This document shows positions 1 to 64,000 of a stretch of 64,000 bases of DNA, piece by piece; the first letter of the stretch is position 1, and every line of letters begins with the position of its first letter. The notes below the pieces were generated by a model. The model ran no database searches. It was given only the letters and a program-made list of their open reading frames with translations, and was not told where the DNA came from. This stretch comes from Squalus acanthias (Eukaryota). The position numbers and the translations under genes are program-made. The stretch spans positions 1,674,001-1,738,000 of the forward strand of contig JASTWF010000048.1 of NCBI GenBank assembly GCA_030390025.1, in the 5' to 3' direction.

Positions 1-169
1 GCGAGTTCAATGTTCTCGCCATTCTCTGAGCAAAGAAGTTTCTCCTGAATTCCCTATTTGGATTTATTAGTGACTATCTTATATTTATGACACCGAGCTT
101 TGGTCTTCCCCACATGTGGAAACATTTTCGATTCATCGATCCTATCGAAACACTTTCATTTGTTTTTGG

Positions 170-3100
170 TTTTTTTATTCGTTTTTATGAGATCATGGCG
201 TCGCTGGCAATACCAGCATTTATTGCCCATCCCTAGTTGCCCTTGCGATTGTGGTGGTGAGCCGCCTTCTTGAACCGCTGCAGTCCGTGTGGTGAAGGTA
301 CTCCCACAGTGCTGTTAGGGAGGGAGTTCCAGGATTTTGACCCAGCGACGATGAAGAATCGGCGTCATATTTCTAAGTCAGGATGGTGTGTGACTCGGAG
401 GGGAACTTAGAGGTGGTGGTGTTTACATGCGCCTGCTGCCCTTGTCCTTCCAAGTGGATGAGGTCGCGGGTTTGGTAGGTGCTGCCGAAGAAGCCTTGGC
501 GAGAAGCTGCAGTGCATCTTGTAGACGGTACACACTGCAGCCACGTTGCGCCGGTGGTGGAGGGAGTGAATGTTTAAGGTGGAGGATGGGGTGCCGATCA
601 AGCGGGGCTGCTTTGTCCTGGATGGTGTCGAGCTCCTTGAGTGTTGTTGGAGCTGCACTCATCCAGGCAAGTGGAGAGTATTCCATCACACTTCTTAATT
701 GTGCCTTGTAGATGTTGGAAAGACGTTGGGGAGTCAGGAGGTGAGACACTCACGGCAGAATACCAGCCTCTGACCTGCTCTTGTTGCCGCAGTATATATG
801 TGGCTGGTCCAGTTAAGGTTCTGGTTAATGGTTACACCCCAGGATGTTGATAGTGGGGTATTCGGCGATGGTAATGCCTTTAAATGTCAAGGGGAGGTGG
901 TTAGACTCTGGCTTGTTGGAGATAGTCATTGTCTGGCACTTCTGTTGCGCGAATGTTACCTGCCACTTATCATCGCAAGCCTGAACATCGTTCAGGTCTT
1001 GTTGCATGCAGGCATGGACTGCTTCATTATCTGAGGAGTTGGGAATGTCGCTGAACACTGTGCAGTCAGCAGCGAACATCCCCATTTCTTACCTTATGTT
1101 GGAGGGAAGGTCATTGATGAAGCAGCTGAAGATGGTTGGGCCTAGGACACTGACCTGAGGAACTCCTGCAGCGATGTCCTGGGGCTTTGATGATTGATCT
1201 TCAAACACCATAACCATCTTCCTTTGTGCTAGGTATGACTCCAGCCAGTGGAGAGTTTTCCCCCTGATTCCCATTGACTTCAGTTTTACTAGGGCTCCTT
1301 GATGCCACACTCGGTCAAATGCTGCCTTGATGCCAAGGGCAGTCACTCTCACCTCACATCTGGAATTCAGCTCCTTTGTCCATGTTTGGACAAAAGCTGT
1401 AATGTGGTCTGGAGACGAGTGGTCATTTTGCGAAACCCAAACCGGGCATCAGTGAGCAGGTTATTGCTGAGTGAGTGCTGCTTCATAGCACTGTCGATGA
1501 CACCTTCCATCACTTTGCTGATGATTGAGAGTAGAGTGATGGGGCGGTAATTGTCCGGGTTGGATTTGTCCTGCTTTTTCTGGACAGGACATACCTGGGC
1601 AGTATTCCAGATTGTCGGATAGAAACCAGTGTTGTAGCTGTACTGGAACAGCTTGGCTAGAGGCGCGGCTAGTTCTGGAGCACAAGTCTTCAGCACGATA
1701 GCCGGGACGCTGCCGGGGCCCATAGCCTTTACTGTATCCAGTTCGCTCAGCCGTGCCTTGATATCACGTGGAGTGAATTGAATTGGCTTCTGTGATGGTG
1801 GGGACCTCGGGAGTAGGCCGATATGAATCATCCACTCGTCCCTTCTGACTGAAGTTAGTTGCAACAACTTCAGCCTTATCTTTAGCCATCACGTGCTGGG
1901 CTCCGCCATCATTGAGGATGGGGATATTCATGGAGCCTCCTCCTCCCGTTAAATGTTTAATGGTCCACCACTATTCACGACTGGATGTGGCAGGACTGCA
2001 GAATTTTGATCTGATCCGTTGATTGTGGGATCGCTTAGCCCTGTGTTTAGCATGCTGCTTCCGCTTTTTAGCATGCAGGTCGTCCTGTGTTGCAGCCTTC
2101 CCAGGTTGGCACCTCATTTTTAGGTACGCCTGGTGCTGCTCCTGGTATGCTCTTCTACACTTTTTGTTGAACCAGGGTTGGTCCCCTGGCTTGGTGTAAT
2201 GGTAGAGTGAGGGATATGCCGAGCTCTGAGGTTACATATTGTGGTGGAATAAAATTCTGCTGCTGCTGATGGCCCACAGCGCCTCATGGATGCCCAGTTT
2301 TGAGCTGTTAGATCTGTTCTGAATCTATCCCATTTAGCACGGTGGTAGTGCCACACAACACGATGGAGGGTGTTCTCAGTGTGAAGACGGGACATCGTCT
2401 CCACAACGACTTTGCTGTGGTCACTGCTGCCAATGCTGTCATGGACAGATGCATCTGCGACAGGTGGGATTGGTGAGGACGAGGTCAAGTAGGTTTTTCC
2501 CTCTTGTCGGTTCACTCACCACCTGTCGCAGGCCCAGACTGGCAGCTATGTCCTTCAGGACTCGGCCAGATCGATCAGTAGTGGTGCTACCGAGCCACTC
2601 TTGGTGATGGACTTTGAAGTCCCCCACCCAGAGTACATGCTGTGCGCTTGCTACTCTCAGTGCTTCTTCCAAGTGGTGTTCAACATGGAGGATTACTGAT
2701 TCATCAGCTGAGGGAGGGTGGTAGTTGGTAATCAGCAGGAGGTTTGCTTGTCCATGCTTGACTTGAATCCATGGGACTTCATGGGGTCCGGAGTCAGTGT
2801 TGAGAACTCCCAGGGCCACTCCTTCCCGACTGTATACCACTCTGCCACCACCCCTTGTGGGACTGTCCTGTCGGTGAGACAGGACATACTCAGGGATGGT
2901 GATGGAGGAGTTCGGGACATTGGATGAAAGGTATGATTCTGTGAGTATGACTATGTCAGGCTGTTCTTTGACTAGTCTTTGGGACAGCTCTACCAATTTT
3001 GGCACAAGTCCCCAGATGTTGGTGTGGAGGGCTTTGCAGGGTTGTCTGGGCTGGGAGTGCTGTTGTCGTGTCCGTAGCCGGTGCCGAGGTAGATGCCTGG

Positions 3101-3350
3101 TGGTGCGTCCGGTTTCTATCTTATTATTGTGTTTCGTAGCGGTTAGTTACAACTGAGTGACTTGCTAAGCCATTTGAGAGGGCAGTTAAGAGTCAACCAC
3201 ATTGCTGTGTGTCTGGAGTCACATATAGGCCAGACCAGTTAAGGACGGCAGATTTCCTTCACTAAAGGACATTAGTGAACCAGATGGTTTTTTCCGACAA
3301 TCCGATAGTTTCATGGTTAGCATTACTGATACTAGCTTTTTATTCCACAG
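170..3350 (-). mobile_element. Degenerate near-full-length non-LTR retrotransposon (CR1/L2-group), APE endonuclease + RT
   Basis: Frameshifted minus-strand ORFs: 2439-3005 APE motifs (PDIVILTES, GGG, VGDF); 1367-1867 (GP..VP, NYRPITLL); 1089-1352 (AAFDRVWH, GVPQVSVLGP); 825-1085 (FAADC); 423-749 C-terminus. Boundaries approximate. Confidence 0.85.
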
Positions 3351-3943
3351 TTGAGGACACCGTCAGGCGGCAGGAGTCACAGTAACAAACATATCTGAAG
3401 ATGCGGCTCGCTTATGCAAAGTGTGAACCATCGGTGAGGGTTAGCATTATCTGTTTCCCAATTGTATAGGGTGTTTTCGTTAGAGCAGAGAATGTTAGGT
3501 GGAGATTTAATAGAAACAGTAAAAATGATGAAGAATGTTGATATAGAGTTAATAAGGAGAAAATGTTTCCAGTGGCAGAAGGTTCGGTAACCAGAGGTCA
3601 CAGATTAAGACAATTGGAAAAAGAACCAGAGGGCGAGATAAGTAGAATTATTTTACTCAGCAAGTTATGTTATGCAATGCACTGCTTGGAAGTGTGGTGG
3701 AAGCAGATTCAACAGAGAGAGCGTTGATAGTTCCTTCACAGAGCCGGCACAGACTGGAAATTTGTACACATATCAATTTNNNNNNNNNNNNNNNNNNNNN
3801 NNNNNNNNNNNNNNNNNNNNNNNNNNNNNNNNNNNNNNNNNNNNNNNNNNNNNNNNNNNNNNNNNNNNNNNNNNNNNNNNNNNNNNNNNNNNNNNNNNNN
3901 NNNNNNNNNNNNNNNNNNNNNNNNNNNNNNNNNNNNNNNNNNN

Positions 3944-4390
3944 ATAGATAGAGAGAGGGAAAGAGAGATATAGCTAGATAGATAGATAGATAGCCAGATA
4001 GATAGATATATAGATAGATAGACCGATAGTTAGTTAGATAGATAGAGAGATAAATAATAGATAGACCGATAGATAGATAGATAGATCGTTAGATAGATAG
4101 ATAGCCTCTCACCTCTCTCTACCACTGTCTCACTGCATTTCTCTGCGTCTCTCTGCCTCTCTCTCTGCCCATATCTCCCCGCTCTCACTATCTCCCTCCC
4201 CTTGCTCTCTCTCTCCCCTTATCTCTCGCTCCTTCTCACACTATTTCCCTCTCCCAGTATTTTTTCTCACCCTCTCTCCCTCTCCATTTCTCCCCTCTCG
4301 CAATCTCTCTCACTCTCCTCTCTCTCTCTCTTTCCCTTTCTCTCCTCTCTCACTCTCCCTCTCCTTCTCCATCTTTCCGTCACTCTCCAC
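3944..4390. repeat. (GATA)n microsatellite followed by CT-rich low-complexity tract
   Basis: Directly visible after the N-run. Confidence 0.9.
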
Positions 4391-4442
4391 CTACTAATTA
4401 AGTGAATGGGAAAATATCCATTCACATCGGTTTCATTTACAG

Positions 4443-4732
4443 GAGCGCCAAGCGAAACACTTATCCAAAGGCCCAGATTTCTCACCGGTTTCCAATCGGG
4501 CTCGGTGATTGTGACACGTTTTGTACCCAAAGACCATCACAGAACCTATTGGTATCGACAGGCTCCAAACCTGGTCTGGGAGCTCCTGATCTACGCGTAT
4601 CGGATGGACATCCCCGAGATATCCGAGGGGTTGAAAGGGCGAGTGCATGCGTTCAGGGGAACGGACGATTCCTACCACCTCAACCTGACCAAACTGCAGC
4701 CCAGTGAAACAGTTGTGTGTTACTGCGCTAGC
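4443..4732 (+). pseudogene. TRBV: Inverted TCR V pseudogene (CAS-type), no RSS
   Basis: Acceptor tttcatttacAG ends at 4442. Translation ..YWYRQAP..LLIY..RV..YHLNLTKLQPSETVVCYCAS; first Cys is Arg (cgt); no heptamer/nonamer follows; no leader found. Confidence 0.8.
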
Positions 4733-4793
4733 ATTCTCTACTGCATCTAAATTAAACTTACTTTGCACCTTCTCCGGTGTATTTAAATCTAAT

Positions 4794-5534
4794 GGCCCAA
4801 AAATTAGTGAGGGAGCCTTCGTGCGAAGGTAAGGCTTCCCCGCGGTCTCTCACTGCACGCTGGCTTTTTCATTCCCAGCTCGCACAAACTTGATGTTCTG
4901 GACAGCAGCTGTGCAGGGCTTCCGTATCCCACAGGCGCAGTTAATTCGTGCGAGCTGTGGGATCACGTGACTCAGTTAGAGCCAATGGCAGCACACCATC
5001 TTTCATTCATAGCTTTCACATCAAGTGCTGTGAAAGTTATGAATCTATACCCCCCAAAAGAACAGCTAAACCTCAATTATTTTTTTTTAAAACCATCACG
5101 TTAATAAAATAAGTATAGTTAATTAAATTAACCATTTTAAACAAAAAATTACATTTTTGAAAAAATTTAAAATCTTTTAAAAAGTTATAAAAATAAACTT
5201 ACCTTTCTTTAAAGTCTGTAAAAAAGATATACCTGTTGAAATACATTCAAAATAATAATGAATTAACTACTTAACTTGTTAAAAGAGGGTCTTACGCCTC
5301 CTTTCTTTTGGTGCAAAATCTTCCATACTTACCTGCGCGTTCAAAGCACTGAGTGCACTGCGTGCGCGCAGCCTGTAGCGCGCACGCGGTTCACCTAGGA
5401 ACCGCCCCCTTTCGAAATCACCAAGTGCCGGTTTTCAGCGCATGCGCAGTGCATGCAGAAAACCGGCAATTGGAGATAGAATACGCGAGAGTACACAGTG
5501 CGTACTCTCGCGTAGCAACACTAATTTTCGGGCC
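4794..5534. mobile_element. Non-autonomous DNA transposon (MITE), probably PIF/Harbinger
   Basis: TIRs GGCCCAAAAATTAGTG (4794) / CACTAATTTTCGGGCC (ends 5534); 3-bp TSD AAT at 4791-4793 and 5535-5537; paralogous empty sites read tctAATctctc (e.g. ~34835, ~38637). Confidence 0.8.
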
Positions 5535-5627
5535 AATCTCTCACGATTCGTTTGACGCGCTTCTAAAACACGTTCGCTCTGTAAAAAAAAACATTACAGG
5601 ACGAAGCACCGCGCGATTTTAACTCAA

Positions 5628-7203
5628 ATGGTCTGCATCCCAGAGTACTTAAGGAGGTGGCCTTGGAAATAGTGGATGCATTGACGATCATTTTCCAACA
5701 TTCCTTAGACTCTGGATCAGTTCCGATGGAGTGGAGGGTGGCCAATGTAACCCCTCTTTTTAAAAAAGGAGGGAGGGAGAAAGCAGGGAATTATAGACCG
5801 GTCAGCCTGACATCGGTCGTGGGTAAAATGATGGAAGCAATTATTAAAGATGTCATAACAGACCATTTGGAAAGTGGCGACATGATAGGTCCAAGTCAGC
5901 ATGGATTTGTGAAAGGGAAATCATGCTTGACAAATCTTCTGGAATTTTTTGAGGATGTTTCCAATAGGGTGGACAGGGGGGAACCAGTAGATGTGGTGTA
6001 TTTGGACTTTCAGAAGGCCTTCGACAAGGTCCCACACAAGAGATTGGTGAGCAAAGTTAAAGCACATGGGATTGGGGGTAATGTGTTGACGTGGATTGAG
6101 AACTGGTTGGCACACAGGAAACAAAGAGTAGGAGTAAATGGGTACTTTTCAGAATGGCAGGCAGTGACCAGCGGGGTACCGCAGGGTTCGGTGCTGGGAC
6201 CCCAGCTGTTTACATTATATATTAATGATTTGGACGAAGGGATTAAATGTAATATCTCCAAATTTGCGGATGACACTAAATTGGGAGGCAGTGTGAACAA
6301 TGAGGAGGATGCTAGGAGGCTACAGAGTGACTTGGACAGGTTGGGTGAATGGGCAAATGTATGGCAGATGAAGTACAATGTGGATAAATGTGAGGTTATC
6401 CACTTTGGTGGTAAAAATAGAGAGGCGGACTATTACCTGAATGGTGGCAGATTAGGGAAAGGGGACGTGCAACGAGACCTGGGCGTCATGGTACATCAGT
6501 CACTGAAGGTGGGAATGCAAGTGCAGCAGGCAGTCAAGAAAGCAAACGGAATGATGGCCTTCATAGCAAGGGGATTTGAGTACAGGAGTAGGGAGGTGAT
6601 GCTACAGTTGTACAGGGCCTTGGTGAGGCCACACCTGGAGTATTGTGCGCAGTTTTGGTCTCCTAACTTAAGGAAGGACATTCTTGCTATTGAGGGAGTG
6701 CAGCGAAGGTTCACTAGATTGATTCCTGGGATGGCCGGACTGACATATCAAGAAAGATTGGGTCAACTGAACTTGTATCCTCTGGAGTTCAGAAGAATGA
6801 GGGGGGATCTTATAGAGACATTTAAAATCCTGACTGGTTTAGACAAATTAGATGCGGGCAGAATGTTCCCAATGGTAGGGAAAACTAGAACCAGGGGTCA
6901 CAGTCTAAGGATTAAGGGGAAGCCATTTAGGACTGAGCTGAGGAGGAACTTCTTCACCCAGAGAGTGGTGAATCTATGGAATTCTCTTCCACAGAAGGTT
7001 GTTGAGGCCAGTTCGCTAAATATATTCAAAAGGGAGTTAGATATAACACTCACAACTAAGGGGATCAAGGGGTATGGCGAGAAAGCAGGAATGGGGTACT
7101 GAGGTAGCATGTTCAGCCATGAACGCATTGAATGGCGGTGCAGGCTCGAAGGACCGAATGGTTTACTCCTGTACCTATTTTCTATGTTTCTATGTTTCTA
7201 TGT
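5628..7203 (+). mobile_element. Young 5'-truncated CR1 LINE with uninterrupted RT region (ORF 5657-7102)
   Basis: 481-aa ORF with YLDFQKAFDKV, GVPQGSVLGP, FADD, LVRPHLEYC; 3' (tttctatg)n tail. Confidence 0.95.
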
Positions 7204-7218
7204 TTCCTGCCGCTTTGG

Positions 7219-7257
7219 GGTTTTTGTTGAGCTCATCCATCTCTCTGAGTCAATGTG
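7219..7257 (-). other. 23-RSS (CACATTG-23-ACAAAAACC)
   Basis: Counted 23-nt spacer; variant heptamer. Confidence 0.9.
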
Positions 7258-7854
7258 AAGACGCCAGGCGCAGTAATACACGGCCGAGTGATTCGCCTGC
7301 AGGCTGGTGGACCTCAGGGTGAACGCGTTGCCATTCGGTCGCTCGGCGGTAAAACCAGCCCCCGTCCCCTCTGCAGTTACAATTTGTACAGTTCGGGAGA
7401 TAAACATCAAATGCGGATCCTTCCCCGGATATTGTCTGTACCAGTACATGTTCGGGGTACTTGCTCCCTTCACAATGCATTTCAGATCCACTCCATCCCC
7501 GGGAAATCTGGAGACAGCGGCGGGAGTCTGGCGGATAGTCTGCGACTTCACATCTGGGAAAGAGACAGGGAGAGGAGGAGGTCAGTAAACAGGGNNNNNN
7601 NNNNNNNNNNNNNNNNNNNNNNNNNNNNNNNNNNNNNNNNNNNNNNNNNNNNNNNNNNNNNNNNNNNNNNNNNNNNNNNNNNNNNNNNNNNNNNNNNNNN
7701 NNNNNNNNNNNNNNNNNNNNNNNNNNNNNNNNNNNNNNNNNNNNNNNNNNNNNNNNNNNNNNNNNNNNNNNNNNNNNNNNNNNNNAACAAGAATTATTTT
7801 TTGAAATAATCCCTGACCGTGAAACAAGATAATTACACCCAGTAACAGATATAT
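7258..7854 (-). pseudogene. TRBV: TRBV family F1; V exon open (7258-7553) but leader (7818-7854) starts ATA
   Basis: V: SQTIRQ..LKC..WYRQ..HSAVYYCAWR. Paralogs start ATG TAT CTG, here ATA TAT CTG; upstream ATG at 7882 is out of frame. Confidence 0.8.
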
Positions 7855-8229
7855 TTTTTGCTGGAATTTTTTCCCTTATCATGAAAGGAGCTAGAACAGG
7901 AGACTTGTGTCTTGTGTGGATCCAACCCGCTCTGTTCAGATCACTGAGGAAAACATGAAGAGCGTGATGAAGTGATGCAGCTTTGGACAGCCCCGCCTCT
8001 TCCTCTCTGATTGGTAGCCCAGCTACTCCCTCTCTAATTAGAGAAGACAGGAGCTGAAAGTTGCAATGCAGACATATACGGATCAATTGAATGAACACAA
8101 CAGAGGAAGATGGAGCTTAATGTGGGCAATGTGAGATCATCCACTGCCAAACGAAAAAAGAGAGATCAGAAAATGTACCAAATGATGAAAAACTGGGAAC
8201 TGTGGAGGTGCAAAGGGACTTAGGTTTCA

Positions 8230-9424
8230 TAGAAACATAGAAACATAGAAAATAGGTACAGGAGTAGACCATTCGGTCCTTCGAGCCTGCACCGCCATTC
8301 AATGCGTTCATGGCTGAACATGCTACCTCAGTACCCCATTCCTGCTTTCTCGCCATACCCCTTGATCCCCTTAGTTGTGAGTGTTATATCTAACTCCCTT
8401 TTGAATATATTTAGCGAACTGGCCTCAACAACCTTCTGTGGAAGAGAATTCCATAGATTCACCACTCTCTGGGTGAAGAAGTTCCTCCTCAGCTCAGTCC
8501 TAAATGGCTTCCCCTTAATCCTTAGACTGTGACCCCTGGTTCTAGTTTTCCCTACCATTGGGAACATTCTGCCCGCATCTAATTTGTCTAAACCAGTCAG
8601 GATTTTAAATGTCTCTATAAGATCCCCCCTCATTCTTCTGAACTCCAGAGGATACAAGTTCAGTTGACCCAATCTTTCTTGATATGTCAGTCCGGCCATC
8701 CCAGGAATCAATCTAGTGAACCTTCGCTGCACTCCCTCAATAGCAAGAATGTCCTTCCTTAAGTTAGGAGACCAAAACTGCGCACAATACTCCAGGTGTG
8801 GCCTCACCAAGGCCCTGTACAACTGTAGCATCACCTCCCTACTCCTGTACTCAAATCCCCTTGCTATGAAGGCCATCATTCCGTTTGCTTTCTTGACTGC
8901 CTGCTGCACTTGCATTCCCACCTTCAGTGACTGATGTACCATGACGCCCAGGTCTCGTTGCACGTCCCCTTTCCCTAATCTGCCACCATTCAGGTAATAG
9001 TCCGCCTCTCTATTTTTACCACCAAAGTGGATAACCTCACATTTATCCACATTGTACTTCATCTGCCATATATTTGCCCATTCACCCAACCTATCCAAGT
9101 CACTCTGTAGCCTCCTAGCATCTTCCTCATTGTTCACACTGCCTCCCAATTTAGTGTCATCCGCAAATTTGGAGATATTACATTTAATCCCTTCGTCCAA
9201 ATCATTAATATATAATGTAAACAGCTGGGGTCCCAGCACCGAACCCTGCGGTACCCCGCTGGTCACTGCCTGCCATTCTGAAAAGTACCCATTTACTCCT
9301 ACTCTTTGTTTCCTGTGTGCCAACCAGTTCTCAATCCACGTCAACACATTACCCCCAATCCCATGTGCTTTAACTTTGCTCACCAATCTCTTGTGTGGGA
9401 CCTTGTCGAAGGCCTTCTGAAAGT
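8230..9424 (-). mobile_element. Young 5'-truncated CR1 LINE, near-identical to 5628-7203
   Basis: ORF 8328-9386 matches the + copy almost residue for residue; (catagaaa)n tail; apparent TSD GTTTCA at 8224-8229 and 9423-9428; inserted in an older CR1 fragment. Confidence 0.95.
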
Positions 9425-10545
9425 TTCAAGCTTCAGAAATCAATTAACGCTGTTAGACAGGTACAAAAATCAAAAAGGCTAAAGGAATGTTGGCCTTTAT
9501 CTCAAGGGTGTTGGGATACAGAGGAGCGAAAGTTATGCTTCAGTTGTACTGAGTCCTGGTCAGACTCCATCTGGAACAGGACGATCAGTTCTGGGCAACA
9601 CACATCAGGAAAGAGATATTGGCCTTGGAGGGAGTGCAGCGAAGATTCACCAGAATTATACCGGGGCTTAGAGGGTTTATTATGAGGACAGGTTACATAG
9701 ACTAGGCTTGTATTCCACTGATTATAGAAGATTGAGCAGTGATCCTACTGAGGTGTTTAAAATGTTAAAAGTATTGGAGACTGTAGATAGAGAGAAGGTA
9801 TTCCCTCTGGTGAGGGACAGTCCAGAACTTGGGGCCATCAGCTGAGCATTAAAGCGAGGCCGATCAGGGGTCTTGTCTGGAAGCACTTCTTGACACAAAG
9901 AGTCGTTGGAATCTGGCATTCTCTCGCCCAATTGGCTGTTGAGGCTAGAGATCAATTCGAGATTTCGAAACATAGATTTTTGATCGGTAAGTGTATCATG
10001 GGTTACGGAAGCAGCTGGAGTTTTGGTTCCGATGCTGAACATCACACTATCGGAAATATATCAATCCTTTAGAGAGGGTGCAGAGGAGATTTAATAAATG
10101 GTACCAGGGACGAGGGTCTCCAGTTACATTGAGAGACTAGAGAAGATGGGATTGTTCTCCTTAGGGCATGTACGAATAAGGGGGGATTTAATGGAAGTGT
10201 TCAAAATCATGAAGGGTTTTGCTAAAGTAAATCAGGAGAAACTGTTTCCAGTAGCATGAGCTTCGGTAACCAGTGGGCACAAATTTAAGGACCAGATAGG
10301 GTATGATGACTTCTTATTGTACAGCGTGTTGTTATGGTTTGGAATGCACTGCCCGAATGGGTGGAGGAAGCAGATTCAATAATAACTTTCCAAAGGCAAT
10401 TGGTTACAAACTTGAACCGGGACGGTTACTGGGCTGTGGAGCAAAGGCACGGGAATAGGACTAATTGGATAGCTCTATGAAAGCCCCAGTACAGGCACGT
10501 GGGGCAGAATGACCTCCTTCCGTTCTGTACAATTTTATGATTCTA
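9425..10545 (+). mobile_element. Old degenerate CR1 fragments
   Basis: Decayed RT C-terminus and 3'UTR similarity to the young CR1; paralogs at ~16790-18060, 47340-48615, 54830-56105. Confidence 0.75.
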
Positions 10546-10585
10546 TGAGATGGTGGCAGAGTAGTTGCACCGAAATAAAATCTAG

Positions 10586-10604
10586 TGCTGCCACCTGGTG
10601 GCGG
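10586..10604 (-). promoter_or_regulatory. CTCF motif, F2 type
   Basis: Minus strand CCGCCACCAGGTGGCAGCA, 27 bp beyond the nonamer. Confidence 0.7.
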
Positions 10605-10631
10605 ATAATAAACTCCCATTCATCCGCTGCA

Positions 10632-10670
10632 GGTTTTTGTAGCTGAGGAGCCGCTTTCTCAAACGCTGTG
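10632..10670 (-). other. 23-RSS (CACAGCG-23-ACAAAAACC)
   Basis: Counted. Confidence 0.95.
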
Positions 10671-11585
10671 CGGTACTACAAGCACAGTAATAGACAGCGC
10701 TGTGAGAGGGAGAGGCGGCGCTCAGTTCCAACGTAAACAGCGTAGTTCTTCTTCTTTCTGCCTTAAAAGACTCGGCCGTGTAGCTCGTAACAGCATCTGT
10801 TCCAGCAGAAAAGAAAAGAGCTTCTAGTGCCCGGTCGGGTTGTTGTCTGTACCAGAACATGTTGGGATAAGCAGTATTCGTCAGCGTGCATCTGAGCGTG
10901 GTCGACTGTCCTGCTCCAATCGATAGGACAGAAGGCGACTGCTCCACGTACGAGGCGAGTATTTCTGTCGAATGCAACATCGATTAATTTCTTATTTTTG
11001 TCAATAATTGGTTAGGGCGCACACTACAGAGAACAATAACTCCCATTCGTAAAGCGCCACTCACGGCCTCAGAAAGTCACAACGCTGTTTACAACAAATG
11101 AAAGACAGATTAAAGTGTAGTCATCGTTGTAGTGTAGGAAAGGAGCCAGCCAATTTGTGCTCAGCAATCTCCCACAAATTGCATTGAAGTAAATCAGCAA
11201 TATATCTGGGTTTTGGTGCTTGTTGTGGGATTAATGCTGGCCTAGGACACCGGCGACAACTTCGCTGCTCTTCTTCCAACAGTGCAATGGGATAATTGAC
11301 GTCCACCTGAGCTCGTTTTAAGGCCTTATCTGAAAGACGGAACCTCCGAAAGTGCAGCACTCCCTCAGTGCTGGTCTCGGGAGTGCCAGCATAGATTTCC
11401 TTCTCAAGTCTCAGGAATAATACTCCAATGCAAATCCTCTGATTCGGAGGCAAGGTTTCTAACAGCTGAACAAGAGCTGACATTATAATACATTATTCTA
11501 CAAAGACCTCTGCATAAATTTGTTACTTTGACTTACGTGGGATCAGTATCAGCATCAACGTTAGATAATGAGCTTCATGAAACAT
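10671..11585 (-). CDS. TRBV: TRBV family F2, intact: leader 11537-11585, V exon 10671-10964
   Basis: Leader MFHEAHYLTLMLILIP + GTAAGT donor, phase 1; V with LRC, WYRQ, YYCACS. Confidence 0.9.
11035..11483 (-). mobile_element. tRNA-derived DeuSINE-like (SacSINE1-like) element in F2 intron
   Basis: tRNA-like head and a Deu-domain-like core (..gaagaagagcag..gtgtcctagg..) recognised from memory; copies in all six F2 introns. Confidence 0.7.
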
Positions 11586-11705
11586 GATTTATTTATTCGA
11601 CACTGCCTCGCTGTGTGATTGAGTGTAGCTCAATACCACGTTTGAAGGCAGTTTGTCTGTTGGATCTGATTAAATACGAAGCGTCCGGTTGTAATTGTTA
11701 CTCCC

Positions 11706-11716
11706 ACGTCACTTCC
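11706..11716 (-). promoter_or_regulatory. F2 promoter ETS/CRE composite (GGAAGTGACGT), TRBV decamer-like
   Basis: ~120 bp upstream of ATG; also at 29755, 42952, 49788 (GGAAGTGATGT), with variants at ~19235 and ~57275. Confidence 0.6.
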
Positions 11717-11904
11717 TGCATAACCCCCGCTCCTTCCCATTCCTTTGGTAGTTCAGCAACTTCAATGAACCGTACAGCACGGAAGGTTAAGGAGAGAAGG
11801 AATAGGTGTGTTCAAAATCATGAACGGTTTAGAGAGAGTTAATACGGTGAAACTATATCCACTAGCAATATGTTAGATAACTAGAGCACACAGACTTAAG
11901 ATAA

Positions 11905-12760
11905 GCACATAGGAAATAAAGCAGGATTAGGCCATAGGCCCTCGAGCCAGCTCTGCCATTCAATAAGATCATGGCTGATCATCCAACTCAAATTGAATTT
12001 CCTGCCCGATCTCATATCCATTGATTCCCCTAGAGTACAAAATTCTATCGATCTCATCCTTGAATATACTCAAAAACTCAGCATTCATAGTCCACTGGGG
12101 TACAGAATTCCAAAGATTCAAAGCCCTCTGTTTGAAGAAATTCCTCCTCATCTTGATCTCAAATAGCCTTCCCCTTATCCTGAGACTATGCCCCCTAGTT
12201 CTAGACACTCAAGTCAGGGGAAAATACCTCACAGCATCTACCCTCTCAATCCCCTCCAGAATCTTGTATGTTTTAATGAGATCACCTCTCATTCTTCTAA
12301 ACTGCAGAAAGTCTACACCCATTCTACAAAATCTCTCATTATAGGACAGCCCTCTCATCCCAGGAATCAATCTAGTGAACCTTCGTTTCACTGCCTCCAA
12401 GGCAAGTATATCCTTCCTTAGATAAGGAGACCAAAACTGTGCACAGTACTCCAGGTGTGGTCTCACCAAGGCCCTGTTTAATTGTAGCAAGACTTCTTTA
12501 CACTTATGCTCTAAACACTTTTCAATAAAGGCGTACATGCCATTTGCCTTCCTTATTGCTTGCTGTACCGGCATGCTAGCTTTCTGTGTTTCTTGCACGA
12601 GGACACCCAAATCTCTTCTGAACACCAACATTTGAAAGTTTCTCACCATTTAAAAATCATTCTGTTTTTCTATTCCTCCTACCAAAGTGAATAACCTCAC
12701 ATTTCCCTACATTATACTCCATCTTCCACATTACTGCCCACTAACGTAGTCTATCTATAT
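11905..12760 (-). mobile_element. CR1 3' fragment
   Basis: ORFs 12209-12649 and 11969-12208 (LVRPHLEYC, TRGHSLRI). Confidence 0.85.
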
Positions 12761-14829
12761 CCCTATAATTGGCAAAAGAACGAGCGGGGAGATGTGGAAA
12801 CATAAATTTTATTCTGCAGTGAGTTCTTTTAATCTGGAATGCATTGCCTGAAAGGGCAGTGGAAGCAGATTCAATAATAACTTTCAGAAAGGAATTGGAT
12901 ATAAACTTGAAAAATAATTTTTAAAAGCAGGGCTATGGTGAATGAGCAGTTAGTGAGACTAAATTTATAGGAGCGACCAAAACTAGGGGTCACAAATATA
13001 AGATAAACACTAATAAATCAAACCGAGAATTCAGGGATAATATCCTCACCCAAAGTGTGCTGATAATGTAGAACTTGATACCACATGGAGTGGTTGAGGG
13101 AAATAGCATAAATGCATTTAAGCGGAATGTAGATAAGTATGTGAGGGAGGAAGGAATAGAAGGATATATTGATGAGGGTAATCGAAGAGGGGTGGGATGA
13201 AGCCGGTGGGGTCTCGTTGGGCAGGCCTTTCAAAAAGGCGGCACAGACTCGATGGGCCGAATGGCCTTCATCTGGGCTGTAGGATCGCATGCCTGTATAA
13301 GATACGCAACATTGTTGGGACAAAGTGCTCTCCTGTTTCAGGCAGTGCGGGTTTCAGTTCCTTTGCGCAAAACGAGAATTCAAGGGTGAAACTTTTTCTG
13401 GGCTGAATACGCAGGTTATTTGAAATAACACGTCAACAGGCCCCTAGCGTCTGATAGAGAAGCGGCTAAACGGTTGTCAACAGATGCTGAAACCGCCGTC
13501 ATGAGGCTGGTGTCCCGCTGACAAACGTATCTAGAGGCGCATCTCGACTTTGTGAACAGCGTGAAACTTCAGTGACACGTTTAAGGATTCTAAGATTAAC
13601 AATGTCCTATTGGTATGAGAAAGTTCAACTTAGAGCAGTGAAGGTTAAGGGGAGGATTGATAGAGGTGTTCAAAATCATGAAGGTTTTGATAGATTAATT
13701 AAGGGGAAATAGTCTCCAGTGGCCGCAGGATCGGTAACCAGAGGAGGCAGATAAAAGGTGATTTACAGAAGAACCACAGGGGGAGAGGAGGATAATGTGT
13801 TTAATCTGCGAGTTGTTATGATCTGGAATGCACCGTCTGAAAGGGCGGTGGAAGAAGGTTGATTCGTAACTTTCAAAAGTGAATTTGATAAAATCTTGAG
13901 GGGAAAATTTACAGGCCTATGGGGAAAGAGAAGGGGAGTGGAACTGATCGGACAGCTCTTCCAAAGAGCCGGTACAGGCACAATGGGCAAAATGGAGTCC
14001 ATCTGTGCTCCATCTGTGGTGCATCATTCTAAGGTTCTATGATAATCAGCGCATCTCTGGTCACTTACGCAATCCGACAAATCGGGGAGGGATTTGTACC
14101 CCCTCTGCTGAGGTGATCCTGGGAATTATTCAGAGGAATAATCGGATGGTACGTGTGACTCCTTCCCATATTCCTCCGTCCGCTCTTTCAACTCAGTTAC
14201 TAACCCATTGAACCCTCCGCCTCATCTACTTCTTATAATGTTGAGAATATCTTAAAGAAAATGACACCCAAACCATTAATACAGCATTCTTAATAATTAA
14301 TCATCAATTTAATTCATCTAAGGTNNNNNNNNNNNNNNNNNNNNNNNNNNNNNNNNNNNNNNNNNNNNNNNNNNNNNNNNNNNNNNNNNNNNNNNNNNNN
14401 NNNNNNNNNNNNNNNNNNNNNNNNNNNNNNNNNNNNNNNNNNNNNNNNNNNNNNNNNNNNNNNNNNNNNNNNNNNNNNNNNNNNNNNNNNNNNNNNNNNN
14501 NNNNATAGAGAGATGGGTGGATGGATGGATGGATGGTTGGCTGGACGATGGTTGAATGGATTGATAGAAGGATGGATGGATGGATGGATGAATGGATGGA
14601 TGGATGGAAGGATGGATGGATGGATGGATGGACGGACGTACGGATAAGCGGGTGGACGTATAGTTAGGGCTTAGTTGGTTAAATTAAGAGGTCAGGCTAA
14701 GAATCAATTGGAACTTTCAAGACCGAGATTGATAGATATTTGTTGGGAAGTGCATCGAGGAATATGGAGCAATGGTGATTACATTGAGTTGAGACACACA
14801 TCAGCCATGATTTCATTGAATGGGAAGTC

Positions 14830-15030
14830 AGGCTCGAGGGTCTGAATGGCCCCGTCTTCTTCCTAGGTAACAGGCTCGAGTAGTTACCCGGCCTTCTCCT
14901 GTAGCTGTGTAACTGGTTCGATTGCCAGATTGCCACTTCCTGCTCCTAGGTAACAGGCAAGAGGAATATATTACCTCTTCCTGTTCCTGTGTAACAGACA
15001 CAAGGAAATTGAATGGCCTCCTCTTAATCC
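14830..15030 (+). repeat. ~40-bp tandem repeat derived from the CR1 3' end
   Basis: Repeated aacaggctcgag..tggcc..cctgttcct.tgt units; also at ~34320-34520, 38040-38340, 45665-45870, 52870-53080. Confidence 0.7.
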
Positions 15031-15076
15031 TGTCTTCGAGCAAAACATATTCAATCAACTGAGTGTTTCGTGGTCC

Positions 15077-15096
15077 TAGAGCGCCCTCTGCTGTCC
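15077..15096 (-). promoter_or_regulatory. CTCF motif, F1 type
   Basis: Minus strand GGACAGCAGAGGGCGCTCTA. Confidence 0.7.
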
Positions 15097-15923
15097 AAGT
15101 GGAGAAAGAAAACACAGTGTTCAGTGTGTAAAATCCACCAGTCTTTGAATTTTAGTTCCTTCTTTATATCTTTCCATCCTTCTTTCTGCCATTCTTTCAG
15201 TCTTTCGTTCGTTCTCTCTCCCTTTTTTTCCTGGTTTTCTTTCTTGATATCTATTACTTTTTTCTCTCCTTCTACATTTCATTTTACCATTCTGCAGTAC
15301 ATCGAACAATCTATCTTTGCACCTTCTCTGATCCCTTTATATACAATGGTCAAAGTGGGAGGTTTTAAGGAGCGTCTTAAAGGAGGAAAGAGAGGTAGCG
15401 AGGCGGACAGGTTTAGGAAGGGAATTCCAGAGTTTAGGGCCCAGGCAACAGAAGGCACGGCCAACGATGTTTGAGCGATTGTTATCAGGGATGCGAAGCA
15501 GGGCAGAATTAGAGGAGCACAGATATCTCGGGGGCTTTGGGTGCTGAAGGAGATTACTGAGATAGGGAGGGGCGAGGCCATGGAGGGATTTGAAAACAAG
15601 TATGAGAATTTTGAAATCGACGCGCTGCTTACCCGGGAGCCAATCTTGAAGATCTCTATCAGGTCACCCCTCAGCCTTCTCCTTTCGAGAGAAAAGATCC
15701 CCAGCCTGTTCAGCCTTTCATGAAAGTTATAACTTTTCAGTTCTGGTATCATTCTTGTTATTCCTGATTTGCAGCTTCTTCGGTGCCTCGACATCTAATC
15801 TATCATATTAAATCAAACCCGTCTCCTCTTCTTCTCAAAAGCACGTTCGCTCTCCAAAATAATCCAAACAGGGCGTAGCAGCGCGCGGTTTTATTTTAAA
15901 TAAGTGTTTCCTGCCGCCTTTCG

Positions 15924-15962
15924 GGTATTTGTTCAGCACCTCCATCTCTCTGAGTCACTGTG
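15924..15962 (-). other. 23-RSS (CACAGTG-23-ACAAATACC)
   Basis: Counted; nonamer variant. Confidence 0.9.
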
Positions 15963-16554
15963 AACACTCCAGGTGCAGTAATACACGGCCGAGTGATTAA
16001 CCGCAGGCTGGAGGACTTCAGGTTGAAGATGTTGTCATTCGATCGCTCGGCGGTAAAGCCGTCCACCGTCCCCTCTGCAGTTAGACTTTTTACAGTTAGG
16101 GAGATAAACATCAACTGCGGCTCCTTCGCTGGATATTGTCAGTAACAGTACATGTTAGGGGAACCTGCTCCCTCCACAGAGCATTTCAGTTCCACTCCAT
16201 CCCCAGGAATTCTGGAGACAGCGGCGGGCGTCTGGCGGATAGTCTGTGAGTTTAGGTCTGATAAATAAAGGGAGAAGGTCAGTCAACAGTGANNNNNNNN
16301 NNNNNNNNNNNNNNNNNNNNNNNNNNNNNNNNNNNNNNNNNNNNNNNNNNNNNNNNNNNNNNNNNNNNNNNNNNNNNNNNNNNNNNNNNNNNNNNNNNNN
16401 NNNNNNNNNNNNNNNNNNNNNNNNNNNNNNNNNNNNNNNNNNNNNNNNNNNNNNNNNNNNNNNGAAAACGTAAAGAAGGGCTATTGACAAGAATGATTTT
16501 TTTATATAATCCCTTACGGTCAAACAAGATAATTATACCCAGTAACAGATACAA
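15963..16554 (-). pseudogene. TRBV: TRBV F1 pseudogene (V exon 15963-16257, leader 16518-16554)
   Basis: Leader starts TTG; conserved W is C, followed by TGA (MYCY*Q); 1-nt deletion in FR3 near 15999. Confidence 0.9.
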
Positions 16555-18100
16555 TTTTTATTCATGCTTTTCCCTTGATAATGAAAAGAGCGAGAACAGG
16601 AGAGTTGTTTCTTGTGATGATCCAACCAGCCATGTTCAAATCATTGAGGAAATCATGAACAGTATTATGACAGCCCCAACCCATCCGCTCTGACTCACAG
16701 CCCCACCCCTTCCTCTGTGATTCGCAGCCCAGCTGCTCCATCTCTGATTGACATTAATTTAAGCACATGGGTACTGGAATTTACAAAGCGGACATAGACA
16801 GATTAAATGAATGAATAAAATAGAGATAGATGAACTTTAACGTGGGCAAAGGTGAGGATATCCACTGTCACCCAAAGAAAGATAGTGTCGAGTATTTTCT
16901 AAATGGTGAGAAGCTGGGAACTGTAGAGGTGCAAAGGGATTTAGGTGTCGAGCTAGACAAATCACTAAGAGCCAGCAGGCAGTTACCAAAATCAAAAAGG
17001 CGAATAGAATGTTGGCTTTTTTCTCAAGGGTGCTGGAATACAGAGGAAAGAAAGTTATACTTCAGTTGTATAGAATCCTGGTCAGACTCCATCTGGAACA
17101 GGTCGTTCAGTTCTGAGTAAAACTCTTCAGGAAGGATATATTGGTCTTGGAGGGAGTGCAGCGAAGATTCAACAGAATGATACCGGGCGTGGAGGGTTAA
17201 TATGTGAGGACAGATTACATAGACTAGACTTGTATTCCATTGAATATAGAAGATTGAGCAGTGATCCTACTGAGGGGTTTAAAATGATAAAAGTATTGGA
17301 GACTATAGATAGAGAGAAGATATTCCCTCTGGTGAGGGGAAGCCCAGAACTGGGGGCCATCAACTGAGCATTAAAGCGAGGCCGATCAAGGGTCATATCT
17401 GGAGGCACCTCTTGACCCAAAGGGTAGTGGACATCTGGCATTCTCTCTCCCATTTGGCTGCTGAGGCTAGAGGTCAATCGGGTATTTCAAAACTTAGATT
17501 TTTGTTAGGTAAGTGTTACGGAACCAGCTGGAGTTATGGTTCCTCTTCTGATCACACACTTTCGGAAGCATATCAAGGACTTCGACAGGGTGAAGAGGAG
17601 AATTACAAAATAGTACTAGGGACGAGGGTTTCCAGTCACATTGAGAGACTAGAGAAGATGGGAGTGTTCTCCTTCGGGCGGAGACGTTTAAGGGGCGATT
17701 TAATGGAAGTGTTCAAAATCATGAAGGGTTTTGATAGAGTAAATAACGAGAAACTACATCCAGTGACAGAAGCGTCTGTAACCAGTGGGAACATATTTAA
17801 GGACCAGATAGGGAGATGATGAGTTTTTTTTATTGTAGAACGAGTTGTTATGGTTTGGAATGCACTGCCCGAATAGGTGGAGGAAGCAGATTCAATAATA
17901 CGTTTCCAAAAGGAATTGGATACACACTTCAAGCGGGACGTTTACTGGGCTATGGGGCAAAGGCACGGGAATAGGACTAATTGGATAGCTCTTTGAAAAG
18001 ATCAGTATAGGTATGTGGGGCCGAATGCATGCCTTCCGTGCTGTATCATTCGATGATTCTATGACCTGGTGGCAGAATATTTGCTCGAAATAAAATGTAG

Positions 18101-18119
18101 TGCTGCCACCTGGTGGTGG
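18101..18119 (-). promoter_or_regulatory. CTCF motif, F2 type
   Basis: CCACCACCAGGTGGCAGCA. Confidence 0.7.
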
Positions 18120-18153
18120 AAAATGAGCAGTGAACTCCCATTCATCCATTGCA

Positions 18154-18192
18154 GGTTTTTGTCGCTGGGGAGCCGCTTTCTCAAATGCTGTG
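18154..18192 (-). other. 23-RSS (CACAGCA-23-ACAAAAACC)
   Basis: Counted. Confidence 0.9.
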
Positions 18193-19113
18193 CGATACTA
18201 CAAGCACAGTAATAGACAGCGGTGTGAGACGGAGAGGAGGCGCTCAGTTCCAAAGTAAACAGCTTAGTGCTAATTCTTTCGGCCTTAAAAGTCTCGGTCG
18301 TGTACTTCGTAACATCACCTGCTACAGCAGAATAGAAAAGAGCTTCTAATGCCCGGTCGGGTTCTTGTCTGTACCAGCACATTTGGAAATAAGCAGTATT
18401 CCTCAGCGTGCATCTGAGCGTGATCGACTCTCCTGCTCCAATCGATAGGACAGAAGGCAACTGCTCCACGTACGAGGCGAGTATTCCTGTCGAATGCAAC
18501 ATCGATTAATTTCTTATTTTTTTCAATAATTGATTTGAGCACGGACTGCAATGAAAAAGAACTTCCATTCATAAAGCGCTTTCACGAACTCAAAAATTCA
18601 CAAAGCTCTTTACAGCCAATGAAGTGCTGATTAAATTGTCGTCATTGTTGTAATGTCGGAAAGGAGACAGCCAATTTCAGCACAGCAAGCTCCCACATAC
18701 TGCATTGAAATAAATGACCAGTACATCTAATTTTTGGTGTTTGCTGTGGGATTAATGTTGGCCCAGGACACCGGCGACAACTACGCTGCTCTTCTTCTAA
18801 TAATGCCCTGGGATCATTTACGTCCAGCTGAGAGGGCAGCTCGGTTTACTGCCTTATCTGAAAGATGGCACCTCCGATAGTGCAGCACTTCCTCAGTGCT
18901 GGTCTCGGGAGTGTCAGCATAGATTTTGTGCTCAAGTCTCAGGAGTAAGATTCCAACCCAAAACCTATGATTCCGAGGCAAGGTTTCGAACAGCTGAACA
19001 ACAACTGACATTATAATACATTATTCTACAAAGATCTCTGCATAAGTTTGTTAATTTGACTTACGTGGGATCATTGTCATCATCAATGTTAGATAATAAA
19101 ATTCATGGAACAT
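18193..19113 (-). CDS. TRBV: TRBV F2, intact: leader 19065-19113, V exon 18193-18486
   Basis: Leader MFHEFYYLTLMMTMIP; V ..QMCWYRQ..YYCACSI; SINE in intron (~18560-19011). Confidence 0.88.
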
Positions 19114-20733
19114 GATTTATTCATTCGACAATGGCTCACTGTGCGAACTAGTGCAGCTCCAAACCACGTTTAAAATGCGATTTGTCAACTGGATCTGATT
19201 AAATACGAAGCATCCGGTTGTAATTGTCACTCTTACGCCACTTCCTGTGCTAGTCACGCCCCATCCCATTCCTTCCCTGGTTTCGTAACTTCATAGAACC
19301 ATACAGCACAGAACGTAAAGGAAAGGACAAATAGAGGTGATAAATATTAAACATTACGAATGGTTTCGATAGAGTTGATAGGGAGAATCTAAATCCACTG
19401 GCAGGAGGATCGTTAACCAAAGGGCACAGATTTAAGATAAAAGGAAAAAGGACCAGTTGGGAGATGAGGAGACGTAAATTGTATTGCAGAGAGTTGTCAT
19501 GATCTGGAATGCATTGCCTGAAATGGCGATGGAAGCAGATTCAATAATTACTTCCTCAAGGGAATTGGATATAAACTTGATATGGAAAAAAACAGGACTA
19601 TGGGGAAACAGCAGGGGAGTGGGACTAAATTGATAATCGGGACCAAAACTAGGGGCTTATAGGATATACACTAATACATGCAAGAGGGAATTCAGGAGTA
19701 CCCTCGTTACACAAAGTGTGGTGAGAATCTGAAACTTGCTACCGCATGGAATGGTTGTGTCGAATAGCATAGTTGCATTTAAGGGGAAGCTAGATAATTA
19801 CATGAGAGCGAAAGCAATTGAAGGATATGCTAATGGGCGTACTTGAAGAGGGGTAGGACGATGCCGGTGGGGGTCAAATTGGATAGGTCTTTCAAAGAGC
19901 CGCATCAGACCAGTCGGTCCGAATGGCCTACTTCAGTGCTGTAGGATTCTATGATTCTTGGAAAAATAGAACGTTGCTGGGAAAAATGCTCTCCTGTTTC
20001 AGGCAGTGCAGGTTTGAGTTCCTATGTGCTGAGCGAGAATTCAAGGGTTAAATTATTTGCTGAGCTGAATTCGCAGATTCTTTGAAAAACACATCAAAAG
20101 CCATCTAGAGTCTGATAGAGAAGCGGGTAAACGGTTTTCAACAGATTCTGAAACCGCCGTCATGCGGCAGGTGTCCCGGAGACAAACATATCTGAAGATG
20201 CGTCTCGTCTTCGCACAGTGTGAATCATCGGTGAGAATTGCAAGGGTTCTAATATTAAGTATTTCCTAATTGTATGGGGTGTTCTCCTTAGAGCAAAGAA
20301 TGTAAGGCGGAGCTTTACCAGACTGATAGCAGGAGTGAGCGACTCCACTTTGCTGCAGAGACTGGAGAAGCTGCTGTTGTTCTGTCTACAGCACGCAATC
20401 TGGTTCTTAAATGACGATAATATCTTAAAAGAATGACATTCAGTACGTTGATATATTACATTTTTAATTAATTAAAAGCAATTTGTAATCTACNNNNNNN
20501 NNNNNNNNNNNNNNNNNNNNNNNNNNNNNNNNNNNNNNNNNNNNNNNNNNNNNNNNNNNNNNNNNNNNNNNNNNNNNNNNNNNNNNNNNNNNNNNNNNNN
20601 NNNNNNNNNNNNNNNNNNNNNNNNNNNNNNNNNNNNNNNNNNNNNNNNNNNNNNNNNNNNNNNNNNNNNNNNNNNNNCCCGGTCTATCTAAATATGATTA
20701 GAACTAGTTGGGGGTTGGTGTCTGAGACGGATG

Positions 20734-20772
20734 GGTTTTTGTAGCACGGTTCAATCTGAGTGTATCTCTGTG
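20734..20772 (-). other. 23-RSS (CACAGAG-23-ACAAAAACC)
   Basis: Counted. Confidence 0.92.
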
Positions 20773-21924
20773 CATCACTGCAGGCGCAGAAATACCGCGC
20801 CGTGTCGTTCGGCCGCACCACCGATATCTTCAGATCGAAGGAGTTATCTGCAGTTTTCTTTGCCCAAAATCTCTCCGTGATCCCCTCCGACCTGGTCGGG
20901 TCACCTTCATTCACCGCATACAAGAGGTCCTGGAATCCTAGGCCCGGGACCTGACGGTACCAGTACATATAAGGATCAGTGCTGCGTTGGGTACACGGGA
21001 TAGTCACAGACTCGCCCTCTATCACCGACACATACTCCCGGGACTGCACCATCTTCTGAGTCCCGCCAACACCTGAAAGGAAAATAGAAGTGAACAGCAA
21101 AGAGAGACAGTTATTTCCCCCGAAATTAGACACACTAACCTCTTTAATTATTAGTTGTTATTTGACTGATTTTCCCCTTTCCCTCGCACTCTTGCTTTTC
21201 ATTTCAATCGATGTATTTTCTGTATTTTCACATAAATCTAATTCAGCTGACCAAAGGATTGGATAGGCTAGATAGGGCGAAATTATTTCCCCTGTCTACC
21301 CTATCACCCCTCTGTTCCGAAGCTCCTTAACAGACACAATCTACCGGCTCTACCGCGCGACATTCTGGTTTAAGTCGATTTGGCAAAACCAGATTTATAG
21401 TCAAAAGCCGCAGGCACTTTTAATTAGACAGGAGCATGTAGGTTTAGTGGAGCTCTCCTTATAATATAGATTGGCGTTGAAATGTCACTCACTGGTTCAA
21501 CTATTATAGAAAAATCCCTGTTAACTAAATGTCCCTCCTGCCCTAATTTAACACAATTTATCACCTTTATGTGTCACTAAAGAGATATAGTCTACTTGCT
21601 CCAACAACCCTGTTCTCTTCCTTTCCTTTGTTCTTTCTTTCGTTTTAGCTATTTTCTTTCTGTCATTCTTTTTTCTTTCTTTCTGTCTTTCTTTCCATCT
21701 TTCTTTCGTTCTATCATTCTTTCTTTCTATCTTTCTCTCTATCTTTTAATCTCATCCATCCATTCATTCTTTCTCTTTTTGTTGAAAATTAAAACTTGTT
21801 TTGTAGGCTCTTTAATAGATTCCTACTCCAAAAGCTGAAACCCTCTATGTGACACCGGGCTCTCGCTTTACTTACCCGCCAATAGGAACAGCGACAACGT
21901 GCAGGACAGGAGGCAAGTCCGCAT
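20773..21924 (-). CDS. TRBV: TRBV family F3, intact: leader 21876-21924, V exon 20773-21072
   Basis: Leader MRTCLLSCTLSLFLLAG + GTAAGT; V ..VTIPC..YMYWYRQ..ERF..DTARYFCACSD. Confidence 0.88.
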
Positions 21925-23241
21925 GGTCCGCGACAGAGCGTCTGAGACCGGGAACCCCTCGACCAACAAGCTGTCCAGAGACTGGAGCAATGTCACTGTT
22001 GTGTGCAAGGCCCGAACTGGCGCGTGTAAACGGCAACGTTCTCTATCATTCATAAGAAAACATTGAACATACAATGCACGGCCCCGCCCTCTATGACTAG
22101 CAGCCCCGCCCCTCACTCGATGATTGATAGCACCGTCCGCCCTCTATATTTGACTGCCGCGTCATATTTCCCTAATTGACAGCCACCCCACCGTCTCCAA
22201 TGAACAGTCCGGCCCCTCGCGCGCTGATTGGCAGGAAGTGGAACAGATGGGATCCGAGCGTTGCAAAGGGGACATAGAGATTAGTTGAGCGGGCAAAACA
22301 GTGCAAGAAGGAACAGTGGAAGAAGTGGGGAAGTGCGAGGTCATCCACTTGGGATCTAAGAAAGATAGATCAGAGCATTTTCCAAATGGTGTTAAGCTAG
22401 GAATTACGGAGGAGCAAGGGGATTTAAGTGCTCAGGTAAACAATTCACTTAATGCCGATAGACAGGGAAGAAAGGAATCAAATGGCTAAAGGGATGTTGT
22501 CCTTTATCTCAAAGGGTCTGGAATACAAAGGGCAGGATGTTATTCTTCTATCGTATAGAGACTTGGTCAGACCCCATCGGGAGTACTGAGTTCAATTCTG
22601 GGTACCGCACCTCAGGAAGAATATATTAGACTTGGAGGGGATGCAGCGCAGATTCTCCAGACTTTTACCCGGGACTGAGGGGATAAAGTTATGAGGAAGG
22701 ATTGCAAAACTTGGCCTATATTACGTTGAGTATAGAAGATTCAGTGCTGAACTATTTGAGATTTGTAAGTGTTAAATCAAGTTGATAGTGTATATAGAGA
22801 GAAACTATTTCTCTGGTGGGGGAGTCCAGGACAGGGGGAGCGTAACCTTAAAGTTAGAGTTAGGTTTTTCAGCATTGTGTCAAAAACACCTCTTCACAGA
22901 ATGGTCGTGGAAATGGGGAACTCTCTCCTCCAAGAGTCTGTTCAGGATAAGGGTCAATTGGAGCTTTCAGGACTGTGATTGATAGATATTTATTGGGTAA
23001 GTGTATCCAAATTCATGGAAAAAAAGCGGTTAGATAGAATGAAGATACTCATCAACCATGATCTTATTGGCTGGCATAGCAGTGTCGCGGGGCTGAATGG
23101 CCTCCTCCTGTTCCTGTGTATACGGTCCCGAGGATGCTTAATGGCCTTTTCCTGTTCCTATGTAACAGGCTCAAGGGGACTGGATGACTCCTTCTATTCC
23201 ATATTAAACCATATCACAATCAAACGTGTGGTTCATGGTCC

Positions 23242-23260
23242 TAGAGCGCCCTCTTCAGTC
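23242..23260 (-). promoter_or_regulatory. CTCF motif, F1 type (variant)
   Basis: GACTGAAGAGGGCGCTCTA, same context as the other F1 sites. Confidence 0.5.
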
Positions 23261-23712
23261 TCTGTGGAGAAAGAAAACACATTGTCAGTGTGTCAAAGCT
23301 CGACAGTCTTTACTTCATTTCAAAATTTTTAACTTTTTTTTTCTTTCTGTTTATCTTTCTTTCTTTCTTTCTGTCTATCTTTCTTCCTTTCTTTCTGAAT
23401 GTCTTTCTTTCTATCTTCCTTTCTTTCTTTTCGGACTTGTTTCTTTCTTCATATCATTCTTTCTTGCTGTCTTTCTGTCCTTTTTCGTTCTCCCTCTCCG
23501 TCTTTCCTTCTTTCTTTCTATCTTCCTTTCTATCTTCCTTGCGTTCTTCACTACATCTTTGCAGCTTCTCCAGAACCTTTATTAAATGTAATTTCTCACA
23601 TTTGTTCAAACCCTTTCCTTCTTGTCAAAACACATTCGCTCTGCAAAATAAACCCAACAGGATGCGGCACCGCGCTGTTTCATCCACAACAGGTGTTGCC
23701 TGCAGCCTTTGG

Positions 23713-23751
23713 GGTTTTTGTTGAGCTCCTCCATCTCTCTGAGTCACTGTG
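23713..23751 (-). other. Canonical 23-RSS (CACAGTG-23-ACAAAAACC)
   Basis: Counted. Confidence 0.97.
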
Positions 23752-24286
23752 AAGACTCCAGGCGCAGTAATACACGGCCGAGTGATTCGCCAGCAGGTGG
23801 GAGGACTTCAGGTTGAACTCGTTGTCATTCGGTCTCTCGGCGGTAAAACCGTAAACCGTCCCCTCTGCATTCACGTGATTAGCAATCGTGGAGTAAAACA
23901 TTAACTGCGGCTCCTTCCCCGGGTCCCGTCTGTACCAGTACATGTATCCGCTACTGGCGCCTTCCACCTCGCACTTCAGTTCCACTCCCTCCCCAGGAAT
24001 ATTGGAGAGAGCGGCGGGAGTCTGGCGGATCGTCTGCGAGTTCACATCTGGGAAAGAGACGGTGAGAGGAAGAGATAAGTAAACAGGCGAATTCTCTGTT
24101 GTGGTGTTAAAAAGAATTAAAGAGCGAGAGAATGAAGGACAGAACGAAGGGAAGAATAGAAAAAAACGAAAGGAATAAAGAAAGAAGGAAAGAAATAAAG
24201 AGTAAAGAAAGTTTATTGAAAAAGACTATTGTTTGAAAAAGTCCCTTACATTGAAATAAGATCATGAGACTCATTAACAGATACAT
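23752..24286 (-). CDS. TRBV: TRBV F1 (TRBV30-like), intact: leader 24250-24286, V exon 23752-24047
   Basis: MYLLMSLMILFQ|YVNSQTIRQ..LKC..WYRR..YYCAWS. Confidence 0.92.
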
Positions 24287-24389
24287 CTTTTATTTAAAAG
24301 ATTTACTTTTAAAAATGAAATCAGCGAAAACAAGAGCGTTGAGTCTCGTGAGGATCCAACCCGCTCTTTTCAAATCATTGACGAGCGGA

Positions 24390-24560
24390 AGGAAGTGATG
24401 CAGGCCACGCCCTCTCTGATTGACAGCATCGCTCATCCACTCCTACGCTGATTGACAGACCCGCCCCACTCTCTGAAACATAGTCCCGCCCCCCACGCTG
24501 ATTGACAGACCCGTCCTCACTCTCTGATACATAGTCCCGCCCCCACACTGATTGACAGTC
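24390..24560. promoter_or_regulatory. F1 promoter: GGAAGTGATG plus four TGATTGACAG and GC boxes in a 50-bp tandem repeat
   Basis: TGATTGACAG at 24417, 24449, 24499, 24549; duplicate at ~62424-62595. Confidence 0.6.
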
Positions 24561-25516
24561 CAACCACTATCTCTCTGTTTAGCAGTAAGGAGAGCAAACG
24601 GGAGCAGGTCGTTGCAAAGTTGAGCTAAACAACTTACGTGAATGAGAAAAAACAGCGACAGGCAGAGTTTAACGTGGAACGTGGGAAATATGAGACCAAC
24701 CACTGGGGGCCTAAGGAGGAAACATCAGTGTATTTTCTAACTGATGAGAAGCTGGAAACTGTCGAGGAGCAAAGAGATTTAGTTGGCCCGGTACACAAAT
24801 CAATAAAAACCAGGAGACAGGTGCAAAAAGGAATCAAACAGCTTAATGCAATGTTGGCCTTTATGTCAACGAGGCTGGAATACAAAAGGGAGGAAGTTAT
24901 GCTTCAGTTGGGCAGAGATCTGTCAGACTCCAAGTGGCAAACCAGGTTCTGTTCTGGGGAACGCACCTCAGGAAGGAAGTTTTGATCTTGCAGGGAGTGC
25001 AAGGCAGATTCACCAGAATGCTTAGAGGGTTAAATTATGAAGACAGGTGGCATAGAATATCCTTGTCTGCCCTTGCATATACAAGATTGAGGGATGAACT
25101 GATTTAGTCTTTTGAGGTTAAAAGGTGTTGATAGGGTAGACAGAATGAAAGTATGTCCACTGGTGGCGTGGTCCAAAACAACGGGGCATAACTTTACAGT
25201 GAGAGCTAAGCCTTTCTCGCGTGAGGGCAGGAAGCACTTCTTCACACAAAGGGCAGTGAGAAACTTCAATTCTCTGCCCGAAAACGATGTGGGTGCTGGC
25301 GGTCAATTGGAGATTTCTTTACCGATATTGATTGATTTTTTCTTGAATTAGTTAGCAAATCAAGAGATAGGGAGCAAAAGCGGGTCGATGGATTTAAGTT
25401 AAGTTACAGCTATGATCCAATTGAATGGCGAAGTCGGGTTGACGAGCTGAATGGCCTCCTCCTGTTCCTGTCTTTCTATTAAACCATGTTCCAGGCACTG
25501 AAATCTTTCATGGTCC

Positions 25517-25536
25517 TAGAGCGCCCTCTGCTGTCC
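25517..25536 (-). promoter_or_regulatory. CTCF motif, F1 type
   Basis: GGACAGCAGAGGGCGCTCTA. Confidence 0.7.
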
Positions 25537-26069
25537 TTGTGGAGAAACACAGCGTCAGTCGACAAAAACCNNNNNNNNNNNNNNNNNNNNNNNNNNNNNN
25601 NNNNNNNNNNNNNNNNNNNNNNNNNNNNNNNNNNNNNNNNNNNNNNNNNNNNNNNNNNNNNNNNNNNNNNNNNNNNNNNNNNNNNNNNNNNNNNNNNNNN
25701 NNNNNNNNNNNNNNNNNNNNNTTTCTTTTTCGTTCTATCTTTCTGTCTTTGTGCCTTTCTTTCTCTATCCTTTTCTTTTTTTTTCTCTATCACTATATCA
25801 TTCTTTCCTTCGTTACTTATATATTTAATTCCCTCTTTCTACGTTTTTTACATTCCTTCTTTCCTTTCTTTCTTTTTGGTTTGATTATTTGAGTTTGTTT
25901 TGCTCAGCCCCAACTCTACCTATCACTGAAAGCCAGTGACCTCGGCGGACTGAATGTGCTCAACACTTCAGACAGGACAGGTTGATGTTGTGCCCGAGCA
26001 ACATATCCTTCTATTGCTTTCTCATTCTTGTGTTTTTGTAGCTTCCCCTTAAATGCATCTATGCTACTC

Positions 26070-27139
26070 GAAGTAACTGGCTATCTCTTAGAAGGCAGAG
26101 GGTGGTGGTGGATGGAAAATTTTCGGACTGGAGACCAGTTACCAGCGGTGTGCCACAGGGGTCGGTGCTGGGTCCTCTGCTGTTTGTGATTTTTATCAAT
26201 GACCTGGAGGAGGGGACTGAAGGGTGGATCAGTAAATTTGCTGATGACACCAAGATTGGTGGAGTAGTGGATGAGGTGGAGGGCTGTTGTAGGCTGCAAA
26301 AAAACATTGATAGGATGCAGAGCTGGGCCGAAAAATGGCAGATGGAATTTAACCCTGATAAGTACGAGGTGATTCATTTTGGTAGGGCAAATTTGAATAA
26401 GGATTACAGAGTCAACGGCAGGGTTCTGAGGAACGTGGAGGAACAGAGGGATCTGGGGGTTCATATGCACAGATCTCTGAAGGTTGCCACTCAAGTGGAT
26501 AGTGCAGTAAAGAAGGCCTATAGTGTGTTAGCGTTTATTAACAAGGGGTTTGGGTTTAAGAACCGTGAGGTTATGCTGCAACTGTACAGGACCTTGGTGA
26601 GACCACATTTGGAATATTGTGTGCAGTTCTGGTCACCTCACTATAAGAAGGACGTGGAAGCATTGGAAAGAGTGCAAAGGAGATTTACTAGGATGCTGCC
26701 TAGGTTGGGGGGGAGGTCATATGAGGAAGGATTGAGGGAGCTTATGCTTTACTCTTTAGAGCGGAGGAGGATGAGAGGCGACTTAATAGAGATTTATAAG
26801 ATGATGAGGGGGATAGATAGAGTGGATGTTCAGAGACTATTTCCTCGGGTGGATGTAGCTGTTACAAGGGGGCATAACTATAAGGTGCATGGGGGGAGAT
26901 ATAGAAGGGATGTCCGAGGTAGATTCTTTACTCAGAGAGTGGTTGGGGTGTGGAATGAACTGCCTGCTGTGATAGTGGAGTCGGACACTTTAGGAACTTT
27001 CAAGCGGTGATTGGATAAGCACATGAAGCACACCAGAATGATAGGGAGTGGGACAGCTTGATCTTGGTTTCGGACAATGCTCGGCACAACATCGAGGGCC
27101 GAAGGGCCTGTACTGTGCTGTACTGTTCTATGTTCTATG
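26070..27139 (+). mobile_element. 5'-truncated CR1 LINE (second subfamily), nested in an older CR1
   Basis: ORF 26102-27010 with GVPQGSVLGP, FADD; (gttctat)n tail. Confidence 0.92.
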
Positions 27140-27357
27140 ACACAAACACTCCCTGTGGTAGCGAGTTCAACGTTCACGCCATTCTCTGAGTAAAGAAGTT
27201 TCTACTGAATTCCCTATTTGAATTTATCTTATATTTATGACCCCGAGCTTTGGTCTTTCCCACATGTGGAAAAATTTTCGATACATCGATCCTATCGAAA
27301 CCGTTTCATAATTTTCGCTATCAGCTTACCACTCAGTCTTCTCTTTTCTAGAGAAAG

Positions 27358-27685
27358 CAGCCTTCCACGTGTATTGTCTGTGCCGGGACATGTTAGGGTT
27401 ACCGATAGTCTTCACAGAGCATTTCAGTTCCACACGCTCCCGAGGTAATTTGAAGACAGCGGCGGGAGTCTGGCGGATAATCTGAGAGCTCACATCTAGG
27501 ATAGAGACGGGGAGAGGGAGAGGTCAGTAAACAGGGACATTCGGGCAATGGGAAAAGTGAGCAAGAGCGAAAGAAAGAAAGAGACATAGAAAGAAAGTAA
27601 GTAAATGGCGATTGTTAGCAATAATTATTGTTGAAAAACTTTCTTAAGGTTAAACGTGTTCAGCAGTCCCAGTAACAGATAGTTA
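27358..27685 (-). pseudogene. TRBV: 3'-truncated TRBV F1 pseudogene (V remnant ~27358-27495), no RSS
   Basis: FR1 to FR2 homology, then CR1 sequence; degenerate leader at ~27648-27685. Confidence 0.8.
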
Positions 27686-28619
27686 TTTTATTTCAATGTT
27701 TAATTCCAATGAGGGAAGGAGCGAGAGCAGGAACTTTCACTGTTGCGAGGAGCCAAAGCGCGCTTTTCAAATCATTGAGAGAAACATGAAAAAATTAAGG
27801 AAGCAATAAAGGGATGGATAGATCCCCTGTCTCCAGTTCAACCAATCGGAATCGACGTGTTTGCCAATGTCTCCCCTTGTTTATCACTGTCTCTCAATCT
27901 CTCATTCTCTCTCTCTTTCTTTCTCTCGTGTCTCTCTCTATGTTCCTCCGGCTCTCTTTATCTCTCTCTGAAACTTTCATTGTCTGGCTGTATATGTTTC
28001 AGCATCTCCCNNNNNNNNNNNNNNNNNNNNNNNNNNNNNNNNNNNNNNNNNNNNNNNNNNNNNNNNNNNNNNNNNNNNNNNNNNNNNNNNNNNNNNNNNN
28101 NNNNNNNNNNNNNNNNNNNNNNNNNNNNNNNNNNNNNNNNNNNNNNNNNNNTCTATCTCTCACTCTTTATTTCTCAGTTTCCTCTCTCTCTCTCTTTCTC
28201 TATCTCTTTCTCTTTGTCTCTCTCACTCCCTCATTAACTAACTCACTCTCTTGCTCTCTCTCTCTCTCTCTCTCTCACTTGAAACAAACTGCATTGAAAG
28301 GTAAATGTGCGCTGATCAGAACTGGTCTCCAGACTCAGACTGTGGAGCAGGAGTGAGAGATACGCGGTCCCACAGGCCCGCACTTCCATCTCCCTCCTTC
28401 CTCCTGATTCCTCCACAAATGCACGGATTGGTTACTTGTTGCAGGGCGGGGATGACGTATCACGTCAGACGACACGCCTCACCATCTTGTCCACAGCCAT
28501 TTAATGCGGGGAGGGGAGTGGAGGGAATATGGGATGCGAGGGGGAGGAAGGAGTAGGAGAGAGTCGAGGACAGGAGGGTAAGTATTGAAGGAGAAAGGAA
28601 GCACGGAACTAATATCTAG

Positions 28620-28638
28620 TGCTGCCACATGGTGGCGG
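28620..28638 (-). promoter_or_regulatory. CTCF motif, F2 type
   Basis: CCGCCACCATGTGGCAGCA. Confidence 0.65.
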
Positions 28639-28672
28639 ATATGGAGCACTGAACTCCCAGTCGTCCGCTGCA

Positions 28673-28711
28673 GGTTTTTGTAGCTGGGGAGCCGCTTTCT
28701 CAAACGCTGTG
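28673..28711 (-). other. 23-RSS (CACAGCG-23-ACAAAAACC)
   Basis: Counted. Confidence 0.95.
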
Positions 28712-29634
28712 CGGTACTACAAGCACAGTAATAGACAGCGGTGTGAGACGGAGAGGCGGCGCTCAGTTCCAAAGTAAACAGCGTATTGCTGCTTCTTTCT
28801 GCCTTAAAAGACTCGGTCGTGTACTTCGTAACATCACCTGCTCCAACAGAAGTGAAAAGAGCTTCTAATGCCCGGTCGGGTTGTTGGCTATACCAGAGCA
28901 TAAAGCTATAGCCAGTATTCGTCAGCGTGCATCTGAGCTTGGTCGGATCTCCTGCTCCAATCGATAAGACAGAAGGCGACTGCTCCACGTACGAGGCGAG
29001 TATTCCTGTCGAACACAACATCGATTAGTTTCTTGTTTATGGCAATAATGTATTAAAGCGCGGACTACAGAGAAAAAGAACTTCCATTCATAAAGCTCTA
29101 TTCACGACTTCAGAAACTCACAAAGCTCTTTAAAACCAATGAGGTACTGATTAAAGTGTAGTCATTGTTGTAATGTAGGAAAGGAGACAGCCAATTTGAG
29201 CATAGCAAGCTCCCACATACTGCCTTGAAATAAATTACCAGTACATCAGGTTCTTGGTATTTGTTGTGGGGTTAATGTTGGACCAGGACACTGGCGACAA
29301 CATCACTGACTTTCTTCCAATAGTGCAATGGGATAATTTGTGTCCACCTGAAATGGGCAGCTCAGTTTAACGCCTTATCTGAATGATGAAACCTCCGAAA
29401 GTGCAGCACTCCCTCAGTGCTGGCCTCGGGATTGCCAGCATAGATTTTGTGCTCAAGTCTCATGAGTAAGACTCGAACACAAAACCTCTGATTCAGAGGC
29501 AAGGTGTCTACCAGCTGAACAACAGCTGACATTATAGTACATTATTCTACAAAGACCTCTGCATAAGTTTATTAATTTGACTTACGTGGGATCAGTGTCG
29601 CCATCAACGTTAGATAATGAGCTTCACGAAACAT
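28712..29634 (-). CDS. TRBV: TRBV F2, intact: leader 29586-29634, V exon 28712-29005
   Basis: Leader MFREAHYLTLMATLIP; V ..WYSQQ..YYCACST. Confidence 0.88.
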
Positions 29635-32182
29635 GATTTATTTATTCGACACTGGCTCGCTGTGTGATCGGGTGCAGCTCAATACCACGTTTAAAGGCAG
29701 TTTCTCGGTTGGATCTGATTAAATACGAAACATCCGCTTATAAATGTCACTCTTACGTCACTTCCTCTGTAACCCACGCTCCATTCCATTCCTTCGGTAG
29801 TTTAGTTTCTTCACAGAACGGTACAGCACGGAAGGTTCAGGAGCGAATTAAAAGAGATGATCAAAATTATGAAGGATTTTGATAGACTTGATAGGGAGAA
29901 ACTAAATCCATTGGCAAGAGGGTCGTTAAGTAGAGCACATAAACTTAAGATAATTGGCAAACAAAAACAGCGGGGAGATGAGGAGACATAAATGTTATTA
30001 CACAGAGAGTTTTCATGGTCTGGAATGTATTGCCTGAACGGGCAGTGGAAGCAGATTCAATAATAACTTTCAAAAGGGAATTAGATATAAACTTGAAAAA
30101 TAAAGAAAAAACAGGTCTGCGGGGAATGAGCAGGATAGCCGGACTAAATTGATAGGAGCGACCAAAACTAAGGGTCACAAATATAAGATAAACACTAATA
30201 AATCTAACAGAGAATTCAGGAGTAATAACTTCACACAAAGTGTGCTGGGAATGTAGAACTTGAAAACACATGGAGTAGTTGAGGGAAATGGCATAAATGT
30301 ATTTAAGCGGAAGGTAGATAAGTATGTGAGGGAGGAAGGAATAGAAGGAGATGATGATGGGGTGGTCGAAGAGGGGTGGGGTGAAGCCCGAGGGGGTTTC
30401 GTTGGGTAGGTCTTTCAAAGAGACGGCACTGGCTCGATGGGCCGAATGGCCTGCTTCTGTGCTGTACGATTTTATGCTTCTATAAGACACGCAACATTGT
30501 TGGGACAAAGTGCTCTCCTGTTTCAGGCAGTGCGGGTTTCAGTTCCTGTGTGCTGAACAAGAATTCAAGGGTTACATGTTGTACTGGGATGAATTCGCAG
30601 AATCATTGAGAAACACATCAAAAGGCCCCGAGAGCCTGATAGAGTAGCGGCTAAACGGTTGTGAACAGATGCTGAAAGCGCCGCCATGAGGCAGGTGTCC
30701 CGGTGACACACATATCTGGAGACGCATCTCGACTCTGCACAGTGTAATAGTTCGGTGACACGTTTAAGGATTCTAAGATTAACAATTTCCTATTGGTATG
30801 AGATAGTTCAACTTAGGGCAGAGAATGTTAAGGGGAGAATTGATAGAGGTGTTCAAAATCATGAAGGTTTTGCTGGACAAATTAAGGGGAAATTCTCTCC
30901 AGTGGCCGCAGGGTCGGTGACCAGAGGAGGCAGATAAAAGGTGATTGACAGAAGAACCAGAGGGGGAGAGGAGAGAATGTGTTTACTTGCGAGTTGTTAT
31001 GATCTGGAATGCACCGTCTGAAAGGGCGGTAGAAGAAGTTTGAATAGTAACTTTCAAAAGTGAATTGGATAAAATCTTGCAGGGAAAATTTACAGGGCTA
31101 ATGGGAAAGAGAAGGGGAGGGGGACTAATCGGACAGCTCTTTCAAAGAGCCGGCACAGGCACAATGGGCCGAATGGAGTCCATCTGAGCTCCATCTGTGG
31201 TGCATCATTCTAAGGTTATATCATAATCAGCGCATCTCTGATCACTACCGCAATCCGACAAATCGGGGAGGGATCTGCACCCACTCTGCTGAGGTGATCC
31301 TGGGAATTATTCAGAGGAATAATCGGGAGGTACGTGTGAGATCCGTCACATATTCCTCCGTCCATTCTTTCAACTCTGGTATTAACCCATTGAACCCTCC
31401 GCCTCCTCTACTCTTAGAATGTAAAGAATAACTTAAAGAAAAGGACATCCAAACCAGCAATATAGCATGTTTAATGATTAATATTAAATTAAATTCATCT
31501 AAGGTGACAGAGANNNNNNNNNNNNNNNNNNNNNNNNNNNNNNNNNNNNNNNNNNNNNNNNNNNNNNNNNNNNNNNNNNNNNNNNNNNNNNNNNNNNNNN
31601 NNNNNNNNNNNNNNNNNNNNNNNNNNNNNNNNNNNNNNNNNNNNNNNNNNNNNNNNNNNNNTTGAGAGATAGACTGATAGATACATATATACATATATAG
31701 ATACAAGCGGAACAATTTCCAGACTTGAAATCTTTAGTTGTCTGCCCATTTTGTTTATTTCCTGCCGATGACCCGCTGTATATTCCAGCTTCGTCTCACA
31801 AAGGAAACGCCATCTGAGACGCTTTCTCAGCCTCTTTNNNNNNNNNNNNNNNNNNNNNNNNNNNNNNNNNNNNNNNNNNNNNNNNNNNNNNNNNNNNNNN
31901 NNNNNNNNNNNNNNNNNNNNNNNNNNNNNNNNNNNNNNNNNNNNNNNNNNNNNNNNNNNNNNNNNNNNNNNNNNNNNNNNNNNNNNNNNNNNNNNNNNNN
32001 NNNNNNNNNNNNNNNNNNNNNNNNNNNNNNNNNNNNNNNNNNNNNNNNNNNNNNNNNNNNNNNNNNNNNNNNNNNNNNNNNNNNNNNNNNNNNNNNNNNN
32101 NNNNNNNNNNNNNNNNNNNNNNNNNNNNNNNNNNNNNNNNNNNNNNNNNNNNNNNNNNNNGCGGTAGGGTCTGAGACGGGCG

Positions 32183-32221
32183 TGTTTTTGTCGCACGGTT
32201 CAGTCCGAGTCTGTCTCTGTG
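32183..32221 (-). other. 23-RSS (CACAGAG-23-ACAAAAACA)
   Basis: Counted. Confidence 0.9.
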
Positions 32222-33555
32222 CATCACTGCAGGCGCAGAAATACCGCGCCCTTTCGTTCGGCCGCACCATCGATATCTTCAGATCGCTGGAGCTGTCTGC
32301 AGTTTGTTTGGCCCAAAATCGTTCCGTGATCCCATCCGACCTGGTCGGGTCATCTGCCTGGAACGCCTGCAGGATGCGCTGGAGTCAAAGGCCCGGGAGC
32401 TGACAGTACCAGCACATGTAAGCATCAGACCCTCGTTGGGTACACGGGATTGTCACAGACTCGCCCTCTCTCACCGAAACATACTCCCGGAACAGCCCTG
32501 TCTTGTGAGACTCGCCAACTACTCGAAGCAAAACAGGAATGAACAGCAAAGAGAGCCATTTATTTCCCAGAAATAAGACACATTAACCTGATTAATTATT
32601 AGCTGTTCCGTGACTGATATTGCTCTCTTTCTCACTCGCTTATTTTTTGATTTAATAGATTTATTCCCTGTATTTTCACTTAAGTCTAATTCAGGTGAAT
32701 AAAGGCGTGAATACTGTCGATAGAGAGAATCAATATCCTCTGGTGGGTAGAGTCCAGAACAAGGGGGCACAATCTTAAAATTAGAGCCAGACCATTCAGG
32801 TGTGCTGTCAGCGAACACTTGTTCACAAAAAGGGTAGTGGAAATCTGGAACTCTCTCCCCCAAAATACTTTTGAGGTTGGAGGTCAATTGAACATTGCAA
32901 ATTCACGATTGATATTTTTTTGTTCGTAAGTTTATTAAGGGTTACGGGACCAATGCAGGTAAATGCAGTTGAGATACCGACCAGCCATGATCTAATTGGA
33001 TGGCGGAACACGTTCGCGGGACTGAGCGGCCTCCTCCTCTGTTCTTAACAGACACATACGATCTGCTTTTAATAGATACGACAAGAACAGCATAATCTCC
33101 TAAACCCTCAGGTACTTGTGGTTATTTGGGAGACAGTTGTTTTATTGGAGCTCTCCCTGGAAAAGGGACAATTCTCAGGAATTGACGTGGAAATGTTCAC
33201 TCACTTTTTCAAATAAAACAGTAATAATCCTGTTATCTATATGTCCATCCCTCCTCTATTAACACAATGTATTTCCTTTATTTTTCACGACAATTTTACA
33301 GGCTATTTGCTCCAACAACGCTGTTGTATTTCTTTCACTGTTTGTTTGTTTCAATTTTCTTTCTTTCGATCTCTTTCTTTCTTTCTATCTGTCCTTTATT
33401 CTTTCATTCTTTCTTTCTTTCTTTCCTTCTTTCTTTCTTAATCTTTCTCCTGAACACTTGGTTTGTATTGACTGTGACAAATTTCTGCTCCAAACCTATA
33501 ATCTTACCCGCCAACAGGACAGCAGAAACGTGCAAGACAGGAGCCAAGTCCGTAT
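32222..33555 (-). pseudogene. TRBV: TRBV F3 pseudogene (V exon 32222-32521, leader 33508-33555)
   Basis: In-frame TGA in FR2 (WYCQLPGL*); leader starts ATA and has a 1-nt deletion. Confidence 0.88.
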
Positions 33556-34569
33556 TGTCCGGGACAGGAGGTCTGAGACCAGAACCCCCATGTCCAACAT
33601 GCTGCCCAGTGACCGGGGTTATGAGCCTGCTGGGTGCAAGGACGGAACTAGTGGGTGTAACCCGGAACCACCTTTATGATTCAAAAGATAACACTGAATA
33701 TACATTTCCGGCCATTCCTGTTTGATTGACAGCCCTGTTCCTCCCAATTATATTGACAATGCAGCTCCGCGACCATTGGTGGGTAACCCGGCACCTCCCT
33801 CTCTGATTGTAGGTAATAGAGCAGATGGGAACAGGGAATCGGAAAGGGGAAATTGGCAGATTAAATTTTATGTGGGCAAGTGTGAGGTCATGCACTTTGG
33901 CCCTAAGAAAGAAAGGTGTCCAGGTACACAAATCACTAAACGCCAGTAGACAGGTGCAAAAATGAATCAAAAAGGACAATGGAATGCTGCCCTTCATCTG
34001 AAGGAGTCTGGAATACAAAGCGAGCAAGTTGTGCTCCTGTCATATAGAGCCTTGGTCAGACACCATCTGGAGTACTGAGATCAGTCTGGGCATCGCAACT
34101 CAGGAAGGATGTGTTAGACTTAGAGGGAATCGAGCACAGATTCACCAGACTGATACCGGGGCTTATATGGTTAAATTGTAAGGGCAGGCTGAGGATCAAT
34201 TGGAGCTTTCAAGACTGTGATTGACCGATATTTGTTGGGTAAGGGTATCGAGGTATATGGAGCAAAGTTGATTAGTTGGAGTTGAGACACACATCAGCCA
34301 TGATCTTATTGAATGGCATATCAGGCTCGAGGGCTGAAAGGCCTACTCTTGTTCATATGTGACAGGCTCGAGTAGTTACACGGCCTTCTCCTGTCGCTGT
34401 TTAACAGGGTCGATGGCCAAATTGCCACTTCCTGCTCCTATGTAACAGGCTAGAGAGATGTATGACCTCTTCCTGCTCCTGTGTAACAGGCGCAACGGAA
34501 TTGAATGACCTCCTCTTAATCCTTTCTTCCTGCCAAAACATTTTCAATAAACAGCGTATTTCATGCTCC

Positions 34570-34589
34570 TGGAGCGCCATCTGCTGTCC
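34570..34589 (-). promoter_or_regulatory. CTCF motif, F1 type
   Basis: GGACAGCAGATGGCGCTCCA. Confidence 0.7.
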
Positions 34590-34953
34590 CTGTGGAGAAA
34601 GAAAACATTGTGTCAGTGTAAAAAAGCAAGCAGTCTTATAATTTTATTTTCTTATTTTTATCTCTCTATCCTTCTTTCTGCCATTCTTTTGGTCTTTCTT
34701 TCGTTCTCTCCTTCTTTCCTTCCTTTTTTTTTTCTTGATATCTTTTGCTTGTTTCTCTCTATCCAACTTTCATTCTATCATTCTCCACTACATCTAACTT
34801 AATCTTTCTTTGCACCTTCTCCGGTGCCTTTATATCTAATCTCTCACTTTTCTTCGAACGCGTGTCAAAAACACGTTCGCTCTGCGAAACAAAACACAGC
34901 GGAAGGAAGCAACGCGCTGTGTTAGCGTATACAGGTGTCTCTTGCCTCGTTGG

Positions 34954-34992
34954 GGTTTTTGTTCAGCTCCTCCATCTCTCTGATTCACTGTG
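34954..34992 (-). other. Canonical 23-RSS
   Basis: CACAGTG-23-ACAAAAACC, counted. Confidence 0.97.
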
Positions 34993-35564
34993 CAGACTCC
35001 AGGCGCAGTAATACACGGCCGAGTGATTCGCCCGCAGGCTGGAGCACTTCAGGTTGAACTCGTTGTCATTCGGTCGCTCGGCGCTAAAACCGTCCACCGC
35101 CCCCTCTGGGTCGACCATATTTGTACCAAAGGAGTAAAACACCAATTGCGGCTCCTTCCCCAGGTATTGTCTGTACCAGGATATTCGATTGCTACTGTCC
35201 CCCTCCGCATCGCACTTCAGTTCAACTCCAACCCCGGGAATGTTGGAGACAGCGTCCGGAGTCTGGAGGATATTCTGCGAGTTCACGGCTGGGAAAGAGA
35301 CGGGAAGAGAGGAATTCAGTAAACGGTGANNNNNNNNNNNNNNNNNNNNNNNNNNNNNNNNNNNNNNNNNNNNNNNNNNNNNNNNNNNNNNNNNNNNNNN
35401 NNNNNNNNNNNNNNNNNNNNNNNNNNNNNNNNNNNNNNNNNNNNNNNNNNNNNNNNNNNNNNNNNNNNNNNNNNNNNNNNNNNAGGAACATTATTAATAA
35501 GATTTATTGTTTGAAAAAGTCACTTACTGTGAAACAAGATCATCAGACCCAGTAACAGATACAT
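34993..35564 (-). CDS. TRBV: TRBV F1, intact: leader 35528-35564, V exon 34993-35288
   Basis: MYLLLGLMILFH|TVNSQNILQ..YYCAWS; extra Cys in FR3 (NLKCSS). Confidence 0.88.
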
Positions 35565-36179
35565 CTTTCAATTGAAGATTTTCTCTTAATAAGGAAAAGA
35601 GCGAGAACAGGAGAGTTGTGTCTTGAGAGAAGCCAACCCGCTCTTTTCAAATCATTGTGGTAAACATGAAGAGCGTGAGGAATGATGCAGGGTTGGACAC
35701 AACCAGAGTCGACGTGGTTGCTAATTACCAATGACTGACTGGACATTATGCCTTTCACATTCCCAGCAATGGTGTCCATTGATCATTGATTATTTCCTAA
35801 TCAAAAATGCATTTCTGCACATCTGGATCCCAAGTTAGCCACATGTGACTAGTGGCTAACACATGGACAACACTGGTCGAAAGCAAAGCCATTAGACAAC
35901 AAGACGGTGCAACAATATTCGGATCACACGGGCTGTTCATCACTTCAAACGCACGGCTGGGCTCCTGGTTGGACCGTATGACGATCAGGAGGATTCAAAG
36001 AATCGCTTGACTGGTGAACCTGCAAACGGCCCCACTGTATTCAGACTGCAGTGAACGCGTTCCACATCAGAGATAACTTTGGATGAGCTGGAACATGAAT
36101 GGCGACCTTTGTGTGTGTGTTGTGTGTGTGTGTGTGTGTGTGCCTCGCTCTCTCTCTTTCTCTCCATCTATCACTCTTT

Positions 36180-37249
36180 CTGTCTTCTGAGGAGCGCCAA
36201 CACCTCGAAGCAAAACAGGAATGAATAGCAAAGACAGACATTTATTTCCCCAGAAATAAGTCACACTGACCTGTTTAATTATTAGCTGTTCCGTGACTGC
36301 TATTCCTCTGTCTCTCAGTCGCTTATTTTTGATTTTAATCGATTTAGTCCATATATTTTCACTTAAGTCTAATTCAGGTGATTACAGGCGTGGATACTGT
36401 AGATAGAGAGAATCAATTACTTCTGGTGGGGAGAGTCCAGAACAAGGGAGCTAAATCTTAAAATTAGAGCCAGGCCATTCAGGGGTGATGTCAGGGAGCA
36501 CTTCTTCACAAAAAGGGTAGTGGAAAACTGGAACTCTCTCCCAATTAAAGATTGATAGTTTTTTGTTGGTAAGGGTATTATGGGTTATGGAACCAAGGCA
36601 AGTAAATGGACTTGAGATACAGACCAGACATGATCTAATTGGATGGCGGAACCGGTTCGAGGGGCTGAGCGGCCTCCTCCTCTGCTCTTAACAGACACAT
36701 GCGATCTGCGACCTGCTGGCATTTAATCGATACATCAAGAACAGCATAATCTCCTAAACCCTCAGGCACTTGTGGTTATTTGGGAGCCAGTTGTTTTAGT
36801 GGAGCTCTCCATGTAAAAGGGAAAATTCTCAGGATTTGACGTGGGAAAGGTCACCCACTTTTTCCAACAAAACCGTAATAATCCTGTTATCTATATGTCC
36901 ATTCCGCCTCCATTAACACAATGTATCTCCTTTATTTTTCACTAAAATTACACAGGCTATTTGCTCCAACGATCCTTTTTTATTTTCTTTCTTTCTGTCT
37001 TTCTTTCGCTCTTTCTTTCTTTCTCTCAATCTTTCTTACTCTCTTTCTGCCTTTCTATCTTTCTTTATTCTTTCCTTCTTTCTTTCTTTCTTTCTTTCTT
37101 TCCTTCCTTCCTTCTTTCTTTCCTTCTTTATCTCTCTTTCTATTGAACACTTGGTTTGTATAGTCTGTAATACATTTCTGCTCCAAACTTAAAAACTTAC
37201 CCGCTAACAGGAACAGCAGAAACGTGTAAGACAGGAGCCAAGTCCGCAT
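36180..37249 (-). pseudogene. TRBV: TRBV F3 remnant: intact leader 37201-37249 and intron, only ~24 nt of V exon
   Basis: Leader MRTWLLSYTFLLFLLAG; intron homologous to 32522-33507; V ends after GVGAPQKT. Confidence 0.8.
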
Positions 37250-38375
37250 GGTCCGGGACAGGGTGTCTGAGACCGGGCCCTCCATGGCCAACATGCTACC
37301 CAGTGACCGGAGTTATGAGACTGCTGTGTGCAAGGACGGAACTGATGGCTGTAACCCGGAAACAACTTTATGATTCAAAAGATAACACGGAATATACAAT
37401 ATCCCGTCCCTTCCTGTATGATTGACAGCGCTGTTCCTCCCACCGATATTGACAATCCAGCTCCGCCCCCTCTGGTGGGCAACCCGGCCCCTCCCTCTCT
37501 GATTGTAGGTAAGTGGAGCAGATAGGAACAGGGAGTTGGAAACGGGACATGGACAGATTAAGTGAGTCGACAAACCTGTGGAAGATGAAGTTTAATGTGG
37601 GCAAGTGTGAGGTCATGCACTTTGGCCCTAAGAAAGAAAGGTGTCCAGGTGCACAAATCACTAAACGCCAGTAGACAGGTAGAAAAAGGAATCAAAAAGG
37701 CTAATGGAATCCTGTCCTATATCTGAAGGAGTCTGGAATACAATGCGAGCAAGTTATGCTCCTGTCATACAGAGCCTTGGTCAGACACCATTTGGTGTAC
37801 TGCGTTAAGTCTGGTCACCGCACCTCAGGATGGATGAAATAACTCAGAGGGAATCTAGCACAGATTCACCAGACTGATACCCGGTCTTAGATGGTTAAAT
37901 TGTAAGGGCATGCTGAGGATCAATTGGAGCTTTCAAGACTGAGATTGATCGATATTTTGGGTAAGGGTATCGAGAAATAAGGAGCGAAGATGTTTAGATT
38001 TAGTTGAGACACACATCAGCCATTATCCCATTGAATGGCAGATCAGGCTCGAGGGGCTGAATGGCCTCCTCTTGTTCCTATGTAACAACTTGAGCAGTTA
38101 CACGGCCTACTCCTGTAGCTGTGTAACAGGTTCAATGGCCAAATTGCCAATTCCTGCTCCTATGTAGCAGGCTAGAGGGACGGATGTGCTCTTCCTGTTC
38201 CTGTGTAACAGGCACAAGGGGATTGAATGGCCTCCTCATGTTCCTGTGTAACTGGTTCGATGGCCAAACAGCCTATTCCTGTTCCTATGTAATAGGCTCA
38301 AGTGTAATGAATGGCCTCCTCTTATTCCTATGTTCCTATCAAAACATATTCAAACAAAAGTGTGGTTCATGGTCC

Positions 38376-38395
38376 TAGAGCGCCCTCTGCTGTCC
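38376..38395 (-). promoter_or_regulatory. CTCF motif, F1 type
   Basis: GGACAGCAGAGGGCGCTCTA. Confidence 0.7.
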
Positions 38396-38755
38396 TGTGG
38401 AGAATGAAAACACAGTCAGTGTGTAAAATCCACCGGTCTTCTACTTTATTTCCTTTTTTCTATCTTTCTAATCTTCTTTCTGCCATTCTTTCTGTCTTTC
38501 ATTCGTTCTGTCTTTCTTTCCTTCCTTTTTTTTTCTTGATATCTATTTCTTTTGTTATACCTATCTAAATTTTATTCTATCATTCTCCACTACAGCTAAA
38601 TTAATGTTTCTTTGCACCTTCTCCGGTGCCTTTATATCTAATCTCTCACTTTTCTTCTAACGCGTGTCAAAAACACGTTCGCTCTGTAAAACAAAACACA
38701 GCGTGAGGAAGCAACGCGCAGTTTTAGCTTATGCAGGTGTCTCCTGCCGCTTTGG

Positions 38756-38794
38756 GGTTTTTGTTCAGCTCCTCCATCTCTCTGAGTCACTGTG
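38756..38794 (-). other. Canonical 23-RSS
   Basis: Counted. Confidence 0.97.
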
Positions 38795-39307
38795 CAGACT
38801 CCAGGCGCAGTAATACACGGCCGAATGATTCGCCCGCAGGCTGGAGGATTTCAGGTTGAACTCGTCATCTGTTGGTCGCTCGGCGGTAAAACCGTCCTCC
38901 GTCCCCTCTGCATTTACACTTTGTTCAACTAGGGAGTAAAAAATCAACTGCGGCTCCTTCCCCGGGTATTGTCTGTACCAGAACATGCGAGGGTTACTGG
39001 TGCCCTTCACAGAGCATTTCAGTTCCACTCCATTCTCGAGAACTCTGGAGACAGCGGCGGGAGTCTGGCGAATAGTTTTCGAGTTCACGTCTGGGAAAGA
39101 GACAGGGAGAGAGGAGGATGTCAGTAAATTGGAACTTTCGGGGGAATGCAGCAGGAATGAAATGAAGTATGGAAACAGAGCAAGAAAGAAAGAAGGAAGG
39201 ACAGAGAGAAAGACAGCAAGTAAGAAACAATGGTTGTTAACTAAAATTATTGTGTGAAAAAATCACTTACATTGAAATAATATCACGAGAACCAGTAACA
39301 GATACAT
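38795..39307 (-). CDS. TRBV: TRBV F1, intact: leader 39271-39307, V exon 38795-39090
   Basis: MYLLLVLVILFQ|YVNSKTIRQ..CSVKGTSNPRMFWYRQ..YYCAWS. Confidence 0.92.
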
Positions 39308-40461
39308 CTTTTACATTAAGCTATATTTTAATAAGGAAATCAGCGAAAACAATAGCGTGGAGTATTGTGAGGATCGAACACGCTCTTTTGAAATCACTGA
39401 GGAAAACTAGAAAAGTGTGAGGAAGTGATGCAGGTCCCCCTACCCATCTCGGACTGAAAACACCGCTTCTCCACGCCCAGGCTGTTTCACAGTCCCGCCC
39501 CTCCCACGCTGATTGACATCCAGACCCTCCCTCTCCGAATGGCAATAAGTTGATCAGATGGGAGCAGCAAGTTGCAAAGCAGAACTAACCAGATTATGTG
39601 AATGAGAAAATCATTGGCAGGTGGAGTTTAACGTGGGCAAGTATGAGGTCAACCACGGTGGGCCTAAGGAAGAAAGATGAGAGTATTTTGTAACTAAGGA
39701 GAAACTCGGAACAGTGAAGGAGCAAAGTTAATTGGTTGTTTAGGTATACAAATCACTAAAGGCCAAGATAGAGGTGCAAAAAGGAATCAAACTGCTGAAT
39801 GCAATGTTGGCCTTTATGTCAAGCTTCGCTGGAATTCAAAAGGGAGGAAGTTATGCTTCGGTTGTACAGAGCCCCGGTCAGACTCTGGAACACTACTTTC
39901 AGTTCTGGTAACCGCAACTCTGAAAGGATACATTGACCTTGGAAGGAGAGCAACAAAGATTCACCAGAACGATACCGGGGCTTAGAGGGTTAAATTGTGG
40001 GGGCAGGTTGCAAGACGAGGCTTGTATTTCCTTCAGTATAGAAGATTGAGGTGAACTGAATTCGCTTTTTTTAATGTTAAAAGTTTATAGGATGGATGGA
40101 AACTATTTCCTATCGTGGGGGAGTCCAGAACAACGAGGCATGACTTCACAATTAGTGCTAGGATTTCAGGGGTGAGATTAGGATGCAATTCTTCATATAA
40201 TGGGTAGTAGAAATCTTAACCCTCTCCCACAAAAGGCTGTGGATGCTGGGGGTCAATCGAAGATTTCAAGACTGAGATAAATAGATTTCAGTCGGGTCGG
40301 TGTGTGGCGGGATATGGAGTAAAGGCAGGTAGATGGAGTTAAGATACAGCTCAGTTATAATCTAGCTGAGCGGTGGAGCGGGCTCGAAGGGCTGAATCGT
40401 CTCCTCCTGTTCCTGCGTTCCTATTTAACCGTGTTCCAGGCATTGGTGTGTTTCCTGGTCC

Positions 40462-40481
40462 TAGAGCGCCCTCTACAGCCC
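40462..40481 (-). promoter_or_regulatory. CTCF motif, F1 type (variant)
   Basis: GGGCTGTAGAGGGCGCTCTA. Confidence 0.55.
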
Positions 40482-40571
40482 GAGTCTTCTCTACCTCTAA
40501 ATTACCGGAACCCTTTCATAATTTTAAAAACCTCTATCAGGTCACTCCACAGTCTTTATCTTTCTCGAGAA

Positions 40572-41022
40572 AGGAGCCTCCCCCAGGTATTTTCTGTACC
40601 AGAGTTTCTTAGGGTTACTGATAGTCTTCACAGCGCACCTCAGTTCCACATGATCCCGAGCTAATTTGGAGACTGTGGCGGGAGTCTGGCGAATACTCTG
40701 CGAGTTCACGTCTGGGAAAGAGACGGGGAGAGGAGGAGGTGGGTAAAAAGGAACATCCGGGCAATGGGGAATGGGAGAACGAGAGAAAGANNNNNNNNNN
40801 NNNNNNNNNNNNNNNNNNNNNNNNNNNNNNNNNNNNNNNNNNNNNNNNNNNNNNNNNNNNNNNNNNNNNNNNNNNNNNNNNNNNNNNNNNNNNNNNNNNN
40901 NNNNNNNNNNNNNNNNNNNNNNNNNNNNNNNNNNNNNNNNNNNNNNNNNNNNNNNNNNNNNNNNNATAATTATTGTTTGAAAAACCTCCTTACGGTGAAA
41001 CAAGATTATCAGTGAAGATGCG
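40572..41022 (-). pseudogene. TRBV: 3'-truncated TRBV F1 pseudogene (V remnant ~40572-40711), no RSS
   Basis: VNSQSIRQ..LRC..WYRKYLG, then CR1 sequence; leader partly deleted; paralog of the 27358 remnant. Confidence 0.8.
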
Positions 41023-41830
41023 TCTTTTATTTTAATGTTTGCGTTTAATAAGGGACGGGGCGAGAACAGGAGCCTGGAGTTTTGTAAGGAGGCAACCCGC
41101 ACTTCTCAAATCATTGCGGAAACAATGAAGAATATGAGCAAGCAATAGAGAGAAGGACAAGCCCACTTTCTGCAGTTCTACCAATCGGCATCGACGTGTT
41201 TGCCAATGTCTCTCCCTTTCTATCTCGCTCTCTTAATCTCTCTCTCTGTCTCTCTCTGTTCCCTTTCATCTCTTTCTCTGTCCGTACTTCTCTCGCTCTC
41301 TGGATATCTCTCTCCATCTGACAGTGTGTGTGTCTCTCTCTGTGTCTCTCACTCTCTGCATGGGTATCTCTCTGTCTCTCTCCCTGTCTCTCTCTCTCTC
41401 TCTGCCTCTCTCTCTCCCTCTGTCTCACCCTGTATCACTTTCTATCTCCCTCACTCACCCTCTATGTCTCTCACTCTGTCTCTTTTAAACAAACTGCGTT
41501 GAAAGGTAAACGTGCGCTGAACGGAGCTGATCTCCAGACTCAGACAGTGGAGGAGTGAGAGATACGGGGTCCCATAGCCCCGCTCTTCCATTCCCCTCCG
41601 CTCCTCCTGAATCTTCCACAAATGCACGGATTGTTTACTTGTTGCGGGGGGTGGGGGATGACGTATGACGTCAGACTACACGCCTCACCATCTTGTCCCC
41701 AATTATTTAATGCGGGGAGAGTAGAGGAGGAAATAGGGGATGCGAGGGGAGGGAGAGGAAGGAGTAGGGGAGCAGAGAGGAGAGGAGGAGATGGAGTGAA
41801 GGAGAAAGGATGCACTGAACTAATATGTAG

Positions 41831-41849
41831 TACTGCCACCTGGTGGCGG
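41831..41849 (-). promoter_or_regulatory. CTCF motif, F2 type
   Basis: CCGCCACCAGGTGGCAGTA. Confidence 0.7.
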
Positions 41850-41880
41850 AAAATCACTGAACTCCCATTCATCCGCTGCA

Positions 41881-41919
41881 GGTTTTTGTAGCTGGGGAGC
41901 CGCTTTCTCAAACGCTGTG
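41881..41919 (-). other. 23-RSS (CACAGCG-23-ACAAAAACC)
   Basis: Counted. Confidence 0.95.
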
Positions 41920-42831
41920 CGATACTACAAGCACAGTAATAGGCAGCGATGTGAGACGGAGAGGCGGCGCTCAGTTCCAAAGTAAACAGTGCAGTGCTGC
42001 TTCTTTCGGCCTTAAAAGACTCGGCCGTGTAGTTCGTAACAGCACCTGCTCCAACAGAAGAGAAAAGAGCTTCTAATGCCCGGTCGGGTTGTTGTCTGTA
42101 CCAGAGCATAAAGTTAGAGCCAGTATTCGTCAGCTTGCATCTGAGCTTGGTCGACTCTCCTGTTCCAATCGATAGGACAGAAGGCGACTGCTCCACGTAG
42201 GAGGCGAGTATTCCTGTCGAACGCAACATTGATTAGTTTCTTCTTTATATCAATAATTGGCTAGAGCGCGGACTACAGAGAAAAATAAATTCCATTTATA
42301 AAGCGCCATTCACGACTTCAGAAACTCACAAACACTTTACAACCAACGAAGTACTTATTAAAGTGTAGTCATTGTTGTAATGAAAGAAAGGAGAAAGACA
42401 ATTAGAGCACAGCAAGCTCCCACATACTGCATTGAAATAAATGACCAGTGCATCTGTTTTTTGGTGCTTGTTGTGGTTTTAATGTTGGCCTAAATCACCG
42501 GCGAGAACTTCGCTGCTCTTCTTCCAATAGTGCCCTGGGAACATTTACGTCCACCTGATTGGGCAGCTCGCATTAACGCCCTATCCGAAAGATAGCATCT
42601 CCGAAAGTGCAGCACTCCCTCAGTGCTGGTCTCGGGAGTGTCAGCATAGATTTTGTGCTCAAGTCTCAGGAGTAAGACTCAAACCCCAAACCTCTGGTTC
42701 AGAGGCAAGATTCCTACCAGCTGAACAACAGCTGACGTTATAATACTGTATTCTACAAAGTAAGTTTGTTACTTTGACTTACGTGGGATCAGTGCCACCA
42801 TCAACGTTAGATAATGAGCTTCATGAAACAT
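41920..42831 (-). CDS. TRBV: TRBV F2, intact: leader 42783-42831, V exon 41920-42213
   Basis: Leader MFHEAHYLTLMVALIP; V ..LFSSVGAG..HIAAYYCACS. Confidence 0.88.
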
Positions 42832-43149
42832 GATGTATTCATTTGACACTGGCTCGCTGTGTGATCGGGTGTAGCTCAATACCACGTTTAAAGGCCGTTT
42901 GTCTATTGGATCTGGTTACAGACGAAGCATCCGGTTGTACTGGTCACTCTTACGTCACTTCCTGCGTAACCCACTCTCCATCCCATTCCTTCGGTAGTTC
43001 AGCAACTTCACAGAACCGTACAGCACAGAAGGTTAAGGAGAGAACTGATAGATGTGTTCAAAATTGCGAATGGTTTTGATAGATTGATAGGGGGAAGCCA
43101 TAGTCACTGGCATGGCAGTCGTTAACTAAAGCACACAGACTTAAGATAA

Positions 43150-44010
43150 GAACATAATAAATAAGAACAGTTGTAAGCCATACGGCCCCTCCAGCTTGCT
43201 CCGCCATTCAATAAGGTCATGGCTGATCATCGACCTAAACTCCACTTCCCCGCTTGGTCTCCATATCGCTTGATTCCCCCAGATTCCAAAAATCTATATA
43301 TCTTAGCCATGAATATACTCAAAGACTCAGCATATTACAGCCCTCTGTGTAGAAACTTCCAATGATTCACAACCATCTGAGTGAAGACATTCCTTCTCAT
43401 CTGAGTCCTAAATGGCCTACCCCTTATGCTGAGACTATGCCCCCTAGTTCTAGACACTCCAGCCAGGGCAATCAACCTCTCAGCATCTACACTGTCAATT
43501 CCCTTCAGAATCTTGTATGTTTCAATGGGATCACCACTCATTCTTCTGAACTCCAGAGAGTATATGCCCATTCTACACAATCTCTCCTCATAGGACAGCC
43601 CTCTCATCCCAGGAATCAATCTAGTGAACCTTCGTTGCACCGCCTCCAAGGCAAGTATATCCTTCCTTAGATAAGGAGACCAAAACTGTGCACAATACTC
43701 CAGATGTGGTCTCACCAAGGCCCTGTTGTATTGTAGCAAGACTTCCTTACTCTTATACTCCAAACCCTTTTCAATAAAGGCCTACATGCCATTTGTCTTC
43801 TTTATTGCTTGCTGTACCGGCATGCTAGCTTTCTGTGTTTCTTGCTCGAGGACAGTCAAATCTCTTCTGAACACCAACATTTGAAAGTTTCTCACCATTT
43901 AAAGAGCATTCTGTTTTTCTATTCTTCCTACCAAAGTGAATAACCTTACATTTCCCTACATTATACACCATCTGCCACATTACTGCCCACTCACTTAGTC
44001 TATCTATATC
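43150..44010 (-). mobile_element. CR1 3' fragment
   Basis: ORF 43335-43763 with LVRPHLEYC; paralog of 11905-12760. Confidence 0.85.
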
Positions 44011-45914
44011 CCTATAATTGGCAAAAGAACCAGCGGGGATATGAGGAAACATAAATTTTATTACACAGAGAGTCACAAATATAAGATAAATACTAATAAA
44101 TCTAACACAGAATTCTGGAGCAATATCTTCACCCAAATTGTGCTGATAATATAGAACTTGATATCACATGGAGTGGTTGAGGAAATAGCATAAATGCATT
44201 TAAGTGAAAGCCAAATCAGCGTGTGAGGGAGGAAGGAATAGAAGGATATGTTGATGGGCGTAATCGAAGAGGGTTGGGATGAAGCCGGTGGGGTCTCGTT
44301 GGGTAGGTCTTTCAAAGAGGCGGCACAGACTCGATGGGCCGAATGGCCTCCTTCTGGGCTGTACGATTATATGTTTCTATAAGACACGCAACATTGTTGG
44401 GACAAAATGCTCTCCTGTTTCAGGCAGTGCCGGTTTCAGTACCTATGTGCGAAACGCGAATTCAAGGGTTAAATTTTTGCTGGGCTGAATACGCAGATTC
44501 TTTGAAAAACACATCAAAAGGCACCTAGAGCCTGATAGAGAAGCGGCTAAACGGTTGTCAACAGATGCAGAAACCGCCGTCATGAGGCAGGTGGCCCGGT
44601 GACAAACGTATCTGGAGACGCATCTCGCCTTCGCACATCATGAAACACATTTAAGCATTCTAAGATTAAAAATTTCCTATTTGCATGAGATAGTTTTTCT
44701 TAAACCAAAGAAGGTTAAGGGGAGAATTGATAGAGATGTTCAAAATCATGAAGGTTTTGATGGAGTAATTAAGGGGTATTTGTCTCCAGTGGCCGCAGGA
44801 TCGTAACCAGAGGAGGCAGATAAAAGGTGATTGACAGAAGAGCCAGAGGGGGAGAGGGGGAGAATGTGTTTACTCTGCGAGTTGTTATGGTCTGGAATGC
44901 ACCGTCTGAAAGGGCGGTGGAAGAAGGTTCAATAGTAACTTTCAAAAGTGAATTGGATAAAATCTTGAGGGGATCATTTGCAGGGCTATCGGGAAAGAGA
45001 AGGTGAGTGGGACTAATCGGACAGTTCTTTCAAAGAGCCGGCACAGTCACAATGGGACGAATGGACTCCATCTGTGCCCCATCTGTGGTGCATCATTCTA
45101 AGGTTCGATGATAATTAGCGCATCTCTGGTCACTACCGCAATCCGACAAATCGGGGAGGGATCTGCACCCCCTCTGCTGAGGTGATCCTAGGAATTATTC
45201 AGAGGAATAATCGGGAGGTCCGTGTGACTCCTTCCCATATTCCTCCGTCTGCTCTTTCAATTCTGGTATTAACCCATTGAACCTTCCGCCTCATCTACTT
45301 CTTATAATGTAGAGAATATCTTAAAGAAAAGTATATTCAAAACAGCAATACAGCATGTTTAATGAATAATAATCAATTCAGTTCATCTAAGGTGACAGAG
45401 AGCAAGAGNNNNNNNNNNNNNNNNNNNNNNNNNNNNNNNNNNNNNNNNNNNNNNNNNNNNNNNNNNNNNNNNNNNNNNNNNNNNNNNNNNNNNNNNNNNN
45501 NNNNNNNNNNNNNNNNNNNNNNNNNNNNNNNNNNNNNNNNNNNNNNNNNNNNNNNNNNNNNNNNNNNNNNNNNNNNNNNNNNNNNNAGGTATCTAGGTAG
45601 ATGGAGCAAAGATGATTAAATGGAATTGAGACACATATCAGCCATGATATCATTGAATGTCAGGTCAGGTTCGAGCAGCTCAATGGCCATCTCTTGTTCC
45701 TATGTAACAGTCTCGAGTGGTTACACGGTCTTCTCCTGTGCCTGTGGAACAGGTTCGAAGGCCAAAGCGCCACTTCCTGCTCCTGTGTAACAGGCTAGTT
45801 CGATGTATGAACTCTTCCTCTTTCTGTGTAACAGCCGGAAGTGGATTGAATGGCCTCCTCTTAATCCTGTCTTCGTGGCAAAATATAATCAATCAATTGA
45901 GTGTTTCGTAATTC

Positions 45915-45934
45915 TAGAGCGCCCTCTGCTGTCC
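45915..45934 (-). promoter_or_regulatory. CTCF motif, F1 type
   Basis: GGACAGCAGAGGGCGCTCTA. Confidence 0.7.
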
Positions 45935-46286
45935 ATGTGGGGAAAGAAAACACTTTGTAACAGTGTAAAATCCACCAGTCTTTTTATTTTTTTCCTTCTA
46001 TCTATCTTTCTATCATTCTTTCTGCCATTCTTTCTGTCTTTCTTTCGTTCTCTCTTTCTTTCCTTCCTTGTTTCTTTCTGGTTATCTATTTATTTTTTCT
46101 TTGACTCAATCATCCGCCATTACATCTAACTTAATATTTCTTTGCTCTATCTCCGGTGCCTTTATAATCAATCTCTCAATTTTCTTCTAACGCTTGTCAA
46201 AAATACGTTAGCTCTGTAAAACAAAACACAACAGGACGAACCACCGCGCGGCTTTAGCTTATACGGGTGTTTCCTGCCGCCTTTGG

Positions 46287-46325
46287 GGTTTTTGTTGAGC
46301 TCCTCCATCTCTTTGAGTCACTGTG
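46287..46325 (-). other. Canonical 23-RSS
   Basis: Counted. Confidence 0.97.
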
Positions 46326-47056
46326 AAGACTCCAGGCGCAGTAATACACGGCCGAGTGATTCGCCCGCAGGCTGGAGGACTTCAGGGTGAACTCGTTCCC
46401 ATTCGGTCGCTCGGAGGTAAAACTGTCCACCGTCCCCTCTGCAGTTACACTTTGTACAGTTAGGGACATAAACATCATCTGCGGCTCCTTCCCTGGATGT
46501 TGTCTGTACCAGTACATGTAAGGTGTACTTGCTCCCTCGACAGTGCATTTCAGTTCCATTCGATCCCCAGGAATGTTGGAGACAGCGGCGGGAGTCTGGT
46601 GGATTGTCTGCGAGTTCACGGCTTGGAAAGGGATGGGGAGAGAGGAGAAGGTCAGTAAACAGGGACATTCGTGGCAATGGAGAGAGAAAGAACGAAAGAA
46701 AGTAAGAACAACATAATTAAATTAAGAGAACAAGGTTGTTGGAGCAAATGCACTATTTCTGGTTCGTCACAAATAAAGGAGATAAATTGTGTCAAATAAG
46801 GGCGGGATGGACATTTAGTTAGCAGGGTTCGTTCTGTAATATTTGAATCAATGAGTGACATTTCCACGCCAATCCATATTACAAGGAGAGCTCCACTAAA
46901 CCTAATGGCTCCTGTCTAACTACAAGTGTCTGCGGGTTTAGAATATTAATCTTGAAAGAAAGAAAGAACACGTAAAGAAAGGCAATGAACAAAAATTAAT
47001 TTTTGAACTAGTCCCTTACGGTGAAAAAAGATCATTAGACACAGTAACAGATACAT
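46326..47056 (-). CDS. TRBV: TRBV F1, intact: leader 47020-47056, V exon 46326-46621
   Basis: MYLLLCLMIFFH|PVNSQTIHQ..KCTVEGASTPYMYWYRQ..YYCAWS; AAG acceptor. Confidence 0.9.
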
Positions 47057-48653
47057 TTTTTACTGTAACTTTTTCTCTTAATTATGAAAGGAGGGAGAAC
47101 AGGAAAATTGTGTCTGGTGAGAATCCAAGCCGCTCTATTCAAATCATTCAGGAAAACATGAAGTCCGTGAGGAAGTGATGCAGATTTGGACAGCCCCGCC
47201 CCTCCCTCTCTTATTGGCAGCCGCGCCTCTCCCCCACCCCCGCCCCCTTATTAACAGCCCCGACTCGCCCTCTCTGATAGGCAGCCCAGCTACTCCCTCT
47301 CTGATTGGCAGTAATTAGAGCAGCCGGGAGCTGAATGTTGCAATGGGGACATAGACGAATTAAATGAATGAGCAAAACAGAGGTTGATGAAGCTTAAAGT
47401 GGGCAATGTGAGATCATCCACTGCCAACCTAAGAAAGAGTGATCAGAACATTTTCTGAATGGTGAAAACCTGGGAACTGTGAAGGTGCAAAGGGGTTTAG
47501 TTATCAAGCTACACAAATCGCTATCGGCCAGTAGACAGGTACAAACATCAAAAAAGGCTTTTGTAATGTTGGCCTTTATCTCAAGGGTGCTGGAATACTG
47601 AGGAGAGAAAGTTAAGCTTCAGTTGAACAGCGTCCTGGCCAGACACCAACTGGAGCAGAACTTTCAGTTCTGGGCAACACAATTCAGGAAGGATATATTG
47701 GTCTTGGAGGGAGTGCAGCGATGATTCACCAGATTGATACCGGAGCATAGAAGACTTATTATGAGGACAGATAACATAGACTAGGCTTGTATTCCTCTGA
47801 TTATAGAAGATTGAGAAGTGATCCTACTGAGGTGTTTAAAAGATTCGAGACTGTCGATAGAGAGATGGTATTCCCTCTGGTGAGGGGCAGTCCAGAACTA
47901 GGCGGCATCAGCTTCGCTTTAGAGCGAGGCTGATCAGGGGTCCTGTCTGGAAGCACTTCTTGACACAAAGGGTCGTTCAAATCTGGCATTCTCTCGCCCA
48001 ATTGGCTGTTGAGGCTAGAGGTCAATTGAAGATTTCGAAACTTCGATTTTTTTGGGTAAGGGTGTCATGGGCTGTGGAACGATTGGTGTTTTGTTTCAGA
48101 TACTGAAAATCACACTATCGAAAATATATCAATCATTTAGAGAGGGTGCAGAGGAGATTTAAGAAATGGTACCAGGGACGAGGGTCTCCAGTCACATTGA
48201 GAGACTAGAGGAGATGGGATTGTTCTCCTTAGGGCACGGACGAATAACGGGGGATTTAATGGAATTGTTCAAAATCATGAAGGGTTTTGTTAAAGTAAAT
48301 CAGGAGAAACGGTTTCCAGTAGCAGAAGAGTCGGTAACCAGTGGGCACAAATTTAAAGACCAGATAAGGGTATGATGCTTTTTTATTGTACAGCGAGTTG
48401 TTATGGTTTGGAATGCACTGGCCGAATGGGTGGAGGAAGCAGATTCAATAATAATTTTCCAAAGGCAATTGGATACACACTTGAACCGGGACGGTTACTG
48501 GGCTATGGCGAAAGGCACGGGAATATGATTAATTGGATAGCTCTTTGATAGCCCCGGTACTGGCACGTGGAGCGGAATGACTTCCTTCCGTGCTGTACCA
48601 TTCTATGGTTCTATGACCTGGGGGCAGAATAGTTGCACCGAAATAAAATCTAG

Positions 48654-48672
48654 TGCTGCCACATGGTGGCGG
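48654..48672 (-). promoter_or_regulatory. CTCF motif, F2 type
   Basis: CCGCCACCATGTGGCAGCA. Confidence 0.65.
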
Positions 48673-48705
48673 AGAATGATCACTGAACTACAGTCATCCG
48701 CTGCA

Positions 48706-48744
48706 GGTTTTTGTCGCTGGGGAGCCGCTTTCTCAAACGCTGTG
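48706..48744 (-). other. 23-RSS (CACAGCG-23-ACAAAAACC)
   Basis: Counted. Confidence 0.95.
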
Positions 48745-49667
48745 CGGTACTACAAGCACAGTAATAGACAGCGGTGTGAGACGGAGAGGCGACGCTCAGT
48801 TCCAAAGTAAACAGCGTAGTGCTGCTTCTTTCGGCCTTAAAAGACTCGGACGTGTATTTCGTAACAGCAGCTGCTGCAGCAGAATAGAAAAGAGCTTCTA
48901 ATGCCCGGTCGGGTTGTTGTCTGTACCAGAACATTCTGGTATAGGCAGTATTCGTCAGCGTGCATCTGAGTTTGGTCGACTCTCCTGTTCCAATCGACAC
49001 AATAGAAGGCGATTGCTCCACGTACGAGGCGAGTATTTCTGTCGAATGCAACATCGATTAATTTCTTCTTTTTGTCAATAATTGGTTAGAGCGCACAATA
49101 CAGAGAAAAATTATTCCCATTCATAAAGCGCCACTCAAGACCTCAGAATGACACAAAGCTCTTTACAACAAATGAAGTACTGATTAAAGTGTACTCATCG
49201 TTGTAATGTAGGAAAGGAGACAGCCAATTCGAGCACAACAAGCTACCACATACAACATTGAAATAAATGCCCAGTACAGCTGTTTTTTTGGTGTTTGTTG
49301 TGGGATTAATGTTGGCCCAGGTCACCGGCGACAACCTCGCTGTTCTTCTTCCAATAGTGCCATGGGATCATTTACGTCCACCTGAGAGGGCAGCTCAGTT
49401 TAACGCCTTATCTGAAAGACAGCATCTCCGAAACTGCAGCACTCCCTCAGCGCTGGCTTCGGGAGAGTCGGCATAGATTTTGTGCTCAAGTCTCAGGAGT
49501 AAGACTCGAACCCAAAACCTCTGATTCGGAGGCAAGGTTTCTACCAGCTGAACAAGAGCTGACATTATAATACATTATTCTACAAAGACCTCTGCATAAA
49601 TTTGTTTATTTGACTTACGTGGTATCAGTGCCACCATCAACGTTAGATAATGAGCTTCATGAAACAT
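48745..49667 (-). CDS. TRBV: TRBV F2, intact: leader 49619-49667, V exon 48745-49038
   Basis: Leader MFHEAHYLTLMVALIP; V ..YYCACST. Confidence 0.9.
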
Positions 49668-49984
49668 GATTTATTCTTTCGACGCTGACTCGCTGTGTGA
49701 TCGGGTGTAGCTCAATACCACGTTTGAAGGCAGTTTCTCTGTTGGATCTGATTAAATACGAAGCGTCCGGTTGTAATTGTTACTCCCACATCACTTCCTG
49801 CGTAACCCACGCTCCTTCCCATACCTTCGGTAGTTCAGCAACTTCATTGAAACGTACAGCACTGAAGGTTAAGGAGAGAACGAAAGGATGTGTTCAAAAT
49901 CATGAACGGTTTTGAGAGAGTTAATACGGTGAAACTATATCCACTAGCATGATGTTAGATAACAAGATCACAGAGACTTAAGAT

Positions 49985-50840
49985 AAGAACATAAGAAATA
50001 AGGCAGAATTAGTCCATAGGTCCCTCGAGCCAGCTCCGCCATTAAATAAGATCATGGCTGATCATCAACCTCAACTTTGAATTTCCTGCCCGATCTCCAT
50101 ATCCATTGATTCACCGAGAGTACAAGATTCTATCTGTCTCAGCATTGAATATACTCAAAAACTCAGCATTCACAGTCCTCTGGGGTACAGAATTCCAAGG
50201 ATTCAAAGCCCTCTGTTTGAAGAAATTCCTCCTCATCTTGATAGCCTTCCACTTATCCTGAGACTATGCCCCCTAGTTCTAGACATTCCAGTCAGGGGAA
50301 ACAAAATCTCAGCATCTACCCTCTCAATCCCCTCCACAATCTTGTATGTTTCAATGAGATCACCTCTCATTCTTCTAAACTCCAGAAAGTCTACACACTT
50401 TCTCCAAAATCTCTCATTATAGGATAGCCCTCTCATCCCAGGAATCAATCTAGTGAACATTCGTTGCACTGCCTCCACGGCAAGTATATCCTTCCTTAGA
50501 TAAGGAGACCAAAACTGTACGCAGTACTCCAGGTGTGATCTCACCCAGGGCCTGTTTAATTGTAGCAAGACTTCCTTACACCTATGCTCTAAACCCTTTT
50601 CAATAAAGGCCTACATGCCATTTGCCTTCCTTATTGCTTGCTGTACCGGCATGCTAGCTTTCTCTGTTTCTTGCACGAGGACACCCACATCTCTTCTGAA
50701 CACCAACATTTGAAAGTTTCTCACCATTTAAAAATCATTCTGTTTTTCTATTCTTCCTACCAAAGTGAATAACCTCACATTTCCCTACATTATACTCCAT
50801 CTGCCACGTTACTGCCCACTAACTTAGTATAGCTATATCC
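49985..50840 (-). mobile_element. CR1 3' fragment
   Basis: ORF 50233-50568; duplicate of 11905-12760. Confidence 0.85.
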
Positions 50841-52414
50841 CTATAATTGGCAAAAGAACGAGCGGGGAGATGAGGAAACATACATTTTATTACGCAGAGA
50901 GTTCTTATAATCTGGAATATATTGCCTGAAAGGACAGTGGAAGCAGATTCAATAATAACTTTCAAAAAGGAATTGGATATAAAATTTAAAAAGAATGAAA
51001 AAAACAGGGCTATGGTGAATGAGCAGGTTAGTGAGACTAAATTTATAGGAGCGACCAAAACTAGGGGTCACAAATATAAGATAAACACTAATAAATCTAA
51101 CACTGAATTCAGGAGTAATATCTTCACCCAAAGTGTGCTGATAATGTAGAACTTGATACCACATGGAGAGCTTGAGGGAAATAGCATAAATGCATTTAAG
51201 CAGAATGTAGATAAGGATGTGAGGGAGGAAGGAATAGAAGCATATATTGATGAGGGTAATCGAAGAGGGGTGGGATGAAGGCGGTGGGTTCTCGTTGGGT
51301 AGGCCTTTCAAAGAGGCGGCACAGACTAGATGGGCCGAATCGCCTTCTTCTGTGCTGTACGATTTTATGCTTCTATAAGGCACGCAACATTGTGGGGACA
51401 AAGTGCTCTCCTGTTTCAGGCAGTGCAGGTTTCAGTTCCTTTGCGCGAAACGAGAATTCAAGGGTTAAACTTTTTGCTGGGCTGAATACGCAGATTCTTT
51501 GAAATAACACGTCAACAGGCACCTAGAGTCTGATAGAGAAGCGGACAAACGGTTGTGAACAGAAGCTGAAACCGCCGTCATGAGGCAGGTGTCCCGGTGA
51601 CAAACGTATCTGGAGGCGCATCTCGACTTTGCACAGTGTAAAAGTTCGGTGACACGTTTAAGGATTCTAAGATTAACAATTTCCTATTGATTTGAGATAG
51701 TTCAACTTAGAGCAGAGAAGGTTAAGGGGAGAATTGATAGAGGTGTTCAAAATCATGAAGGTTTTGATAGAGTAATTAAGGGGAAATTGTCTCCAGTGGC
51801 CGCAGGGTGGGTATCCAGAGGAGGCAGATAAAAGGTGATTGACAGAAGAGCCAGAGGGGGAGAGGAGGAGAATGTGTTTACACTGCGAGTTGTTATGATC
51901 TGGAATGCACCGTCTGAAAGGGCGGTGGAAGAAGGTTCATTCGTAACTTTCAAAAGTGAATTTGATAAAATCTTGAGCGGAAAATTTACAGGGCTATGGG
52001 GAAAGAGAAGGGGAGTGGGACTAATCGGACAGCACTTTCAAAGTGCCGGTACAGGCACAATGAGCCGAATGGAGTCCATCTGTGCTCCATCTGTGGTGCA
52101 TCATTCCAAGGTTCTATGATAATCAGCGCATCTCTGGTCACTTACGCTTTCCGACAAATCGGGGAGGGATCTGTACCCCCTCTGCTGAGGTGATCCTGGG
52201 AATTATTCAGAGGAATAATCGGAAGGTACGTGTGACTCCTTCCCATATTCCTCCGACCGCTCTTTCAATTCAGTTACTAACCCATTGAACCCTCCGCCTC
52301 ATCTACTTCTTATAATGTAGAGAATAACTTAAAGAAAATGACATCCAAACCATTAATACAGCATTCTTAATAATTAATAATCAATTGAATTCATCTAAGG
52401 TGACAGAGAGCAAG

Positions 52415-52445
52415 AAGATAGATGGAAAAATAGATAGATAGATAC

Positions 52446-52511
<66 letters not shown>

Positions 52512-52520
52512 CGATAGAAG
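52415..52520. repeat. (GATA)n microsatellite
   Basis: Directly visible. Confidence 0.9.
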
Positions 52521-53122
52521 GATNNNNNNNNNNNNNNNNNNNNNNNNNNNNNNNNNNNNNNNNNNNNNNNNNNNNNNNNNNNNNNNNNNNNNNNNNNNNN
52601 NNNNNNNNNNNNNNNNNNNNNNNNNNNNNNNNNNNNNNNNNNNNNNNNNNNNNNNNNNNNNNGGATGGATGGATGCACGGACGTACGGATGAGCGGATGG
52701 ACGTACAGATAGGGCTTAGTTGGTTAAATTAAGAGATCAGGCTAAGAATCAATTGGAACTTTCAAGACTGAGATTGATAGATATTTGTTGGGTAAGTGCA
52801 TCGAGGATTATGGAGCAATGGTGATTAGATTGAGTTGAGACACCCATCAGCCATGATTTCATTGTTTGGGAAGTCAGGCTCGAGGGTCTGAATGGCCTCG
52901 TCTTCTTCCTAGGTGACAGGCTCGAGTAGTTACCCGGATTTCTCCTGCAGCTGTGTAACTGGTTCGATTGCCAGATTGCCACTTCCTGCTCCTAGGTAAC
53001 AGGCAAGAGGAATATACGACCTCTTCCTGTTCCTGTGTAACAGACACAAGGAAATTGAATGGCCTCCTCGTAATCCTGTCTTCGAGCAAAACATATTCAA
53101 TCAACTGAGTGTTTCGTGGTCC

Positions 53123-53142
53123 TAGAGCGCCCTCTGCTGTCC
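53123..53142 (-). promoter_or_regulatory. CTCF motif, F1 type
   Basis: GGACAGCAGAGGGCGCTCTA. Confidence 0.7.
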
Positions 53143-53970
53143 AAGTGGAGAAAGAAAACACAGTGTTCAGTGTGTAAAATCCACCAGTCTTTGTATTTTA
53201 GTTCCTTCTTTATATCTTTCTATCCTTCTTTCTGCCATTCTTTCAGTCTTTCGTTCGTTCTCTCTCCCTTTTTTTCCTGGTTTTCTTTCTTGATATCTAT
53301 TACTTTTTTTCTCTCCTTCTACATTTCATTTTATCATTCTGCAGTACATCTAACAATCTATCTTTGCACCTTCTCTGATCCCTTTATATACAATGGTCAA
53401 AGTGGGAGGTTTTAAGGAGCGTCTTAAAGGAGGAAAGAGAGGTAGCGAGGCGGACAGGTTTAGGAAGGGAATTCCAGAGCTTAGGGCCGAGGCAACAGAA
53501 GGCACGGCCACCGATGGTTGAGCGATTGTTATCAGGGATGCGAAGCAGGGTAGAATTAGAGGAGCACAGATATATCGGGGGCTTTGGGGGCTGAAGGAGA
53601 TTACAGAGATAGGGAGGGGCGAGGCGAAGGAGGGATTTGAAAACAAGGATGAGAAGTTTGAAATCGAGGCGCTGCTTACCCGGGAACCAATCTTGAAGAC
53701 CTCTATCAGGTCACCACTCAGACTTCTCCTTTCTAGAGAAAAGAGCCCCAGCCTGTTCAGCCTTTCATGATAGTTATAACTTCACAGTTCCTGTGTCATT
53801 CTTGTTATTCCTGATTTGCAGCTTCTCAAGTGCCTCTACATCTCATCTCTGAGGTTAAATCAAACACGTCTCCTCTTCTTCTCAAAAGCACGTTCGCTCT
53901 CCAAAATAAACCAAACAGGGCATAGCAGCGCGCGGTTTTATTTTAAACAGGTGTTTCCTGCCGCCTTTCG

Positions 53971-54009
53971 GGTATTTGTTGAGCACCTCCATCTCTCTGA
54001 GTCACTGTG
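53971..54009 (-). other. 23-RSS (CACAGTG-23-ACAAATACC)
   Basis: Counted. Confidence 0.9.
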
Positions 54010-54597
54010 AACACTCCAGGTGCAGTAATACACGGCCGAGTGATTAACCGCAGGCTGGTGGACTTCAGGTTGAAGATGTTGTCATTTGATCGCTCGGCGG
54101 TAAAGCCGTCCACCGTCCCCTCTGCAGTTAGACTTTTTACAGTTAGGGAGATAAACATCAACTGCGGCTCCTTCGCTGGATATTGTCAGTAACAGTACAT
54201 GTTAGGGGAACCTGGTCACTCCACAGAGCATTTCAGTTCCGCTCCATCCCCAGGAATTCTGGAGACAGCGGCGGGCGTCTGGCGGATAGTCTGTGAGTTC
54301 ACGTCTGAGAAATAAATGGAGAAGGTCAGTCAACAGTGANNNNNNNNNNNNNNNNNNNNNNNNNNNNNNNNNNNNNNNNNNNNNNNNNNNNNNNNNNNNN
54401 NNNNNNNNNNNNNNNNNNNNNNNNNNNNNNNNNNNNNNNNNNNNNNNNNNNNNNNNNNNNNNNNNNNNNNNNNNNNNNNNNNNNNNNNNNNNNNNNNNNN
54501 NNNNNNGAAAACGTAAAGAAGGGCTATTGACAAGAATGATTTTTTTATATAATCCCTTACGGTGAAACAAGATAATTATACCCAGTAACAGCAACAA
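54010..54597 (-). pseudogene. TRBV: TRBV F1 pseudogene (V exon 54010-54304, leader 54561-54597)
   Basis: Same TTG start, TGA stop and FR3 frameshift as the 15963 copy. Confidence 0.9.
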
Positions 54598-56144
54598 CTT
54601 TTATTCATGCTTTTCCCTTAATAATGAAAAGAGCGAGAACAGGAGAGTTGTTTCTTGTGATGATCCAACCAGCTATGTTCAAATCACTGAGGAAATCATG
54701 AACAGCATTATGACAGCCCCGACCCATCCGCTCTGACACACAGCCCCACCTCTCCCTCTCTGATTGGCAGCCCAGCTGCTCCATCTCTGATTGACATTAA
54801 TTTAAGCAGATGGGTACTGGAATTTACAAAGCGGACATAGACAGATTAAATGAATGAACAAAACAGAGATAGATGAACTTTAATGTGGGCAAAGGTGAGG
54901 TCATCCACTGTGACCCAAAGAAAGATAGTGTCGAGTATTTTCTAAATGGTGAGAAGCTGGGAACTGTAGAGGGGCAAAGGGATTTAGGTGTCGAGCTAGA
55001 CAAATCACATAAGAGCCAGCAGGCATGTACCAAAATCAAAAAGGCTAATAGAATGTTGGCCTTTATCTCAAGGGTGCTGGAATACAGAGGAAAGAAAGTT
55101 ATACTTCAGTTGTATAGCGTCCTGGTCAGACTCCATCTGGAACAGGACGTTCAGTTCTGAGTAAACTCTTCAGGAAGGATATATTGGTCTTGGAGGGAGT
55201 GCAGCGAAGATTCAACAGAATGATACCGGGGCTTGGAGGGTTACTTTTTGAGGACAGATTACATAGACTAGGCTTGTATTCCATTGAATATAGAAGATTG
55301 AGCAGTGATCCTACTGAGGTGTTTAAAATGTTAAAAGTATTGGAGACTTTAGATAGAGAGAAGGTATTCCCTCTGGTGAGGGGCAGCCCAGAACTGGGGG
55401 CCATCAACTGAGCATTAAAGCGAGGCCGATCAAGGGTCATATCTGGAGGCACCTCTTGACCTAAAGGGTAGTGGACATCTGGAATTCTCTCTCCCATTTG
55501 GCTGCTGAGGCTAGAGGTCAATCGGGTATTTCAAAACTTAGATTTTTGTTAGGTAAGTGTTACGGAACCAGCTGGAGTTATGGTTCCTCTTCTGATCACA
55601 CACTTTCGGAAGCATATCAAGGACTTCGACAGGGTGAAGAGGAGAATTACAAAATAGTACTAGGGACGAGGGTTTCCAGTCACATTGAGAGACTAGAGAA
55701 GATGGGATTGTTCTCCTTCGGGCTGAGACGGTTAAGGATCGATTTAATGGAAGTGTTCAAAATCATGAAGGGTTTTGATAGAGTAAATAACGAGAAACTA
55801 CATCCAGTGACAGAAGCGTCTGTAACCAGTGGGAACATATTTAAGGACCAGATAGGGAGATGATGAGTTTTTTTATTGTAGAACGAGTTGTTATGGTTTG
55901 GAATGCACTGCCCGAATAGGTGGAGGAAGCAGATTCAATAATACGTTTCCAAAAGGAATTGGATACACACTTCAAGCGGAACGTTTACAGGGTTATGGGG
56001 CAAAGGCACGGGAATAGGACTAATTGGATAGCTCTTTGAAAAGACCAGTATAGGTATGTGGGGCCGAATGATCGCCTTCCGTGCTCTATCATTCTATGAT
56101 TCTATGACTTGGTGGCAGAATATTTGCTCCGAAATAAAATCTAG

Positions 56145-56163
56145 TGCTGCCACCTGGTGGTGG
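56145..56163 (-). promoter_or_regulatory. CTCF motif, F2 type
   Basis: CCACCACCAGGTGGCAGCA. Confidence 0.7.
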
Positions 56164-56197
56164 AAAATGAGCAGTGAAATCCCATTCATCCGTTGCA

Positions 56198-56236
56198 GGT
56201 TTTTGTCGCTGGGGAGCCGCTTTCTCAAACGCTGTG
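56198..56236 (-). other. 23-RSS (CACAGCG-23-ACAAAAACC)
   Basis: Counted. Confidence 0.95.
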
Positions 56237-57154
56237 TGATACTACAAGCACAGTAATAGACAGCGGTGTGAGACGGAGAGGAGGCGCTCAGTTCCAAAGT
56301 AAACAGCGTAGTGCTAATTCTTTCGGCCTTAAAAGTCTCGGTCGTGTACTTCGTAACATCACCTGCTACAGCAGAATAGAAAAGAGCATCTAATGCCCGG
56401 TCGGGTTCTTGTCTGTACCAGTACATTTGGAAATAAGCAGTATTCCTCAGCGTGCATCTGAGCGTGGTCGACTCTCCTGCTCCAATCGATAGGACAGAAG
56501 GCAACTGCTCCACGTACGAGGCGAGTATTCCTGTCGAATGCAACATCGATTAATTTCTTATTTTTTTCAATAATTGATTTGAGCACGGACTGCAATGAAA
56601 AAGAACTTCCATTCATAAAGCGCTTTCACGAACTCAAAAATTCACAAAGCTCTTTACAGCCAATGAAGTGCTGATGAAATTGTCGTCATTGTTGTAATGT
56701 CGGAAAGGAGACAGCCAATTTCAGCACAGCAAGCTCCCACATACTGCATTGAAATAAATGACCAGTACATCTAATTTTTGGTGTTTGCTTTGGGATTAAT
56801 GTTGGCCCAGGACACCGGCGACAACTACGCTGCTCTTCTTCTAATAGTGCCCTGGGATCATTTACGTCTACCTGAGAGGGCAGCTCGGTTTACTGCCTTA
56901 TCTGAAAGATGGCACCTCCGATAGTGCAGCACTTCCTCAGTGCTGGTCTCGGGAGTGTCAGCATAGATTTTGTGCTCAAGTCTCAGGAGTAAGACTCCAA
57001 CCCAAAACCTATGATTCCGAGGCAAGGTTTCGAACAGCTGAACAACAACTGACATTATAATACATTATTCTACAAAGATCTCATAAGTTTGTTATTTTGA
57101 CTTACGTGGGATCATTGTCATCATCAATGTTAGATAATAAAATTCATGAAACAT
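56237..57154 (-). CDS. TRBV: TRBV F2, intact: leader 57106-57154, V exon 56237-56530
   Basis: Leader MFHEFYYLTLMMTMIP; V ..QMYWYRQ..YYCACSI. Confidence 0.9.
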
Positions 57155-58765
57155 GATTTATTCATTCGACAATGGCTCACAGTGCGAACTAGTGCAGCTC
57201 CAAACCACGTTTAAAATGCGATTTGTCGAGTGGATCTGATTAAATACGAAGCATCCGGTTGTAATTGTCACTCTTACGCCACTTCCTGTGCAAGTCACGC
57301 CCCATCCCATTCCTTCCCTAGTTTCGTAACTTCATAGAACCATACAGCACAGAACGTAAAGGAAAGGACAAATAGAGGTGATAAATATTAAACATTACGA
57401 ATGGTTTCGATAGAGTTGATAGGGAGAATCTAAATCCACTGGCAGGAGGGTCGTTAACCAGAGGGCACAGATTTAAGATAATAGGCAAAAGGACCAGCGG
57501 GGAGATGAGGAGACGTAAATTTTATTGCAGAGAGTTGTCATGATCTGGAATGCATTGCCTGAAATGGCGATGGAAGCAGATTCAATAATTACTTCTGCAA
57601 GGGAATTGGATATAAACTTGATATGGAAAAAAACAGGACTATGGGGAAACAGCAGGGGAGTGGGACTAAATTGATAATCGGGACCAAAACTAGGGGCTTC
57701 TAGGATATACACTAATACATGCAAGAGGGTATTCAGGAGTACCCTCGTTACACAAAGTGTGGTGAGACTCTGAAACTTGCTACCGCATGGAATGGTTGTG
57801 TCGAATAGCATAGCTGCATTTAAGGGGAGGCTAGATAATTACATGAGAGAGAAAGGAATTGAAGGATATGCTAATGGGCGTACTTGAAGAGGGGTAGGAC
57901 GATGCCGGTGGGGTTCAAATTGGATAGGTCTTTCAAAGAGCCGCATCAGACCAGTCGGTCCGAATGGCCTACTTCAGTGCTGTAGGATTCTATGATTCTT
58001 GGAAAAATAGAACGTTGCTGGGAAAAATGCTCTCCTGTTTCAGGCAGTGCAGGTTTGAGTTCCGATGTGCTGAGCGAGAATTCAAGGGTAAATTCTTTGC
58101 TGAGCTGAATTCGCAGATTCTTTGAAAAACAAATCAAAAGCCATCTAGAGTCTGATAGAGAAGCGGGTAAACGGTTTTCAACAGATTCTGAAACCGCCGT
58201 CATGCGGCAGGTGTCCCGGAGACAAACATATCTGAAGATGCGTCTCGTCTTCGCACAGTGTGAACCATCGGTGAGAATTGCAAGGGTTCTAATATTAAGT
58301 ATTTCCTAATTGTATGGGGTGTTCTCCTTAGAGCAAAGAATGTAAGGCGGAGCTTTACCAGAATGATAGCAGGAGTGAGCGACTCAACTTTGCTGCAGAG
58401 ACTGGAGAAGCTGGTGTTGTTCTGTCTACAGCACGCAATCTGGTTCTTAAATGACGATAATATCTTAAAAGAATGACATTCAGTACGTTGATATATTACA
58501 TTTTTAATTAATTAAAAGCAATTTGTAATNNNNNNNNNNNNNNNNNNNNNNNNNNNNNNNNNNNNNNNNNNNNNNNNNNNNNNNNNNNNNNNNNNNNNNN
58601 NNNNNNNNNNNNNNNNNNNNNNNNNNNNNNNNNNNNNNNNNNNNNNNNNNNNNNNNNNNNNNNNNNNNNNNNNNNNNNNNNNNNNNNNNNNNNNNNNNNN
58701 NNNNNNNNNCCCGGTCTATCTAAATATGATTAGAACTAGTTGGGGGTTGGTGTCTGAGACGGGTG

Positions 58766-58804
58766 GGTTTTTGTAGCACGGTTCAATCTGAGTATATCTC
58801 TGTG
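58766..58804 (-). other. 23-RSS (CACAGAG-23-ACAAAAACC)
   Basis: Counted. Confidence 0.92.
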
Positions 58805-59956
58805 CATCACTGCAGGCGCAGAAATACCGCGCCGTGTCGTTCGGCCGCACCACCGATATCTTCAGATCGAAGGAGTTATCTGCAGTTTTCTTTGCCCAAA
58901 ATCTCTCCGTGATCCACTCCGACCTGGTCGGGTCACCTTCATTCACCGCATACAAGAGGTCCTGGAGTCCTCGGCCCGGGACCTGACGGTACCAGTACAT
59001 ATAAGGATCAGTGCTGCGTTGGGTACACGGGATAGTCACAGACTCGCCCTCTATCACCGACACATACTCCCGGGACTGCACCATCTTCTGAGACCCGCCA
59101 ACACCTGGAAGGAAAATAGAAGTGAACAGCAAAGAGAGACAGTTATTTCCCCCGAAATTAGACCCACTAACCTGTTTAATTATTAGTTGTTATTTGACTG
59201 ATTTACCCCTTTCCCTCGCACTCTTGCTTTTCATTTCAATCGATGTATTTTCTGTATTTTCACATAAATCTAATTGAGCTGACCAAAGGATTGGATAGGC
59301 TAGATAAGGCGAAATTATTTCCCCTGTCTACCCTATCACCGCCCTGTTCCGAAGCTCCTTAACAGACACAATCTACCGGCTCTACCGCACGACATTCTGG
59401 TTTAAGTCGATTTGGCAAAACAAGATTTATCTTCAAAAGCCGCAGGCACTTGTAATCAGACAGGAGCCAGTAGGTTTAGTGGAGCTCTCCTTATAATATA
59501 GATTGGCGTGGAAATGTCACTCACTGGTTCAACTATTATAGAAAAATCCCTGTTAACTAAATGTCCCTCCCGCCCTAATTTAACACAATTTATCACCTTT
59601 ATGTGTCACTAAAGAGATATAGTCTACTTGCTCCAACAACCCTGTTCTCTTCCTTTCCTTTGTTCTTTCTTTCGATTTAGCTATTTTCTTTATGTCTTTC
59701 TTTTTTCTTTATTTATGTCTTTCTTTCCATCTTTCCTTCGTTCTATCATTCTTTCTTTCTATCTTTCTCTCTATCTTTTAATCTCATCCATCCATTCATT
59801 CTTTCTCTTTTTGTTGAAAATTAAAACTTGTTTTGTAGGCTCTTTAATAGATTCCTACTCCAAAAGCTGAAAACCTCCATGTGACACCGGGCTCTCGCAT
59901 TACTTACCCGCCAATAGGAACAGCGGCAACGTGCAGGACAGGAGGCAAGTCCGCAT
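58805..59956 (-). CDS. TRBV: TRBV F3, intact: leader 59908-59956, V exon 58805-59104
   Basis: Leader MRTCLLSCTLPLFLLAG; V ..DTARYFCACSD. Confidence 0.88.
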
Positions 59957-61277
59957 GGTCCGGGACAGAGCGTCTGAGACCGGGAGCCCCTCGACCAACA
60001 AGCTGTCCAGAGACTGGAGCAATGACACTGTTGTGTGCAAGGCCCGAACTGGCGCGTGTAAACGGCAACGTTCTCTATCATTCATAAGAAAACATTGAAC
60101 ATACAATGCACCGCCCCGCCCTCTATGACTGGCAGCCCCGCCCCTCACTCGATGATTGATAGCACCTTTCCGCCCTCTATATTTGACTGCCGCGTCATAT
60201 TTCCCTAATTGACAGCCACCCCACCGTCTCCAATGAACAGTCCGGCCCCTCGCGCGCTGATTGGCAGGAAGTGGAACAGATGGGATCCGAGCGTTGCAAA
60301 GGGGACATAGAGATTAGTTGAGCGGGCAAAACAGTGCAAGAAGGAACAGTGGAACAAGTGGGGAAGTGCGAGGTCATCCACTTGGGATCTAAGAAAGATA
60401 GATCAGAGCATTTTCCAAATGGTGTTAAGCTAGGAATTGCGGAGGAGCAAGGGGATTTAAGTGCCCAGGTAAACAATTCACTTAATGCCGGTAGACAGGG
60501 AAAAAAGGAATCAAAAGGCTAAAGGGATGTTGTCCTTTATCTGAAAGGGTCTGGAATACAAAGGGCAGGATGTTATTCTTCTATCGTATAGAGACTTGGT
60601 CAGACCCCATCGGGAGTACTGAGTTAAATTCTGGGTACCGCACCTCAGGAAGAATATATTAGACTTGGAGGGGATGCAGCGCTGATTCTCCAGACTTTTA
60701 CCCGGGACAGAGGGGATAAAATTATGAGGAAGGATTGCAAAACTTTGCCTATATTACGTTGAGTATAGAAGATTCAGTGCTGAACTAATTGAGATTTGTA
60801 AATGTTAAATCAAGTTGATAGTGTATATAGAGAGAAACTATTTCTCTGGTGGGGGAGTCCAGGACAGGGGGAGCGTAACCTTAAAGTTAGAGTTAGGTTT
60901 TATCAGGCATTGTGTCAAAAACACCTCTTCACAGAATGGTCGTGGAAATGTGGAACTCTCTCCTCCAAGAGTCTGTTCAGGATAAGGGTCAATTGGAGCT
61001 TTCAGGACTGTGATTGATAGATATTTATTGGGTAAGTGTATCCAAATTCATGGAAAAAAAGCGGTTAGATAGAATGAAGATACTCATCAACCATGATCTT
61101 ATTGGCTGGCATAGCAGTGTCGCGGGGCTGAATGGCCTCCTCCTGTTCCTGTGTATACGGTCCCGAGGATGCTTAATGGCCTTTTCCTGTTCCTATGTAA
61201 CAGGCTCAAGGGGACTGGATGACCTCCTTCTATTGCATATTAAACCATATCACAAGCAAACGTGTGGTTCATGGTCC

Positions 61278-61296
61278 TAGAGCGCCCTCTTCAGTC
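61278..61296 (-). promoter_or_regulatory. CTCF motif, F1 type (variant)
   Basis: GACTGAAGAGGGCGCTCTA. Confidence 0.5.
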
Positions 61297-61746
61297 TCTG
61301 TGGAGAAAGAAAACACATTGTCAGTGTGTAAAAGCTCGACAATCTTTTTACTTCATTTCAAAATTTTTAACTTTTTTTTTCTTTCTGTTTATCTTTCTTT
61401 CTTTCTGTCTATCTTTCTTCCTTTCAAACTGAATGTCTTTCTTTCTATCTTCCTTTCTTTCTTTTCGGACTTGTTTCTTTCTTCATATCATTCTTTCTTG
61501 CTGTCTTTCTGTCCTTTTTCGTTCTCCCTCTCCTTCTTTCCTTCTTTCTTTCTATCTTCCTTTCTATCTTCCTTGCGTTCTTCACTACATCTTTGCAGCT
61601 TCTCCAGAACCTTTTTTAAATGTAATTTCTCACATTTGTTCAAACCCTTTCCTTCTTGTCAAAACACATTCGGTCTGCAAAATAAACCCAACAGGATGCG
61701 GCACCGCGCTGTTTCATCATCAACAGGTGTTGCCTGCAGCCTTTGG

Positions 61747-61785
61747 GGTTTTTGTTGAGCTCATCCATCTCTCTGAGTCACTGTG
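61747..61785 (-). other. Canonical 23-RSS
   Basis: Counted. Confidence 0.97.
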
Positions 61786-62320
61786 AAGACTCCAGGCGCA
61801 GTAATACACGGCCGAGTGATTCGCCAGCAGGTGGTAGGACTTCAGGTTGAACTCGTTGTCATTCGGTCTCTCGGCGGTAAAACCGTAAACCGTCCCCTCT
61901 GCATTCACGTGATTAGCAATCGTGGAGTAAAACATTAACTGCGGCTCCTTCCCCGGGTCCCGTCTGTACCAGTACATGTATCCGCTACTGGCGCCTTCCA
62001 CCTCGCACTTCAGTTCCATTCCCTCCCCAGGAATATTGGAGAGAGCGGCGGGAGTCTGGCGGATCGTCTGCGAGTTCACATCTGGGAAAGAGACGGTGAG
62101 AGGAAGAGATAAGTAAACAGGCGAATTCTCTGTTGTGGTGTTAAAAAGAATTAAAGAGCGAGAGAATGAAGGACAGAACGAAGGGAAGAATAGAAAAAAA
62201 CGAAAGGAATAAAGAAAGAAGGAAAGAAATAAAGAGTAAAGAAAGTTTATTGAAAAAGACTATTGTTTGAAAAAGTCCCTTACATTGAAATAAGATCATG
62301 AGACTCATTAACAGATACAT
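61786..62320 (-). CDS. TRBV: TRBV F1, intact: leader 62284-62320, V exon 61786-62081
   Basis: Near-identical to the 23752 gene (2 aa differences in V). Confidence 0.92.
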
Positions 62321-63552
62321 CTTTTATTTAAAAGATTTACTTTTAAAAATGAAATCAGCGAAAACAAGAGCGTTGAGTCTCGTGAGGATCCAACCCGCTC
62401 TTTTCAAATCATTGACGAGCGGAAGGAAGTGATGCAGGCCACGCCCTCTCTGATTGACAGCATCGCTCATCCACTCCTACGCTGATTGACAGACCCGCCC
62501 CACTCTCTGAAACATAGTCCCGCCCCCCACGCTGATTGACAGACCCGTCCTCACTCTCTGATACATAGTCCCGCCCCCCACGCTGATTGACAGTCCAACC
62601 CCTACCTCTCTGTTTGGCAGTAAGGAGAGCAAACGGGAGCAGGTAGTTGCAGTGTTGAGCTAAACAACTTACGTGAATGAGAAAAAACAGCGACAGGTAG
62701 ATTTTAACGTGGAACGTGGGCAAGTATGAGGCCAACCACTGGGGGCCTAAGGAGGAAACATCAGTGTATTTTCTAACTGATGAGAAGCTGGAAAATGTCG
62801 AGGAGCAAAGAGATTTCGTTGGCCCGGTACACAAATCAATAAAAACCAGGAGACAGGTGCAAAACTGAATCAAACAGCTTAATGCAATGTTGGCCTTGAT
62901 GTCAAGGAGGCTGGAATACAAAAGGGAGGAAGTTATGCTTCAGTTGGGCAGAGCTCTGTCAGACTCCAAGTGGCAAACTAGGTTCTGTTCTGGGGAACGC
63001 ACCTCAGGAAGGACGTTTTGGTCTTGCAGGGAGTGCAAGGCAGATTCACCAGAATGCTTAGAGGGTTAAATTATGAAGACAGGTGGCATAGAATATCCTT
63101 GTCTGCCCTTGCATATACAAGATTGAGGTATGAACTGATTTAGTCTTTTGAGGTTAAAAGGTGTTGTTAGGGTAAACAGAATGAAAGTATGTCCACTGGT
63201 GGCGGAGTCCAAAACAACGGGGCATAACTTTACAGTGAGAGCTAAGCCTTTCTCGCGTGAGGGCAGGAAGCAGTTCTTCACACAAAGGGCAGTGAGAAAC
63301 TTCAATTCTCTGCCCGAAAACGATGTGGGTGCTGGCGGTCAATTGGAGATTTCTTTACCGAGATTGATAGATTTTTTCTTTAATTAGTTAGCAAATCAAG
63401 AGATAGGGAGCAAAAGCGGGTCGATGGATTTAAGTTAAGTTACAGCTATGATCCAATTGAATGGCGAAGTCGGGTTGACGAGCTGAATGGCCTCCTCCTG
63501 TTCCTGTCTTTCTATTAAACCATGTTCCAGGCACTGAAATCTTTCATGGTCC

Positions 63553-63572
63553 TAGAGCGCCCTCTGCTGTCC
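63553..63572 (-). promoter_or_regulatory. CTCF motif, F1 type
   Basis: GGACAGCAGAGGGCGCTCTA; duplicate of 25517. Confidence 0.7.
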
Positions 63573-64000
63573 TTGTGGAGAAACACAGCGTCAGTCGACA
63601 AAAAACCACCNNNNNNNNNNNNNNNNNNNNNNNNNNNNNNNNNNNNNNNNNNNNNNNNNNNNNNNNNNNNNNNNNNNNNNNNNNNNNNNNNNNNNNNNNN
63701 NNNNNNNNNNNNNNNNNNNNNNNNNNNNNNNNNNNNNNNNNNNNNNNNNNNNNNNNNNNNNNNNNNNNNNNNNNNNNNNNNNNNNNNNNNNNNNNNNNNN
63801 NNNNNNNNNNNNNNNNNNNNNNTCGTTCTATCTTTCTGTCTTTGTGCCTTTCTTTCTCTATCCTTTTCTTTTTATTTCTCTATCACTATATCATTCTTTC
63901 CTTCATTACTTATATATTTAATTCCCTCTTTCTACCTTTTTTACATTCCTTCTTTCCTTTCTTTCTTTTTGCTTTGATTATTTGAGTTTGTTTTGCTCAG

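Follow-up and report, generated by a model that had tools for sequence, protein, structure and literature searches.

AP-1 matches in V recombination signals of a Squalus acanthias TCR-beta locus as probable by-products of one ancestral consensus 23-RSS

The 64,000-nucleotide stretch of Squalus acanthias DNA analyzed here (contig JASTWF010000048.1, positions 1,674,001 to 1,738,000; the window) is a portion of a shark TCR-beta V array. Its F1 segments consist of a V-set exon followed by a heptamer, a 23-base spacer, and a nonamer, and the top single-domain matches in a structure search with an F1 V were TCR beta chains. Linked on the same contig are GGGACAG-type D1 and D2 segments with 12/23 recombination signal sequences (RSSs), which were located by reading the locus, J segments with 12-RSSs (28 plus 4, as counted by a first pattern), and two TRBC genes of four exons each, of which C1 is 61 to 64% identical to the TCR-beta C of the horn shark (cDNA P0015). 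The V segments of the window are as follows.

7219..7553, minus strand: F1 TRBV exon (7258-7553) with 23-RSS (7219-7257); heptamer CACATTG; TGACTCA at 7246-7252
15924..16257, minus strand: F1 TRBV pseudogene (stop, frameshift) with 23-RSS (15924-15962); TGACTCA at 15951-15957
23713..24047, minus strand: F1 TRBV exon, open frame, with perfect-consensus 23-RSS (23713-23751); TGACTCA at 23740-23746
34954..35288, minus strand: F1 TRBV exon, open frame, with 23-RSS (34954-34992); variant TGAATCA at 34981-34987
38756..39090, minus strand: F1 TRBV exon, open frame, used as search query, with perfect-consensus 23-RSS (38756-38794); TGACTCA at 38783-38789
46287..46621, minus strand: F1 TRBV exon (5' edge approximate) with 23-RSS (46287-46325); TGACTCA at 46314-46320
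53971..54304, minus strand: F1 TRBV pseudogene (stop, frameshift) with 23-RSS (53971-54009); TGACTCA at 53998-54004
61747..62081, minus strand: F1 TRBV exon, open frame, with perfect-consensus 23-RSS (61747-61785); TGACTCA at 61774-61780
10632..56530, minus strand: six F2 TRBV segments (control), CACAGCG/CACAGCA-TTTGA, no AP-1 match; heptamers at 10670, 18192, 28711, 41919, 48744, and 56236
20734..59104, minus strand: three F3 TRBV segments (control), heptamer CACAGAG, no AP-1 match; heptamers at 20772, 32221, and 58804

A sequence-only reading of this DNA had described a perfect or near-perfect AP-1 heptad across the heptamer/spacer junction of every F1 23-RSS and of no F2 or F3 signal, and both statements held, as did all eight F1 coordinates. 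The heptad is TGACTCA in 7/8 copies and TGAATCA, with one mismatch, in the eighth; the signals read CACAG-TGACTCA from heptamer starts 15962, 23751, 38794, 46325, 54009, and 61785, CACAT-TGACTCA at 7257, and CACAG-TGAATCA at 34992. No match was found at the junction in the F2 and F3 signals (0/9), where the F2 copies carry CGTTTGA or CATTTGA and the F3 copies AGATACA, AGACAGA, or AGATATA. The 64-kb window is not enriched in TGASTCA (10 matches versus 12.19 ± 3.69 in shuffles), and 7 of the 10 matches are F1 sites. Since the eight F1 copies have nearly the whole 39-base RSS in common, 8/8 counts as one event and not as eight. The frameshifted, stop-containing pseudogenes at 15962 and 54009 retain a perfect TGACTCA.

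A survey of V ends covering 64% of the contig (310 V ends) placed F1 in a clan ending in CAWS, which together with the related family 2 accounts for 129 of the V ends examined. TGACTCA-bearing RSSs were found in 109/129 clan segments versus 0/181 other V segments, and one RSS is nearly letter-identical between F1 and family 2. The position of F1 in the V tree suggests that the site is old within the clan. The sister family 5 (36 copies, 19 with open frames) reads TGACACA and thus lacks the site, as do the 3' RSSs of both D segments (D1, TGATAAA; D2, TGACTGA). A perfect heptamer together with a perfect nonamer is present in 53/71 open-frame F1 copies, and most other families have no such copy. 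In F1 promoters, an AP-1 site was found in only 1/92. A search of sequencing runs with an F1 query yielded no RNA run among those listed.

Outside the window the contig holds two complete D-J-C clusters that face each other in convergent orientation, with intact constant domains that are about 35% identical; both constant types, C1 and C2, also occur in a catshark. This low identity and the shared occurrence suggest that sharks have a second TCR-beta constant type and that it is old. When the two domains were used as structure-search queries, multi-domain antibodies made up the bulk of the hits, and no ranking of C1 relative to C2 emerged. The literature searched contained no description of a second shark TCR-beta constant type, nor a genomic description of either an AP-1 site or two divergent constant types in shark TCR-beta, and the available portions of PMC10322711, PMC13433984, PMC11754216, and bioRxiv 2023.05.06.539704 give no account of shark TRB organization.

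As to whether the motif itself has been conserved, ACTCA, on whose conservation the sequence-only reading had staked a functional role, proved no more conserved in this genome than the remainder of the F1 spacer. When F1 and family 2 were pooled (125/129 copies, 4 being excluded because they had N or over 9 mismatches), the letters needed only for AP-1 (spacer positions 2 and 3) departed from the family consensus in 9/250 cases versus 65/1875 for spacer positions 6 to 20 (Fisher p 0.85, every p value here being only approximate because the copies are related). The generic RSS positions 1, 4, and 5 of the same pooled set departed in only 4/375 (p 0.013). With F1 collapsed at ≥95% identity (n = 67), departures were 7/335 at spacer positions 1 to 5, 6/335 at 6 to 10, 5/335 at 11 to 15, and 5/335 at 16 to 20 (p 0.63). 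The perfect site was found in 61/73 open frames versus 18/20 pseudogenes after dereplication (p 0.73). Family 2 does have a steadier spacer at positions 1 to 5 than at 6 to 20 (4/130 versus 34/390, p 0.032), and a like trend is seen in the site-less F2 (1/110 versus 18/330, p 0.054).

Five of the seven motif letters (the T-G of the heptamer and spacer positions 1, 4, and 5) are usual in RSSs; the C and A of spacer positions 4 and 5 are found in 10 and 12, respectively, of the 13 other V families, and CA in 26/34 J-RSS rows. TGACTCA is nonetheless not a trivially expected string under an independent-column null drawn from the 13 other V families, which gives the site a probability of 0.0014 per lineage, or 0.02 for at least 1 of 14 lineages, and 0.014 per lineage when a CACAGTG heptamer is given.

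In other species the spacer could be judged from gene models that read through the signal. Among nine copies, two were compatible with the site, three incompatible, one ambiguous, and three uninformative: both ray copies (H-S-G-S) and one copy of a bamboo shark (H-S-E-T) were incompatible, and two copies of the whitespotted bamboo shark read H-S-D-S. In sequencing runs of four other organisms, chosen by shared words, the 40 best-supported of 225 rows included none with a majority change at the site.

The premise from the mouse holds: a putative AP-1 site (TGATTCA), reported to bind c-Fos, lies at the heptamer/spacer junction of the 3' D-beta 23-RSS (Wang et al. 2008, as cited; PMC2642999, PMC7478721, and PMC4144731). 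If the shark site likewise functioned as a Fos/Jun element, loading RAG onto V segments of the CAWS clan, the largest in the locus, recombination would start at V, since neither D segment of the shark carries the site, and the mammalian order would be reversed, with V joined to D before D to J or D skipped by direct V-to-J joining. The perfect TGACTCA at the mouse-site position, its restriction to the clan, its absence from both D 3' RSSs, and two precedents for RAG loading at an RSS by a transcription factor (c-Fos at D-beta and RUNX1 at D-delta2; PMC4144731) speak for such an element, as do the direct V-to-J joins seen in 23.5% of hybridomas when mouse V31 received a D-type RSS (PMC7478721). 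We consider it quite improbable, however: its AP-1-only letters show no excess conservation, pseudogenes are not depleted of the site, and both sister family 5 and the ray homologues have lost it. The mouse data also argue against such an element. Even when it lacked the Fos site, a D-beta RSS raised V2 usage 4.9-fold and V31 usage 5.4-fold (PMC7478721), so the site is dispensable on mouse V; and of the substitutions in PMC2642999 (Fig. S5), C4G and A5T lowered activity, whereas T3A, which likewise breaks AP-1, was not among the reduced substrates and is tolerated in vitro. A functional D-beta-type signal in the V RSSs of the shark is therefore unsupported, the more so as the F1 spacer beyond positions 1 to 5 is not D-beta-like (6/18 matches, shuffle p 0.23).

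A milder possibility is that a site born by chance now binds Fos/Jun and modestly boosts F1 accessibility or usage, in an enhancer-like or RAG-recruiting manner, while leaving the order of assembly unchanged. The locus holds more than 100 perfect sites (122 exact RSS matches), the clan makes up 129 of the 310 V ends examined, the proximal spacer of family 2 is steadier than the distal, and with-site mouse alleles reach about 5.8- and 7.1-fold by our own arithmetic on the data of PMC7478721, somewhat above the site-less ones, from which Fos may have a small share in the mouse usage gain. Such a boost is nevertheless unlikely, given the conservation results, the loss of the site in 12/73 dereplicated open-frame copies, and the fact that the RSS consensus by itself accounts for a usage advantage. 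Descent of the F1 RSS from a D-beta 3' RSS, as a natural version of the mouse RSS replacement, was also considered, the F1 spacer agreeing with mouse D-beta1 and with shark D2 at 10/23 positions each. This origin was rejected as extremely improbable, being largely refuted by that same poor match beyond positions 1 to 5, by families 3, 6, and 7, which do as well or better against the mouse spacer (12, 12, and 11 of 23), and by an F1 heptamer unlike that of D1 (CACGGTG) or D2 (CACTGTG).

The eight sites are copies of one ancestral perfect-consensus 23-RSS, in which the AP-1 match is likely a by-product of letters favored by RAG and not a selected Fos/Jun site. A block running from the FR3 end to some 20 bases beyond the nonamer would have spread by duplication, its uniformity perhaps being maintained by gene conversion or by selection on the whole signal. 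The F1 signal should be cut efficiently by RAG because its heptamer and nonamer are consensus, and F1 may therefore be over-used independently of Fos. Judged from the signals themselves, an F1 bias or occasional D-less joins are thus plausible predictions, through RSS strength rather than Fos. Fos/Jun may well bind naked F1 DNA, but such binding would not steer the order of assembly.

Were the site functional, the textbook D-to-J-first order would be reversed and V usage tied to Fos; the evidence leans against this. Of more consequence are the consensus V RSSs and the two constant clusters. Mouse work holds that allelic exclusion is enforced by poor V-beta RSSs (PMC7478721), an idea that shark repertoires could test, with a perfect-consensus RSS on about 4 in 10 of the V segments examined.

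The closest known likeness is to the mouse 3' D-beta 23-RSS, also in a TCR-beta locus, in which an AP-1-type heptad spans spacer positions 1 to 5 together with the final two bases of the heptamer. The shark site differs in lying on V and not on D, in having the full-consensus TGACTCA, a better AP-1 match than the TGATTCA of mouse D-beta, and in being a putative site without special conservation. The mouse V2 and V31 replacement alleles (PMC7478721) likewise place a strong AP-1-matching 23-RSS on a V-beta segment, but they are engineered, affect one V each, and gain usage independently of the Fos site; the mouse's own V-beta RSSs are called poor there, whereas the shark clan's heptamer and nonamer are perfect. 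F1 ends in GCCTGGAGTCT, and mouse V31 joints in the same source begin with GCCTGGAGTC, a coding end identical to that of F1; the CAWS coding end of the TRBV30/V31-like, 3'-inverted TRBV clade is thus present in F1, the V tree having been made without mammalian V sequences. In the nurse shark, six TCR-beta V families are described (PMC5931798), and the primer peptides YVEQSP and AVYYCAC match F2 of the window. The paired TRB loci of salmonids and pike (PMC10464911) resemble the shark locus in having two opposite V-D-J-C units on one chromosome; the salmonid units stand head to head with central V genes and near-identical J copies, whereas in the shark the constant genes, with their divergent domains, are central and the V arrays lie outside.

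A recombination signal sequence (RSS) scan of the window found 17 V ends with 23-RSSs, every one on the minus strand, which belong to the groups F1 (eight), F2 (six), and F3 (three); F1 has the coding end C-A-W-S. The sequence-only reading had placed an AP-1-type string at the F1 heptamer/spacer junctions, and this was confirmed: the last two heptamer bases and spacer positions 1 to 5 read TGACTCA in seven of eight F1 signals and TGAATCA in the eighth, with no AP-1 match at the nine F2 and F3 junctions. The motif is not enriched across the window (10 matches versus 12.19 ± 3.69 in shuffles). All 39 bases are near-identical among the eight F1 RSSs, two of which (15962 and 54009) are carried by broken genes. 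The F1 copy at 7257 has the heptamer CACATTG and, by eye, seemingly ATA where the other F1 leaders have ATG (window ~7815-7860, minus strand), features that together suggest a possibly non-functional gene. Two further elements lie in the window.

Window 4450-4740, plus strand: pseudogene of a different V family, oriented against the rest of the window and with no recognizable RSS
Window 1-3100 and 5640-7190, minus strand: degraded reverse-transcriptase sequence of LINE-like type, lying between V segments and recognized by eye

An exact search of the 3.7-Gb genome for the F1 signal returned 53 forward and 69 reverse matches, 122 in all, and the 100 listed are all on the contig that holds the window (at 1674001-1738000), of which 1,464,000 of 2,278,436 bases (64%) were read. 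The locus is shark TCR-beta; its C1 shares 61% identity with a horn shark TCR homologue. In its middle are two facing D-J-C clusters, outside the window.

Contig 960540-1098960, plus and minus strands: the two facing TCR-beta D-J-C clusters
Cluster 1, plus strand: D1 GGGACAGGGGGGA, 28 J segments by the first pattern, and C1
Cluster 2, minus strand: D2 GGGACAGCAACAAC, four J segments, and C2

V arrays flank the clusters on both sides, with at least 310 V ends in the 64% read. Both arms hold the same families, pointing inward, so that an arm can be joined to one cluster by deletion and to its counterpart by inversion. Cluster 2 is the one that the V segments of the window face, at a distance of about 0.6 Mb, and their orientation implies that joining to cluster 1 would need inversion. 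Both C1 and C2 have four exons, a hinge cysteine, a transmembrane lysine, and a KRFD end, with C domains 34.7% identical over 101 residues. In a 13-row, midpoint-rooted tree without an outgroup, which took 11 of 17 C-bearing matches, they fall in separate clades (100/100), C1 with eight proteins from seven shark genera and C2 with three Scyliorhinus gene models (61 to 64%); both types are present among S. canicula gene models. The second constant type is possibly of old origin in sharks. No earlier description of two divergent constant clusters was found in the literature searched, which lacked key shark TCR papers, so one may be in print.

Collected by a search that made no use of the RSS, the 310 V ends form 16 families, F1 with 92 members and family 2, a second C-A-W-S family, with 37. 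The perfect site occurs in 78/92 F1 and 31/37 family 2 members and in none of the 181 others. The two families share 47% protein identity, and their consensus sequences agree at 39/39 RSS bases, 28/30 bases before the cysteine, and 18/20 after the nonamer, versus 15/30 further upstream; the shared block starts some 30 bases ahead of the second cysteine and ends 20 bases beyond the nonamer. Family 5, with the junction TGACACA, is the third member of this CAWS clan and sister to family 2 (support 98/90; two rows per family, 29 rows). The shared block and the clan tree together indicate that the site has one origin and that uniformity is maintained over a stretch wider than the site itself. That the block is near-identical in F1 and family 2, though family 2 is nearer family 5 in the tree, hints that gene conversion acted on the V end together with its RSS.

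Within this genome the site is not conserved beyond the rest of the spacer, contrary to what a working D-beta-type Fos/Jun signal on V segments, as the sequence-only reading had it, would lead one to expect. After copies of ≥95% identity were collapsed (67 left of 88 usable; 92 found), F1 differed from consensus at 7/335 positions in spacer 1-5, against 6/335, 5/335, and 5/335 for the three blocks that follow (p 0.63), a value that, like the other conservation p values, is only rough because the copies are related. The proximal spacer is more constant in family 2 (4/130 versus 34/390; p 0.032), and the site-less F2 shows the same trend (1/110 versus 18/330; p 0.054). The question is settled better by splitting the motif over the 125 pooled F1 and family 2 copies: the AP-1-only letters (spacer 2 and 3) differ in 9/250, against a background (spacer 6-20) of 65/1875 (p 0.85); for the generic RSS letters (spacer 1, 4, and 5) the count is only 4/375 (p 0.013). 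Pseudogenes keep the site in 18/20 cases and open frames in 61/73 (p 0.73). CA stands at spacer 4-5 in the majority of the other V families and in 26/34 J-RSS rows (one a false J), and bovine TRBV has CTGCA at the spacer start (PMC2685407).

For other species, contigs from four of 22 listed runs, one set for each of four coded organisms and chosen for words shared with the query, were aligned to one F1 copy. All four had coverage of the RSS, one of them only thinly. Of the 225 difference rows, the 40 best supported include none within the site, and the spacer differences among them are only at position 17 (in one organism) and position 22 (where the query itself has a minority letter); with so few, the whole spacer, not the site alone, looks constant in the chosen runs. 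Gene models reading through the RSS gave nine copies in six proteins, with codons inferred from residues: two are compatible with the site (both Chiloscyllium plagiosum), three incompatible (two Hypanus sabinus and one C. punctatum), one is ambiguous, and three are uninformative.

The shark D segments themselves carry neither the AP-1 consensus nor the mouse site at their 3' RSSs, the junction reading TGATAAA in D1 and TGACTGA in D2, although D1 shares the CACGGTG heptamer of the mouse and agrees with the mouse spacer at 11/23 positions. The exact mouse string, TGATTCA, is found beside poor nonamers in four of 12 family 6 V segments, and evidently arises readily.

Contig 905217-928185: the four D-proximal, TGATTCA-bearing family 6 V segments

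The family 6 spacer matches shark D1 at 13/23 positions; past position 5 the match is 10/18, with p 0.004 in one comparison among many. A D-like F1 spacer was considered and rejected, with only 6/18 matches beyond position 5 (p 0.23).

The AP-1 string is real and its cause most likely ordinary, a strong RSS having been inherited by the CAWS clan. Perfect heptamers and nonamers occur together in open frames of F1 (53/71), family 2 (26/32), family 5 (5/19), and the other 13 families (1/110), and in none of the 34 J-RSS rows; the clan's heptamer is the canonical CACAGTG, against CACAGCG, CACGGCG, or CACAGAG in 12 of the 13 other families. Conversion or selection on the whole signal would keep the block uniform, and the AP-1 match would be a passenger with no role for Fos. 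Counting against such a by-product, a null built column by column from the 13 other families gives the site a chance of 0.0014 per lineage and of 0.02 in one or more of 14 lineages, a calculation that takes no account of the motif's choice after the fact. The sequence, copy number, conservation pattern, and D signals are the demonstrated part of the explanation. With perfect heptamers and nonamers, F1 RSSs would be cut well by RAG without help, which makes F1 over-use through RSS strength plausible; an assembly order reversed by a V-borne site, V-to-D before D-to-J, is very unlikely.

A putative TGATTCA site at the mouse D-beta junction is described in PMC2642999, where C4G, A5T, and a five-base change lowered cleavage relative to the wild type and other mutants, T3A among them (Figs S4 and S5), a pattern its authors consider consistent with an AP-1 role. 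Placing the D-beta1 RSS on V2 or V31 raised their use from 7.0% to 40.9% and 50.0%, and gains of 4.9- and 5.4-fold persisted with a form unable to bind c-Fos; in one hybridoma set, 23.5% had direct V31-to-J joins (PMC7478721). RAG favors purine/pyrimidine patterns, with CACAGTG marginally best (PMC9723617), and RUNX1 provides a precedent for the loading of RAG at an RSS by a transcription factor (PMC4144731). The F1 end GCCTGGAGTCT is the same as in mouse V31 joints printed in PMC7478721, and a relationship of the CAWS clan to the 3'-inverted TRBV30/V31 lineage is possible. The clan's consensus RSSs make it a natural case for testing the model in which allelic exclusion depends on poor V-beta RSSs.
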